DNA of 64,000 bases, from the NCBI RefSeq assembly GCF_006345805.1, contig NC_043021.1, positions 3,162,001 to 3,226,000 on the forward strand, in the 5' to 3' direction. Below the pieces are notes generated by a model that was not told the DNA's origin, did not search any database, and saw only the letters and a list, made by a program, of their open reading frames with translations. A program made the position numbers and the translations under genes. Each line of letters starts with the position of its first letter. Position 1 is the first letter of the stretch. Below are positions 1 to 64,000 of the stretch, one piece after another. This DNA comes from Octopus sinensis (lineage: Eukaryota).

Positions 1-1813
1 TCCATCAGACAATGCTTAGATCTTTTACATCTTTCTCGAGGTCAGTTTCGCCTTTTAATCCTTTCAGGGTCAATGGTTGATCTAAGTAACTAGCCCCTTC
101 TCTTCAAAATTGCTGACCTTGTGTCAAAATTTGAAACAATCATCATCATCACCATTTATTTATTGTTATTTTATTATTATTATAATTATTGTTATTCATT
201 TTTATCATTATTATTATTATTATCATAAGGCAGTGAGCTGGCAGAATCGTTAGCACGCTGGACAAAATGCTTAGCAGTATTTTACCTGTCACTACATTCT
301 GAGTTCAAATTCTGCCAAGGCTGACTTTGCCTTTCATCCTTTCGGGGTCGATATATTAAGCACCAGTGAAACACTGGAGTTGATGTAATTCAGGCCTTGT
401 GCCTATAGTAGAAAGGATCATTATTATTATTATTATATTATTATTATTATTATTATTATTACTATTATTATTGCGGCAAGCTAGCAGAATCATTAACAAG
501 CCAGGCAAAAGGTTTTTTGGCATTTTGTCTATCTTTACAACCTGAGTTCAAATTTTGCCAAGTTCGACTCGGCCTTTCATCCTTTTGGGGGTCAGTAAAA
601 TAAGTTCCAGTTGAGCACTGGGGTCATTGTTATCAACTGGCGTCCTCCCCTAAAATTTCAGGCCTTGTGCCTACTGTAGAAAGGATTATTATTTAAGGTG
701 GCAAGCTGGCAGAATCTTTAGCGTGCTGGACGAAATGCTTAGCAGTATTTCACCCATCACTACATTCTGAGTTCAATTTCCGCCCAAGGTCGATTTGGTT
801 TTTGCTCTTTTGAGGTCAGTGAAATAAGTACCCGTTGAACACCTGTGGTCAAATTAATCCCCCACCACCACCACCAGAAATTTCAGGCTTTGTACCTATA
901 GTAAAAAGAATTATAATGAGTCATGGATTGACAGAAATGCTTTGCAATAATTTGTCCTGGCTCTTTACAATTTGAGCTCAAGCCCCACCTCCATCCAAAA
1001 CAATTTCTGATCTTGTGCCTATAGTTTAATATTATTATTATTATTATTTTTAAAAATCATTTCATTGTATGCCCCAAAACTTTGTATTGTTCCCCTCAGC
1101 CTTCACCCTGGTGGCAAATAAAATCATTGTTATTAATGTGGTGAGATGGCTGAACCATTAGCATGTTGGGTAAAATGCTAAACAGCATTTCTTCCAGTTC
1201 TGCTTGTTTTGAGTTCAAATCCCTCAGAGGTCAGTTTTGCTATATACATCCTTTTGAAGTGAATAAAATAAGTACCAGTTGCAGGGTGGGGTTGATGTAA
1301 TCGACTATCCACCTCATTCCCTAAACTTGTTTTCCTTGTCCCAAAATTAGAAAAAATCATTACTATTAAAAGGCAGTGAGCTGGCAAAATTGTTAGTCCA
1401 TCAGACAATGCTTAGATCTTTTACATCTTTCTCGAGGTCAGTTTCGCCTTTTAATCCTTTCAGGGTCAATGGTTGATCTAAGTAACTAGCCCCTTCTCTT
1501 CAAAATTGCTGACCTTGTGTCAAAATTTGAAACAATCATCATCATCACCATTTATTTATTGTTATTTTATTATTATTATAATTATTGTTATTCATTTTTA
1601 TCATTATTATTATTATTATCATAAGGCAGTGAGCTGGCAGAATCGTTAGCACGCTGGACAAAACGCTTAGCAGTATTTTACCTGTCACTATATTCTGAGT
1701 TCAAATTCTGCCATGGCTTACTTTGCCTTTCATCCTTTCGGGGTCGATATATTAAGCACCAGTGAAACACTGGAGTTGATGTAATTCAGGCCTTGTGCCT
1801 ATAGTAGAAAGGA

Positions 1814-1844
<31 letters not shown>

Positions 1845-2070
1845 GCCTCTAAGGTGACGAGCTGGCAGAATCGTTAGCACACTGGGTGAAATGCTTAGCA
1901 GTATTTCGTTTGCTGCTACATTCTGAGTTCAAATTCTGCCGAAGTCGATTTTGCCTTTCATCCTTTTGGGGTCAATAAAATAAGTACCAGCTGAACACTG
2001 GGGTTGATATAATCGACTTACCCCCCCACCTCTCCTCAAGCTGCCCTTGTGGCAAAATTTTGAAATAATA
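1..2070 (+). mobile_element. Head-to-tail cluster of about 7 degenerate SINE family B copies separated by (ATT)n
   Basis: Repeated GGCAGTGAGCTGGCAGAATCGTTAGCA...TTCTGAGTTCAAATT (B-box-like)...GCCTTTCATCCTTTCGGGGTCGATA-AATAAGTACCAG blocks starting near 230, 470, 705, 1140, 1372, 1626 and 1853. Confidence 0.85.
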
Positions 2071-3632
2071 ATAATAATAATAATAATTATTATTATTGCT
2101 TTTATTACATCTACTAATAGTGTGTGGTGAATAACAAAATCATTAGAATGTAAAATAAAATGTCTAAGACCTAGCTAGTATTGGCAATTTAAATTTGCTT
2201 TTGTAACAAATAAGATATATTTGAAGGTAACTTTTTAATTTCCTGGACCATGTCCTAATTTTTTTTTCTTCCCCCCTATCTAAATAAACCTCGTTGACTC
2301 AATCTAGTTTTCTTCTTCCTAGGCTGGTAAACAAAAACAACCAAGTCTCTGCTTACACGCAAGCTCACTTCTTCTATCTCTCAATACAGTTTCTGCTACT
2401 ATGTGCATACTCAATAATATAGTAGCATAGAATCGAGCTTTCAGCAGGAAAATATGTTGAAATAAAAGGGATATATTTGAGTCTGATCAACCCTTAAATT
2501 TCAGCTCCTGAAATGCAAACCATTTTAACAAATATGAATTAAATTGTTTGGTTATATCTTATTCAAATGCACGCACGCACACACACACACACACAATGTG
2601 TGTGCGTGTGTGTGGCAAAAAAGTCATGCATTTATTTATATTGAATAAATATTGATTTGAATTCCTCGCGAAAACATTATTCCTCTTATGTAATAGAAAT
2701 CTTGAAAACGTGTTCAATAATGTTGTTCTTGTTTGGCTAGAATTTGGAATGACAAAACTGTTGTTTCACGGGTAATGCTGAACTGTGATTTAAAAAGACT
2801 GTTGTGAAGATAGCTATGTGGCAAGTGCCTTTTTTTTTTTTTTAATACATTTTTTTTTCCCCTGGCTATATAGAGTTCAACTGAAGTTAAATTAAATTCA
2901 CCAGATGTTTACTTAAATCTCTCTTAAAAATTGCCTGCCCCCCTAAATAGAATTTAAATTATGGCTAAATGGGGTTTTTTCCTTCCGACACCCCTAACTT
3001 CAGTTAGTGAATTAAAACAGTGAAATATTTAATAACAATGCAATAATAACAACAACAATTGTTAGAAAGAACCTTTGGTTGACAATGTGTGTGTGTGTGC
3101 GTGTGTGCACGTTAGCTCTGTTTAGAAGCAGCCAAACTGATTGGCCTCAATGTATTGATTTTGTTCTGTTCATTCACGTCTCCTCTTCTTTGATTCTGTC
3201 TTACAATCCTCAGGTGTGCTCACAAACTTTTCACTAAGTAGTAGTAGTAATAGTAATAATATTGCAGTTGCTTAGTAGCAGAAAGTAAACTAATTAAAAA
3301 CATTGTTCTAGTTTGCTCCAGAACTAGTAGTAGCAAGCAGTCTGTGGTTTTGTTTTTCATTTTTGTGGATTTCTTTTTTGTATTATATTTTTGCATTTAC
3401 TTCTTTTTTTAAATATATTTTTGCCGTCTTGATGTAATTTTATGTTTTTAATTTATTTAATTTAATTTCAAAGTATATAAAACATAAAGATGTAATAATG
3501 ATGGCTATTATAATATGTACATAGCTATAACTTTTGTGGTCATTTCTGAATGACTGCTTAGTTCTTGAATGTAGATTTAAAAGGAAAAAAGCTGTCTGTT
3601 ATTAAAGCAGATTAGTAGGTGGATTAATAGCA

Positions 3633-3679
<47 letters not shown>

Positions 3680-5653
3680 ATGCGTGCATGCATGCTTGTT
3701 TTCTAGCTACATCATATCAGAACTGTTCTCTCTCACTCTACACGCAATCTCTTTTGTGTGGTGGATGGATTCAGTCACCAGTGTAGCTACATAGTGAGTG
3801 AAGTATTAATTTACACTCACATACCTACTGCAGTGATTAGTCTCACTCGATAAAACCCTAGATACTACACTTAAATAAATTAAGGTGATTATAATACTGT
3901 TAATTATATGAAAATAATAATAATAATAGTCTGTAAAGGGCTGTTTTTTTTTTTTGGTTCCACCCCCTCACCCGTCTCCTTTCCACATTTTTGTAAAAGC
4001 TGTGAAGGTAGAAGAAAGCAATTCTTTATCCAAGTGACCTGACTGGTCTCAGCTTGTTGATCCAACCTTTGTTTGAACTATGGAAGTGCAGAAGGGCTGA
4101 GTTCAAAAATAGAGAGAAAACTGGCTTCACATTGAAATGTGGACTCTGGAATGGAGGTGGCTGATTTATTTGGAAGTAGGATATACCTCACATGCACACA
4201 CACCACTAATATATTCCAAATGCTAACAGATGCTTCATGCTTAACTATTCCTCTAGCAACATGTTTATGAATTCAAAATATTTACAGTAATAAAAATAAA
4301 ATTTATTTATTGTAAACATTCCGGTTTTAAACACTAAAGATAGGTTATGTGAAGAAATTGTTGGTTATGCTCATGTATAGTTAGTAGTAAAGATTCTCTC
4401 TCTCTCTCTCTCTCAATAATTTTTCCTGGGTGTCTTTTTATCTAAATACAAATATAGTATAGGACCCTTTCTCCACCCATCTTAAGCTATATATATAAAT
4501 GGATGGTAGCCCTTCATGATTTTTTAAACTAATCTTTCTAAATACAATTAATATACAAACTTCTAAATATTACTTGCTTCTACAGAGAAATTGTTTTGTA
4601 AAAATCCATTAATAATTAAAGCTGTTTCTCCTGTGTGTGTGTGTGTTGTTTAGAGAACAGTAGTCTTTCACACTGCACACACCTAACCTTAACAACCACT
4701 TGGTTGTCCTGTGAGTTGTACTTAAAATTTTACTCCACCACTCCAATTTAACTATCAACAAAAATACAGGGTGTCACAGAATTTCGTGGTTGAAAACCCT
4801 GTCTTAGATTATAAGATTCTTTTTATAGATTACTGATATTATTATAAAATTGTGAAATATACCCTGTATAGAAAAAAAAGGGGACCAAAAAAAAAAAAAA
4901 AATTGACTTGAGCTTCAGTTTATATGTTGATAAATAACGTAGGTATCTAACGTCTCCTTTCAAAACTGAAGAAGTTGCAAGACGTGGAAATAGCACCAGG
5001 TTTTCAATAGAGAATGTAGTTTCTTAGATAAAGCATTAACCATAGAAATAGTGTGCAGTCTTGCTTGGTTTGATTGGTTGAGAGCATTGCGTCAGGGATT
5101 TTAATGGAATCACTGATCTAATATTGATCTATTCTGTGAAAGATAAGGAATGAATGTTTTCCACTGAAATGAGAACTGTTGTGATATCTGAGCTGAGATT
5201 AAGGGCAATGGTTTCACAGATTGTTATTGTCAGGAAGGCTGCTGTAGGTAAGTGCAATTTGGAAATAGGAAGAGCGTAATATTGGTCTGCCATCGTGTGA
5301 ATTATAATTTTCAATACAAGAGCTGCTGATGTAATCAAAAGATTCTGATCTTCATGCATCCTTGGTGGAAGTTAAAGTAATATAGATTAGAAATTAGAAA
5401 TTGTATTGAAATGGTTGTGTATGTTGTAAGCCTGCCAGCGAAAGTAAATTGTCTTCTATGTGTATCCATGTGTTCAGCATACATATATGTATTAATGTAC
5501 AAATATGGGCCGGGGGGGGGGAGAAAATTTTGGGTGTCTAAACAAAAACCATTTTAGTAGTTTTATATGAATTTAAAATAATCTTGTTCCAGCACTTGTT
5601 CTGATATAAAAAAAAATTGAACACTTTTTCTAAAACATATTGAAGTTTCTTAA

Positions 5654-5874
5654 CCCTTTCGTTACCAGCCCGGCCAAAACCGGCTCTGGCTCTGTAGTAC
5701 AAATGTCTTGTTTTCATTAGTTTTGCATTAAAATATACCACCAAAGCTTAGTCGCAATTTATGTTCCTAACACTCGCTGAATGATAACTAAGTTATTTTA
5801 CTAAATTCTTTGTTATATTTAAAATAATAGAAAGAAACACAGAACATCTCAAAATAAATACAGTAACGAAAGGG
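5654..5874. mobile_element. piggyBac-type MITE, family C
   Basis: TIR CCCTTTCGTTAC...GTAACGAAAGGG with TTAA on both sides (5650-53, 5875-78). Confidence 0.85.
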
Positions 5875-6234
5875 TTAAACTCTGAGAGAAAGTCACAGAT
5901 TCTTCATAAAGAACTTGTGATAATGGTTATTAAGTTATCCAGAACTTTACTGTTCTTACTTGAATATGCCTTTTATTAATTAGTGAGTTAGTGTTTGTAG
6001 CTCAAATTAAAAGGGGGGAAAATGGGATGATTTGTTAACAACTTATCTTGAACATAAATTTGGATAGAATTGTATAAGTTGTATTTGGTGGTTGTTGGTA
6101 TTTTGTGGCAGATGTGTATACTGTAGGAATCACCAAGCTTTGTTTTGTAATCATCTTTTGCATTTTATTTCCTAAGCAGTGGGGTGAGATTAGGGTTGAT
6201 GATTTCTCTAGATCCTTTCAAATTATAAAGATTG

Positions 6235-6615
6235 CAGACTGGCAGGATTGTTAGCAAGTCAGATAAAAAGGCTTCCCAGCATTTCTTCCTGCTTCTTATG
6301 TTCTGAATTCAATTACCATCAAGATCAACTTTGCCTTAAGTACTGGGGTCAGTGTCATTGACTCCCCATTCCTTTTAGAATTGAAACAATTATTAAGGCA
6401 GTGAGCCAGCAGAATCATTAGCACTCGGGTCAAAACACTTAACTGCATTTCTTCTGTCTTCGTGTTCTGAGTTCAAATTCCACCGAAGCCAACTTTGCTT
6501 TTCATTCTCTTGGGGTTAGTAAAATAAGAAGCAGCTGAGCACTGGGGGTCAGTATAATCAACTACTCCCCTCTCCCCAAATTTCAGGCCTTGTCCCTACA
6601 GTAGAAAGGATTATT
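6235..6615 (+). mobile_element. Two tandem SINE family B copies (degenerate)
   Basis: TGGCAGGATTGTTAGCAAG... and GGCAGTGAGCCAGCAGAATCATTAGCAC...TTCTGAGTTCAAATTCC similar to other B copies. Confidence 0.75.
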
Positions 6616-8221
6616 ATTGTTGCTATTGTGGTGGTGAGGTGGCAGAATTGTTAGCACACCAGACACGGTCGTCTTTCATCTTCAAAAATGCTGGCACTGT
6701 GTCATAAGCAGAAAGAATTGTTGTTGCTCAGGTTTTAATGTTGGTCAAAATAACAGTAACTTACTCTTTATTTCCCTAATATTGTGAGTGTTCATAACTC
6801 AGAGATCTTTCATTCTATGGCAATATATGGTCATGTATTTTTCCAAGTATAAAAGATCTCCATATTAGTGTATTGGTTAAGTTAAAGTTAAGCTCTTAAG
6901 TTTTCTGGCTAAATAAAATTGTAAATGTCTTTTTCTTTTAAACAGTGCACTTGAATTGCTGTCATTATATTTGGATTTTTCTAGTTATTTTTAAGTTCTC
7001 TTGATGTTCGGTTGAATCCATTAAAATTATAATTTTGCATCTACTTTCTATGCTGGCATGGGATGGATGGTCAGAAGACTATTTCTTAAATTAGTATCTC
7101 AGTTTTTGCTTGTGTTTCTACAGAGGGTACTAGGTTTTTTAGGGGTTTTTTTTTTTACATGGTGCCAACACTATAGAAGTTATCCTGACTTCAGCAAAAC
7201 CAAAGAGTAGTCCTCTCAGTGAATAAGTTACTGTTAATTTATTCCCAGTGTGTCTTGGAGGGTCATTATGCCAATAATAAACACATGCGGATTCTGTTTC
7301 ACTTCTTTATTATTTATTTGTCTATTGCTTAACTATTCAACTAATTAACTGTTTGATTAATCGTTTGGTCAATCAATTAATCAGGTTTATGAAAGTGCTT
7401 TTGACGGCGTTCATGACCTCATCAATGACATACTCTTGCTACTTCAGATCTGTTTACACGGTAATGAAGGACTTTGACAAATGAATAAATAAAACAGAGC
7501 CTGTACATGTGGTTCTTATTTGGATACTGATCCTCCTGGGATACAACAGAATGTTTCACCACATGAGTTCATGTCAAGAATCTTGCAAACCAAATACAAA
7601 GACAAAATATTATAAATCTATATTTGGTCTAGTCTCTTTCTTTATATAGGTGTCCCCTCACTTGGGTTCTGGCTCATTTTACTTCATGCATTCTTTTCCA
7701 TAGAAGCTGAAATCTTTACAGCTTAGTCTAGGGAAGAACGATGTTCAGGATCTTTTGCAGGATCGTGGGGGTTGGGTGGGGAAGACTTAAGGCTGGAGAC
7801 CTGTTCTGAATGTTACCAACAGATTGGACTCTCTTAAAAGCAACAAAGGTCCACGTGGTGATGTTATACAGGATGACCAACTAAGTTTACCTCTCCGTCT
7901 TCCACTGCACAATTTCTAACTAATGCCATGGTAGAATATAGTTGACCAGACTGTCCACCAAAAGTATTGAGTCTGGGCCTAACTTAATGATATGTCCAAG
8001 CAGAGTATTCAATTATTATTGTCTTAGTTCATCATCATTTCATCCACTTTGCCTTGCATGAGTTTGATGGAGTTTATTGAGGCAGATTCTCTACATCTGG
8101 ATGTCCTTCTTGTTTCTAAATTATGTAATATTTTCCCATTGCTAGACCTTTTTTTTTCTACAGAAGACTCCGAAACAATAATGCTCATTTACAACCATCA
8201 GGTGACATCTAGGCAAGGGTA

Positions 8222-8412
8222 CACACACACTCACATTCATACATATATACATGCAAGCACACAACAGCAGGCTTCTTTTAGTGTCTGTATACCACATCTA
8301 CTCAAAGCTTTGCTCATCCCCATAGCTATAATAGAAGACACTTGCCCAAGGTGCCACACAGTGGAACTGAACTTAAGACCACATCGTTGGGAAGCCAGCT
8401 TCTTAACCACAT
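8222..8412 (-). mobile_element. Degenerate SINE family A 5' half
   Basis: AGAAGACACTTGCCCAAGGTGCCACACAGTGGAACTGAAC is the reverse complement of the family A head and central domain. Confidence 0.7.
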
Positions 8413-8874
8413 GCATTTCATTGTTATATTTATTATTGAAAACCCATTGCTCAAGCCTACATATTGCATATTTTTGCTTTTGGGTGAGATGATGTTCCTT
8501 GAGTTTTGTTTTTATTTAGAAATTGTTGATGTTACTATTACTACTACTACTACTACTACATTTCATCATCATTGTGAACAAATGTCAATCTTATTTTAAT
8601 GTAGTTTTACCCACTCTGTAATCTCCCCTCTTCTATCTAGCAGTTGTTTACATAGCAGGATCTGTTATTGGTCTTGTCAATTTGTGTCTTTGTTTTAAAA
8701 AATGTCTTTAACTCCGGAACTGTAGCCTTAAACTTAACTTAATCCAGATTTGGGAACATTTAGTTCTGCTGAAACCTAATGAACAGCTGGAGGGTTAAGG
8801 TAAATGAGTCATACCTTGATTAGTATTCTTCTCTTGAAAGAAACTGACTTACACTACAAATAAATAAATATATA

Positions 8875-8916
<42 letters not shown>

Positions 8917-9391
8917 ATAAATAAACAAGTTTACTTGTTTGAAATATAATTTCTAATAACGACACACTCATTCACCTCAAGAGGTATTTTACTAATTTTG
9001 TATGTTATAAATGTTTAACAAAACTAAACAATATAAAGAAAGACCGTTTAGTATTGTTACAGGCTTGCTGTATAATCATCATTGTATATCTATCTTCCTC
9101 GTGCTCCTGTTATTGTTAATCACCATATATTTAAATATTTACTTGAAGAACCAAATTTTTTCTATTCACTATTCTGTGAAGGTTGTGCTTCAATCTAGAT
9201 GATGATGGTGGTGATGATTTTTAACCTTGATGGCTGTGAACTGTGATAAAAAGGAAATGTGTGAATGCATCTGATAACCTAAGGGGATTGTTAGAAGAGT
9301 TAGTGTTTAGCTTAAGTTTTTGCTGTTCTATTGATGGTGTATGATACTCATCTTATTGGTGATCTGATGCTGGTTATCTCAGGTAGCTTAA

Positions 9392-9640
9392 CCCTTTTGT
9401 TACTGTATTTATTTTGAGATGCTCTCATTACCATATTTATTCTGAGATGCTCTATGTTTCTTTCAATTAATTTTAAATATAACAAAGAATTTAGTAAAAT
9501 AACTTAGTTATCATTCAGTTAGTGTTAGGAACATAAATTGTGACTAAGGTTTGGTGGAAGATTTTAATTCAAAACTTATGAAAACGAGACATTTGTACTC
9601 AGAGCCAGAGCCGGTTTCAGCCGGGTTGGTAATGAAAGGG
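9392..9640. mobile_element. piggyBac-type MITE, family C (opposite orientation to 5654 copy; short internal duplication near left end)
   Basis: TTAA-CCCTTTTGTTAC...GTAATGAAAGGG-TTAA; body is the reverse complement of 5654-5874. Confidence 0.85.
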
Positions 9641-10760
9641 TTAAGACAATCTGGTGCCAATCTCCTAACAGTTCAGTGGATTGTTGTATGTTGCAATGAA
9701 TATGAGAAGTAAAGAGCAATGAGCTTTCAGTTTGAGGTGTTGGGCTCCATTGGTGGCACAAGTTGGAACCTTGCTATAATCGTTGCATCATGCCTCTAGA
9801 CAAGCTGCAGCATCATTGTTTAACATCTGTTTTCTATGCTGGTATGGGTTGGATGGATTGATAGCAGCTGGCAAACTGGAGGACTGCACATAACTCCTAT
9901 GCTCGCTTTGGCATTCAGATTTCTATGGCTGGATCCCCTTCCTAATGCCAACCATTCCACAGATTGTGCTGGGTGTTTTATACACAGAATCAACACAAGT
10001 GTGGTCACAAAGTAGGGTGTAGTATTGAGTGGGGTGATTTTTTTTTTTCAAATGAGGAGAGGTTAAAGTATGACAGAGGGGCAGGAACAAGTGTCTTGCA
10101 GTAGAGGAAAAACATAGGTACCCCAGTTGGAAATATCTGTTTAAATGGTTTTGACTAACAGATGGGTAATGGTAGAATATTCAGCTGTAAAAACAAAACT
10201 GCTGATCTGCAGTGCAAAGACTAGCCAAAAGCACAACCCAATAACAAATTAGTGGCTGCACTTAGTCCATATTGAGTTCATATGATCATCATTGCTTGCA
10301 TCTTTTTAATTTTCAAAATGTTAATAATACACCTGAACTCAATATTCCACCAGTTCAGTGTGATAATGTATGCACTTTATTTTGGTTACTGGAGCTGTTC
10401 AGAATGTACAATATTAAGATGTATCGTTAATCATTTCAGTGTCTGAATTCCACTTAGAGTAGGAAGCTACATTGATTAGGAAGCACACAGACTCTTACTT
10501 CTAGTACTGAATTAATACAAAGATAGTGTGTGTGATGTTAGGAAGAGAAAAAAAGCACTTCTTTGAAATTGTAATAGTTTAGATATAGCAAATGTCTGAA
10601 CTACACAAGCATGCTTATGAATCCAAATGATTAGTTGTGATTAACTCTAGTTCCTGCAATGTCTTTTAGATTGGAAGACTATAGAATTGCAGAAACATCT
10701 ATTGCAACCACTCTTATTTATGAAAACTGTGACAATCCTGTTTAACTCGATCATATAAAG

Positions 10761-10980
10761 CAGTGCTTTTCAACCTTTTTGCAGGAGCGGAACCCCAAGG
10801 AAACATTCCACTGGCTCGAGGAACCCCTGTGCAATAATTTAATAGTCTTATGCACACATATCTGCACGGGAGAATTAAAAATTACTGCCTATTTTAGCAG
10901 TTTTGTAACTTCTTGTGGGAATCCCTGGACTGTACTGGCAGAACCCTAAGGTTCCGCGGAACCCTGGTTGAAAACCACTG
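10761..10980. mobile_element. hAT-type MITE with perfect 8-bp TSD
   Basis: TIR CAGTGCTTTTCAACC / GGTTGAAAACCACTG; ATATAAAG at 10753-60 and 10981-88. Confidence 0.9.
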
Positions 10981-11189
10981 ATATAAAGACATTGATCTAT
11001 AATTTTGGTGATATTTTCAACCTGTGAGTTTCCTTAACTGCTTGCCTGTGGGAGGTTGAAGGAGTTATTTTGCAGCTAAGTAGCTGTCCAGTGAAGTTCA
11101 GAAATGCACCTTATTTCAGTACAAGGTATTTCAGTCAGTCATTCAACACTTGGACTTTGAACTTCTGCACACAAATGTTTCACATTACA

Positions 11190-11520
11190 CACAAAATGAC
11201 TGTGTGGTAAGAGGTTTGCTTCCCAACCACATAGTTTCAAGTTCAGTCCCACTACGTGGCACTTTGGACATGTCTTCTTCTATAGCACCAGGCTGACCAA
11301 AGCCTTGTGAGTGGATTTGGTAGACAGAAACTGAAAGAAGCCTTTCATATATATATATATACATGTCTTTGCATAATAGTTGTAAGCTTGTGTCACCATT
11401 CCAATCTTTTGTGGAAACCTGTCTGGTCAATTGGAAATATTTCACTTGGAAGCAGGTAAGGGTTGACAACAGAAGAGGCAACCAGTTACATAAAAATCCA
11501 CCTCACCAAATTCTGTCAGG
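11190..11520 (+). mobile_element. SINE with family A head and a different 3' half
   Basis: TGTGTGGTAAGAGGTTTGCTTCCCAACCAC...GTTCAGTCCCACT...GTGAGTGGATTTGGTAGAC, then (TA)n, then a tail unlike other A copies. Confidence 0.65.
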
Positions 11521-11794
11521 CACATTTGAGCACGATAATTATTATATGGTAAGGATAAAGTGTTTGCTCAAAAATGTTTCTGGTGAATCCACCATAGCAA
11601 CATAAAGTAACCTTGTTATGTGTGCAAGATAAGCATAGATAGCTTTAAAAAAAATGGGCCTTTCTGACTTATTAAATGACCACGGGGCACACATTGATGC
11701 TACTATTTAGATAAGTAGCAGAATTAATAAATATATCTTTGATAGTTGGGGAATTTAGCAAACTATAATTGAAAATTGAAGCAAATAATTTTAA

Positions 11795-12013
11795 ACATTT
11801 AGCATTGAGATTTCTTTGTCAAATATAATGCTTATTATTCACATTGTTTTGAATTATTTATGCATTACCTTGTAGCTTCAAGATATTGCTGATGTGTTTG
11901 TATATTTTTAGAATGACATTGTAGGGGAGGTGTGAGAGGTTGGATCTGGTCAGTTTTAGCATAAAATACATAGAATATTAGGGTCAGTTTTGGCTGGTTT
12001 AAATGCTAAAGGG
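11795..12013. mobile_element. piggyBac-type MITE, family D
   Basis: TTAA at 11791-94, degenerate left TIR, right end AATGCTAAAGGG-TTAA (12014-17); body similar to 27159, 27918 and 58253 copies. Confidence 0.75.
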
Positions 12014-12017
12014 TTAA

Positions 12018-12234
12018 CCCTTTCGTTACCGTATTTCTGTTGAGATGCTCTGTGTTTCTTTCAATTATTTTAAGTATAACAAAGAATTTAGTAAAATAAC
12101 TTACTAAATAACTACAGCTAGTGTTAGGAACATAAATTGTGACTAAGGTTTGGTGGAAGATTTTAATTCAAAATTTATGAAAGCAAGACATTTGTACTCC
12201 AGAGCCGGTTTCAGCCGGGTTGGTAACGAAAGGG
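12018..12234. mobile_element. piggyBac-type MITE, family C
   Basis: TTAA-CCCTTTCGTTACC...GGTAACGAAAGGG-TTAA. Confidence 0.9.
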
Positions 12235-12747
12235 TTAAAGAACCCAATGTGATGAGCCACCCCTACTGTATTCAAAAGTATTGGTGCTCTCCACACAGCT
12301 ATCTATGTCTGTGGATTACCTCCAGGCATGAAATTTCTTAATAATGAAATATGAAGCAGCCTGAGATGATATATGCAAAAAGTTTACTCTGCCCTAGATA
12401 TTGAGTTCTTTTTGGTTTGTCAGTAAGAGTAGTTTGTAAGTAGAAAACAGTCAATACTGTCTAATTCAGTGGTTCTCAACCAGGATCCATGTAGCCCCTT
12501 AGGGGCCATATAAGATTTTTAGGGGTCCATGCAACAAAAGTTGGAGTTTAATGCATAAAAAGGTTTTTACATAAAATTATGATGGGCAGTTTAAATGTGA
12601 GCAGTTTTGTATCAGAACCAAACACGTTGCTATCAGAAGGACTAATGTTATATTTAGTCCATAAATACTATTATCAAGATCCCAGTACTTATCTCTACTA
12701 CTGTGGTACTAAGCAGATGGTATTATGCTGATGCGAGTATTATACAA

Positions 12748-12968
12748 GGTGGCGAGCTGGCAGAATTGTTAGCACGCCGGGCGAAATGCTTAGCAGTATT
12801 TCGTCTGCCGTTACGTTCTGAGTTCAAATTCCGCCGAGGTCGACTTTGCCTTTCATCCTTTTAGGGTCGATTAAGTAAGTACCAGTTACACACTGGGGTC
12901 GATATAATCGACTTAATCCGTTTGTTTGTCCTCTCTGTGTTTAGCCCCTTGTGGGTAGTAAAGAAATG
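12748..12968 (+). mobile_element. Near-consensus SINE family B copy
   Basis: GGTGGCGAGCTGGCAGAATTGTTAGCACGCCGGGCGAAATGCTTAGC...CCCTTGTGGGTAGTAAAGAAAT; GGTATTATGCTG direct repeat at 12719-30 and 12969-80. Confidence 0.85.
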
Positions 12969-13423
12969 GGTATTATGCTGCTGCATCTGTACAGAAGTCT
13001 ATCATAAACAATTCACAGATGGTGTCTCTGTCCTCAACAGATAGATGAGCTAAGACATACAGAAGTACTGTATGGACATAGACCTATGACCTGTTGTTGA
13101 AAACCACTAAAACATTGCTTCTACCATAATGCAGGGGGAGTTGTTTGAGGTACACTTCTGGTGAGACAGCTGCAAGAAAATTGCTTGATAAAGAACAAAA
13201 TTCTAGTTTATATTCATTGACTCAATGAGGCTCTTGTCAGAGTTGTTCAACCCAACATTTATTGATAAGTAAGCTAAACATTTATGATGTTTAGGATTTG
13301 AAAGCCCTTGTGGACCATCTGTACACCAATGACTTGAGACTCATTGCAGAATCTCTCAAAAGTTTATAGACCCGAATGAATAAACTCTCTTCAAAAGGCC
13401 AGAAAGTGAACAAAACAAATATT

Positions 13424-13538
13424 GGTTTGGAATCTTTTGGCACAAGGCCAGCAATATCAGAGTAGGAGGATATTCAGTTATATCAAGTTCAGTGCACAAC
13501 TGGTACTTATTTTAGCAAACCTAAAAGGATGAAAAGTC
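13424..13538 (-). mobile_element. 5'-truncated SINE family B fragment with 20-bp TSD
   Basis: AAGTGAAyAAAACAAATATT at 13404-23 and 13539-58; insert contains CTGGTACTTATTT...AAAAGGATGAAA (reverse complement of the B central domain). Confidence 0.7.
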
Positions 13539-13889
13539 AAGTGAATAAAACAAATATTAAGGTACATAGATATGAGTGGTGTTCAAAAGGCTGTTTGCAG
13601 AAAGACCTTACTGAATGTCTTGTAGAAACATAGGTGAGAATTATTTTAATTAACTTGCAATACTGATATTCTTGGTTGGGTCCCAAATGTGACAACTAAT
13701 ACTCTCCTGCTCCCCAAAACCATTAACCTTCATATTTAAAACTGTTAAGACAACAGGGGAACTATTCTGTTGCATAAGTGGTAATGAATATATTTTGAGA
13801 AGAGTTAATGAATTGGATTATGATTACTTTTTACTAACGAGTATTTGATTTGTTCTACCTTGAAAATTATTTTGTCTTTTGCTGCGACT

Positions 13890-13920
13890 CTTATATCTCT
13901 TCCTTTTCTTTTCATTGCAG
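13890..13920 (+). promoter_or_regulatory. Candidate 3' splice site of an upstream (5' UTR) exon
   Basis: Long pyrimidine tract CTCTTATATCTCTTCCTTTTCTTTTCATTGCAG ending at 13920; motif only, no transcript data. Confidence 0.45.
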
Positions 13921-14686
13921 GTCACAAACTTCAAGATAAACAGATGAATACAGTGTGTGCAGCTCTGGCCATAACATCATGTCTGCATTGAAACTTGTTT
14001 CCCCCACCCCATTAATATGAGCTTCTTATATGCCCAGCCAATAACAAGAACCATAGCCTGGCCATTATAGTTCTTGTCCTCAGCTGTTATACAATTGGTG
14101 TGAATTGAATGATCCAGTGTCAGATGATGTTTTAACACTTACTGTAGATATCAAACACAGGCGGAGAATTCTGCCAAAGCAAAGCCAAGCTCTGTGAATG
14201 TAACTTACTTGGTGTTTATATTACAATCAGATGAAGAATGTTTCTCACCACATTTTCTTTCATCCCTTTAACATGATTACATAAAAATCCTTCCTGTGAA
14301 ATATTTAAAAAAAAAAAAAAAACAGTATTGTGTGTGTGTATATATAAACAGTCCTCTTTTGCACAAAGGATTAATCTTTGTCACTGTAACTACAAACATT
14401 CTCTCTGTAAATGCTATTTGTGTTAACCATGGCTCATGTACAGTAATGTTACCAAATCTATCTCATGGATGTATATAGATATCTGTGTCTACATGGAGAA
14501 AATACCGAGTAGATTTGTCCATGCAATCCATTTTTGTTGCTGCAAAAATATTTTAAGCCTTTAGGTTCACTGCTGATACAGTACAAAGCTGCAATGAGAA
14601 CCCTAAAAGCCATGTCTTTTGTCTACCCATCTAAAGAAAGGGCCTTAAAATCATAAAAATACAAGGAAAAAAAAAACAACTCAACA

Positions 14687-14717
<31 letters not shown>

Positions 14718-14784
14718 ACACACACACACATATATATATAATATATATATATATAAAATTATCAAACCATAAAGTTTGTCAGAA

Positions 14785-17700
14785 ATGTCTGCAAACAAAA
14801 AGCGTGGTGGCAGTAGCCGTGTCTCAAAGGCTGAGCAAGCACTAAAGAGCAGCAGCGGTAATGGCAGACCAGGAAGGTTGGTGGTAGAGTCTGGAGAAGA
14901 TACTCCCAAGTCAGTGGAGAAATCTTCCTCAAAGTCTAGTGAAAGCGTTGGAAATCAAACCCCAAAGACCTCTGTGAATGCTGGAAAAGCTGTTCGTAAA
15001 GCTGGACGCCCTCGAAAGCCTCGCGACGGTGATGGCAGTACACCAGCAACTTCCACAGCCCTACAGAACCCTGCCACTCTTTCTACCTCTGGTCCGCTGT
15101 CATCTGTTGGTGCCAAAAAAAGAGGCCGAAAAGCCAAGAATCCCGAATCTGCAGTTTCCACTGGGAGGAAAAAGAGTATTAATAAACGTGCCCTTGAAAT
15201 TGTGGATACTTCGAAAGCAGCAATGGAGAAGTTACAAAAGAAAAAACCCAAAGGAACAAAGTTGTTGGCCACAACAAAAAGTAAAAAAATAGGGAAAGTT
15301 TACACAGAAAAGGGAATTCTTAGCAAAGTAAAGAAGGTTTGTCCAACAGAAAGCAAAGGCGCTAACAAGAAAGCTGCTAAAGAACTACAGTCTGTAAATA
15401 ATAGTAAACTAAAATCTTCAACTTTGCATAAAGTTCTCAAAGGTTCTAAAACAAAGAAATTGTTTTCAAACTCTGAAACTGATACCAGTGAAAGCAGCAA
15501 AATGCCAAAATCCAAAAAACTAGGGCACAACAAAGACAGTAGCGGGACTGGGCTTAAAAAGGTTAAGCTAAAAACTTTGATTAAGATGAAAAAATCTGGT
15601 AGTCAGCCAGGTAGGAAACGCAAAATACCTCAAGCTGAGTGTGAAGATTCTAAAAAGAAAACCAAAGCCAAAAAAATTGTCCAAAGTACTCCGGCCATTA
15701 TCTCAAAACGGAAGTGCAAAAGTAAAAAAAATGACAATCCAGAAAGCGAGAACAAAGGCCAGTTGGTGATAAAGAAAAAACCAGGTCCTGTGAAAGGAAG
15801 TAAAAAGGCTGTCCCAAAGACTTCTGCACTTGATACTAGCAGTAAAGTACAGAAACTGAAGAAATCGTTATCGGATAAATTAAAAATTAAGAAATATAAG
15901 AAAGTGAAAGATAACCCGTCTCCGCACAGACTTAGTGGCGCTGAAAACGTGGTTCAGCAATCCAACAAGTTTGAATCAGCCGATAATAGTAGAATATGTG
16001 AAACAAAAGATATCTGCTTCTCAAAGACATCTCCACTTGAGTCAGGTACACCTACGAATGGAGCAGAAAGTTCTAAAAGACTGGTGAAAACTACACTGGA
16101 CAGTCATAAATTGAATGTTCAGGGTGTCCATGAAAGTGAAATATCCGATTGTTTCAAACAAGGAGTTAATGAGGATTCTATCAACAATGTCGTAGAACTG
16201 GCTGACATGTCTAACAGTGAAGGACTCAATACTGTCTTGGTGCCAAACAAGACCAAATTCCTCAACTCTTCGGTGACTGATGTTACGGACAGCGAAGATG
16301 TAAATACACAAAGCACAATAGACAGTGAGGATGTCACTACGCGAAGTACTCTCGATAGCGAGGATGTGAATACTCAGAGTACCGTGGAAAGTGATCGAGT
16401 GACTACTCCTTGTACAGTTGATAGTGAGGCAGTCAATACTCCAGGTACTGTTGATAGTGATCAGGTTAACACACCATATACCATAGATAGTGAAGATATA
16501 AATACTCAGAGTACTGCAGACAGTGAGAGGATCAATACTCCTTGTACAGAAGAAAGTGAAAACGCCATCCCTCCGCTTTCTGTTGACAGTGAGGAGGTGA
16601 ACACCCCTTGCAGTGTCTTCAGTGAACAGGTGAACACCCCTTGCAGTGTCCTCAGTGAACAGGTGAACACTTCCTGCAGTGTAGATAGTACAGAGGCTGC
16701 AATGCCAAGCTCAATAGAAAGTGAACGGATTAATACACCTTGTTCGATTGATGCTGACGATCCCAGCAGTTGTGAACTGGTAGCTTCAGATTTGAAGGCT
16801 ACTCCTGTTGTCAGTTCCCAGAGTCTAGAATACAACACTGTGGAATCTTCGAAAACCCCAGTTAATCTGAAGGTGGAAGATAATGTGTGTTCCAATCAGA
16901 CGTTAAGTAGTCTTGAACCGAAGTCACCAGCGGCAGCAGCAGCGGCAAGTGTGGAACCATCAATTTTACTTGATAACCAATCCAAAGAAGTGATAAATAC
17001 AGGTAGACAGAGTTCACTTCCAAACTCAGAAAGTTCTGAACCAAACCAAGCTGACTGCCAGTCGTTTCCCAACCAGTCCAAAGTTGAAGTGGAGGATGAC
17101 ATTTATGCCAAACCAGCAAGCTCTGTGGAAATGAGTCCTTTACTTTTGGAACTTTCCCCTGCTGAAAGTGACATAAACGTAGTTGATGATGTCGAGGTTG
17201 TTGATCCCACTAACACATCACCAACTGAACCAGATCTGTCTACAGACAATCAGGCAGATCTTGGCTCAGAGTTGATTCGCAGTCCTGTTTCACACAGTAA
17301 GAAAGCTTCCGAGCAGTTGCTGGAAATGCAACATTCTACAGAAGAAAATCATGGAGATTGTTCTACGTTTTCAGCACTGAAGGAGAAAAACTGCGATGAC
17401 TCTTCGGTGTTTACTGTTCAGGCAAAACTTGTGTCTTCAAATCCATCAGTTGAATTAGTTTCAGATGCCACCAGTTCTATGCCGGTGTTTTCATCAACTG
17501 TTAGCAAAGATCTTCAAGCAACAAATGTTGCAGCCGTATTTATTCCCTCTGCAAAGGCTGAGGACGAAGCTTACAGATCTAAATGCTGCACCAATGATGT
17601 TGGAAATCTTGCAGAACCAGTGCAAAAAGAACTTGCTATTGCTGCAGAAGATAGTAAAGAATCTGTGACTGATGAAGTGTTGGAAAAGTCAGCATGTGTC

Positions 17701-20700
17701 AATATGCCTGGCTTGGTGTCTGTCATCTCAAGACCTTCCATTATTTCTTCAAGTAAAACAGACATTATTAAACACCAGCAGCAAACTAACCCAGCTGATA
17801 TACATAATCTACACGAAGACAACAAGAAACCATTTCAACCCCAGTTCCCTGTCAAAGAGAAAAACATTTTTGCCTCGTTTGCTGAACTTGATCCCAAGCT
17901 TCACGAAAAGCCTCTGTCTGTAATCCGAGCAACAGCAAATCCAGAAGCTAGTGTTTCAGCTTCACTGGTGATGGAGATGTTATCACCACCCCCATCTTCC
18001 ACCTTCAAACTCTCAAACTGCACTTCTGTATTGAGCAAGATCTCGAAATGTAGCACCGATGTAGACACGTGTAGTCCTGATGGAAATAAATCAGCCACTA
18101 AAATCCTGCAGGATCTTTCTTCATCTGAAACTGTTCCGACCAGAATTCAATCACCACCACCACCGGAAACAATTTCTCACGGCTCTTCATTCTTTGAAAG
18201 TAAAATGAATTACGTAAAGGCTACGGAGACAGAGACTTCAGCCTCACCACCCAGAGCTGGTGAGGAATGTCATAAAATCACATCGTCACACACTTATTCG
18301 AAATTTGCTGAAGATTTGCCTGATCAGAGAAACCTGCTGAAAGTTATCTCCCTTGAGCAACCTTCCTCTGGTGGTGAGCCACAACCTGCTTCACAAGCAA
18401 CACCATTGTTACTTGGAAGTAAACTGTCAGCAAAGCAAAAGGATGATCAACCTCCAGCAACTGAATTGGATTCCACATCTGATGAACAGAAAGTTGTTGA
18501 GAGCAGTTTGAGTACGAAAATACAATGGCAGCCAAATGCTGTAGCCGCCATGTCTTCTGATGCCAAAGAGTTGGACCCTAACATAGCGTCTGTGATCAAA
18601 TGTAGTGATGGTGCCAACAAGTCTGATCCAATTAAACTGTTCAAAGAGCAAATCATTAAGAATGAAATTCCTAATGAATCGCTTCAAATTAAGACTTTAC
18701 CCAGTAAAGATAATTTGTATTCTCCTTCCAGTATTGTTGCCACGGCTGCGTCTGAAATTGACTTAAATTTGAACACTGCAGCATGTTCTGCTAGCTTTAA
18801 AGATGAACGTGGTTTACCCTTGGATACAGCTTCTGTCAAACTTGATCCAGACAAGCCTACGGATAATGACATTTTCAAAGTTAATTCTGATTTACAAAAA
18901 GATACAGTTAATCTTAAAGATGATGCTGATACACAGTCAGATTCAGCTAGTCCTAAAACAGATCCTTATATGCAATCAGATGAGGATAGCCCTCAAGTCA
19001 ACTCTGATGTGCTATCAAATGAAGATAGCCCCAAAGATGAGCCTGATACAATACTGAATGTAGATAGCCCCAAAGATGAGCCTGATACAATACTGAATGT
19101 AGATAGCCCTAAAGATGAGCCTGATACAATATTGAATGTAGATAGCCCCAAAGACGAGCCTGTTACACTATCAAATTTAGATATCCCCCAAAATGAGTCC
19201 AACACATTATCAAATGTTGATAGCCCCAAAGATGAACCTAATGCATTATCAAATATAGAAAGTACCAGATATGAGCCTGGTGTATTATTAAATGTAGGTC
19301 ACCCCAAAGTTGAGCTCAATACATTGTCAGATCTAAGTATTCCTAAAGATGAACCTGGTACATTGTCAAATGTAGATAGCCCTAAACATGTACCCAATGC
19401 ATTATCAAATGAAGATAGCCCCAAAGAAGAGCCTGATACATTAATAAGTATAGGTAGCCCCAAAGATGAGCCCAATATATTAATAAATATTGATAGCCAC
19501 AATGTTGAACCTAGTATATTAATGAATGTAGGTAGCCCCCAAAATGAGCCAGATACATTGCCCAGTGTAGGTAGTCCCAAAGTTGAACATGGCACGTTGA
19601 TAAATGTCAGTAGCCCCAATGATGAACCCACTACATTATCGAATGTAGATAGCCCCAAAGTTGAACCTGACACAGTAATAACTGTCAGTAGCTCCCAAAA
19701 TGAACCCAATACATTATCAAATATAGGTAGCCCCAATGATGAGCTCAATACATCAATAAATGTAGGTAGCCCCAATGATGAGCCCAATACAATAATAAGT
19801 GCAGGTAGCCCCAAAGGTGAGCCCAATACAATAATAAATGCAGGTAGCCCCAAAGGTGAGCCCAATACATTATCAGTTGTTGGAAGCCCTAGAGATGAGC
19901 CCAGTGCATTATCTATTGTTGATAGCCCTAGAGATGAACCTAATGCATTAATAAACGTTGGTAGCCCTAGAGATGAGCCCAATACATTATCAATTGTTGG
20001 TAGCCCTAGAGATGAGCCCAATACATTAATAAATGTTGGTAGCCCTAGAGATGAACCCAATACATTAATAAATGTTGGTAGCCCTAGAGATGAGCCCAAT
20101 ACATTAATAAATGTTGGTAGCCCTAGAGATGAGCCCAATACATTAATAAATGTAAGTAGCCCCAAAAGTGAGCCTGATACATTATCAGTTGCTGTTAGCC
20201 CTAGAGTTAAGTCCAATACATTAGTAAATGTAAGTAGTCCCAAAGATGAGCCCAATACATTGTCAGTTGTTAGTAGCCCCAAAGATGAGCCCAATACATT
20301 GTCAATTGTTGGTAGCCCCAAAGATGAGCCCAATACATTAATAAGTGTAGGTAGCCCCAAAGATGAGCCCAATACATTGTCAATTGTTGGTAGCCCCAAA
20401 GATGAGCCCAATACATTAATAAGTGTAGGTAGCCCCAAAGATGAGCCCAATACATTGTCAATTGTTGGTAGCCCCAAAGATGGACATGATACATTAATCA
20501 ATGCAGATAGTCCCAAAGATAATAAGTCTGATGTATTATCAAATATAAATAGCCCCAAAGATGAGCCCAATGCAATATCAAATACAGACAGTCCCAAAGA
20601 TAAGTCCAATACTTCAATAAATGAAGGTAGTCCTAAAGATGTACCTGATATACAATCAGGCGCAACATGCCCCGAAATTGACCTCAGTATGCAGTTTGAT

Positions 20701-23700
20701 GTAACTAACTCCCAAGTTGATGCTAATATGCAATCAGATTCTGAATGTTCTATGGATGTGCAGTTGGATGCAACTAATTCCGAAGTTGATGCCAATTTGC
20801 AGTCAGGCTCAGCTTGCTCTCGAGTTGAACTTGACATGCAGTTGGAAGTAACTAACCCTGCAGCTAACCCCATTATGCCTCTGTCTACAGCAGATGATTT
20901 GCAAATGAATTCAGCAGCTTCCAAAGCTGATGGTGGCTCTCAGTCGACTGTGACTGTTGTTAAAGTCAATTCTGCTGCTTATCAAGACAAATGCAGTCCT
21001 GACGTGAAGTCAGATGTTACTGACAACACAAACACTCCCCCTCCTGCATCTTGCGAGCCATCTTCCCCTGTGGTTGCTTCAGAGAATAAATCTCTTCAGC
21101 AGAATCAGTCTCCAGTCGCTGGAGATAAAGCAGAGCAGTTCATCAAAAAAACATCAAAGCCTTCGGATCAATGCCAACCATGTGAAGTGAACGATAGTTC
21201 TCAGTCCTCTTCGTTATTTCCACCTCATCAAACTTCATCATCGTCATCATCAGTATCATCTGTAATACTTCCATCATCATCGTCATCCTCATCCTCCTCA
21301 TCATCATCCTCATCGGCATTGTCATCATCATTGCCATCAACATCATCATCATCATCATCAGAGCTACTGACTCATGAACAATCACCTAGCTTAGCTCTAT
21401 CAGATATGCCTTCTCAAGAACAGAAACTACCATTGGTTATAAGGTTTAATGATTCATCTAATACATGTGATGTGAAAAGTGACGAGGAGAAGGAAGGAAA
21501 ATCCAGTGTCAAAGCAGAGGCAACCAGTGTTGTGGTGGCAGAGAAGACGGATGTGGAAACGAAGATCAGTGAAGAAAATGCAGTTAGTTCTGTAGAGTCT
21601 TTGAATGACTCAAACGTAAATGGCATTCCTGAAAGTATAGGCAATGGCAATGAACCTCCTCCTGATATCAAGGCTTCTAGCCTTGATCCTTCATCAAATC
21701 TCAGCTGTAGTAGTGATAGTAGTAATAGTAACAGCAAGACGTTGTCTACTATGGTGACTGTTACTTCATCATCTATGGCTAGTCCATCATTGTCGAAATC
21801 TGATGAGGCTTCTGTGATACATAGTGAAGCCTCCTCCGATAGTGCAGTACCTTCCTATAAAAAGAACCCTGGTGCCTTGATACAAAATCCAACAAACACA
21901 ACAGAATCTTTGGCTGCATTTTCTTTGAATTCTGCCCCCGTTAAAAAGGAGACTCTTACTGTCCCCCCAATCAAGATAAAGGTCGAGTCTGAAGCAACTC
22001 CATCGGACTCTTTGTCCCATTTGTCAACCTCCATGGTGATAGCTCCAGCCGCTGCTCAAAGAATTCTCTCGTTAGCAACTCTGGCCAACAAAGTCACTCT
22101 GAAATCTAGCCATGCCACACCAGCCATTAAGAAATCAAAATCAGAAGATTCTGAAAGTGGCAATTTGTTATTGAAAGGAGAGACAGGTGGTCACCTGGTG
22201 GAAAGCGAAGATAACAGTGAAAGCGTGGATGAAAGAGTTTCTGGTTCAAAGAGCAGTGCTCCAGCTCCCCATAGGGTTGTGAGTGGAGATTTAACCGACC
22301 ATTCGAAGGCGGCCACAGTTGCCGCTCCTTCAGATAAAGTTCCTGAAAGAGATGTTTCTGGCTCATCAGCATCTACAGAATCTCCAAACATTGAGAAGCC
22401 TCCTCTTGGCAATGATGAGGATAACCTCTCCAGTGTTGAATTAGGGAAAACCCCTACAGCTACCGACTTGGACAAGGGCTCTGCAGAGAACACTAACAAC
22501 AGTTGCCTGAAATCTCCAAACTCCACTTCTAACCCGCAGCTTGTTTGTGACCCTTCTCCGAAAGAGAAGGACAGTGAAGAGCAAAGAAAAGGTTCTAGTT
22601 GTCAGGTTACTGTTGACCTGTCCGTCTCGGTCAGCATCGAGCCCCCTCCCACTCCCTATCCTCCCCTCTCCATATCTCCAAAGGCATCTCATAAGAACAT
22701 AGAGATGAGCAATGAGAGAACTGAAATGAGGTCATCCCCCCCTGATGATAAATCCAGCTCCTTAGCTGCAGTTAATAAGCCAGATGTGGAAATAGTCAAA
22801 CCACAGCTGAAGCCATCATTTGCTATCTTTGACAGCTGCCTTGTGTGCATAATTTGCCGGAAGATGTGCAAAAGTAAGAAATCTTTCCAGGCGCATGTGT
22901 GGTGGCATTTTCATGCTTGTAGTCGGATGTGCACCCATTGTCTGCCTCCTCCAGAACCCATCAGTATTAATAACCAACACAAACTTCAGCTGAATAAGTG
23001 CCCTTATGTGATGGATGTTATGGTTAAGATATGTCGCACTCTTAAAAAGATACGTCAGGCGAAGCTGCAGTCTGGCAAAGACCAGGTTGAACGTGAAAAA
23101 ACATTTGCAGAGGAGGAAACTGACACCGAGAGCGTGGATCTAGACTACGACTTGAACAACGGTGGTAGTGGTGGCGGTGGGGAAAACAGTAGCAGCAGCA
23201 AGATGGCGGATCTGTCACTGACCGCAGCACAAGTTGACAGCAGCCAGTCAAACAACCAGAAATCCAATGCAACCGATGACAACAGTATATTTGCCCCGGC
23301 AAACGTTGAGTATCTCAGGTCCCTCTACTCCAGTGGTAGTAACAGCAAAAAACGGACTAAAAAGTCTTCTTCCAGTGGCCCGAACCACCACCACCACCAC
23401 CACCATCACCACCACCACCACCATAGTTCGTCCTCGTCGTCTTCTTCGTCCACCTCCTCATCTGTGGTAAACTCTTCAGTGTCGTCTTCCCACAAGAAAG
23501 GGGGTTTCTATGTCTGCGGTTTTCAGTACTGTACTTACTCCTGTATGAATTGTCTTCAGTTCCGTCTGCATCTCCAGCAGTGTCATAACTTTGAAACTGT
23601 GTTTCCTTGCTACCATTGTGGCCAGCTGAATTATTCAAAAGATGACCTCATCAAACACATGTACAATCATTCAAATGCGCGAGATTTTCTGCTATTTCGA

Positions 23701-26429
23701 TGTTGGTTCCCTCGGTGTCGGTTTGGTACAAACATGCTTCAAGAGTTTCACGAACACAACAACATTTTCCATGTCGGTGAGTTAGTGTTTACCTGCTTCT
23801 ACTGCAACACGGAGTTCCCCGAACTATCTGAACTGCTCAACCATCTCCAGTCTAATTTGCTGAAATTTGTACAATGTCCTCACTGCACTGTGAAGGACCG
23901 AAACCGAAGGACTGTTTTGAACCACATATCTACCGAACACCCACTGAAACCAAAGCAAATTGTGGTTACCTGCCAAGTTGTATGCAAAAAGAAGCAAACT
24001 GTCTCCCCTGATGCTAGTGAGATACTGCACAATCAGCATCTTAAACTAAACCAGTCTCTGTCCGAAGAACGAATACTGGAATGTATTAAATGTGGCCTGA
24101 TCTGTCGTAACATAGCAACATTACGGAAACACTCCCGCGTCTGCCTCCGAGACGCTCTTTCCAAGAAAACATTCAGCTCACCGAGAGAGAACAATTTAAC
24201 TATGATCTACTCTTGTCAATGGTGTAGTTTCCCAGCAGCCTCTGATACGATGCTTTTCCAGCACACTGTTGACCAGCATCCGGGCAAGAATGCCAATTTT
24301 GAGCAGATTGAGCTGAAGGCACTTGACTCAGGATATGGTGAATATGAAAACCTCTCTAGAATGTCGTCTTGGCTTGAAGCAACCAAGAGTGAAGCTATCA
24401 TCTGCCCTTACTGCAAAGTTGGCTTTGATGATGAACTCCAGTGGAGTGAACACATGGAGCACGAACACAACCACGAAGAGCATATAGTCAAAGAAGAGGA
24501 TGATGATGATGACGACGACGAGGATGGCCATTTATCAAAGTACCGATGTGATTTTTGTGAATTTAACGGTATTTCTGAAAAGGATCTCTTAGATCACCAG
24601 CAAATGATGACTATATCCGAGGGTCCAGACGGACTGCACAGAAGGGTTGTTGACCTCGCAAATGTAACACCAAAAGTGACAATGTTAACGGACACCAAGT
24701 TAACTGTGAGTAACGTTCAGTCATTCAAGAAGTTCAAGAGGTCACCAAGTAAAAAGATGAACAATGCATTCTTTAAGTGTTCTGGCTGCCACTTCCGGAG
24801 CTTGAGCAAGTGGCAATCATTGCGACACGTGAAGCATTGTTCCCTTGCAAAGCGACGCCTCTCAGAATATATGAAGAAAAGAGGGTCATTCGTTAGCCGA
24901 GATGAAGTGAAGGCAGATATGGACATATACAATTTCCCAGAAAGCAACTCTGGATCATCGTCTTCGTCGTCTGAGCGATTGAGTTTCACTGCTGCCAGCA
25001 GTGATGAGCTTCGTAATCAAAAGAGTTCTCGAATGATGTCATACATGCGGGACAAACAGATGAACCTGATGGCCAAGGAAGGTATTATTGACTGCACAGA
25101 CAGCGAGGGATACAAGTGTTCAATTTGTAAACATACTGGCAAAACAATGATAAACATTCGGCAGCATCTGTGGAAAACTCATCTGAAACTAAAACCCGTT
25201 CGTTGTCCTTGCTGTCCATTCACGTCCTGGAAGAACTACACCCTGGAAAAGCACAAGATCAGCAAGCATCATCATTCGCATCCTAACCTCTCTGATCAAG
25301 AGATGAAATCGCTGGCTCAGAATCTCCAAGGAACCACAGATGGTCTCGTTGAATGTCAGCTCTGTTTCTACAAGAGTCCCAGTCCATATAAAGTACGAAC
25401 ACACCTCTGGCGAACGCACATGCACCTTGAAATGAAACAGTGTAGGTCCTGCTCTTATAAGTGTTGGTATTGGTACTTAATGAACATGCATCGACTGTCG
25501 CGACACAAAATAAAGGTAGACCAGAATAGCACGAAATATCAGCAGCAGCAACAGCAGAAGAGTCAAAACGAAAACAAAAATATGCTTGAAGGCAATGGTG
25601 AATCCAAAACTGATGAAAAAAATTCGTATAAACCAAATAGTGGTGACAATGCCATGTCTGACGAAGACATGAGTCAACTAGCTAAAGAGTTGATGGCGCG
25701 AAAGACTGATAATAAATACGAATGCACTATATGTAAATATGAATGCACACGCATTATGATAATGAAAATCCATATCTGGAAGCGCCATTTGAATGTAAAA
25801 CAACGCAAATGCCCATATTGTCCGTACACTTGCTGGCTAGAAACGCGTTTGGCTCAACATGTCTGTCGGATTGTAGTAGCCAGCTCTTGTGATGTTAACT
25901 CCGATGGTGGCGGCGGTGGTGATGGTGGTGCCACAGGGCCAATACAGGACTCCAAATCTCGGTGGGTGATTTCAAAAGCAGATGAACATGGTTGCAAGTT
26001 ATATATTAATAAATCAAAGCGTCCACACAAAAGACTATCGTTTGAAGAGTTCGGAAGGCCGTGTCCAAAGAAATTCCGATCACTTTCCGAAGGCGGGGCT
26101 GCCAATGGGAGTGCTGATAACAGTGTTGATGGCTTAGATGACTCTGAGAATACCTCGAGTTTTACCGCCACCTCAACTGTGGCAACTTTTGTCAAGGGAA
26201 GTAAGAACTTTTCTTGGATCCGACAGAAGCACGAGAAGTCTGTTTCTCAATCTTTCTTCCGCGTTAATGACAAAAAACTTTTTGCACGCACCACAGACCG
26301 TTTGAACCAGTTGGAAATTTATACGTGTGTTTTCTGTAGCTATAAGTCCTGGAATATGGAGGCAATGTGTCACCATACTTACAAACATAAGCTACAGTGT
26401 GGTTACTGCTTGTTCAGAGCCTACAGCCG
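14785..26429 (+). CDS. Giant coding exon of a ~4130-aa AT-hook / dispersed C2H2 zinc-finger protein (first coding exon in the window)
   Basis: 3885-codon stop-free ORF; first ATG at 14785, with an AG at 14781-82 as possible acceptor; RKAGRPRKP motif; about 18 CxxC...H..H/C fingers after 22840; canonical donor CG|GTAAGT at 26429/26430. Confidence 0.92.
14995..15021 (+). other. AT-hook-like motif RKAGRPRKP
   Basis: GRP core flanked by K/R; second basic motif KKRGRKAK nearby; K-rich region to about 15910. Confidence 0.65.
16288..16749 (+). repeat. Coding tandem repeat, 14 x 33 bp (11 aa, DSEDVNTPCTV-like)
   Basis: Units counted in the translation from DSEDVNTQSTI to ESERINTPCSI; 462 bp = 14 x 33. 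Confidence 0.9.
18949..20667 (+). repeat. Coding minisatellite, 44 x 39 bp (13 aa, SPKDEPNTLINVG-like)
   Basis: Units counted from SPKTDPYMQSDED to SPKDVPDIQSGAT; 1719 bp = 44 x 39 + 3 (one 14-aa unit). Confidence 0.95.
23386..23424 (+). repeat. Poly-His tract (13 His) followed by poly-Ser
   Basis: (CAC/CAT)13 in frame, then SSSSSSSSSTSSS. Confidence 0.95.
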
Positions 26430-26553
26430 GTAAGTTGTTTTAATTTAATCAGTAGGTCTCTCACTTTCTCTAATTTTGCACAGGGAACCTCGTCATATGC
26501 TTTAGTTACTGAATCTTATCTACTTTTGTTGTTTTTAAAAATTTATGCACATA

Positions 26554-26945
26554 GGGGCAGGAGTGGCTGTGTGGTAAGTAGCTTGCTAACCAACCACATG
26601 GTTCTGGGTTCAGTCCCACTGCGTGGCATCTTGGGCAAGTGTCTTCTGCTATAGCCCCAGGCCGACCAATGCCTTGTGAGTGGATTTGGTAGACGGAAAC
26701 TGAAAGAAGCCTGTCGTATATATATTTATGTTTGTGTATATGTTTATGTGTCTGTGTTTGTCCCCCTAGCATTACTTGACAACCGATGCTGGTGTGTTTA
26801 TGTTCCCGTTACTTAGCGGTTCGGCAAAAGAGACCGATAGAATAAGTACTGGGCTTACAAAAAGAATAAGTCCCGGGGTCGATTTGCTCGACTAAAGGCG
26901 GTGCTCCAGCATGGCCGCAGTCAAATGACAAACAAGTAAAAGAGT
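26554..26945 (+). mobile_element. Full-length SINE family A (tRNA-like head, CCTTGGGCAAGTGTCTT-type central domain, internal TA/TG microsatellite)
   Basis: GGGGCAGGAGTGGCTGTGTGGTAAGTAGCTTGC...GGTTCAGTCCCACT...TGGCCGCAGTCAAATGAC...AAGTAAAAGAG; resembles known octopus tRNA-derived SINEs, exact family not verified. Confidence 0.9.
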
Positions 26946-26955
26946 ATATGTTTAA

Positions 26956-27372
26956 GCCATTAGCATTCAGATTATTATGTCAACTATGTTGGTTCACATT
27001 GTTTTCAATTAATCATGCAATTATCTTGTAGCTTTGAGTGTTTGATGGTGTGATTGTTTATTTTTAGAATGGCATTGTAGCATTGATGCAAGAGGCAGGA
27101 TCTGGCCAAGGAAAAGCTGGTAGAATATCTTAGATATGGCTGGTTTTAAATTCTCCAACCCTTTGGCATTTGTATTATTTTGTCAAAAGCAATGCTTATT
27201 TATTCACACTGTTTTGAATTAATCATGCATTATCTTGTAGCTTTGAGATTTTGATGAGGTAACTGTTTAGAATGACATTGTAGGGTTGGTGTGATAAGCC
27301 AGATCTGGCCAGTTTGAACATAAAAGAGACAGAATATTTGGGCTGGATGTGGCCAGTTTAAATGCTAAAAGG
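26956..27372. mobile_element. Two adjacent degenerate family D MITEs
   Basis: TTAA-GCCATTAGCATTCAGATTATT at 26952 and CCCTTTGGCATT at 27159; bodies similar to 11795-12013. Confidence 0.7.
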
Positions 27373-27703
27373 TAGCTCAAAGAAATGACCATTACTATAT
27401 TCTCTTGACCATTTGTCATGTTCTCCTTAAATTAATGCAATAAATGAATCGATTGCTTGGCTTATGATAAATGGCCCCTATTGTGTTTAGTTGAAGGAGA
27501 AATGGGAATTGTGGGCAAACATGCCTATTCCAGAGGCATTAGCAATGTAAGTGAAATAATTTTCACTATGATGAGAAATAAGATTGCACTCATCTTTACC
27601 AGGAGATGATGTCCTATGCAGCTCATAAGCAAGCTACTATTAACTTGTTTGGATGAAGAGAAGCTAAGCCATCGACCTTTACTGCTCAATATTTGCTTTA
27701 AAT

Positions 27704-27911
27704 CAGTGGTTGTCAACTGGGGTCCATATAAGATTTTGTTGTTAAAATTTATATGTAGTAAATTAATTGTACAATAAACAAAATATTTTCACAATTCTTT
27801 TATACAATTCCTAATAATATTTAATCATAGTCACTGAATGGTTAGGAGGGATTCCACCCTGCTTCTTGAGTAAAATAGGAATCTAGGCCCCAAAACGGTT
27901 AAGAACCACTG
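27704..27911. mobile_element. hAT-type MITE (right TSD interrupted by a piggyBac-type MITE)
   Basis: TIR CAGTGGTTGTCAAC / GTTAAGAACCACTG; left TSD CTTTAAAT. Confidence 0.8.
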
Positions 27912-27917
27912 CTTTAA

Positions 27918-28126
27918 CCCTTCAGCATTCAGATTTATTCTGTCACATGTAATGCCTTTTTCATTCACGTTGTGTTTAAATAATCATGCTTTATCTCCCA
28001 GCTTTGAAATTTTGATGATGTGATTGTAGATTTTTAGAGTAGCATTGAAAGGTAAGTGTGACCAGCTGCATCTGACTGGTTAGAACCAAAAACAAGAAGC
28101 ATATTTGGGCCTGGGATGTGTCTGGG
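27918..28126. mobile_element. piggyBac-type MITE, family D
   Basis: TTAA-CCCTTCAGCATTCAG...GGG-TTAA (28127-30). Confidence 0.75.
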
Positions 28127-28183
28127 TTAAATAAACATGGGCGGGGCTGGGTATATAGAAGCTGATAGAAGTGGCAGCACATC

Positions 28184-28581
28184 TCTCTTTTACTCTTATT
28201 TGTTTCAGTCATTTGACTGCGGCCATGCTGGAGCACCGCCTTAAATCGAGCAACTCGACCCCGGGACTTATTCTTTTGTAAGCCCAGTACTTATTCCATC
28301 GGTCTCTTTTGCCGAACCGCTAAGTAACGGGGACATAAACACACCAGCATCGGTTGTCAAGCAATGCTAGGGAGACAATCACAGACACACAAACACACAC
28401 ACGCATATATATATATATATATATACGACAGGCTTCTTTCAGTTTCCGTCTACCAAATCCACTCACAAGGCTTTGGTTGGCCCGAGGCTATAGCAGAAGA
28501 CACTTGCCCAAGATGCCGCACAGTGGGACTGAACCCGGAACCATGTGGTTGGTTAGCAAGCTACTTACCACACAGCCACTC
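28184..28581 (-). mobile_element. SINE family A
   Basis: Reverse complement of the 26554 copy along its length. Confidence 0.9.
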
Positions 28582-29798
28582 TGGGTATTTGTTGAAACAT
28601 GTGAGTGAAATGTTGCCAATTTGATGATATTGATCGATTCTGGTTTCTATCAGCCTGTTCGATTCCAGCCCATTTGAGACTGGCCCCAGTTCTGTGATAA
28701 AGACTTCCTGTTTTAACGTGATCTCAAACCTTTCATCAAAGTTTCATATTTATGTTCCAAACATCAGCTTAATAATGACAAAGTTTACTAAATTCTTTAG
28801 AATTTTCTAAATTAATTGTATTAGTGAAGGCAGTGCATGTCAATAGAAATATGATAACTAGCATAAAAAAAAAATATCTTTACCAACATTAGCAAAACCA
28901 GTGGGTTTTTTTTCCTATGCTATTCCTTGTGTAAACCCACTACAGTTTAGAAATCACTAACATTGACTGTATGGCTTTTTTAAACACCTTGTTGTCTCCC
29001 TTTATGTGCTGAGTTTATTTCAGTGATGTGTTTCCTTGGGCCACAGGCACTGATGTATGGCTTCAGTACTGTTTAACTGATCTAAGATGAATCTGTTCCG
29101 GGATAGGATGCCAGCCTATATAGCAAGTAACATCCTCAGACAAACTTGTACCAATTCCTGACGGCTCTAAGGTCTATAGAATTCTTGTGTTATGTTCAGA
29201 AACACAAATAAGTATTTGTATCTATTACGATTGATGGTTTGTTAGCCAGTTGTCTTACACCTAGTCACTTGACCAATGTGTTTACACAACCCTTAAATAA
29301 CGATTTCTTTAACCAAACATGAAATAGGGTTAGACTGACCACACAATAGAACTGTATTCAGCCATGTTCCTCTTTCACGTTCTTATCATTGTCGTTTAAC
29401 ATCCACTCTTCCATGCACAGGTCAGAATTCCCTTTTTTTCTTCTTCTTCTTTGAGACAGCTTTTCTATGACCAGATGCTCTTCCTGTTGCCAACCTCACC
29501 TGTTCCCAAACCTGATAATAGTTCCTCGTGGAAGACTGGAAACAAACATCACCTGTTGTATGTTGGTGATACACTTTTACAATCATAAAATGATGTCACG
29601 GCATGGTCACACACACACATAATGAGCTTCTTTCAGATTCCATCAACTAGATGCATTCACAAAGACATGGGACCCTGACAGGTGCTACTAATCTGCATCA
29701 GAGTAGACCTGGGAAAAATAGTGGCTAAGAAACAGTCCCACATGCCACAAAACCTTGGAACTTCTGACACCAGTGCCCCGCTACCAGATGCAGTTTAA

Positions 29799-30016
29799 CC
29801 CTTTCGTTACCATATTTTTGAGATGTTCTGTGTTTCTTTCAATTAATTTTAAATATAACAAAGAATTTAGTAAAATAACTTAGTTATCATTAAGCTAGTG
29901 TTAGGAAGATACATTGTGACTAAGGTTTGGTGGAAGATTTTAATTCAGAACTTTTGCAAACAAGACATTTGTATTCAGAGCCAGAGGCAGTTTCAGCCAG
30001 GTTGGTATCGAAAGGG
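29799..30016. mobile_element. piggyBac-type MITE, family C
   Basis: TTAA-CCCTTTCGTTACC...GGTATCGAAAGGG-TTAA. Confidence 0.85.
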
Positions 30017-30520
30017 TTAAAACCATACCCATTAGACTTAATTGTTAATGCTAAGTGAGTTATGGTTGTAGAAGTGAAATGGCACAAATGGAATAATGGG
30101 TGCTTTGAGGTGTAATTAGAAGCGTGGTCATCTTGCAAGTGATGGATATGGAATTCAGATTCTCTCAATGGTTCTGTTCTTTTTGTCTCTAGTTTGTAGT
30201 TTATAATATCTGAGAAAAAAGACTTCTCCATACACTGTCAACATCAAGTACTGTATCCATTTCATTCTGAATATCCCAGTCTGTTTGGCTGTAAGTAGAT
30301 ACCAGAGTGTGAAATTCCTTCAAAACTCTGCAGCTTGTGTGAGTGACATAAACAATAGTTTTGTTAGTTTTAGGTTCTGGGTATAGGTTCTCTTGTAGCC
30401 CTGGTACATGAATAGATTGTGCCCCACAATGGAATCATATTTCAGTATGGACATCACGGAATATGATACCATTTGTGGGTGTGTGTGTGTGTGTTCACAC
30501 CTGTGCTTATCCCTCTATTA

Positions 30521-31380
30521 TATTAGGTTGTCAAGAAAGTTCTTGCGGCTTTTAACCTTCAAATTCAGATGCACATATCTTGGCTCAAACAAAAATTTAT
30601 TAATCAAAATAAACACCATCAGAATCAACACTTTTGCCAACGCAAAACGAGTTTATTTATGCGAGTAGCATACAAATTTGGTGACAAAGTCGTTGAAGTT
30701 GTGTTTGGCATTGTCTTGGTTTTTTAAGCATTTCTCACTCAGGAAGTTGTTGAGATGCTTGAAAAAGTGATAGTCAGTAGGCAAGAGGTCTGGTGAGTAT
30801 GGCTGATGAGGCAGAGTTTCGTAGCCCAATTCGTTTGACTTCTGCAGGGTCAGTTGTGCGGCATGCGACCGAGCGTTGTCATGGAGAAGAATTGGTCCTT
30901 TTCTATTGACCAATGCTGGTTGTTGTTATCAGAGTTTCTTATGCATTTTGTCCATTTGCTGACAGTACTTCGCTGTAATGGTTTCGCCTGGATCCAAAAA
31001 GTTGTGATGGATGAGACTGGCTGCAGACCACCAAACAGTCACCATGACCATCTTTTGGTGCAACTCTGACTTTGGGAAGTACCGTGGAGCTTCGTCAACG
31101 TCCAACCACTGAACTGAGCATGGCAGTTGTCATAAAGAATCCACTTTGCATCGCAAATCACAGTCCGGTCAAGAAACGGGTTTTTGTTGCGTAAAAGACG
31201 ACGACAAAACGGGGTTGTTTTTTTTCTTTGGTTGGCGTTCAATTCGTGTGGCACCCATTTCTCAAGTATTTTTGTTTTTCCAATCTCTTTCAAGTGGTTG
31301 GAAATTGTCGTATACATTACGTCTAATTCAGAAGCAATTCTTGGCCAGAGAGTTTTGAATAAACCCACAACATATTTTAT
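30521..31380 (-). pseudogene. Decayed mariner (DD34D) transposase with one TIR
   Basis: Fragments KWVPHEL, CDAKWILYDN, LLHDNARSH and YSPDLLPTDYHFF in shifted frames; TATTAGGTTG terminus at 30521. Confidence 0.9.
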
Positions 31381-31386
31381 AGTATA

Positions 31387-31631
31387 CAGTAAATCCCTCA
31401 CTATATCACGGTTCACCTATTGCGGTTTATTATTTAAGCTTATGTCGATTCCTCCATGGTATCGTTTTACATTTATGATAAAATAAATACATACAAATTA
31501 TAAAAATAATAACAAAAAAATATGGAATACTGATAAAAAAAATTATAGAGTATGATACTGTTTCTACTTTGACCTATCGCGGCGGGGTGGGGTTTTGAAA
31601 CGTAGCACCAGTGATAGTCGAAGGATTACTG
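31387..31631. mobile_element. Tc1/mariner/pogo-type MITE with TA TSD
   Basis: TA-CAGTAAATCCCTCACTAT...ATAGTCGAAGGATTACTG-TA. Confidence 0.7.
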
Positions 31632-32473
31632 TACTCCACAGTTGTTAATCTGCTGAAATAACAGATAATTGTAGCAGTAAAAGCACAACCAACTCATCAG
31701 GCAGTATATTGTGTAGCCATGAGATTATCATTGTACTGTGTATTTAGAGGTTTCCTGATCACTTGATAGCGACTGCATAAATAAAAAAGCCAACAGTGAG
31801 GGAGACACAATTGAGTTCTACTATTTTGGCATAATAAACAACTGCTTCTGAGTATCATTTTTGTGATAAGCCCTTCGTATCTGTTGGCTCAGCAGTTCTG
31901 GAAGCTATATCTTCTTTTAAGTAATTCCCAGTAACTGAAAAGTGTCTGAGAATTCCACAAGATAAAAGAGATCTTAGATAAAATTTGATAAATATTTATT
32001 AAAAGTTATCCATTTCAACATAACATTTTACTTGTTTCAGTCCCTGGAGTATTGTCCTATTGGAGCACTAACTTAAGAGTTTTGTCGGTCAAATCGGCCC
32101 CAGTACTATTTTTATTATTATTATTATTTTTAAGTGCATTATTTATTTATTCTATTGGTTCTTAAGCCAATCTGCTAAGTTACAAGGGCATAAACAAACC
32201 TACACCGGTTAAGAAGCAGTGGTGAAGGACAGGCACGTGCACACTTCGTATGTATGTATCTGTCTGTGACGAGGTTTTATATTTTGCTTTTTTCTGTTAC
32301 ATTCTCTCTTCTAAATAATTTCATTTAATCTGTCTCTCATGAAAATTAATTTGCTGGGAATTATCCATTAAATAAAGACATGAATGGGTTCCAGAACGGC
32401 TGGCCACACACATCCGAAGTTATTTATCTCAAAGTCTTTGTTGACCTTTTCTTACTACTATACGTGTCCAATA

Positions 32474-32843
32474 GGCGCAGGAGTGGCTGTGTGGTAAGTA
32501 GCTTGCTTAGTTCTGGGTTCAGCCCCACTGCGTGACATCTTGGGCAAGTGTCTTCTGCTATAGCCTCGGGCCGACCAAAGCCTTGTGAGTGGATTTGGTA
32601 GATGGAAACTGAAAGAAGCCCGTCGTATATATACGTGTGTGTCTGTGTTTGTCCTTCTAGCATTGCTGGACAACCGATGCTGGTGTTTATGGCCCCGTAA
32701 CTTAGCGGTTCGGTAAAAAATGACCGATAGAATAAGTACTAGGCTTACAAAGAATAAGTCCTGGGGTCGATTTGTTCGACTAAAGGCGGTGCTCCAGCAT
32801 GGCCCACAGTCAAATGACTGAAACAAGAAAAAGAGTAAAAGAG
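32474..32843 (+). mobile_element. SINE family A
   Basis: GGCGCAGGAGTGGCTGTGTGG... through GAAACAAGAAAAAGAG. Confidence 0.9.
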
Positions 32844-33607
32844 CCTTTTACGTCTAGACACCCCTATTGGAAAGAAAATATAATTAAGTAAAGGAGAAAA
32901 AGAAATCCGTAGAAATACTGTCGGTTCCGGGGAGATAACTCTGTAACTTCCAACTTTTACTTTAATTAGTTTAGAAATGTGATGACGGATTCTGGTGCAT
33001 TCTGTAGTTTAACTTTGATAGCTTTGGATGTTATTTTAAATGGCTAGTATGGTTCTCTTCCACGATGTAATTGCTTCAGTTTCAAGACACTGTCCCAGGT
33101 CAAATCACTTGCCGGACAAGTACAACTCCGAAATTAGTAAATATATTTCTGGAGCATTCGAGATACTTCCAAGTCAAAAAAAGCTACATGTTCACGACGC
33201 TTTCTCCAAAAGTGTACTTTCTCGTCAAATAACTAAAACTAGCTACACTTAAAGAATGTGGAGTTAACTTGTGTGGAACGACGATTAACTAATGCAGTTG
33301 TGGTTACACGTCGGAGCAGGGTGCAAACTAAATGTTGCCTTTCATATTATTTCTGAATGCACTCTGCTTGCGTGATTGCGCTAACAATGTTTATTCCCAC
33401 AACAGAAACAAACGTGTTTTTAAGACAATCGGTCCTTGATGCGTCCCTCAACTGCCCTTACAATCAAAATCCATTACTCCCAAGTGGTTTGTCTGCAATA
33501 ATAAATTTGTCATCGGCCAGTTTTAAAAAAGACATTTATTAATCAAATATCTTGACAAGGGAAGCAACTCTTGGATGTGCTTGTATATTAAGCTTCTCTC
33601 TGATTTA

Positions 33608-34020
33608 TTTACTTACTCTTTTACTGCGGCCATGCTGGAGCAGCGCCTTTAGTCGAGCAAATCGACCCCGGGACTTACTCTTTGTAAGCCCAGTACTTAT
33701 TCTATCGGTCTCTTTTGCCGAACCGCTAAGTAACGGGGTCATAAACACACCAGCATCGGTTGCCAAGCAATGCTAGGGGGACAAACACAGACAAACATAT
33801 ACACACACATATATTTATTTGTATATATATATATATATATACACACACATATATACGATGGGCTTCTTTCAGTTTCCGTCTACCAAATCTATTCACAAGG
33901 CTTTGGTCGGCCCGAGGCTATAGTAGAAGACACTTGCCCAAGGTGCCATGCAGTGGGACTGAACCTGGAACCACGTGGTTGGTAAACAAGCTACTTACCA
34001 CACAGCCACTCCTGCGCCTA
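33608..34020 (-). mobile_element. SINE family A
   Basis: Ends CACACAGCCACTCCTGCGCCTA (reverse complement of the head). Confidence 0.9.
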
Positions 34021-34526
34021 CAAGTACTTACAATATGTTCATGGCCCTTTCTCCCAAGATGTACTTTTGTGAACTGCTAAAACTAGAATGAAAGAATGTG
34101 AAGTTAACTTGTGAAACGAGGATTAATTAATGCAGTTTTGGTTACGTAGGAGCGGTGTGCATATTGTTGCCTCCCATAGAACATTCGTATAATCATTTGT
34201 AAAGGAATGTGGTTTTGTGGTTAAGGTAACTGCACTAATAATGTTTATTCCCTCCCGCCCCAACTGAAGCGAACAGGTGTTTTTGGAGCAATTCTCAATT
34301 GCCCTTACAGCCGAAATCCATTACTCGAAGAATTGAAATAAAACCAATGACATCATCGGCCAATTATAAAACTCGTTTATAAGTGACAAAGGGAAGCAAC
34401 TCTTTGTTGTGTTTGTCTATTAGCTTTTTCTCTCCGTGGTTTGTTACTGCAAGCCTGTTTGTACTCAACTAACAGGCAACAACCAGAACATTTTATCTTT
34501 TATCTATTTCAGTCATTAGACAAGGT

Positions 34527-34795
34527 ATGGTGCTGCTGTAGTTTATAGCCCCAGGAAGACATCTCCTCCAGCTGGCTATTGACATACTGTCTGTGCAAAG
34601 GGAAATCATTGTTCCCATCTCCAGCCTGATGCGATACACACGGACCCAGGTTTCTGAGCAGTAACCCGTCATCAGCACGTGACAATCAGTGGCTAGGGAT
34701 GAGAAGTGATATTTCCTTTTGCAAATATTGATAGTGTGCACACTAGCCAGCTGGAGGAGATGTCTTCCTGGGGCTACAAGCTAGAGTAGCATCAT
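34527..34795. repeat. Inverted repeat with a perfect 33-bp core (MITE-like or RNA hairpin)
   Basis: 34546-34578 is the exact reverse complement of 34744-34776; imperfect pairing extends on both sides. Confidence 0.85.
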
Positions 34796-34989
34796 CCCAT
34801 ATGGGTCAACCACATTTAGGTGGCAAATATACTTCACAATATATATGTATGTGTGTGTGTGTGTGTATATATATATGTGTATATATATGTGTATATATGT
34901 ATGTATATATAAATAAAATGTTTCTATTTCTTGACTAATGTTTGCTCTGCACTAATCCCTTTTTTTTCTCTCTTTGTTTTTATGAACAG

Positions 34990-35737
34990 GAAGAAGATTG
35001 CTGATCATATTGATGAATTCCATCAAGCACCACTGAAGATTGTTGTAGATAAAAACTTCAAGAAATACCAAATGGTATTTCCTTCACTGGGTGCCAGCAG
35101 AGAAAAGTTCCGTAGTAAGGGCATGACAGACATGTACCGTCACCGAAGAGCAAGTGGCAGTACCAGAAACAAAGTTATCAACCTTGACGACTCCGATGAT
35201 TCTGACGACTCCGAGTCGACGTCTGACTGGCGGCCTTCCTCCGAGAGCGATGACGATGATTACATCACACGATACTGCTGTTGTTATTGTTCGATGCGAA
35301 CACATGACTATGAGCGCTTCCGTAAGCATATTGCTAAACATTCCAGAAGCTGTGAGGAGCTTCAGTGTCAAAGCTGCTCATACCGTACGCATGATACGTA
35401 CAAGTTTGAGCATCACCTCAAGAAGCATCCAAGGGAGCATTTTTGTGGCTACTGCAACTTCTCGTCGATGCAAGAGTCCTTTGTGCAGCTGCATGTTCGG
35501 CGATTGCATCCAAAAAAACCAATTCAGATTCATAGTCGTAGCAAAGCTGCTGCAGCCAGCAACAGGACTCTGCCATCTGCGGTGGTGCCAGCCAATTTCA
35601 ATGTGCGTGTTGTTCTTAAAGACTTCCTGGCACTTGACACTCTGGAATTTGATTCCTTAATGAAAGCCAATTTCATTCACAGCATTGATCTTGAAGACAT
35701 TGTTCTTGAAGAAGATAAACTGTTGTCTGTATTGTGA
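34990..35737 (+). CDS. Last coding exon of the giant zinc-finger protein (completes one finger, adds three, acidic linker, stop TGA)
   Basis: Frame matches the 26429 donor; CCYC..HIAKH, CQSC..HLKKH and CGYC..HVRRLH fingers. Confidence 0.88.
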
Positions 35738-36629
35738 TCTCTCCATCACTCCTCCTCCTCACCCTCCTCCTCCTCTCTGAAGAAGAGGGGTGGTTTTAAC
35801 AAACAAACAAACAAACACACCCTTTCCTAGCCCCTCCCCCCTGCTGTACATAGTACCATTGGTTGATAATGTAGCCAAATAAAAGTCTAGACAAATACTA
35901 TAACCAAGATGGAGAAAAATAAGAAAAAACAAAAAAAAAAAAAACTTGGTTGGCTGATGAACTTACAAAAAAAATTTTTTTTTTTTTAAACCTGTGTTTT
36001 ATTTTTCAAATTCTTCTGTGAAGAATTAGTGGCCGTTTGCTTCAATAAGATTAGGAAGAATCTGAGCAGGAACCAGCAACCTTGAAATGGTTCTTAATGT
36101 GATTCCTTTCCATTGGAATGTAATTTGAAGTTTAAAGTTCTGAATCTCTCTCACCGTGGCATGTGGTCTTTAACTGGTGTCACAAAGCTTAAGTTAAAAC
36201 AGTTTCCTCCTGTGACATTTGTTAATTAAGGACCAGCTTCTTTACTTCAAACATCCTGGTTTTCATCCTACCCTCCCATCCACCCACCCACCAACTGTAA
36301 ACACGTTTGCGCCTGTGCACAGAACGCATTTGCATCCACCCGTCAATTCTCCTCCCAGAATCCTGTTCTGGGCTTGAGACATTACAGGTGATCGATCATC
36401 AATATGTGTGTCACCTGTAGTGTTAATTGGTGAAAATTGTCATCATACCTTAAGTTTGGAACAAGGGAGAAGTAATAATGACACCTTGCCCCACACCCCA
36501 ATCCTGACCCATGCATGTACCAGCCCTGTTGAGACAGGCACCAAGACCCACCTTTAAACCTGATAAAAACCCATTTTGAAGATATCATTAAAAGAAATGA
36601 AAACACCAAAAGGCATTCATTTAAAGCTG

Positions 36630-36935
36630 TTAAATGTCTGCGTGTGTGTATGTGTATATATATATATCACACACTTGTATATTAGTGCACATACATGGGT
36701 ACATATATATGTATGTATATACACATATGTGTGTATATGCACATATATTCATGTATATGTGTGTATATGCATGTATATATAAATGTGTGTGTGTGTGTGT
36801 ATATATATAATGATACTGAATATGTATGTGTGATGTTATGTATATATCAGGCATGTAAGTATGTAGATAGGTGTGATGTTATGTATATTTGGCACCAAGT
36901 GTGTGTGTGTATGTATGTATGTATGTATGTAGATA
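36630..36935. repeat. Compound (TG/TA) microsatellite
   Basis: Seen directly in the sequence. Confidence 0.9.
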
Positions 36936-37699
36936 TTAATGGCTGCGAGGTTAAGGTGCTAGATTTACAGACCAGATGGTCGTGTGTTCAAACCTTGCTA
37001 GTGCAGCCATTGTACTGTTGTGCTGCTCCTGGGCAAAGGCAAAGCAGAGCAAATAATGAATAGAGCTCCGCTTGTTCCTGTGTTTTTTGCCTGACTTAAT
37101 TTTAAACAGGTCCCTACTACCTGATTCACTGTTTGAGTGGTTAGTGGTAAGGAAGGGCAAAACATCTGTAGGTGTGAAAAATAATTTGCTCCAACAAAAA
37201 AAAAATCCATCCCACCCATAAAAGCATAGAAAACGAAAAAAAAAAAAATCACAAAAAAATGGATGTAAAACAGCAACAATAAAAATGTTATTAAAACCGT
37301 CGCGTCACAAAAAAAAAAACAAGATTTTGGACTTGCTTGTACGTCATTCCAGGTCATAACAGCACATCGTAATATTTCCAAGACCCCGTTCCCATGGTTT
37401 TTCTATCTTCCTTTTATATTACTTTGTTTTGTTAAAATTTTTTTTTTCTAGGTCACAGTTAAAAAGTAAGGGAGGTTGGAAAAGGCAAAACTTTTTTTGT
37501 CCTATTTAATATGAAAGAATTTACTGTGTGTACCAGACCTTGGCCATCTTGATGAAAATAACTGATTATTGTTGTTCTCTAGCCCCGAACAAGACCTCAA
37601 CCAATACATGCTGCCCCAATTTGTCTTTTCTTTCAGATGTTTTATGTCTACATATACCTTATCCAAAATGTTCTCCGACACCACCACCCCCTTTTTTTT

Positions 37700-38730
37700 T
37701 TTAAATATGGTAAAGTATGACATGAAGATGCAGGGATTTGGTTGCTATTTCTAGCATTTCAAGACTAGGTGTACCTTAAACAGAAAATTGGAGTTTAGGA
37801 GGAAAGAACATTTTGGATATTAACATGGTAAAGTGTGATACGAAGGCACAAGGATTTGCTTTCTATTTCCAGCAGTTCAGGACAAAGTGTACCTTATCCA
37901 AACTGTTCTTTCCTCCCTGCTCCTATATTTGTTTCTAATAGTAAGGTATGATATGAAGACGCAGGGATTTGCTTGCTATTTCTAGCATTTCAAGACTAGG
38001 TGTACCTTAAACAAAAAAATTGGAGTTTAGGAGGAAAGAACGTTTTGGATATTAACATGGTAAAGTGTGATACGAAGGCACAAGGATTTGCTTTCTATTT
38101 CCAGCAGTTCAGGACAAAGTGTACCTTATCCAACCTGTTCTTTCCTCCCTGCTCCTATATTTGTTTCTAATAGTAAGGTATGATATGAAGACGCAGGGAT
38201 TAGCTTGCTATTTTTAGCAGTTCAGGATGAAAGTCAAAAATTATTTATCAACAATGGAGGCAGTATTAATACAGACAGGTGATATTTGTCCCCATTTCAA
38301 TGTGGATGTTCTGTTGGGACAAACCCTTATGTTGGCTTTTGGTGTCAAATGCACTCTTGCTTATCACTACCAGGGAGATAGATTTCCACCGACAGAACCA
38401 ACAGATCACGTGATTTCAACCTTCCTTGGTCTTGTCAGTGATAGATGCTCAACAACTAGAGAGGGATATCAGCAATTCATCTCTGCTAATGATATATGGA
38501 ATAACAGTGCCGGAACAGACGCTGGTATCACCACTCCAATTTTTGGTTTTAATATGGTAAAGTGTGATATGAGGGCATGGGGGCTTGTTTGCTAATTCTA
38601 GCAGTTCAGGACAAGGTGTACCGTATCCAAACTGTTACAGGGATTTGCTTGCTATTTTGTAGCAGTTCAGGACAAGGTGTACCTTACCCAAAGTGTCCTT
38701 TCTTTCCCATTCCAATTTCTGTTTTTAACA
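37700..38730. repeat. Minisatellite, ~116-bp monomer with ~232-bp A/B dimer
   Basis: GGTAAAGTrTGA...GGATTTGCTTGCTATTTCTAGCA...GTGTACCTTA units; near-identical blocks recur at offsets of 231-232. Confidence 0.85.
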
Positions 38731-38744
38731 TATGGTGTGACATG

Positions 38745-38895
38745 GCAAACTGGCAGAACCGTTAGCATGCCAACGTCAGCTTTGCCTCTCGCATCCTTTC
38801 AAGGCCAATAAAAGAAGTACCAGTTGAATACTGGAGTTGATATAAGCGACTTACACCCTTGCCTGAAATTGCTGGCCTTGTGCCAAAATTTAAAA
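38745..38895 (+). mobile_element. Internally deleted SINE family B
   Basis: CTGGCAGAACCGTTAGCA...CATCCTTTC...AAGAAGTACCAG...GGCCTTGTGCCAAAATT. Confidence 0.65.
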
Positions 38896-40333
38896 ACCAA
38901 CACAGTAAGGAGTGGACACTGATTTATTTGCTATTTTTAGCAGCTCAGTAACACCCTCCACTCCATACATGCTCTTTTGTTCATGTGACCTACGGAGATG
39001 AATGTTTTTGTGTATGTGCATGCACGCATGCATCTAAATCAGCTTTTGTTAATGTTTTGTTATACTAAAAACTTTTTCTTTTATATGAAAACAGGTTTTT
39101 GCAGTTTATGATTATGACTACGACTACCGTGAAAAACCTTATGAACTCCATTTATTGAGTGTTGTGAAAGTTCTGCACTGGTTTAAATCCTAAACTTGCT
39201 TGAAAGCACATTTAAGATGATATTGTTTGGAGTGGGTGTCAAAAACTGAAAACTAAGAACTGCTCTGTGCAAGAAACAAAGTTTGACCTCATTTTAGAAA
39301 GAAGTTCCTGTGTGCATTTAATGCCTTTTCTTCCTTCAGTTTTTGAGCTTAACCCCCATGTCTGTTCAAAGCATTTTCATATGGTCTGCATAATAGCTTC
39401 CAATTTATTCTGGTGGTTGAGAAAAATTGGTTACGTGCATCATATATGGTGCATGGACAATAATACAGGACAGGTAAAGGATTACTATCAGTTACCTCAA
39501 GCAGTGAGTTAGAATTGAAGGATTATTATTGAGGCAGCAAAATGCAATGAACGGCTTAGAACCATTAACACGCTTGGTGAAAAGCAGGCATTTCATCCAT
39601 CTCCACGTTCTGAGCTCAAATTCCACCAAAGTTGACTGTCTTTCATCCTTTCGGGATAAAATAAGTAGCAGTCAACTTTGCTTCCCTTTGAAAGCTACTG
39701 ACCCCTCTACCAAAATTTGAACGCATTGTTTTGGCAGCAGCCTGGGATAATCATTGTAAGCATTGGATAAAATGCTTTGCAGTATTTTTCACCGTTTTAT
39801 AATCTGAGTGAAGTCATCTTGGGAGTAGTAAAATACAGCAGCAGTCAAGTGCTGTGGTGTCAGAGCTACCAACCGTTCCTATCACCCTCAATAAGAAACC
39901 ATCATTTGATACTATTTGTTAGGCCAGATATTTATATTCTCATCAATATATGTGGAAATATTTGTGTGTAATCAACTCAACTGTATTCAATCAAACTCGG
40001 CAGGTGAAAGGACAACAGGTCAAGAAAAAAAGAAAAAAAAATGTCCTGCAATAGTTATTTTTATATGGACTAAACTGCATTTTGTTAAAATCTCTAGTTA
40101 AAAAGCTAAGCAAAACTATTAATTTGGCTTAGTCTATTCGAGGTACAAAAAGAAAAGAGAGGGCATCCCTGAACTGCTTGGGTTAAGTTTTTCAATCAGC
40201 CACCAGGTAGTTTCAAGCTCAACCTTTATATAATCAAATTTCATCGTTTTATTTATATATCATGTAAAGTCTTGTTTTTATTTAGCACATCCACCTATTT
40301 TAAATCAGTCTTAGTTGTGCATATATATATATA

Positions 40334-40609
40334 CTAGCAGTATCGCTCGGGTTTGTAAGGGAAATAACTATATAAGCATTTTTAGAGAGTTACCTCCCTT
40401 ATATAACCCAAGCAAAAATCATTAAAAATGTTGGTGAATTTTTTTTTAAATCGTAGACGCGCGCTAATACCCAGAAGGGCTCGATATGAATGACGACTAT
40501 AAGATACCCGCTTTTGGTTAAACTGCACGGCAAAATGCGGGAGTAGTTAGGAATCTATATCGGAGGAGACAGAGTCTCACACACACAACTTCAATTTTAT
40601 ATATAAAGA
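40334..40609 (-). mobile_element. Non-autonomous Helitron-like element (deleted copy)
   Basis: Shares both ends with 54021-54415; lacks part of the hairpin and about 100 bp of the body. Confidence 0.7.
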
Positions 40610-41133
40610 GGAGAGATAGTGATGCAGATAAACATGATTAAGCTTGATCTTATAATAATTTTGCTTGTTCCTTTGTTACTTAGCCCATTCATAACACTTC
40701 TACGTGATTAGCTGAAGGGAGAGGTGGTGGTGATTGAAACGTTTTTTTTTTCTTTTTAACTAAGTTTTTTTCCCCCTCTGTTACTTAGTCCATCTGAAAC
40801 ACTTTCACATGATTAGTTGAAGGGAAAATCAAAGAGCAAAAGAAAGTGTTGTGTATCAAGTCTATAAAATTGTGCATAAAGTATATAAAATCTATTAAGT
40901 AATCATTGTATTCCAATTTCCTTCACTTTTCAAAGATTAGCAAGGTGAGCGACTATCTTTTGATACAGACACAACACAGGCTACACTTTCAGGTTTTTTT
41001 GAATAACGTTTTCAGAAATAACCCAATAAGTTCACCATTAATTCTGTGAAATAGTCACAGGTCCCACTAGTATATATAAACATAGGTACATATAGATACA
41101 TACAACTAAATATATTCAGAAGATAAGCGCACA

Positions 41134-42259
41134 CACACAACAGAAGTAAATAGATCCTTTATAATCATTGAAATTCATTTAAATCTGAAATTATACGATC
41201 AAATTATTGTTATAATGTGAAGATTTAATATTTAGTAGACATGCCCTTTGCATTATTCGATGCAAGGACCCTATTAGGCATGTTACTGGTCAGATGACAA
41301 ATATTCTCTTGAGGGATGTCATACCAGGTTTCATGAAGTAATCTCACAAGATCTGGCTTCGAAGATGCTTTCTTGTTCTTTTTAAAAAGTGTCCAGTCCA
41401 TTATGTCCCAGAGGTGTTCAATAAGGTTCATATCTGGTGACTGGCTTGGCTAGGGAAGCTTTTTAATGCCATTCTCATCCAACAAATCTTGGGTCATTTT
41501 AGCCGTGTGACAAAGAGCCCCATCTTTCATAAATAGTCTTCTTTAATCATTTCACCACTGTAGAAGATTGGAAAGACTCCTTTCTGCAATATGGACACAT
41601 ATTTATCTGAGTTTATGTTTCCCTCACATTCCACTGATCAACAATTCTTCTCCAGACCATCACAGAATAGTTGTTTCATTGTTGGCTGCAATCTTTTCAC
41701 ATCAAATTCTTTGATCACAGAGTCTCCAGACCCACACTTGACCATTGGACTCAGAAAATATGACAGCGTCCCAAAATGCTAGTGGTCTCTCCAGCATCTC
41801 ACTCGCCCAATCTTTTCTCTGCTTGATGTTGGCTGATCGAAGAAGTGGCTTCCTTCCTGCTGCTCTGCCATATTAACCAAGTTTGTGGAGATACCTGACA
41901 TCAACTTGTTCTGTGTCAGAGGCCTTGCAACGAGATTATCCTCCACACTTGTCTAAGCAAAGAGAAGGGTCCTGTCCGAGAGCCCTGGTTGAGGTGATGT
42001 GGACTCCTTTCCTTCTCAGGTGAATTGCAAAATCACTCTATTAAGCATTTTACGCTATGTCCACCTTCAGAATGACCCATGATACGGCCTCTTTGAAATT
42101 CAGACAGTTTCAAGGCTTCTTTTGTACATGGCATAATTAAACAGTCACATATAGAACCTCAAACATAAAAATGTCAATTAATCCAAAATATAAACCTCAA
42201 CAAGTTAGAATAAACATAAAACGATGGTTTATGGGGTGTCTATTTACTTCTGTTGTGTG
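41134..42259 (-). pseudogene. Decayed Tc1-type transposon
   Basis: NLIEHLWDIMD and C-terminal SNMPNRVLA...KGMSTKY motifs; 21-bp inverted ends CACACAACAGAAGTAAATAGA / TCTATTTACTTCTGTTGTGTG. Confidence 0.8.
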
Positions 42260-42489
42260 TTATACAGCACATAAAAAATACAGAATACTAAGGAGATAAT
42301 GCAAAAAACCAAGCATCTGCTGTATTTTTATGCTCTAAGTAAATTTACACATATATCTCACTATCTACATGATTATATGTGTACCGGTATATATGATTAT
42401 ATTGACCCAATATAATCATCTTAATTTTGAAGAATAAAATATTAAAAAAAGACGCTTTAATATTTTATTCTTCAAAATTAAGATGAAGT

Positions 42490-43650
42490 AATTTTTTTAT
42501 CTAAAATATACTCTCCTTCATTTTCTACAATGCTCTTCCATTTATCTGGTAGACTTGCAAGGCCCTTCTTCCAAAATTCACCTGTCCCCAATGAAAAATA
42601 CTCCTCCGGTATTGTTCCGACCGCATCTACAGAATTCATATTTCTTCCGTCCAAATGATTTTGAAGACTGAAATAAATGACAATCAGATGGGGTAATGTC
42701 CAATGAATGTGGTGGGTGGGTCATCGTTTCCCATTCAAACTGCTCCAGCGTTTGGAATGTCATCCTCACTGTATGTGGCTGAGCATTATCCTGAGGGAAG
42801 AGTACTTTTTGTCTTGAAACCAAAGGAGGTCCTTCTAGTGTTTAAGACTTAAGCTGCCCACAGTAGATCTCTTTTGTTATTGTTTGGTTTGGATTTAAAA
42901 GTTCTAAGTGGACTAAACCTTTCGTATCCTACCACACAGATAACAACACCTTATGTAGGGTTCCAGTGTTTCTCCTTTCCTTACTCACTGTCTTCAGCAC
43001 TTGACATTTTTATAGAGAACCCATTTCTCATCAATATTCAGTCCAGAAAAGGTTCGTTTATGAGACAGGACATCAAAGAAGAGCACATATTCACTCTCTG
43101 TGTGTGATTAGACTCAGAAAGTTTGCAAGGAACCCATTGCCCCAATTTTCTGGCTTTTCCAATGGCAAGCAGACGATGAATGGTTGAATGACCAAAATCC
43201 AAGCTTCTCTGCTGGTTCCTCAACAGATATGATGGTATTTTGTTCCACCTGGCTTTGCAGTATGTCTTCATCAAGCTCTACAGATATTCCAGGACAAGGC
43301 TCGTCTTCTAGGCTGTAGTTTCTGGCTTGGAATCTCTGGAACCACTGTTGAAACTGGCTTACGCTTATTGTGCAATCCCCATATTCTGCATTCATATTCC
43401 TCGTAGTTTCTGTTGAATTGTTGCCTTTATTGAACTCACAAAGCAAAATATGCTCCTTTGTCACTTCCATTATAACTTTGAAAACATAACTTAAAATCGA
43501 ACTGCACTCTTCAAAACTGGCACTAAGAATAAGGACACGTTAAAATTACTACCTGCTTTTATATCAAGTTGATGCAGATAGTTGATCCTGTCCCCCTCCG
43601 ACTTTTAGGTCATGCAATTGAAAAAACTGCATTATTTATGGAATGACTCA
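42490..43650 (-). pseudogene. Decayed mariner transposase (Hsmar1/SETMAR-like motifs)
   Basis: MEVTKEH..EFNKG..TETTRNMN, WFQRF...SLEDEP, LGQWVPCKL, QDNAQPH and HPPHSLDITPSDCHLF across frameshifts. Confidence 0.9.
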
Positions 43651-43695
43651 ATATGTTATATATATATATACATACACACGCGTGTGTGTATCTAT

Positions 43696-43995
43696 GAAGG
43701 CGCGTGGTTTAGTGGTTGGGGCATTCGGCTCACAATTGTGAGTTCAGTCCCTGGCGACGCGTTGTGTCCTTGAGCAAGACACTTTATTTCCCATTGCTCA
43801 AGTTCACTCAGCTGGCAAAAATGAGTAGGACCTGTATTTCAAAGGGCCAGCCTTGTCACACTCTGTGTCATGTTGAATCTCCCTGAGAACTACGTTAAGG
43901 GTCCACATGTCTGTGGAGTGCTCAGCCACTTGCACATTAATTTCATGAGCAAGCTGTTCCATTGATCGTATCGGCTGGGACCCTAATCACCGTCA
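43696..43995 (+). mobile_element. SINE family E (tRNA-like head, GTGTCCTTGAGCAAGACACTT domain)
   Basis: GGCGCGTGGTTTAGTGGTT A-box-like and GAGTTCAGTCCC B-box-like motifs; related copy on the minus strand at 45205-45465. Confidence 0.75.
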
Positions 43996-44295
43996 CCGAA
44001 AGAGTGCTCCTATCTGTATATATATATATAATTATGTTTTATATATCAAGCCTAATCATGTTTATCTACCTCACCTGGATTTTCCTTACAGCCCATGGAC
44101 CTAGTCCTCTCTAAAGACCTCGGAGTTTAAGTTAAATCATTTGAGCACAACTGTGTTTTCTGTATTGAGCATTTCCAGCTCTCACCTACTGACTCTATGT
44201 ATATATTGTGTGTGTAGGGGGGTTGCATACTGGCTTGGAAAAATCTGCATAGAAATGAGCAAACAAATATATATTCTAGCATCAATTAAACAATT

Positions 44296-44693
44296 ACTCT
44301 TTTACTTGTTTCAGTCATTTGACTGCGGCCATGCTGGGGCACCGCCTTTAGTCGAGCAAATCGACCCCGGGACTTATTCTTTTGGAAGCCCAGTACTTAT
44401 TCTATCGGTCTCTTTTGCCGAACCGCTAAGTGACGGGGACGTAAACAAACCAGCATCGGTTGTCAAGCAATGCTAGGGGGACAAACACAGACACACAAAC
44501 ATACACACACACATATATATATACATACATATATACGACGGGCTTCTTTCAGTTTCCGTCTACCAAATCCACTCACAAGGCATTGGTCGGCCCGAGGCTA
44601 TAGCAGAAGACACTTGCCCAAGATGCCACGCAGTGGGACTGAACCCAGAACCATGTGGTTGGTTAGCAAGCTACTTACCACCCAGCCACTCCT
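44296..44693 (-). mobile_element. SINE family A
   Basis: Reverse complement of the family A consensus. Confidence 0.9.
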
Positions 44694-44785
44694 AGCACTA
44701 TGACCCAGCAACGCCGAGTCATATGTACACATTCCTCAATGCTTCAACATTTGCCTCTGAATACATTTAAATAACACACACACAT

Positions 44786-45200
44786 GATTAAGAAACTTCC
44801 TAACCATATCTGGTTCAAGCCCTGTGTGGGGCACATTGGCCAAGTGTCTTCTACCGTAGCCCTAGGTTATGAGTCTTTAGGTGTGGATTTGGTAGACGAG
44901 AACTGGAAGAAGGCCAATGTGTATATGTGAAATATGTCTTTTATCTTGTTTTAATCATTGGACTGCAGCCATTTTGGGGGCACCTCCTTAAAGGGTTTGG
45001 TCAAACAAATCGACCCCAGGACTTATTCTTTGTAAGCCTGGTACTTGTTTTATCATTCTCTTATGCTGAATCACTAAGTTACAGGGATGTAAACACACCA
45101 ACATTGGTTATCAAGTGATGCTGGAAGGGGTGGACAAGCAAAGGCACACACAGATATATACATACATATATGACGGGCTTCTTCCAGTTTTCATCTACCT
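44786..45200. mobile_element. Degenerate SINE family A pieces in opposite orientations
   Basis: + strand head at 44786-44925; minus strand 3' half at about 44940-45200. Confidence 0.6.
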
Positions 45201-45204
45201 GTAT

Positions 45205-45465
45205 TTCATCACATGACCGACCAAGCTGTCAGATGTTGCACATCACTGGCCTCAATGTGTTTTGCATGGTTTCAGCCTTCAAATGATGCCACCCCACTGG
45301 CTTCACAAGCAGGCCAACATTCCCCCCTAATCAAAAGGGGGACTGGAGCAATATGAGATGAAGTGTTTTGCTCAAGAACATGCCGTGCCATCCAATCAGG
45401 GAATTGAACCCGTGATCTAGTGATCATGAGTGCAACAGCCTAACCACTAGGCCATGTGCCTTCAC
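45205..45465 (-). mobile_element. SINE family E
   Basis: Reverse complement reads GTGAAGGCACATGGCCTAGTGGTTAGG...GGGTTCAATTCC...TTCTTGAGCAAAACACTT. Confidence 0.7.
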
Positions 45466-47045
45466 ATGAAATTCATAATGACCACTAAATTTATTTCTGA
45501 AGTCATCTGTAGTTAGCCTCTACAACTTAGTTGAGCTGAAGAGCAAAAGGCCCTGGTTCCGTTCTGGGTTTTGGCATGTTTGGGTTCCGTTTTGACCTTA
45601 TAATCAATATTCTTATATTGGGAGTGGGATGATAGAAGCAGGTTTCCTTTTTCTCAATTACAAATATATTGGCAAGTAATCATCACTACAACAAGATATA
45701 TATAGATATATCACACATTCATTACATCTGTGCATATATATATATATATATACAAAGGTAGGTAATAATCTTGAACACCAACTGCCTCTGACGACTTGTG
45801 TCATATGTCACAAAACTTGTAAGACAATATCTGGACTTAGAAGACATGTGCTAGTCCACAAAAACATTCCTTCAGAATCTGATTCCAAAGGACAAAGATA
45901 CAGAAGAAACTAGAATAATATCTGTCCCTTGTGTTTGAAACCCTGTCAGTCAGCAGCTGGTCTTAAAAGTCATCTAAGGGCTCATTACCAGAGGGATTGT
46001 GCTGTGTGATGGGGTGTGTGTTGATGGGACAGCCATCATCTGTCAAGAGGAAGCAGTCATCACAGGTGTAAACAAGGTGCGTTCAAAAAGTACCCGACTG
46101 TTTTTTCTTGCCAAAACTAATGGGCACGGGCAAAATTCCTTTGGGTGGGGAGCGATGAATGTAAAAACAATAAAATAAATGGGTTTATTTGTGAAATACA
46201 GTTGTGATTTGAATTTGCTACAGAAAGTGGTCTATGTTTGTGGTGGGAAGTGGGGTCTCAAGGAATGTTGCCAAGCGACAGCATCCTGAAAACATTTGGG
46301 GACCACTGATCTGGGGCAATGACTTGTGGTGCATTATACAATTGTTTCCGTAAGCAGGCGATATTTTTATTCCATTTCTCATACAATGTTATGAAAATCA
46401 TCGTGTTATATAATACATGCCATACTTCAGAATACATGGAAATATGTAATAATAAACCTATGGTCCATTCGCTTCCTCAGATGATTTGAAGGTAGGGCCC
46501 TACAAATTTCAGTGTGTCACGATATGTACATCAGGTGAACCCCAAAAAGCTTTCACTTGATATCTCCTCTAAGTTTTGAGACAATCTTAATACAAGGGTA
46601 TAGGGGTAGATCAAAATAAAGTCCAGTTAAATTTATCTTACATCAAAGCATTAACAGTAAAACTACAGCCTGCCGTTTAATGATTTTTATGGCAATGACA
46701 GGGGACTAGCAAAGGAAGTTTACTCTACGAATTCACTGGCGCCTTTACCCTACAACCCCATCTCAATGATGCCCCCAATCGACAAACAAAAATACACTCG
46801 AAAATGAATTAGCATCCGCATTCTCTCCCATAATTACGATGCTAAAATAACCGCACACATACTATATATATTATACATATAGACACACGCATATGGATAT
46901 ATATATATAAACACATACAAGTTCATGCACACACACATTCCTCTACCCACATAAGTCGCACAAAAATTGCAATGCCAAGATGTATATATGTATGTATGTA
47001 TGTATGATACATACATATGAACACTTGTTCACACACGTATATGTG

Positions 47046-47076
<31 letters not shown>

Positions 47077-47521
47077 ATGTATATATACAAACGTATATAT
47101 ACATAATTAAAGACCCACACATATACACATATGCTGTACTCATCAAATGCAAAATAAGTTTATAAATACCAGGATTCACACACAAACCTAGGCTTCTTTG
47201 TATGTATACACACATACATGCCTGCATACACACACACACACACACACCCTCGTACATGCACAGTTACACATAAATACATGACTAATACGAAACCGTTTTA
47301 TTTCTACTTAGAAATATCTAGTTTCAATGTCATCATAATTGCCCACACGTTTAAAAATACACACCCAAATATTCACTCATATTTACATACATAGACACAC
47401 AGCCATATATATATACATACATACATATATTGCCCTATATATACACCCACGCATACACATAAGCACATAAATGTATACCATGTTCGCTAAACATAAAAGA
47501 TATGTTAATATACGCAAGAAT

Positions 47522-47573
<52 letters not shown>

Positions 47574-47578
<5 letters not shown>

Positions 47579-47933
47579 ATCCAAACATGAAAACACGAGG
47601 ACGTGGAAAAGTATAGTATTATTGGATGCTCAGGAAAGAAGGAGAGTTTTACGTTTCGAGCGGAGCTCTTCGACAGAAACAGGAAAAATCCAAAGAACGG
47701 AAGACGGAGGAAAAAACAAAATCGCCAACAGTACACACGCGGTATATATTGATAGAAATGGTAAGACAACAAAGAACGAGAGAGACCTCGATATTATGTA
47801 AATAGAGGAATTTATCTGTAAATGTAATATGTGACAATTATTTGGTAGCCATGATAAAACTCTGAGTTTCCACCCCGTCATCCGAATCTCGGAGTTTTAT
47901 CATGGCTACTGAATAATTGTCACATATTACATT

Positions 47934-47935
<2 letters not shown>
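47574..47935 (-). mobile_element. Penelope-like pseudo-LTR fragment with inverted 5' end, between TA microsatellites
   Basis: Minimal hammerhead-like motif; 48-bp inverted duplication at one end; (TA)n and (CA/TA)n flanks. Confidence 0.6.
47646..47680 (-). ncRNA. Minimal type I hammerhead ribozyme motif, core-mutated (probably inactive)
   Basis: Minus strand GTTT-CTGTCGA-A-GAGC-TCC-GCTC-GAAA-CG-TA-AAAC: stem I GTTT/AAAC, stem II GAGC/GCTC, GAAACGTA; CUGANGA appears as CUGUCGA. Confidence 0.55.
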
Positions 47936-47977
<42 letters not shown>

Positions 47978-47996
47978 CACACACACACATATATAT

Positions 47997-48027
<31 letters not shown>

Positions 48028-48670
48028 CACACACACACATATATATATATACACACACACACACACATATATATATATACACACACACACACATATATAC
48101 ACACACACACATATATACACACACACACACATATATATACACACACACACATATATATACACACACACACATATATATATACACACACATATATATACAC
48201 ACACATATATATATATACACACACATATATACACACACACATATATACCACACCACATATATACACACACACATATATATACATACACATATATATACAT
48301 ACACATATATACATACATACACATATATACATACATACATATATATACACACATATATATACATACATACACATACATACATACATATATATACATACAT
48401 ATATATTAATACTATATATACACTACAGATATATATACATACATATATATACAACATATATATATACATACATACATATATACATACATAAATATACATA
48501 CATACATATATATATACCATACATATATATATACATACATATATTATATATACATATATATATACATACATATACATACATACATATACATACATACATA
48601 TACATACATACATATACATACATACATACAATACATACACATACATTACATATATATATATATATATATA
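47936..48670. repeat. Long compound (CA)n(TA)n/(TACA)n microsatellite, about 735 bp
   Basis: Seen directly in the sequence. Confidence 0.95.
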
Positions 48671-50370
48671 CAACAATGAGGGCAAAATTAATAATTATTA
48701 ATCAATTTCACCAAGTGTTCAGTATGCAAAGGGACCATCAAGGCGAATTCAAATTATTACATTATATAAAAGGGCTTAGTAAAATAAATTACTTTGCCGC
48801 ATACTGAACTCATTAGAATACATCAGCTAAAAAACTTTTTTAAAACATTTCTATATATAAAGAAAATCTCTCTCATATATAGTGTTTGCTTAATTAACTC
48901 ACAAAGTTTGGGGTAAGGACATCGAAAAATCAAATGCTAAGGTTATTCGAGAACGTACGTTTCAAGATTAGTACAAAACAACATTTCATCATCGGCTCAG
49001 AAATTCCTTGGTTTGGATTTGGAAACACTGATAAATAAGAACATACCCTTTCGAAGATCTGCTCCCAAATAACAGTGCCAACAAATTCAAATAAGCAAGC
49101 GAAGAATCTTGTTCTCCCTTTCACACAGCGTGGGTTAAAATCATCAAACACTATGCTTATTTCGGTAAAATCCGAAGCATTAATCAGAGGGAGATATAAT
49201 TATAATTTCAACAAATGAGGGCAAAATTAATTAATTATTAATCAATTTCACCAAGTGTTCAGTATGCAAAGGGAACATTCAAGGCGAATTCAATTATTAC
49301 ATTATATAAAAGGGCTTAGTAAAATAAATTACTTTGCCGCATACTGAACTCATTAGAAATAGCAGCTAAAAAACTTTTTTAAAACTATTCTAATACTAAA
49401 GAAAATCTCTTATATATAGTGTTTGCTTAATTCAACTCAAAAAGTTGGAGGTAAGGACATCGAAAAATCAAATGCTAAGGTATTCGAGAACGTACGTTTC
49501 AAGATTAGTCAAAACAACATTCTATCATCGGCTCAGAAATTCTTGGTTTGGATTTGGAAACACTGAAAATAAGAAATACCCTTTCGAAGATCTGCTCCCA
49601 ACTACATGCCAATAAATTCAAATAAGCAAGCGAAGAATCTCTGTTCTCCCCTTTCCACCAGCGTGGGTTAAAATCATCAAACACTATGCTTATTTCGGTA
49701 AAATCCGAAGCATTAATCAGAGGGAGATTAATTATAATTTCAACAATGAGGGCAAAATTAATTAATTATTAATCAATTTCACCAAGTGTCAGTATGCAAA
49801 GGGACCATTCAAGGCGAATTCAAATTATTACATTATATAAAAGGGCTTAGTAAAATAAATTACTTTGCCGCATACTGAACTCATTAGAAATAGCAGCTAA
49901 AAAACTTTTTTAAAACTATTCTAATACTTAAAGAAAATCTCTCTCATATATAGTGTTTGCTTATTCACTCACAAAAGTTTGGAGGTAAGGACATCGAAAA
50001 ATCAAATGCTAAGGTTATTCGAGAACGTACGTTTCAAGATTAGTCAAAACAACATTTCTATCATCGGCTCAGAAATTCCTTGGTTTGGATTTGGAAACAC
50101 TGAAAATAAGAACATACCCTTTCGAAGATCTGCTCCCAACTAACAGTGCCAACAAATCAAATAAGCAAGCGAAGAATCTCTGTTCTCCCCTTTCCACAGC
50201 GTGTATTAAATCATCAAACACTATGCTTATTTCGGTAAAATCCGAAGCATTAATCAGAGAGAGATTTATTTTTAGTATTAGAAATAGTTTTAAAAAAGTT
50301 TTTAGCTGCTATTTCTAATGAGTTCAGTATGCGGCAAAGTAATTTATTTTACTAAGCCCTTTTATATAAT
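48671..50370. repeat. Three tandem ~535-bp units followed by an inverted partial unit
   Basis: CAACAATGAGGGCAAAATT-type starts at 48671, 49209 and 49741; 50257-50370 is the reverse complement of part of the unit. Confidence 0.9.
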
Positions 50371-50399
50371 ATATATATATATACATACATATATATACA

Positions 50400-50431
<32 letters not shown>

Positions 50432-50433
50432 CA

Positions 50434-50479
<46 letters not shown>

Positions 50480-50726
50480 CATATATATACATACATATAC
50501 ATACATACATATATATACACATACATATATATATACACAATACATATATATATATACATACTATATACATACATACATATATACATACATACATATATAC
50601 ATACATACATATATACATACATACATATATACATACATACATATATACATACATATATATACATACATACATACATATATATACATATATACATACATAT
50701 ATATATACATACATACATACATATAC

Positions 50727-50781
<55 letters not shown>

Positions 50782-50809
50782 CATACATACATATATTTAT
50801 ATACACACA
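50371..50809. repeat. (TACA/TA)n microsatellite
   Basis: Seen directly in the sequence. Confidence 0.95.
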
Positions 50810-51715
50810 CCATATATACTCGAGTAAAAGTCGACACCCTATTTTAGGCCAAAAATTTGGGAATTTTCCATGGGCCCCGTATAAAAGTCGACCCTAGTAT
50901 TTCACGAATAACAGGGACACGGTGCCGTATTATCCTGTACGTAGGAAATAACATTGTTACAAAACTGCGTGGCTACCTTACTGTAGCCAGCTCCAGAAGG
51001 AGAATGCTTGATGCTTATAATGGAATGCTCTGTGCTTAATAGTAGAACACCATTTAATAGAGAGCACTAACACAGCTGTTGATGGGTGCCACATCACCAT
51101 TACTAAAACGTATGCACAGGATATATTGCTAGCCTACTTACATCTTCCAAGCACAATAAAGATATGCGTCATACGCTCGTTGTTTACACTGTGAGAAACG
51201 TGTTTCGCAGACAGCACAATTGGTGAACACTGGCAAACGTCACTGTCTGAATTCGTACAAAGACATGTTTTTATGAAGCCTAAAAATATTCAATTAATTG
51301 TTTGATCAGTGGTTCCCATGTGACCTTTCTATTTTCCTCATCTCCAAATACAATAAACGCATACGTCCTACGCTCGTCTTTTTACAAGGTGAGAAACGTG
51401 TTTCATTGACAACCTGCAACTTCTTTTTAAAAGAGAAAGTCTAACTATTCATAAGAGCTGTGAAGTCTTGTTTATGGCTCTTGTTATTTACTAGGACCTC
51501 TGTTTTGGTGCATAGAATTGGTAATATTCCTGCAGTTTATTGTGTTATTTTTTTGTTCGCTTAGAAATCAGTTGGGTTTCTGCTGCTGATACGGTAATTC
51601 GGATTCTAACTTGAATTTCAGCTCTTCAAAAGTAGTATCCATGTAATAGTCAACCCCATGAATTTGCCCTTCAAAAATGATCTAAAATATTCGACTTTTA
51701 CACGAGTATATACGG
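50810..51715. mobile_element. Non-autonomous pogo/Tc2-type DNA transposon
   Basis: TIR CCATATATACTCGAGTAAAAGTCGA / TCGACTTTTACACGAGTATATACGG; subterminal repeat GTATAAAAGTCGACCCT; flanks CA/TG rather than a clean TA. Confidence 0.7.
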
Positions 51716-51738
51716 TGTGTGTCTATATATATATATTA

Positions 51739-52056
51739 TATACATAATTTACAAGATAAGGGCAGAAGAAAAATTCTAATGCCAGATACGCAGAAACAAA
51801 AAATTTGTCGATAACCATTAAATTTATGCGTCTCGAAATAAACCGATAGAAATCTCTAAAAAATTTGTTATTACCGTATTGGTCCAATTTCGGGGTTAAT
51901 TCACAAAATTTCTTGTGAATTAACCCCAAAATTGGACCAATACGGTAATAACGAATTTTTTAGAGATTTCTATTTAATGGTTATTGACAAATTTTTTGTT
52001 TTGGCGTATCTGGCATTAGAATTTTTCTTCTGCCCTTATCTTGTAAATTATGTATA
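51739..52056. repeat. Long palindrome (arms ~168 and ~144 bp, 6-nt spacer)
   Basis: ...GGGGTTAATTCACAA-AATTTC-TTGTGAATTAACCCC...; left arm carries about 25 extra bp. Confidence 0.9.
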
Positions 52057-52206
52057 AATTTTACCTTTAAAGGCATTTTTTGATATGCTGGCCATTGATA
52101 AAAATTTTATCCTATATCAATTATATTATATATATATACATGCAAGCACATAGATCGACATAAATATATATGGTTCCGGGTTCAGTCCCACCGTAAGGCT
52201 CATTGG

Positions 52207-52580
52207 CATCCCCAAAGTCCATCCCCTCCTCACCGTGGTGGGGATGCTGGCAACAGGTAGTGTCAGAGCTATGCCGTCGGGAACTTCAGTTCCTGGTAGG
52301 ATCACCCAAGGCGGATTGGTCTGACACCGAGTGGTATTAGGGCCACAACCCGGCAGAAAATCCTCGGAGTGTCTGTTTCAGCAACCAGTGGCTCCTCTGT
52401 CTTTCTGTCCCTGCGTCTGCGGCAAACAGGATGTCTCTACCTGCGGGATTGTTGGGGACCGCTTGTGAAATTCATATTCCCACGAAACTTCTTCCACTGC
52501 CATGGTTCAAGATGCCTCGAGGGTGGTAGAAGAAGCCGACTCAACCCGCCCAGGGTGAATGTCGTCACAAGTACAAGTAA
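52207..52580 (+). mobile_element. GC-rich non-LTR retroelement fragment with 14-bp TSD, inserted in a SINE A head
   Basis: GTAAGGCTCATTGG at 52193-206 and 52581-94; 3' tail CAAGTACAAGTAA. Confidence 0.75.
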
Positions 52581-52673
52581 GTAAGGCTCATTGGTCAATC
52601 GTCTTCCCCTATAGCCTCAGACCAAAGACTTGAGTGGATTTGGATTTGGTAGACGGAAACTGAAAGAAGCCTG

Positions 52674-52724
<51 letters not shown>

Positions 52725-52734
52725 TTTTTTTTTT

Positions 52735-53126
52735 TTTACTTGTTTCAGTCATTTGACTGCGGCCATGCTGGAGCACCACCTTTAGTCGAGCAAATCGACC
52801 CCGGGACTTATTCTTTGTAAGCCCAGTACTTATTCTATCGGTCTCTTTTTGCCGAACCACTAAGTTACGGGGACGTAAACACACCAGCATCGGTTGTCAA
52901 GCAATGCTAGGGGGACAAACACAGACACACAAATACACACATACATATATATATACATATATACGACGGGCTTCTTTCAGTTTCCATCTACCAAATCCAC
53001 TCACAAGGCATTGGTCGGCCCGGGGCTATAGCAGAAGACACTTGCCCAAGATGCCACGCAGTGGGACTGAACCCGGAACCATGTGGTTGGTTAGCAAGCT
53101 ACTTACCACACAGCCACTCCTGCGCC
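52735..53126 (-). mobile_element. SINE family A nested in the microsatellite of an older + strand copy
   Basis: Complete reverse-complement copy; + strand 5' part before 52680 and + strand 3' half at 53130-53350. Confidence 0.85.
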
Positions 53127-53552
53127 TATAATATATATATATTTATGTGTCTATGTTTTTTGCTTGACAACCGATGTTGGGGTGTTTATGTCCCCGTAAC
53201 TTAGTGGTTTGGCGAAAGAGACCGATAAAATAAGTACTAGGCTTACAAAGAATAGGTCCTGGGGTCGATTTCTTCGACTAAAACCTTTTAAGGCAGTGCT
53301 CCAGCATGACCGCAGTCAAATGACTGAAACAAGCAAAAGAATAAAAGAATGCACACCCTTTATCTGCCTCTCCATCTCTCCGTCCATTGACCTTTCGACC
53401 AAGTCAACAAAATATCTCTCTATTTACCTAATTATTTATCTATCTAGACCGAGCGTTGTTATTAGTCTCATATTATTATAATAAAGATAAAACACTATTA
53501 CTAATCGTGAGTCATAGTTATTGGTTTCATCCCAGCTATAAAAATATATTAA

Positions 53553-53774
53553 CCCTTTCGTTACCAACCCAGCTGAAACCGGCTCTGCCTCTTTAGTACA
53601 AATGTCTGGTTTTCAAAAGTTCTGAATTAAAACCTTCCGCCAAACCTTAGTCACAATTTATGTCCCTAAATCTAGCTGAATGATAACTAAGTTTATTTTA
53701 CTTAATTCTTTGTTATATTTAAAATAATTGGGAGAAACACTGAACATCTCAAAATAAATTCAGTAACGAAAGGG
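53553..53774. mobile_element. piggyBac-type MITE, family C
   Basis: TTAA-CCCTTTCGTTACC...GTAACGAAAGGG-TTAA. Confidence 0.9.
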
Positions 53775-54020
53775 TTAATATAGAATATACATATAAATAT
53801 AGCCCGAAAATCTTAAAAGTAAAAAGTGATATTTTAAATTCTAAAGAGAAGATATTTTAAAGTCGAGTCACATAGTGTTAAAAAATAAATGTAATACAGA
53901 ACACAGGATAAGGTAAAAGTGAATGTAAAGAATATCATATGATACCATAAAGAACGATAAAATTTTTAAAAGTGACTGACATGCATACATTACCGATTAT
54001 AAGATGCAAATTATAGAATA

Positions 54021-54415
54021 CTAGCAGTATCGCCCGGCGTTGCTCAGGTTTGTAAGGGAAATAACTATATAAGCATTTTTGGAGATGTAAAGTATAATAG
54101 CCATCTCAATATGGCTAACCACAACGGGGGGTGTTACTGTAGCTTTTTACGTTCTGAGATTTAATAATACATTTTTAGAGAGTTACTTCCCTTATATAAT
54201 AGCAAAAAAATGCATTAAAAATGGGAAAAAATTATGGTAATTTTTTTTTTAAATCGTAGACTCATTGTAGACGCGCACTAATACCCAGAAGGGCTTGATA
54301 TGAATCACGACTATAAGATACCCGCTTTTGGTTACACTGCACCGCAAAATGTGGGAGTAGTTAGGAATCTAAATCGTAGGAGACAGACACACAACTTCAC
54401 TTTTATATATAAAGA
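54021..54415 (-). mobile_element. Non-autonomous Helitron
   Basis: Minus strand 5'-TC...CCTGAGCAACGCCGGG (imperfect hairpin)-CGATACTG-CTAG-3', sitting between A and T with no TSD. Confidence 0.8.
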
Positions 54416-54966
54416 TAACTATAAAGATACATTTTAAAATCTAGAAGTAAAATTATAAATGGAAGATACATAAAACAAATAATATAAGAATATAACGCAT
54501 AAAATACAAAAGAAAGTAAAAGTGAGGGAAAAGAATAGCGTATAAAATATAGGATACTTTTGATAAGGACAAAAGTAAGACAAGAAATTTCAAATTCAAG
54601 GAAAGTCTAAAAATTTTTGTAAGAGCTATGCGGTTTTGTTTATAGGTTTTGTTATTTACTAGGATGAGTGTTTTGATGCATAGAATTGATAATATTACTG
54701 TAATTCATTGAGTTTTTTGTTTTTATTCGCTTAGAGATCAGTTGGGTTTCTGCTGCTATTGTTAAGGAGAAAAGTAGGACAATTAAGAAATTTCAAATTC
54801 AAGTAAAGTCAGTGGATTGTCTGGAATGTAGTCTGGGTCAAAAGTGTTGCATAAGTTCTTTTTCCATGAGATGAAGCGTACGTAGCATGGGGAAAAATAT
54901 TGTTGAAAGGATAGAATAAAAGATATAATGTAAAGGTTTTTTTTTTTTAAATATACAATCTAAAGA

Positions 54967-55238
54967 GAGCTTATAAGGAATATAGGATTAAGGTAAAAAG
55001 ATTTAAGACAGGTACAGTGTAGAAATCTACTCGGAAGAAAGCACAGCCTATGGTTCTATGCGTGATCTTTAATCAAAGGAAATCACAGCTCACAGTCTGA
55101 GAGGGCTTATAAGGAATATAGGATTAAGGTAAAGAGATTTAAGACAGATACAGTGTAGAAATCTACTCGGAAGAAAGCACAGCTTATGGTTCTATGCGTG
55201 ATCTTTAATCAAAGGAAGTCACAGCTCACAGTCTGAGA
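54967..55238. repeat. Tandem duplication, 2 x 136 bp
   Basis: GCTTATAAGGAATATAGG at 54969 and 55105. Confidence 0.9.
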
Positions 55239-55679
55239 TGTAGATGTAGTAAATGTGTTGTAAAGAAAAGTTCTCTTTTATGGGTGCCTCAGAAGTTCCT
55301 GATAGCGAGTGCCTCACTGCAGAGCAGACAGTATCCTCCGCTGCCAGTATAAGGCATAGCACAAATGACAATGGACCAAGTGGTTGAGTAATTCTTGCCT
55401 TGTCGTTTAAGCTTGGATACTGAAATAAAACCAGCCTTGCCTTCATGTCTAAAAGTATATAAGTGGTTTTGTAGTCGGACTTTAAAACTAGCAGAAGTTG
55501 CACTTATGTAATTATATATTTTTCCGCGAGTGAGGACAGAACATATGTAAACAACATCTGTTCAGTCTATTTACATGTCCAAATGAACTCATCCCAAACC
55601 ATTCATTTGGTCGATTGTGCCTTCAAACTATGACATGTGAGGATGCGAATGGACTACAAGATTAATATTACATATTTCC

Positions 55680-55865
55680 ATATAGTTGGTTGGCATCCTT
55701 TTTGTCTCGGGAGACAATGGAGTTGCGCATAAAATAGTCTAGTCCGGCTTTTACATTTAACGTCCTAATACATTTCCTGCTGTGGCTGTGTAGTCCTATC
55801 CTGGACAAACACTCCCTCTGGCTGGTGCCGCAAATGTAGCGAAGACTGTTCCTGGCTGGTTGTAA
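55680..55865 (-). mobile_element. RTE-clade LINE 3' end
   Basis: YICGTSQRECLSRIGLHSHSRKC Zn-knuckle-like C-terminus; CCATTGTCTCCCGAGAC...GGATGCC 3' UTR. Confidence 0.7.
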
Positions 55866-56439
55866 TGTCATAGTTTCTTGTTGACGTCTTTTCTTGTCTT
55901 TCCATTTCTCCTCTCTCTCTCTGTCACTCCTTTGTGTTCCCTCTTTTATGGTACGTCTCTAGTCTCCACGGTTGCTGGCAGCTGCTTCCCAGTTGCTAAT
56001 ATTTATGTTGCAGGCATTCATTTCCATATAGTATGGCATATATTACATAACATTGTATGAATTGCATAAGTATTATTGGTAGCACATACAAAGTGTTTTG
56101 TTTATAACACCCTGGGGAACATCCACACAACGCCGAGTGTTAAAGAACATGGAATGTCTCAGGCGGGGGTGAGACAACTCGCCCCGAAGGTAAACGAGAA
56201 TGGTAAATATCGGTATTTCGCTATCGTTTTTGTTCTTTAGTATCGTATACTTGACTCACCTCGGAACAAAATGAATCACTGATTTGAGGCATGTGTAAAT
56301 AAAGTGAATTTGATACATTGACGTGCAGTGGCATAAGCACAAGTGAGATAAAATTAAATTTCAAATTAAAAACAGCTGTCTCTCTCTCACACACACACAC
56401 CAGACATATAAATGTATGTTATTATAAGAGAGTTATAAA

Positions 56440-56645
56440 GGCAGCGAGCTGGCAGAATCGTTAGCACGCCGGGCAAAATGCTTGGCAGCATTTCGTCCGT
56501 CTTTATGCTCTGAGTTCAAATTCCGCGCAGGTCAACTTAGCCTTTCGTCCTTTCGGGGTTGATAAATTAAGTATCAACCAAGTACTGGAGTCGATGTGAT
56601 CGACTTTCCCCATCTCCAAAAATTTGTGCCTATATTAGAAAGGAT
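56440..56645 (+). mobile_element. SINE family B
   Basis: GGCAGCGAGCTGGCAGAATCGTTAGCACGCCGGGC...; TTATAAGAG on both sides. Confidence 0.85.
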
Positions 56646-56924
56646 TATAAGAGGGTTATCAACAAAAAAAAATGAAACGCAAAAGCGATAACGACTTCTT
56701 TACTAAGTGCTACTGGTTACTCGAATTGCACACGTTGACACAGAAACACTTCCTCTACACAAAAGTACCACTGCCAAACTACGGAAGTATTATATATATA
56801 TATAGGCATGAACAAATCAAAGCAGGTTGCGAAGTAATGGAAACTAACACAAATGCGTATATACACGCCTTTATAGTGCGTAGAAGGTCATGTATGTATA
56901 TACATACAATATATATATATATGT

Positions 56925-57127
56925 ATAATGTATGTATATACGTACATTATATATATATATAATCTATGTATATACGTACATTATATATATATATATATAT
57001 AATCTATGTATATACGTACATTATATATATATATAATCTATGTATATACGTACATTATATATATATATATAATCTATGTATATACGTACATTATATATAT
57101 ATATATAATCTATGTATATACGTACAT

Positions 57128-57145
<18 letters not shown>
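56925..57145. repeat. Minisatellite TATGTATATACGTACATT(AT)nAATC, about 6 units
   Basis: Seen directly in the sequence. Confidence 0.85.
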
Positions 57146-57159
<14 letters not shown>

Positions 57160-58252
57160 TTTATACATATATTAATACTCACTTATAGTCTGAGTGTTTT
57201 GAGAATTTATTCTTAATGTCGACTACCATATTTTTCGCGGTACACCACGACACACCACATGAGTGACAGACAAGTATTTTTCTGCTCCTTAACGCTATTC
57301 TTGTATATTCCTTTGGAATTTATATTGAAGAATTGATGTTGCACATTATATTATATATATATATATATATACACACACAGTCTCTGCCTGCTTTTTTTCT
57401 CTTTCTCACACACACACACACACACACCGTCCGTCTCTGCTGATAACCCAATGAAGATGATTTAGCATGGCAAGTGTCTGCAATGTCAGAGCAGCGGTCA
57501 TGTAACCTGGTAGTTGAAATGACCTCCAGATTAAGGCACCTGTAACTGTCACGATGATGGTGGTGACAATACGGTTGTTTGTGTATGTGTGCGTCTGCGT
57601 GAGAATCCACGTTTTCCTTTGTGAATTACTACTGAATATTATGTGTGTAAATGTTATTTATGGACGTGTTATTATTTCTTGGAGACTTGCAAATCATCAA
57701 GACCTCTACACCTGTTGTCAGTAAAGCAATATTCTCACATAAGCTCCGGTCGGTAACAGCTTAGGCCACTGCGGATAATTAAACTGCCGTCCGATCACCT
57801 GCTGTAAAGTTGACTACATCATCTGTTCACTTTGCAGTGATAGAGTTCTTTGCCTTAACTGCTGCCGCTGCTGCACGCCAAGCGACAAACGTCCAGAGAC
57901 CTTTTATTCGAAAACAAAGCCAACAGAAACGGCTCTGGCAGTTGATCTAATTTTAAATGTTTTACATTATTAGTTTGATTGGATCGAACTTCAAGTGGCT
58001 TTTATTGTTTATTGCTGACTTCCCATTTGAGAAACATCAGATGTTAATGGCAGTAGTTATGAAATATTGGGTCAGTTTATGTCAATATATGCATGCACAG
58101 ACGGTGCAAGTTTCGAGAAGCAACGTAAAGTTTCACCGTTATTACAAAAGAAAAAAAGAAACAAAAACAAATTAATCACAAATATTTCGAATTCTGTTTT
58201 CTTGAATTTCACTCAAAGCGTTTGAATCGACGCTGTTTTAACGGATACTTAA

Positions 58253-58471
58253 CCCTTTGGTATTTAAACCGGCCATATCCAGCCAAAATATTTAATCTGT
58301 TTTATGTTCAAACTGACCAGATCCAGGCCCTCACACCTACCCTACAATGTTATTCTACATTAAGTAATTACACCATCAAGATCTTGAAGATATGAGATAA
58401 TGCATGATTAATTCAAATCAATGTGAATCAATAAGCATTATGTGTGATAGAATAATCTGAACACTAAAGGG
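58253..58471. mobile_element. piggyBac-type MITE, family D (reverse orientation)
   Basis: TTAA-CCCTTTGGTATTTAAACCGGCC...CTGAACACTAAAGGG-TTAA. Confidence 0.85.
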
Positions 58472-58536
58472 TTAAAGTAAAAATATAAAATTCATGTCAA
58501 AAAGAAGCACAGACTGTTGGTTTTGTATGTTGTTTT

Positions 58537-59205
58537 TAATATCACTATCATTGAAGCCATGCTACTGAAGTCCCGCCTCCGATGGTCAGGGCATGTCTCC
58601 AGAATGGAGAACCATCGTCTTCCTAAGATTGCCCTGTTTGGCGAACTCTCCACTGGCCACCGTGTGAGAGGAGCTCCGACAGCTTGTCATATTAACCACC
58701 AATGCGGCAACTGGCAGAATCGTTAGCACGCTGGGCGAAATGCCTAGCAGTATTTCGTCTGTCGTTACGTTCTGAGTTCAAATTCCACCGAGGTTGACTT
58801 TGCCTTTCATCCTTTCAGGGGTCGATAAATAAAGTACCAGTTTCGCACTGGGGTCGATGTAATCGACTTAATCCCTTTGTCTGTCCTTGTTTGTCCCCAC
58901 TGTGTTTAGCCCCTTGTGGGCTAAGAAACATATTAACCACCAATGCTGGTCAGACCTGGCTGTGGACTGTGATGTCTGGCGCCACACAATCTTCAACGCA
59001 GTCAGCAAGTTTGAGGAACAAAGAGACGCGCTTAAAGACAAGAGACGCAGGAGGAAGGCGCGAGCCGCCTCTGACACCACACCGGATGTTACCTTCATCT
59101 GTGGACACTGCTCACGGACCTGCCTTTCCCGTATCGGACTTGTCAGACACATGACGTGGACAGCCTTCCTGATCTTCATTTGCGAAGCCGAGACCTGATG
59201 ATGAT
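58537..59205 (+). mobile_element. RTE/BovB-like LINE 3' fragment, internally deleted and split by a SINE
   Basis: IEAMLLKSRLRWSGHVSRMENHRLPKIALFGEL and FICGHCSRTCLSRIGLVRH; (GAT)n tail. Confidence 0.85.
58706..58928 (+). mobile_element. SINE family B with perfect 18-bp TSD
   Basis: CATATTAACCACCAATGC at 58688-705 and 58929-946. Confidence 0.9.
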
Positions 59206-59675
59206 TTTTAGGGAGTCTAACTCAACGAGATCGTCTGGTAACCCGTGACCAGGTTGCTGAAATTGGTTTTTTACACCAGGTGAAACTATTGTGATTCGGT
59301 TGAGGAGTCTGAACGGTTACGTAGTGGTTAGGTTTCGAATCACCGTTACAATTCTTTAACAAGTTTGCCATGAGAACATGGGCATTTAGCATGAGCAATA
59401 TTTCATGATATAACAAAACTGGCTTCAGTTGTTTTTTTCGGCTTCCTTACAGGACGTTGTCAACAGCGGCTGCTAGCTATTTATTGATGTTACCTTGTTT
59501 TTACTTAATTTCTGATTTAGGAGGATAATTATGCGAAAAGTTTTTCGCGATTTCTTTCGTAGTGGCATTTCAAGTCACTGGTTCTGTAATGACTACGTGA
59601 CTATGACAAATAAAGTGAAATAGGAGTGGAAATTAAAAAGATACATTACAATTTTATATTAGGGTTTATTTGAAA

Positions 59676-60035
59676 TCAGCTACCACCAATCAACAAAAAG
59701 GCTGGCCAGGCAGCAAAAACCCTGCGAGAGTCAAGTCTGTTGGTTCGAGGAGCACAACTATTCAACTCCATTCCAGTACATGTCAGAAATCTATCAGGAT
59801 GCAGTGTGGAATCATTCAAATTGCAGCTGGATAGATACTTAAGCACCATTAGAGATGAACCCCATCTCCCAGGATATACACAACGAGCACAAACTGACTC
59901 AAACTCGCTCCTACACATGTCAAAATTAAACAGAGAATACAACCTGGCAACCACACCAGACTCTGAGGGTGGAGTCTTCGACTTGGCCTGAGCATGGACT
60001 CAAACCCAAATGAAATGAAATGAAAATGAAATGAA
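59676..60035 (+). mobile_element. 5'-truncated CR1/L2-group LINE 3' end with open ORF2 C-terminus and (AAATG)n tail
   Basis: RGAQLFNSIPVHVRNL...SFKLQLDRYL...DEP..PGY...SNSL to stop 59991; tail AAATGAAATGAAATG. Confidence 0.8.
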
Positions 60036-60363
60036 TATCATTTTCCCTTCCAGTAAAAGTAAGAAAATCTGTTCCCACAGCACTGCTGGTTTCACTTCAT
60101 ACCCATTAAATAATTATAAAGCTTGAATTTTTTTATTTTATTTAACTTTTATATTAGCTATGATAAAGAAGAACTCGTCCGACTTATTTCTACGAGTCAT
60201 ATATGCAAAGGAATGCTGAAAAGTTCCTGGCTTTCGGTAAAAAAGTTGATGTTGCAAATTTTTCACAGACACTTGTAAACGAAACTTGTATCCTAAGCAG
60301 TGATTCTGAAAAAAAATTGTGGTGGGGGGCCGTAGGATCCTTTTTTTTTTTTTAGTGGGGAAT

Positions 60364-60772
60364 GGCGCAGGAGTGGTTGTGTGGTAAGTAGCTTGCTAAC
60401 CAACCACATGGTTCCGGGTTCAGAACCACTGCGTGGCATCTTGGGCAAGTGTCTTCTGCTATAGCCCCGGGCCGACCAATGCCTTGTGAGTGGATTTGGT
60501 AGACGGAAAACTGAAAGAAGCCTGTTGTATATATGTATATATATATGTGTGTGTGTATATGTTTGTGTGTCTGTGTTTGTCTCCCTAGCATTGCTTGACA
60601 ACCGATGCTGGTGTGTTTACGTCCCCGTCACTTAGCGGTTCGGCAAAAGAGACCGATAGAATAAGTACTGGGCTTACAAAGAATAAGTCCCGGGGTCGAT
60701 TTGCTCGACTAAAGGCGGTGCTCCAGCATGGCCGCAGTCAGATGACTGAAACAAGTAAAAGAGAAAAAGAGT
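60364..60772 (+). mobile_element. SINE family A
   Basis: Full length, near consensus. Confidence 0.9.
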
Positions 60773-61064
60773 ATGGAATTGTGAAAATCTTTTCCCACAG
60801 CAAACACACTACACCGATCCTTAGCCTAGCCAAACTAATCCCTTCTGCCAAGCACCCTTTGTGAATTCTGTTTGCTACAGTATAGATCTATTCTAATGCC
60901 CTAGTGCGAATATTTCTTTAAGGAAAGTACATAATTATGAGATATTAAAATAAAGCTAATTCTTTTTCCAACCACTGGTGGGGCGTACATATTTCTGTTA
61001 AGTTATAATGGGGCCTGGAGGATAATAGGTTGGGAAACACTGGTCCAAAGTCTACCGATTCCAG

Positions 61065-61468
61065 TATTCTCTCTCTTTTACTCTTTTATTTGTTTCAGTC
61101 ATTTGACTGTGGCCATACTGGAGCACCGCCTCCAGTCGAGCAAATCGACCCTGGGACTTATTCTTTGTAAGCCCAGTACTTATTCTATTAGTCTCTTTTG
61201 CCGAACCGCTAAGTGACGGGGACGTAAACACACCAGCATCGGTTGTCAAGCAATGCTAGGGGGACAAACACAGACACAAACATATATATATATACATATA
61301 TACGACAGGCTTCTTTCAGTTTCCGTCTACCAAATCCACTCACAAGGCATTGGTCGGCCCGGGGCTATAGCAGAAGACACTTGCCCAAGATGCCACGCAG
61401 TGGGACTGAACCCCGGAACCATGTGGTTGGTTAGCAAGCTACTTACCACACAGCCACTCCTGCGCCTA
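61065..61468 (-). mobile_element. SINE family A (inverted relative to the 60364 copy, ~290 bp away)
   Basis: Full-length reverse complement. Confidence 0.9.
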
Positions 61469-62245
61469 TGAACGGTTTGTATTAAAATGTGCTGTCGAGG
61501 CTAGACTAATAAAGCTGTGATCAGTCTCATCGCCTCTTCCACGCACACAAATGTTCGGCCCCCTTACCCCTGATATCAGTTTACTGATATACTTCTGCAA
61601 CACTTGGCAACCATAAATTTCTCGAATCCCTCTTCCCACTACCTTTCCTACCCCCAGCGCTAAAGTACAATGCCTCACTTTTGTTTAGACTTGTTTCTGT
61701 TACTCATTGCTGTATTAAGGGCAGGTGATTCATCATCAAATAAAATGATAATAAATTATTGAGTTAATAGTTATATCAATATTGTTCTGAGCAGGCAAAT
61801 GTGACAATGGCCAGAGTGAAAAGAAAAAAACGTGATAAATGGTGGAAGATAAAGAAAGGAAGAGATATCGAATAAGTTCATCCATTTGTCACTTTTAAAT
61901 GCGGGCAACAAACAATAGCACGTTTTGAAAGAGAGTGATGAAAATGACATTCTAGAACGATATATCCGATATATCGATATATCCATATATGCACTTTTAT
62001 GTATCTACAGGGGTAGAATTTGAATGAGAAATATGTTGAGAAAATCAGTCCAAAACTAAAACAGGGGTGGAAATTAAAATGATTCGTTACAATTTTATAT
62101 TTGGGTTTACGTGAAATACTTAGGGAGCGCCTTTCTCCCTTCCCACAAAAATAAGAAAAGCTGGTTTCATTTCATACCCAGTAAATAATTATAAAGCTTG
62201 AATTTTTTTTATTTAACTTCTATATTAGCTATGATAAAAAAAAAA

Positions 62246-62817
62246 AGAACATTATTTCAGCCTAGCTGTCAGAGAAAAACCATTGTTCCACTGTGGGAAA
62301 AGTTCTGTTGCTGTGTTAATTTAAATTTGGCTTTGGTGGATCGAATCCACTCCATGCTTGCAAGATCCTCTACAGATGTGAATCTTCGGCCGTTAATACG
62401 AAGGTGAGTCACATTCACGAGAGAATGCTGAAAAGTTCTTGGCTTTGGGTAAAAGAAAATACAGGAGGATCGGTTAATTATGATTTTATTCAACATATTC
62501 CGCTCTCAGATTTATACACTTATTGCAGCGGTCCTTCAGTTTTTTTAAGCCCTATGAAAGGGGCTCAGAAGGTTGGGCTCCCAACCAACTATTTCGCGAT
62601 ACCCTTGAAGCCAGGAACTTTTCAGCATCCCTTCGTATTAACGGCCAAAGATTCACATATGTAGTGGATTTTGCAAGCATGAAGTGGATTCGATCCACCA
62701 TAGCCAAATTTAAATTAACACAGCAACAGAACTTTTCCCACGGTGGAACAATGGTTTTTCTCTGACAGCAGTTTTACATTTTCCAGATGCCTTCAGCTAG
62801 GCCGAAATAAGGTCTTC
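62246..62817. repeat. Long inverted repeat (~160/190 bp arms) enclosing a mariner-type MITE
   Basis: 62265-62404 is approximately the reverse complement of 62630-62769; pairing resumes at 62794-62817. Confidence 0.85.
62417..62637. mobile_element. Mariner-type MITE
   Basis: TIR ACGAGAGAATGCTGAAAAGTTCTTGGCTT / AAGCCAGGAACTTTTCAGCATCCCTTCGTA. Confidence 0.75.
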
Positions 62818-63499
62818 ACCACTTGACCCTTTCTAACCTCTTCTACTTCACCAAAAGCTAGAATAGAAATAACAAGACCACTAACTAAATCTATTGTTCT
62901 CAATGGTATATCTATCCTTCTGGATAGTTAGAAAAGCAAGCACATCCCAAGCAAAAGGCAGTTAGTCACAGTCGGTGACGACTCAACCAGGAAGTCACTC
63001 CGGTGACAACGAAGTCTGGCTGACCAGCTAGAACCTTGGTCAGAGGGAGAAATGAAGTTTACTGTCAGCAACTGTGAGACAACACCATACAACTCTCACT
63101 AGCTCTAATTCTGTTCTCTTACAACATCATTCTATCTCTCTCTGTAATTACTACTAAACAATGAAGAGGACACAAACACAAACTTTACTTTGCATGCTTT
63201 TGGATTTATCAAAACCTGCTCGTCGAAGCAAGATATTGTAACGTAACGGTAAATAAATACTTTCTTAAAACTTCATGCATTGTTCATCTTTCACATGCTA
63301 CAACATGACGTTATAATAACAAATTTTTATCGTTCCAACTGCTGACTCCGACATTTCATAATATTGTGTACCTAATCAATCTTACCTGCTACAATTGGTA
63401 ACTATACTCTAATAAAAACCTAACCGTTACACATATTAACAGTCAAAGAGCCGGATATGATTCGCGAGCTACGGTCTGGCCACCTCGTAAGTACACACA

Positions 63500-63740
63500 T
63501 ACATGTAAGCATGTCTATGTGAGTGTGTGCGTCTTTGTGTTTCCCCGTGCCACCGCTTGACGATCAGTGTTGGTGTGTTTACATTCATGTAACCATAGCA
63601 GTTTGGTAAAAGACAAAAAAAACATAGAATACCAGACTTTAAAAATAAGTACTTATGTCGATTTGTTCGATTAAAACCTTTCAAGGCTGTGCCCCAGCAT
63701 GGCCGCAGTGCAATGCCAGAGACCAGTAAATGAGAAAAAA
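63500..63740 (+). mobile_element. Degenerate SINE family A 3' half
   Basis: GTTGGTGTGTTTAC...GTCGATTTGTTCGATTAAAAC...CCAGCATGGCCGCAG. Confidence 0.6.
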
Positions 63741-64000
63741 TACTGCTGACCAATTTTGAAACTGAAACATAGCTCAGACTGAAAGTTAAAATCTTGTATG
63801 AGATAATAAAATTTTGGGGCTTCAAACTACTTTTTTTTTTTTCAACGAAATTTTTTCGTTTGAATATTCGAAATTGAATTTTTGATGTCTGGTTCAATCC
63901 TCGCAAGAAACAAACGAATGCCCACCATCACCAGACTGAGCGATTTTTAGATCATGTGTTTGATGACAATTCCATTTCCTGTAGTAACCTTTTAGCATTC

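What the first reader, a model, noticed from the sequence alone, without database searches (positions are those of the whole stretch)
14785..35737. ~4130-aa modular chromatin-type protein: AT-hook, ~2600-aa repeat-rich low-complexity region, ~22 dispersed fingers
The spliced ORF is 11645+748 nt = 4130 aa plus stop. Fingers are dispersed or paired, mix C2H2 and C2HC, and lack TGEKP linkers, so it does not look like the tandem Kruppel-type ZNFs expanded in coleoid cephalopods. The layout is more like dispersed-finger corepressor scaffolds (WIZ/ZNF644, ZNF462, ZNF532/592/687 classes), but I cannot assign orthology. The repeat-rich middle may be a lineage-specific addition to an older finger core.
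Basis: partly seen in the sequence, partly recalled or inferred. Interest (0 to 1): 0.75.

Follow-up and report, generated by a model that had tools for sequence, protein, structure and literature searches.

The report
Giant cephalopod zinc-finger chromatin protein gene
This is a real gene for a 4130-residue nuclear zinc-finger protein of an octopus-like cephalopod; it belongs to an unstudied family of giant finger proteins found so far only in molluscs, brachiopods and ribbon worms, and it is not the counterpart of any characterised vertebrate protein we could test.

Summary
ATG 14785 to donor 26429|gtaagt, acceptor cag|34990, stop TGA 35735-35737 gives a 12393-nt CDS of 4130 aa. The splice completes a C2H2 finger. 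It is confirmed by a spliced transcript contig from a related cephalopod and by the same phase-2 intron position in a distant family member.

The architecture is as described: a basic N-terminus with an AT-hook-like motif, about 2300 aa of acidic Ser/Pro-rich disorder (11-aa repeat x14, 13-aa repeat x42), then about 22 C2H2/C2HC fingers with no TGEKP linkers. One correction: the fingers are not only dispersed or paired. A contiguous five-finger block (aa 2905-3075) is the family signature.

A full-length but uncharacterised orthologue exists in Argonauta hians (4364 aa). It shares the AT-hook and a related 13-aa repeat. Octopus and Sepia carry a paralogue. Every family member that carries a name is lophotrochozoan: bivalves, gastropods, Lingula and Lineus.

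ZNF462 orthology was tested against real ZNF462 sequences and failed. The WIZ/ZNF644 and ZNF532/592/687 classes were not tested.

Most likely function (inferred): a DNA- and chromatin-binding scaffold or regulator. The finger core is old; the AT-hook and repeat half is a cephalopod-lineage addition. Interest is moderate.

The parts
14785..26429 (+). Giant coding exon (aa 1-3881 plus 2 nt of codon 3882), from ATG 14785 to donor CG|gtaagt
   Evidence: Stop-free by chance P about 1e-104. The Argonauta orthologue starts with the same MSANKKRG.
26430..34989 (+). Phase-2 intron (8560 nt) splitting a C2H2 finger (CGYCLFRAYSR|KKIADHIDEFH)
   Evidence: gtaagt...cag. Transcript contig L001 joins about 26426 to about 34988. 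L002 has the same position and phase in a distant family member, and several family ORFs end at that spot.
34990..35737 (+). Last coding exon (aa 3882-4130) with stop TGA 35735-35737
   Evidence: It is 69% identical at nucleotide level to the 3' part of L001.
14785..15984 (+). Basic Lys-rich N-terminal region (aa 1-400, net charge +74), 50-76% identical to Argonauta (70-76% over aa 1-300)
14998..15036 (+). AT-hook-like motif KAGRPRKPR (GRP core with basic flanks). A second, weaker basic motif KKRGRKAKNP lies at about 15115-15144
   Evidence: Both motifs are identical in Argonauta and absent from 18 other family members scanned.
16288..16749 (+). Array of about 14 acidic 11-aa repeats (DSEDVNTQSTV type; 33-nt unit)
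19027..20664 (+). Array of about 42 in-register 13-aa repeats (SPKDEPNTLINVG; 39-nt unit), holding 37 SP sites
   Evidence: Argonauta has about 14 copies of a related unit, PLNVGGPQDESET.
21235..21360 (+). Poly-serine tract (TCA-type trinucleotide repeat) inside the disordered region
22837..22914 (+). Lone upstream finger (CLVCIICRKMCKSKKSFQAHVWWHFH), a colinear anchor shared with bivalve, brachiopod and nemertean members
23386..23484 (+). His13 followed by a poly-Ser tract just before the finger core; also present in the related transcript
23497..24009 (+). Family signature: five-finger block (aa 2905-3075). Finger 4 has no fourth zinc ligand among the conserved alignment columns (HLxxNLLKFVxCPHC). 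Finger 5 carries an HPxKPKQIVVT strand extension
   Evidence: 71 cluster representatives match the full length at more than 50 bits. 17 Cys/His columns are invariant. dN 0.034 against L001. AF2 pLDDT 91.6, pTM 0.78.
24082..24849 (+). Dispersed single fingers, including two C2HC (aa 3100, 3332)
25117..25869 (+). Three copies of a two-finger module with 7-residue linkers (e.g. ...HLWKTHLKLKPVRCPCCPF...). This is the region most similar to CTCF fingers
35276..35509 (+). C-terminal three-finger module, conserved across molluscs
35576..35734 (+). Conserved C-terminal tail (V.L.DFL.MD..EF..L.......IDL), partly helical in the model

Best explanation
The region is one protein-coding gene with at least two coding exons. 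It encodes a 4130-aa nuclear protein built from three parts.

(1) A strongly basic N-terminus with an AT-hook-like motif. It probably gives low-specificity contact with AT-rich DNA and nuclear import.

(2) About 2300 aa of acidic, Ser/Pro-rich disordered sequence. It contains two fast-evolving tandem-repeat arrays. These probably act as a flexible, multiply phosphorylatable spacer or multivalent interaction platform.

(3) A 1450-aa core of about 22 fingers under strong purifying selection.

The core defines an uncharacterised family of giant C2H2 proteins. All of its named members are lophotrochozoan. The core comprises a lone finger, a five-finger block predicted to fold as one rigid unit, dispersed fingers, three canonical-linker two-finger modules, a finger pair split by a conserved phase-2 intron, and a C-terminal three-finger module with a conserved tail.

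The most likely mode of action is a chromatin-bound scaffold or transcriptional regulator. The canonical-linker finger pairs and the AT-hook would hold it on DNA. The rigid block and the C-terminal tail would serve as docking surfaces.

Shown: gene structure, coding status, family membership, conservation pattern, and lineage-specific origin of the N-terminal half.
Inferred: nuclear location, DNA binding, and the scaffold role.
For: Gene and splice. Spliced transcript from a relative. Conserved intron position and phase.

Orthologue and paralogue: Argonauta hians, 4364 aa; Octopus LOC115224503 and Sepia.

Family breadth and names. Signature block. Colinear anchors. C-terminal module and tail.

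Selection: block dN 0.034 with dS saturated (not computable), and 95% amino-acid identity against 72% nucleotide identity. Identity to Argonauta is 100% over aa 2901-3000, against 17-39% across most of the disordered part.

DNA-binding plausibility: the block profile aligns to CTCF and TFIIIA finger arrays (E 5e-23), and the two-finger modules match CTCF. Linker lengths are 7 residues.

Rigid block: AF2 pLDDT 91.6 and pTM 0.78, against pTM 0.34 for the C-terminal trio run the same way.

Basic N-terminus: +74 net charge and an AT-hook-like motif conserved in Argonauta.
Against: - There is no experimental or expression data for this species. The only transcript evidence (L001) covers the last ~1270 codons (aa ~2860-4130, from the poly-His tract to the stop) and comes from a relative.
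- The fold of the block is unlike DNA-wrapped arrays (TM 0.16, rmsd about 16 Å), so it may bind protein or RNA rather than DNA.
- Residues at the classical DNA-contact positions of the block vary across the family (consensus).
- The AT-hook-like motif has Ala where canonical hooks have Arg or Pro before GRP.
- A further 5' exon cannot be excluded. An AG lies just upstream of the ATG.
Confidence: 0.6

Rival explanations
1. It is the cephalopod orthologue of vertebrate ZNF462/ZFP462. It would then act like it, targeting G9a/GLP and HP1 heterochromatin through its C-terminal fingers.
For: Sub-threshold or borderline hits of ZNF462-specific Pfam finger models: PF23225 and PF23075 in the window; PF23223 at 28.5 bits in P0001; PF23225 in 14 of 33 blocks. 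The overall layout is similar: a giant exon and about 20-50 scattered fingers, some with an 'HP.K + strand' extension.
Against: All the real ZNF462 sequences that include the N-terminus carry six ZNF462-specific Pfam models together (shorter isoforms and fragments carry four or five); the window carries none above threshold. The block profile finds no five-finger counterpart in ZNF462 (best domain 37 bits, on generic tandem fingers, against 85 bits for CTCF). BLASTP gives 41 bits or less and is non-colinear. Mouse ZNF462 ranks generic tandem ZNFs above family members. PF23225 is promiscuous, scoring 69-136 bits in generic or REST-like ZNFs.
Confidence: 0.05
2. Only the C-terminal finger core is a functional protein. 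The 5' 8 kb of the open frame would be untranslated, or translated only in a minor isoform, with the real product starting at an internal exon or ATG.
For: aa 800-2700 are barely conserved even against Argonauta (10-50% per 100-aa window, mostly 17-39%). The transcript evidence in hand starts only at the poly-His tract. Other family members have far shorter N-terminal parts.
Against: The frame stays open for 3881 codons (P about 1e-104), while the other frames carry 93-468 stops. The repeat units are multiples of 3 nt and stay in register over 38 units. The first 300 aa are 70-76% identical to Argonauta, with identical AT-hook motifs and the same start. L001 is open upstream to its very 5' end.
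Confidence: 0.07
3. The finger core is mainly a protein- or RNA-binding platform rather than a DNA-binding one. The rigid five-finger block would be an interaction domain, and chromatin contact would come only from the AT-hook region.
For: AF2 predicts fixed inter-finger packing (pTM 0.78), with finger 4 showing no conserved fourth zinc ligand and a strand pairing between residues 121-126 and 156-161 of the block. The global fold is unlike DNA-bound arrays. There are no TGEKP linkers. DNA-contact positions vary.
Against: Individual fingers and linker lengths are canonical. The best sequence and fold matches are DNA-binding arrays such as CTCF, TFIIIA and PRDM9. The three two-finger modules have canonical 7-residue, KP-containing linkers.
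Confidence: 0.25

Closest known systems
Argonauta hians hypothetical protein Ahia01_001087500 (GAB1608034.1, 4364 aa)
   Same: Full-length orthologue. It has the same start and identical AT-hook-like motifs. It has a related 13-aa repeat, the same block (nearly identical in sequence) and the same C-terminal module. The finger region is 70-100% identical per 100-aa window, apart from its last 30 residues in the MAFFT alignment.
   Different: It is uncharacterised. The disordered middle is only 10-50% identical (mostly 17-39%). It has about 14 repeat copies against about 42, and it is 234 aa longer.
Octopus sinensis LOC115224503 / O. vulgaris 'serine-rich adhesin for platelets-like' (3421/3415 aa), and the Sepia counterpart
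   Same: Cephalopod paralogue. It has the block (46% identity), the split finger pair, and the C-terminal trio with tail in the same order.
   Different: It has no AT-hook motif, a different and shorter N-terminal part with three fingers, and a long acidic tail after the last finger. Its database name is an artefact of Ser-rich composition.
Uncharacterised giant C2H2 proteins of bivalves, gastropods, Lingula anatina (LOC106171239) and Lineus longissimus (LOC135501493)
   Same: They share the signature five-finger block, the lone upstream finger, and many downstream fingers. In molluscs they also share the C-terminal trio plus tail. At least one bivalve-clade member has the same phase-2 intron.
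   Different: They have 27-50 fingers instead of about 22, an N-terminal finger triplet, no AT-hook, and unrelated disordered regions.
Vertebrate ZNF462/ZFP462 (G9a/GLP-HP1 recruiting factor; bioRxiv 10.1101/2021.06.28.449463)
   Same: A giant nuclear protein with many scattered C2H2 fingers, some with an 'HPxxK + strand' extension. The likely kind of work, a chromatin scaffold, may be similar.
   Different: There is no signature block, no colinear similarity, and no reciprocal best match. The ZNF462-specific Pfam set is absent.
CTCF / TFIIIA-type tandem finger arrays
   Same: The best sequence and local-fold matches for the block and for the two-finger modules.
   Different: The global arrangement of the block differs (TM 0.16). 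There are no TGEKP linkers. Finger 4 has no conserved fourth zinc ligand. There is no homology outside the generic finger.
HMGA-type AT-hook proteins
   Same: GRP core flanked by Arg/Lys/Pro (KAGRPRKPR) within a highly basic region.
   Different: There is a single clear hook, with Ala instead of Arg or Pro before GRP. Binding is untested.

Membership tests
Lophotrochozoan giant C2H2 family (unnamed; e.g. GAB1608034.1, LOC115224503, LOC106171239, LOC135501493) | Five-finger signature block of about 170 aa with invariant Cys/His pattern and the NLLKFVxCPHC...HPGKPxQIxV motif | tested here: met
   Window aa 2905-3075. 71 cluster representatives (84 proteins) match the full length at more than 50 bits. 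17 Cys/His columns are invariant in A1.
Lophotrochozoan giant C2H2 family (unnamed; e.g. GAB1608034.1, LOC115224503, LOC106171239, LOC135501493) | Colinear order: lone finger, spacer, block, dispersed fingers, split finger pair, C-terminal trio plus conserved tail | tested here: met
   Colinear BLAST chains against the Octopus paralogue, Argopecten, Sinanodonta, Lingula, Lineus and Mizuhopecten. Alignment of the C-terminal module.
Lophotrochozoan giant C2H2 family (unnamed; e.g. GAB1608034.1, LOC115224503, LOC106171239, LOC135501493) | Phase-2 intron seven residues after the CxxC of the second finger of the split pair | tested here: met
   Window AGC CG|gtaagt against L002 TAT AT|gtaagt. The ORFs of P0006, P0012 and P0031 end at the same spot.
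ZNF462/ZFP462 | The set of ZNF462-specific finger models (PF23077, PF23223, PF23224, PF23225, PF23075, PF27047) present together | tested here: not met
   Among the 120 listed ZNF462 sequences, all those that include the N-terminus carry the whole set; shorter isoforms and fragments carry four or five. The window has only PF23225 (21.4 bits) and PF23075 (20.4 bits), both below the 27-bit cut-off. PF23225 also scores high in generic ZNFs.
ZNF462/ZFP462 | Colinear sequence similarity and reciprocal best match | tested here: not met
   BLASTP gives 41 bits or less, non-colinear. Mouse ZNF462 prefers generic ZNFs to family members. The block HMM finds no five-finger counterpart.
ZNF462/ZFP462 | C-terminal fingers recruit G9a/GLP, WIZ and HP1 and silence a tethered reporter | not testable with these tools
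   The defining experiment is in bioRxiv 10.1101/2021.06.28.449463. No interaction data exist for this protein.
Krüppel-type tandem C2H2 ZNFs (the class expanded in coleoids) | Long tandem arrays joined by TGEKP linkers; strong Pfam zf-H2C2_2 and zf-C2H2 scores | tested here: not met
   0 TGE[KR]P motifs. No significant zf-H2C2_2 or zf-C2H2 hit, against 287-772 bits (zf-H2C2_2) in generic ZNFs.
AT-hook proteins | GRP core flanked by basic residues, in a basic context | tested here: met
   KAGRPRKPR at aa 72-80, identical in Argonauta. The region has net charge +74. The motif deviates from canonical hooks: Ala precedes GRP.
AT-hook proteins | Minor-groove binding to AT-rich DNA | not testable with these tools
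   This needs EMSA, NMR or footprinting.
WIZ/ZNF644 and ZNF532/592/687 scaffolds | Sequence similarity to these proteins or their specific domains | not tested
   No sequences of these proteins were fetched. Neither the Pfam scan at E<=1 nor the named hits of the exhaustive search pointed to them.

The most novel reading that the evidence does not exclude
The five-finger block may be a previously undescribed rigid multi-finger domain. In it, four complete fingers and one with no conserved fourth ligand would be locked together by a strand pairing, and it would be the defining module of an ancient family of giant chromatin proteins restricted to Lophotrochozoa. In cephalopods, one paralogue would have acquired an AT-hook head and a rapidly expanding repeat-rich disordered body. 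That would make it a lineage-specific chromatin organiser.
Probability: 0.3. Interest if true: 0.55.

Novelty: new variant of a known kind. Interest (0 to 1): 0.4.

Why it matters
Giant scattered-finger proteins such as ZNF462, WIZ and ADNP are key chromatin organisers in vertebrates, yet nothing is known about their counterparts in molluscs. This gene shows that lophotrochozoans have their own conserved family of such proteins, with a highly constrained five-finger module and a conserved C-terminal tail. It also shows that cephalopods duplicated the gene and attached a new AT-hook and repeat-rich half to one copy. It is a concrete candidate for lineage-specific chromatin regulation in cephalopods. 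It also illustrates how disordered repeat arrays grow onto an old DNA-binding core. No function has been demonstrated, and the gene is already predicted as a 'hypothetical protein' in a related species, so its importance for now is modest.

Tried and rejected
(1) ZNF462 orthology. I followed up the weak Pfam hits by fetching real ZNF462 sequences. The query for that fetch was a sequence recalled from memory, which matched Aotus ZNF462 at 99%. Orthology was rejected.

(2) The search for homologous proteins with the block alignment A1 returned nothing. With the finger region it returned only 3 proteins, missing relatives that the exhaustive search found. Its word index is clearly incomplete for these proteins, so its negatives were ignored.

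(3) Partial block hits (P0061, P0066, P0082, P0116) were checked as possible vertebrate relatives. They are generic tandem ZNFs, some fused to RT or integrase.

(4) Naming of unnamed family clades failed. Contig look-ups gave only run or analysis accessions, and those accessions appear in no paper.

(5) Species identification by exact look-up of the last-exon product gave no record.

(6) PDB sequence and fold searches gave only generic C2H2 matches.

(7) Rfam and tRNA scans of the window found nothing.

(8) The 541-aa ORF on the minus strand (19299-20924) was considered and rejected as a gene. It is the antisense reading of the 39-nt repeat array.

(9) Literature searches for ZNF462 in invertebrates or cephalopods found nothing relevant.
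Full report
OBSERVATION

The window holds an ORF of 3885 codons on the + strand (14776..26433) and a second ORF at 34931..35737. The first ATG is at 14785, 12 nt after an in-frame TAA. The long ORF ends 4 nt after a consensus donor (AGC CG|gtaagt, 26429/26430). A pyrimidine-rich acceptor (...tttttatgaacag|G) lies at 34989/34990.

Joining the two gives 12393 nt = 4130 codons plus a stop. The stop is TGA at 35735-35737. The join is in phase 2 and completes a C2H2 finger (CGYCLFRAYSR|KKIADHIDEFH).

At the local base composition, the chance of 3881 stop-free codons is about 1e-104. The other five frames of the same stretch contain 93-468 stops.

INDEPENDENT SUPPORT FOR THE GENE MODEL

- A 3851-nt contig from a public sequencing run (Logan, ERR12374249; L001) encodes a protein 70% identical over 99% of the finger region.
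- At DNA level L001 aligns to window 23395-25508 and 25654-26426, and then directly to 34988-35737. It therefore lacks the 8.5-kb intron.
- L001 ends in an A-run 8 nt after its stop. Its frame is open to its 5' end through the same poly-His/poly-Ser tract.
- A distant family member found on a 3.3-Mb genomic contig (L002) has a donor (TAT AT|gtaagt) at the same residue offset after the CxxC of the same finger, and in the same phase.
- The ORF-called products of several other members stop at that spot. The intron is therefore old.

ANATOMY (aa)

- aa 1-400 are Lys-rich, with net charge +74. They carry KAGRPRKPR (aa 72-80, GRP core), KKRGRKAKNP and PGRKRKIP.
- aa 502-655 are about 14 acidic 11-aa repeats.
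- aa 1415-1960 are about 42 13-aa repeats (SPKDEPNTLINVG). They are in perfect register for 38 units and hold 37 SP sites. TRF reports period 39, 41.9 copies.
- The whole stretch aa 400-2680 is acidic and Ser/Pro-rich. It has no Pfam match.
- From aa 2685 onward there are 20 strict and about 3 degenerate fingers. Three are C2HC. None has a TGEKP linker.

RELATIVES

An exhaustive HMMER search with aa 2931-4130 found 547 cluster representatives at E<=1e-3, of which 14 were at E<=1e-30.

The orthologue. The best hit is Argonauta hians GAB1608034.1 (4364 aa, 'hypothetical protein'). A full-length alignment gives these identities per 100-aa window:
- 70-76% over aa 1-300;
- 10-50% (mostly 17-39%) over aa 800-2700;
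- 70-100% over aa 2700-4100.
It has the same start and identical AT-hook-like motifs. It carries about 14 copies of a related 13-aa unit (PLNVGGPQDESET).

The paralogue. Octopus vulgaris and O. sinensis (LOC115224503, 3415/3421 aa, mis-named 'serine-rich adhesin for platelets-like') and a Sepia protein form a sister clade. This indicates a duplication within or before coleoids.

Other named members. They come from bivalves (Argopecten, Saccostrea, Pinctada, Mytilus, Sinanodonta, Solemya, Mizuhopecten, Tegillarca), gastropods (Biomphalaria, Batillaria), the brachiopod Lingula and the nemertean Lineus. All are 'uncharacterized'. The remaining clades come from unannotated assemblies and could not be named.

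What defines the family:
- The five-finger block. 71 cluster representatives (84 proteins) match its full length at more than 50 bits. 17 Cys/His columns are invariant. Finger 4 has no fourth zinc ligand among the conserved columns.
- A colinear set of anchors: lone finger, block, split finger pair, and C-terminal trio with a conserved tail.
- The shared intron.

Features special to this lineage. AT-hook motifs occur only in the window protein and its Argonauta orthologue. Other members have a short N-terminal part with a finger triplet, and 27-50 fingers.

SELECTION

Against L001, synonymous sites are saturated while dN is 0.034 in the block and 0.08-0.34 elsewhere in the core. The block is 95% identical in protein at 72% nucleotide identity.

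STRUCTURE

AlphaFold2 on the block alignment gives pLDDT 91.6 and pTM 0.78. It predicts a strand pairing between block residues 121-126 (LLKFVQ) and 156-161 (the extension after finger 5).

The C-terminal trio plus tail, run the same way, gives pTM 0.34, as expected for independent fingers. The block is therefore predicted to be a rigid unit.

Foldseek finds local similarity to DNA-bound arrays (CTCF, PRDM9, GLI). Global TM is only about 0.16 and rmsd about 16 Å. Sequence profiles also align the block and the two-finger modules to CTCF and TFIIIA.

TEST OF THE ZNF462 IDEA

Pfam gave sub-threshold hits of ZNF462-specific finger models. The literature calls ZNF462 vertebrate-specific. I therefore fetched real ZNF462 sequences. 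The results were:
- Those that include the N-terminus carry six ZNF462-specific models together; shorter isoforms and fragments carry four or five. The window has none above threshold.
- The block HMM matches no five-finger region of ZNF462. The best domain is 37 bits, on generic tandem fingers, against 85 bits for CTCF.
- BLASTP gives 41 bits or less and is non-colinear.
- Mouse ZNF462 scores higher against generic tandem ZNFs than against family members.
- PF23225 itself scores 69-136 bits in generic or REST-like ZNFs.

Orthology is not supported. The resemblance is one of general layout, plus a shared finger style (finger followed by HP.K and a strand).

MECHANISM (INFERRED)

The protein is most likely a nuclear, chromatin-bound scaffold or regulator. 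The proposed roles are:
- the basic AT-hook head and the canonical-linker finger pairs hold it on DNA;
- the rigid block and the conserved tail act as docking surfaces;
- the long acidic, SP-rich repeat body is a flexible, phosphorylatable, fast-evolving spacer.

The main rival is that the core binds protein or RNA rather than DNA. The idea that only the core is translated is unlikely, given the open frame, the in-register repeats and the conserved N-terminus.

VERDICT

The finding is real and was described accurately. The gene is one cephalopod paralogue of an uncharacterised giant C2H2 family whose named members are all lophotrochozoan. It is not a ZNF462 orthologue and not a Krüppel-type ZNF. 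An orthologue is already predicted in GenBank as a hypothetical protein. Interest is moderate. The most novel element is the rigid five-finger signature module.

Noticed in passing
window 19299-20924 (-): A 541-aa ORF lies antisense to the 39-nt repeat array. Its translation is itself a 13-aa repeat (LGSSLGLPTFINV...). It is most likely a by-product of the repeat and not a gene.
   Followed up: partly
window 43114-43470 (-): ORF with a Mos1/mariner transposase HTH domain (Pfam HTH_48, E 9e-15), i.e. a mariner-type transposon remnant downstream of the gene. A similar-looking transposase-like ORF in the intron (31039-31416, -) gave no Pfam hit.
   Followed up: partly
window 11185-11481 (-), 32458-32826 (-), 33760-34080 (+), 60293-60601 (-): Four ORFs share the peptide ...SARGYSRRHLPK.(P)RSG.EPGT.WL..K.LTTQ... 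This suggests copies of one dispersed repeat (SINE-like). Two of them lie inside the intron.
   Followed up: no
window 14687-14755 and 34840-34915: (AT)n/(TG)n microsatellites lie immediately upstream of the start-codon exon and of the last exon's acceptor. A very large TA/TG/CA-rich low-complexity zone lies at about 47800-50900 (GC 0.28-0.31).
   Followed up: no
P0074 (1222 aa; MetaClust UPI0006955A39): A divergent protein carrying the block. Its accession lies numerically close to that of an Octopus-paralogue fragment (P0156, UPI0006955A00). It may be a third cephalopod member of the family.
   Followed up: no
P0002 (Tegillarca granosa) C-terminus; P0005 C-terminus: Other family members have their own unrelated tandem repeats or acidic tails in their disordered parts (e.g. 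about 10-aa HNVEQALDRT repeats in Tegillarca). Repeat growth in disordered regions seems to recur in this family.
   Followed up: no
L003 (Logan SRR11869394), aligned to window 34882-35987: A genomic contig 91% identical at nucleotide level, including intron and 3' flank. A closely related species or population has therefore been sequenced, though the accession could not be resolved to an organism here.
   Followed up: partly
Pfam PF23225 (zf-C2H2_7th_ZNF462): This 'ZNF462-specific' model gives summed scores of 69-136 bits on generic or REST-like tandem ZNFs (P0043, P0099, P0147). Hits to it should not be read as evidence of ZNF462 kinship.
   Followed up: yes
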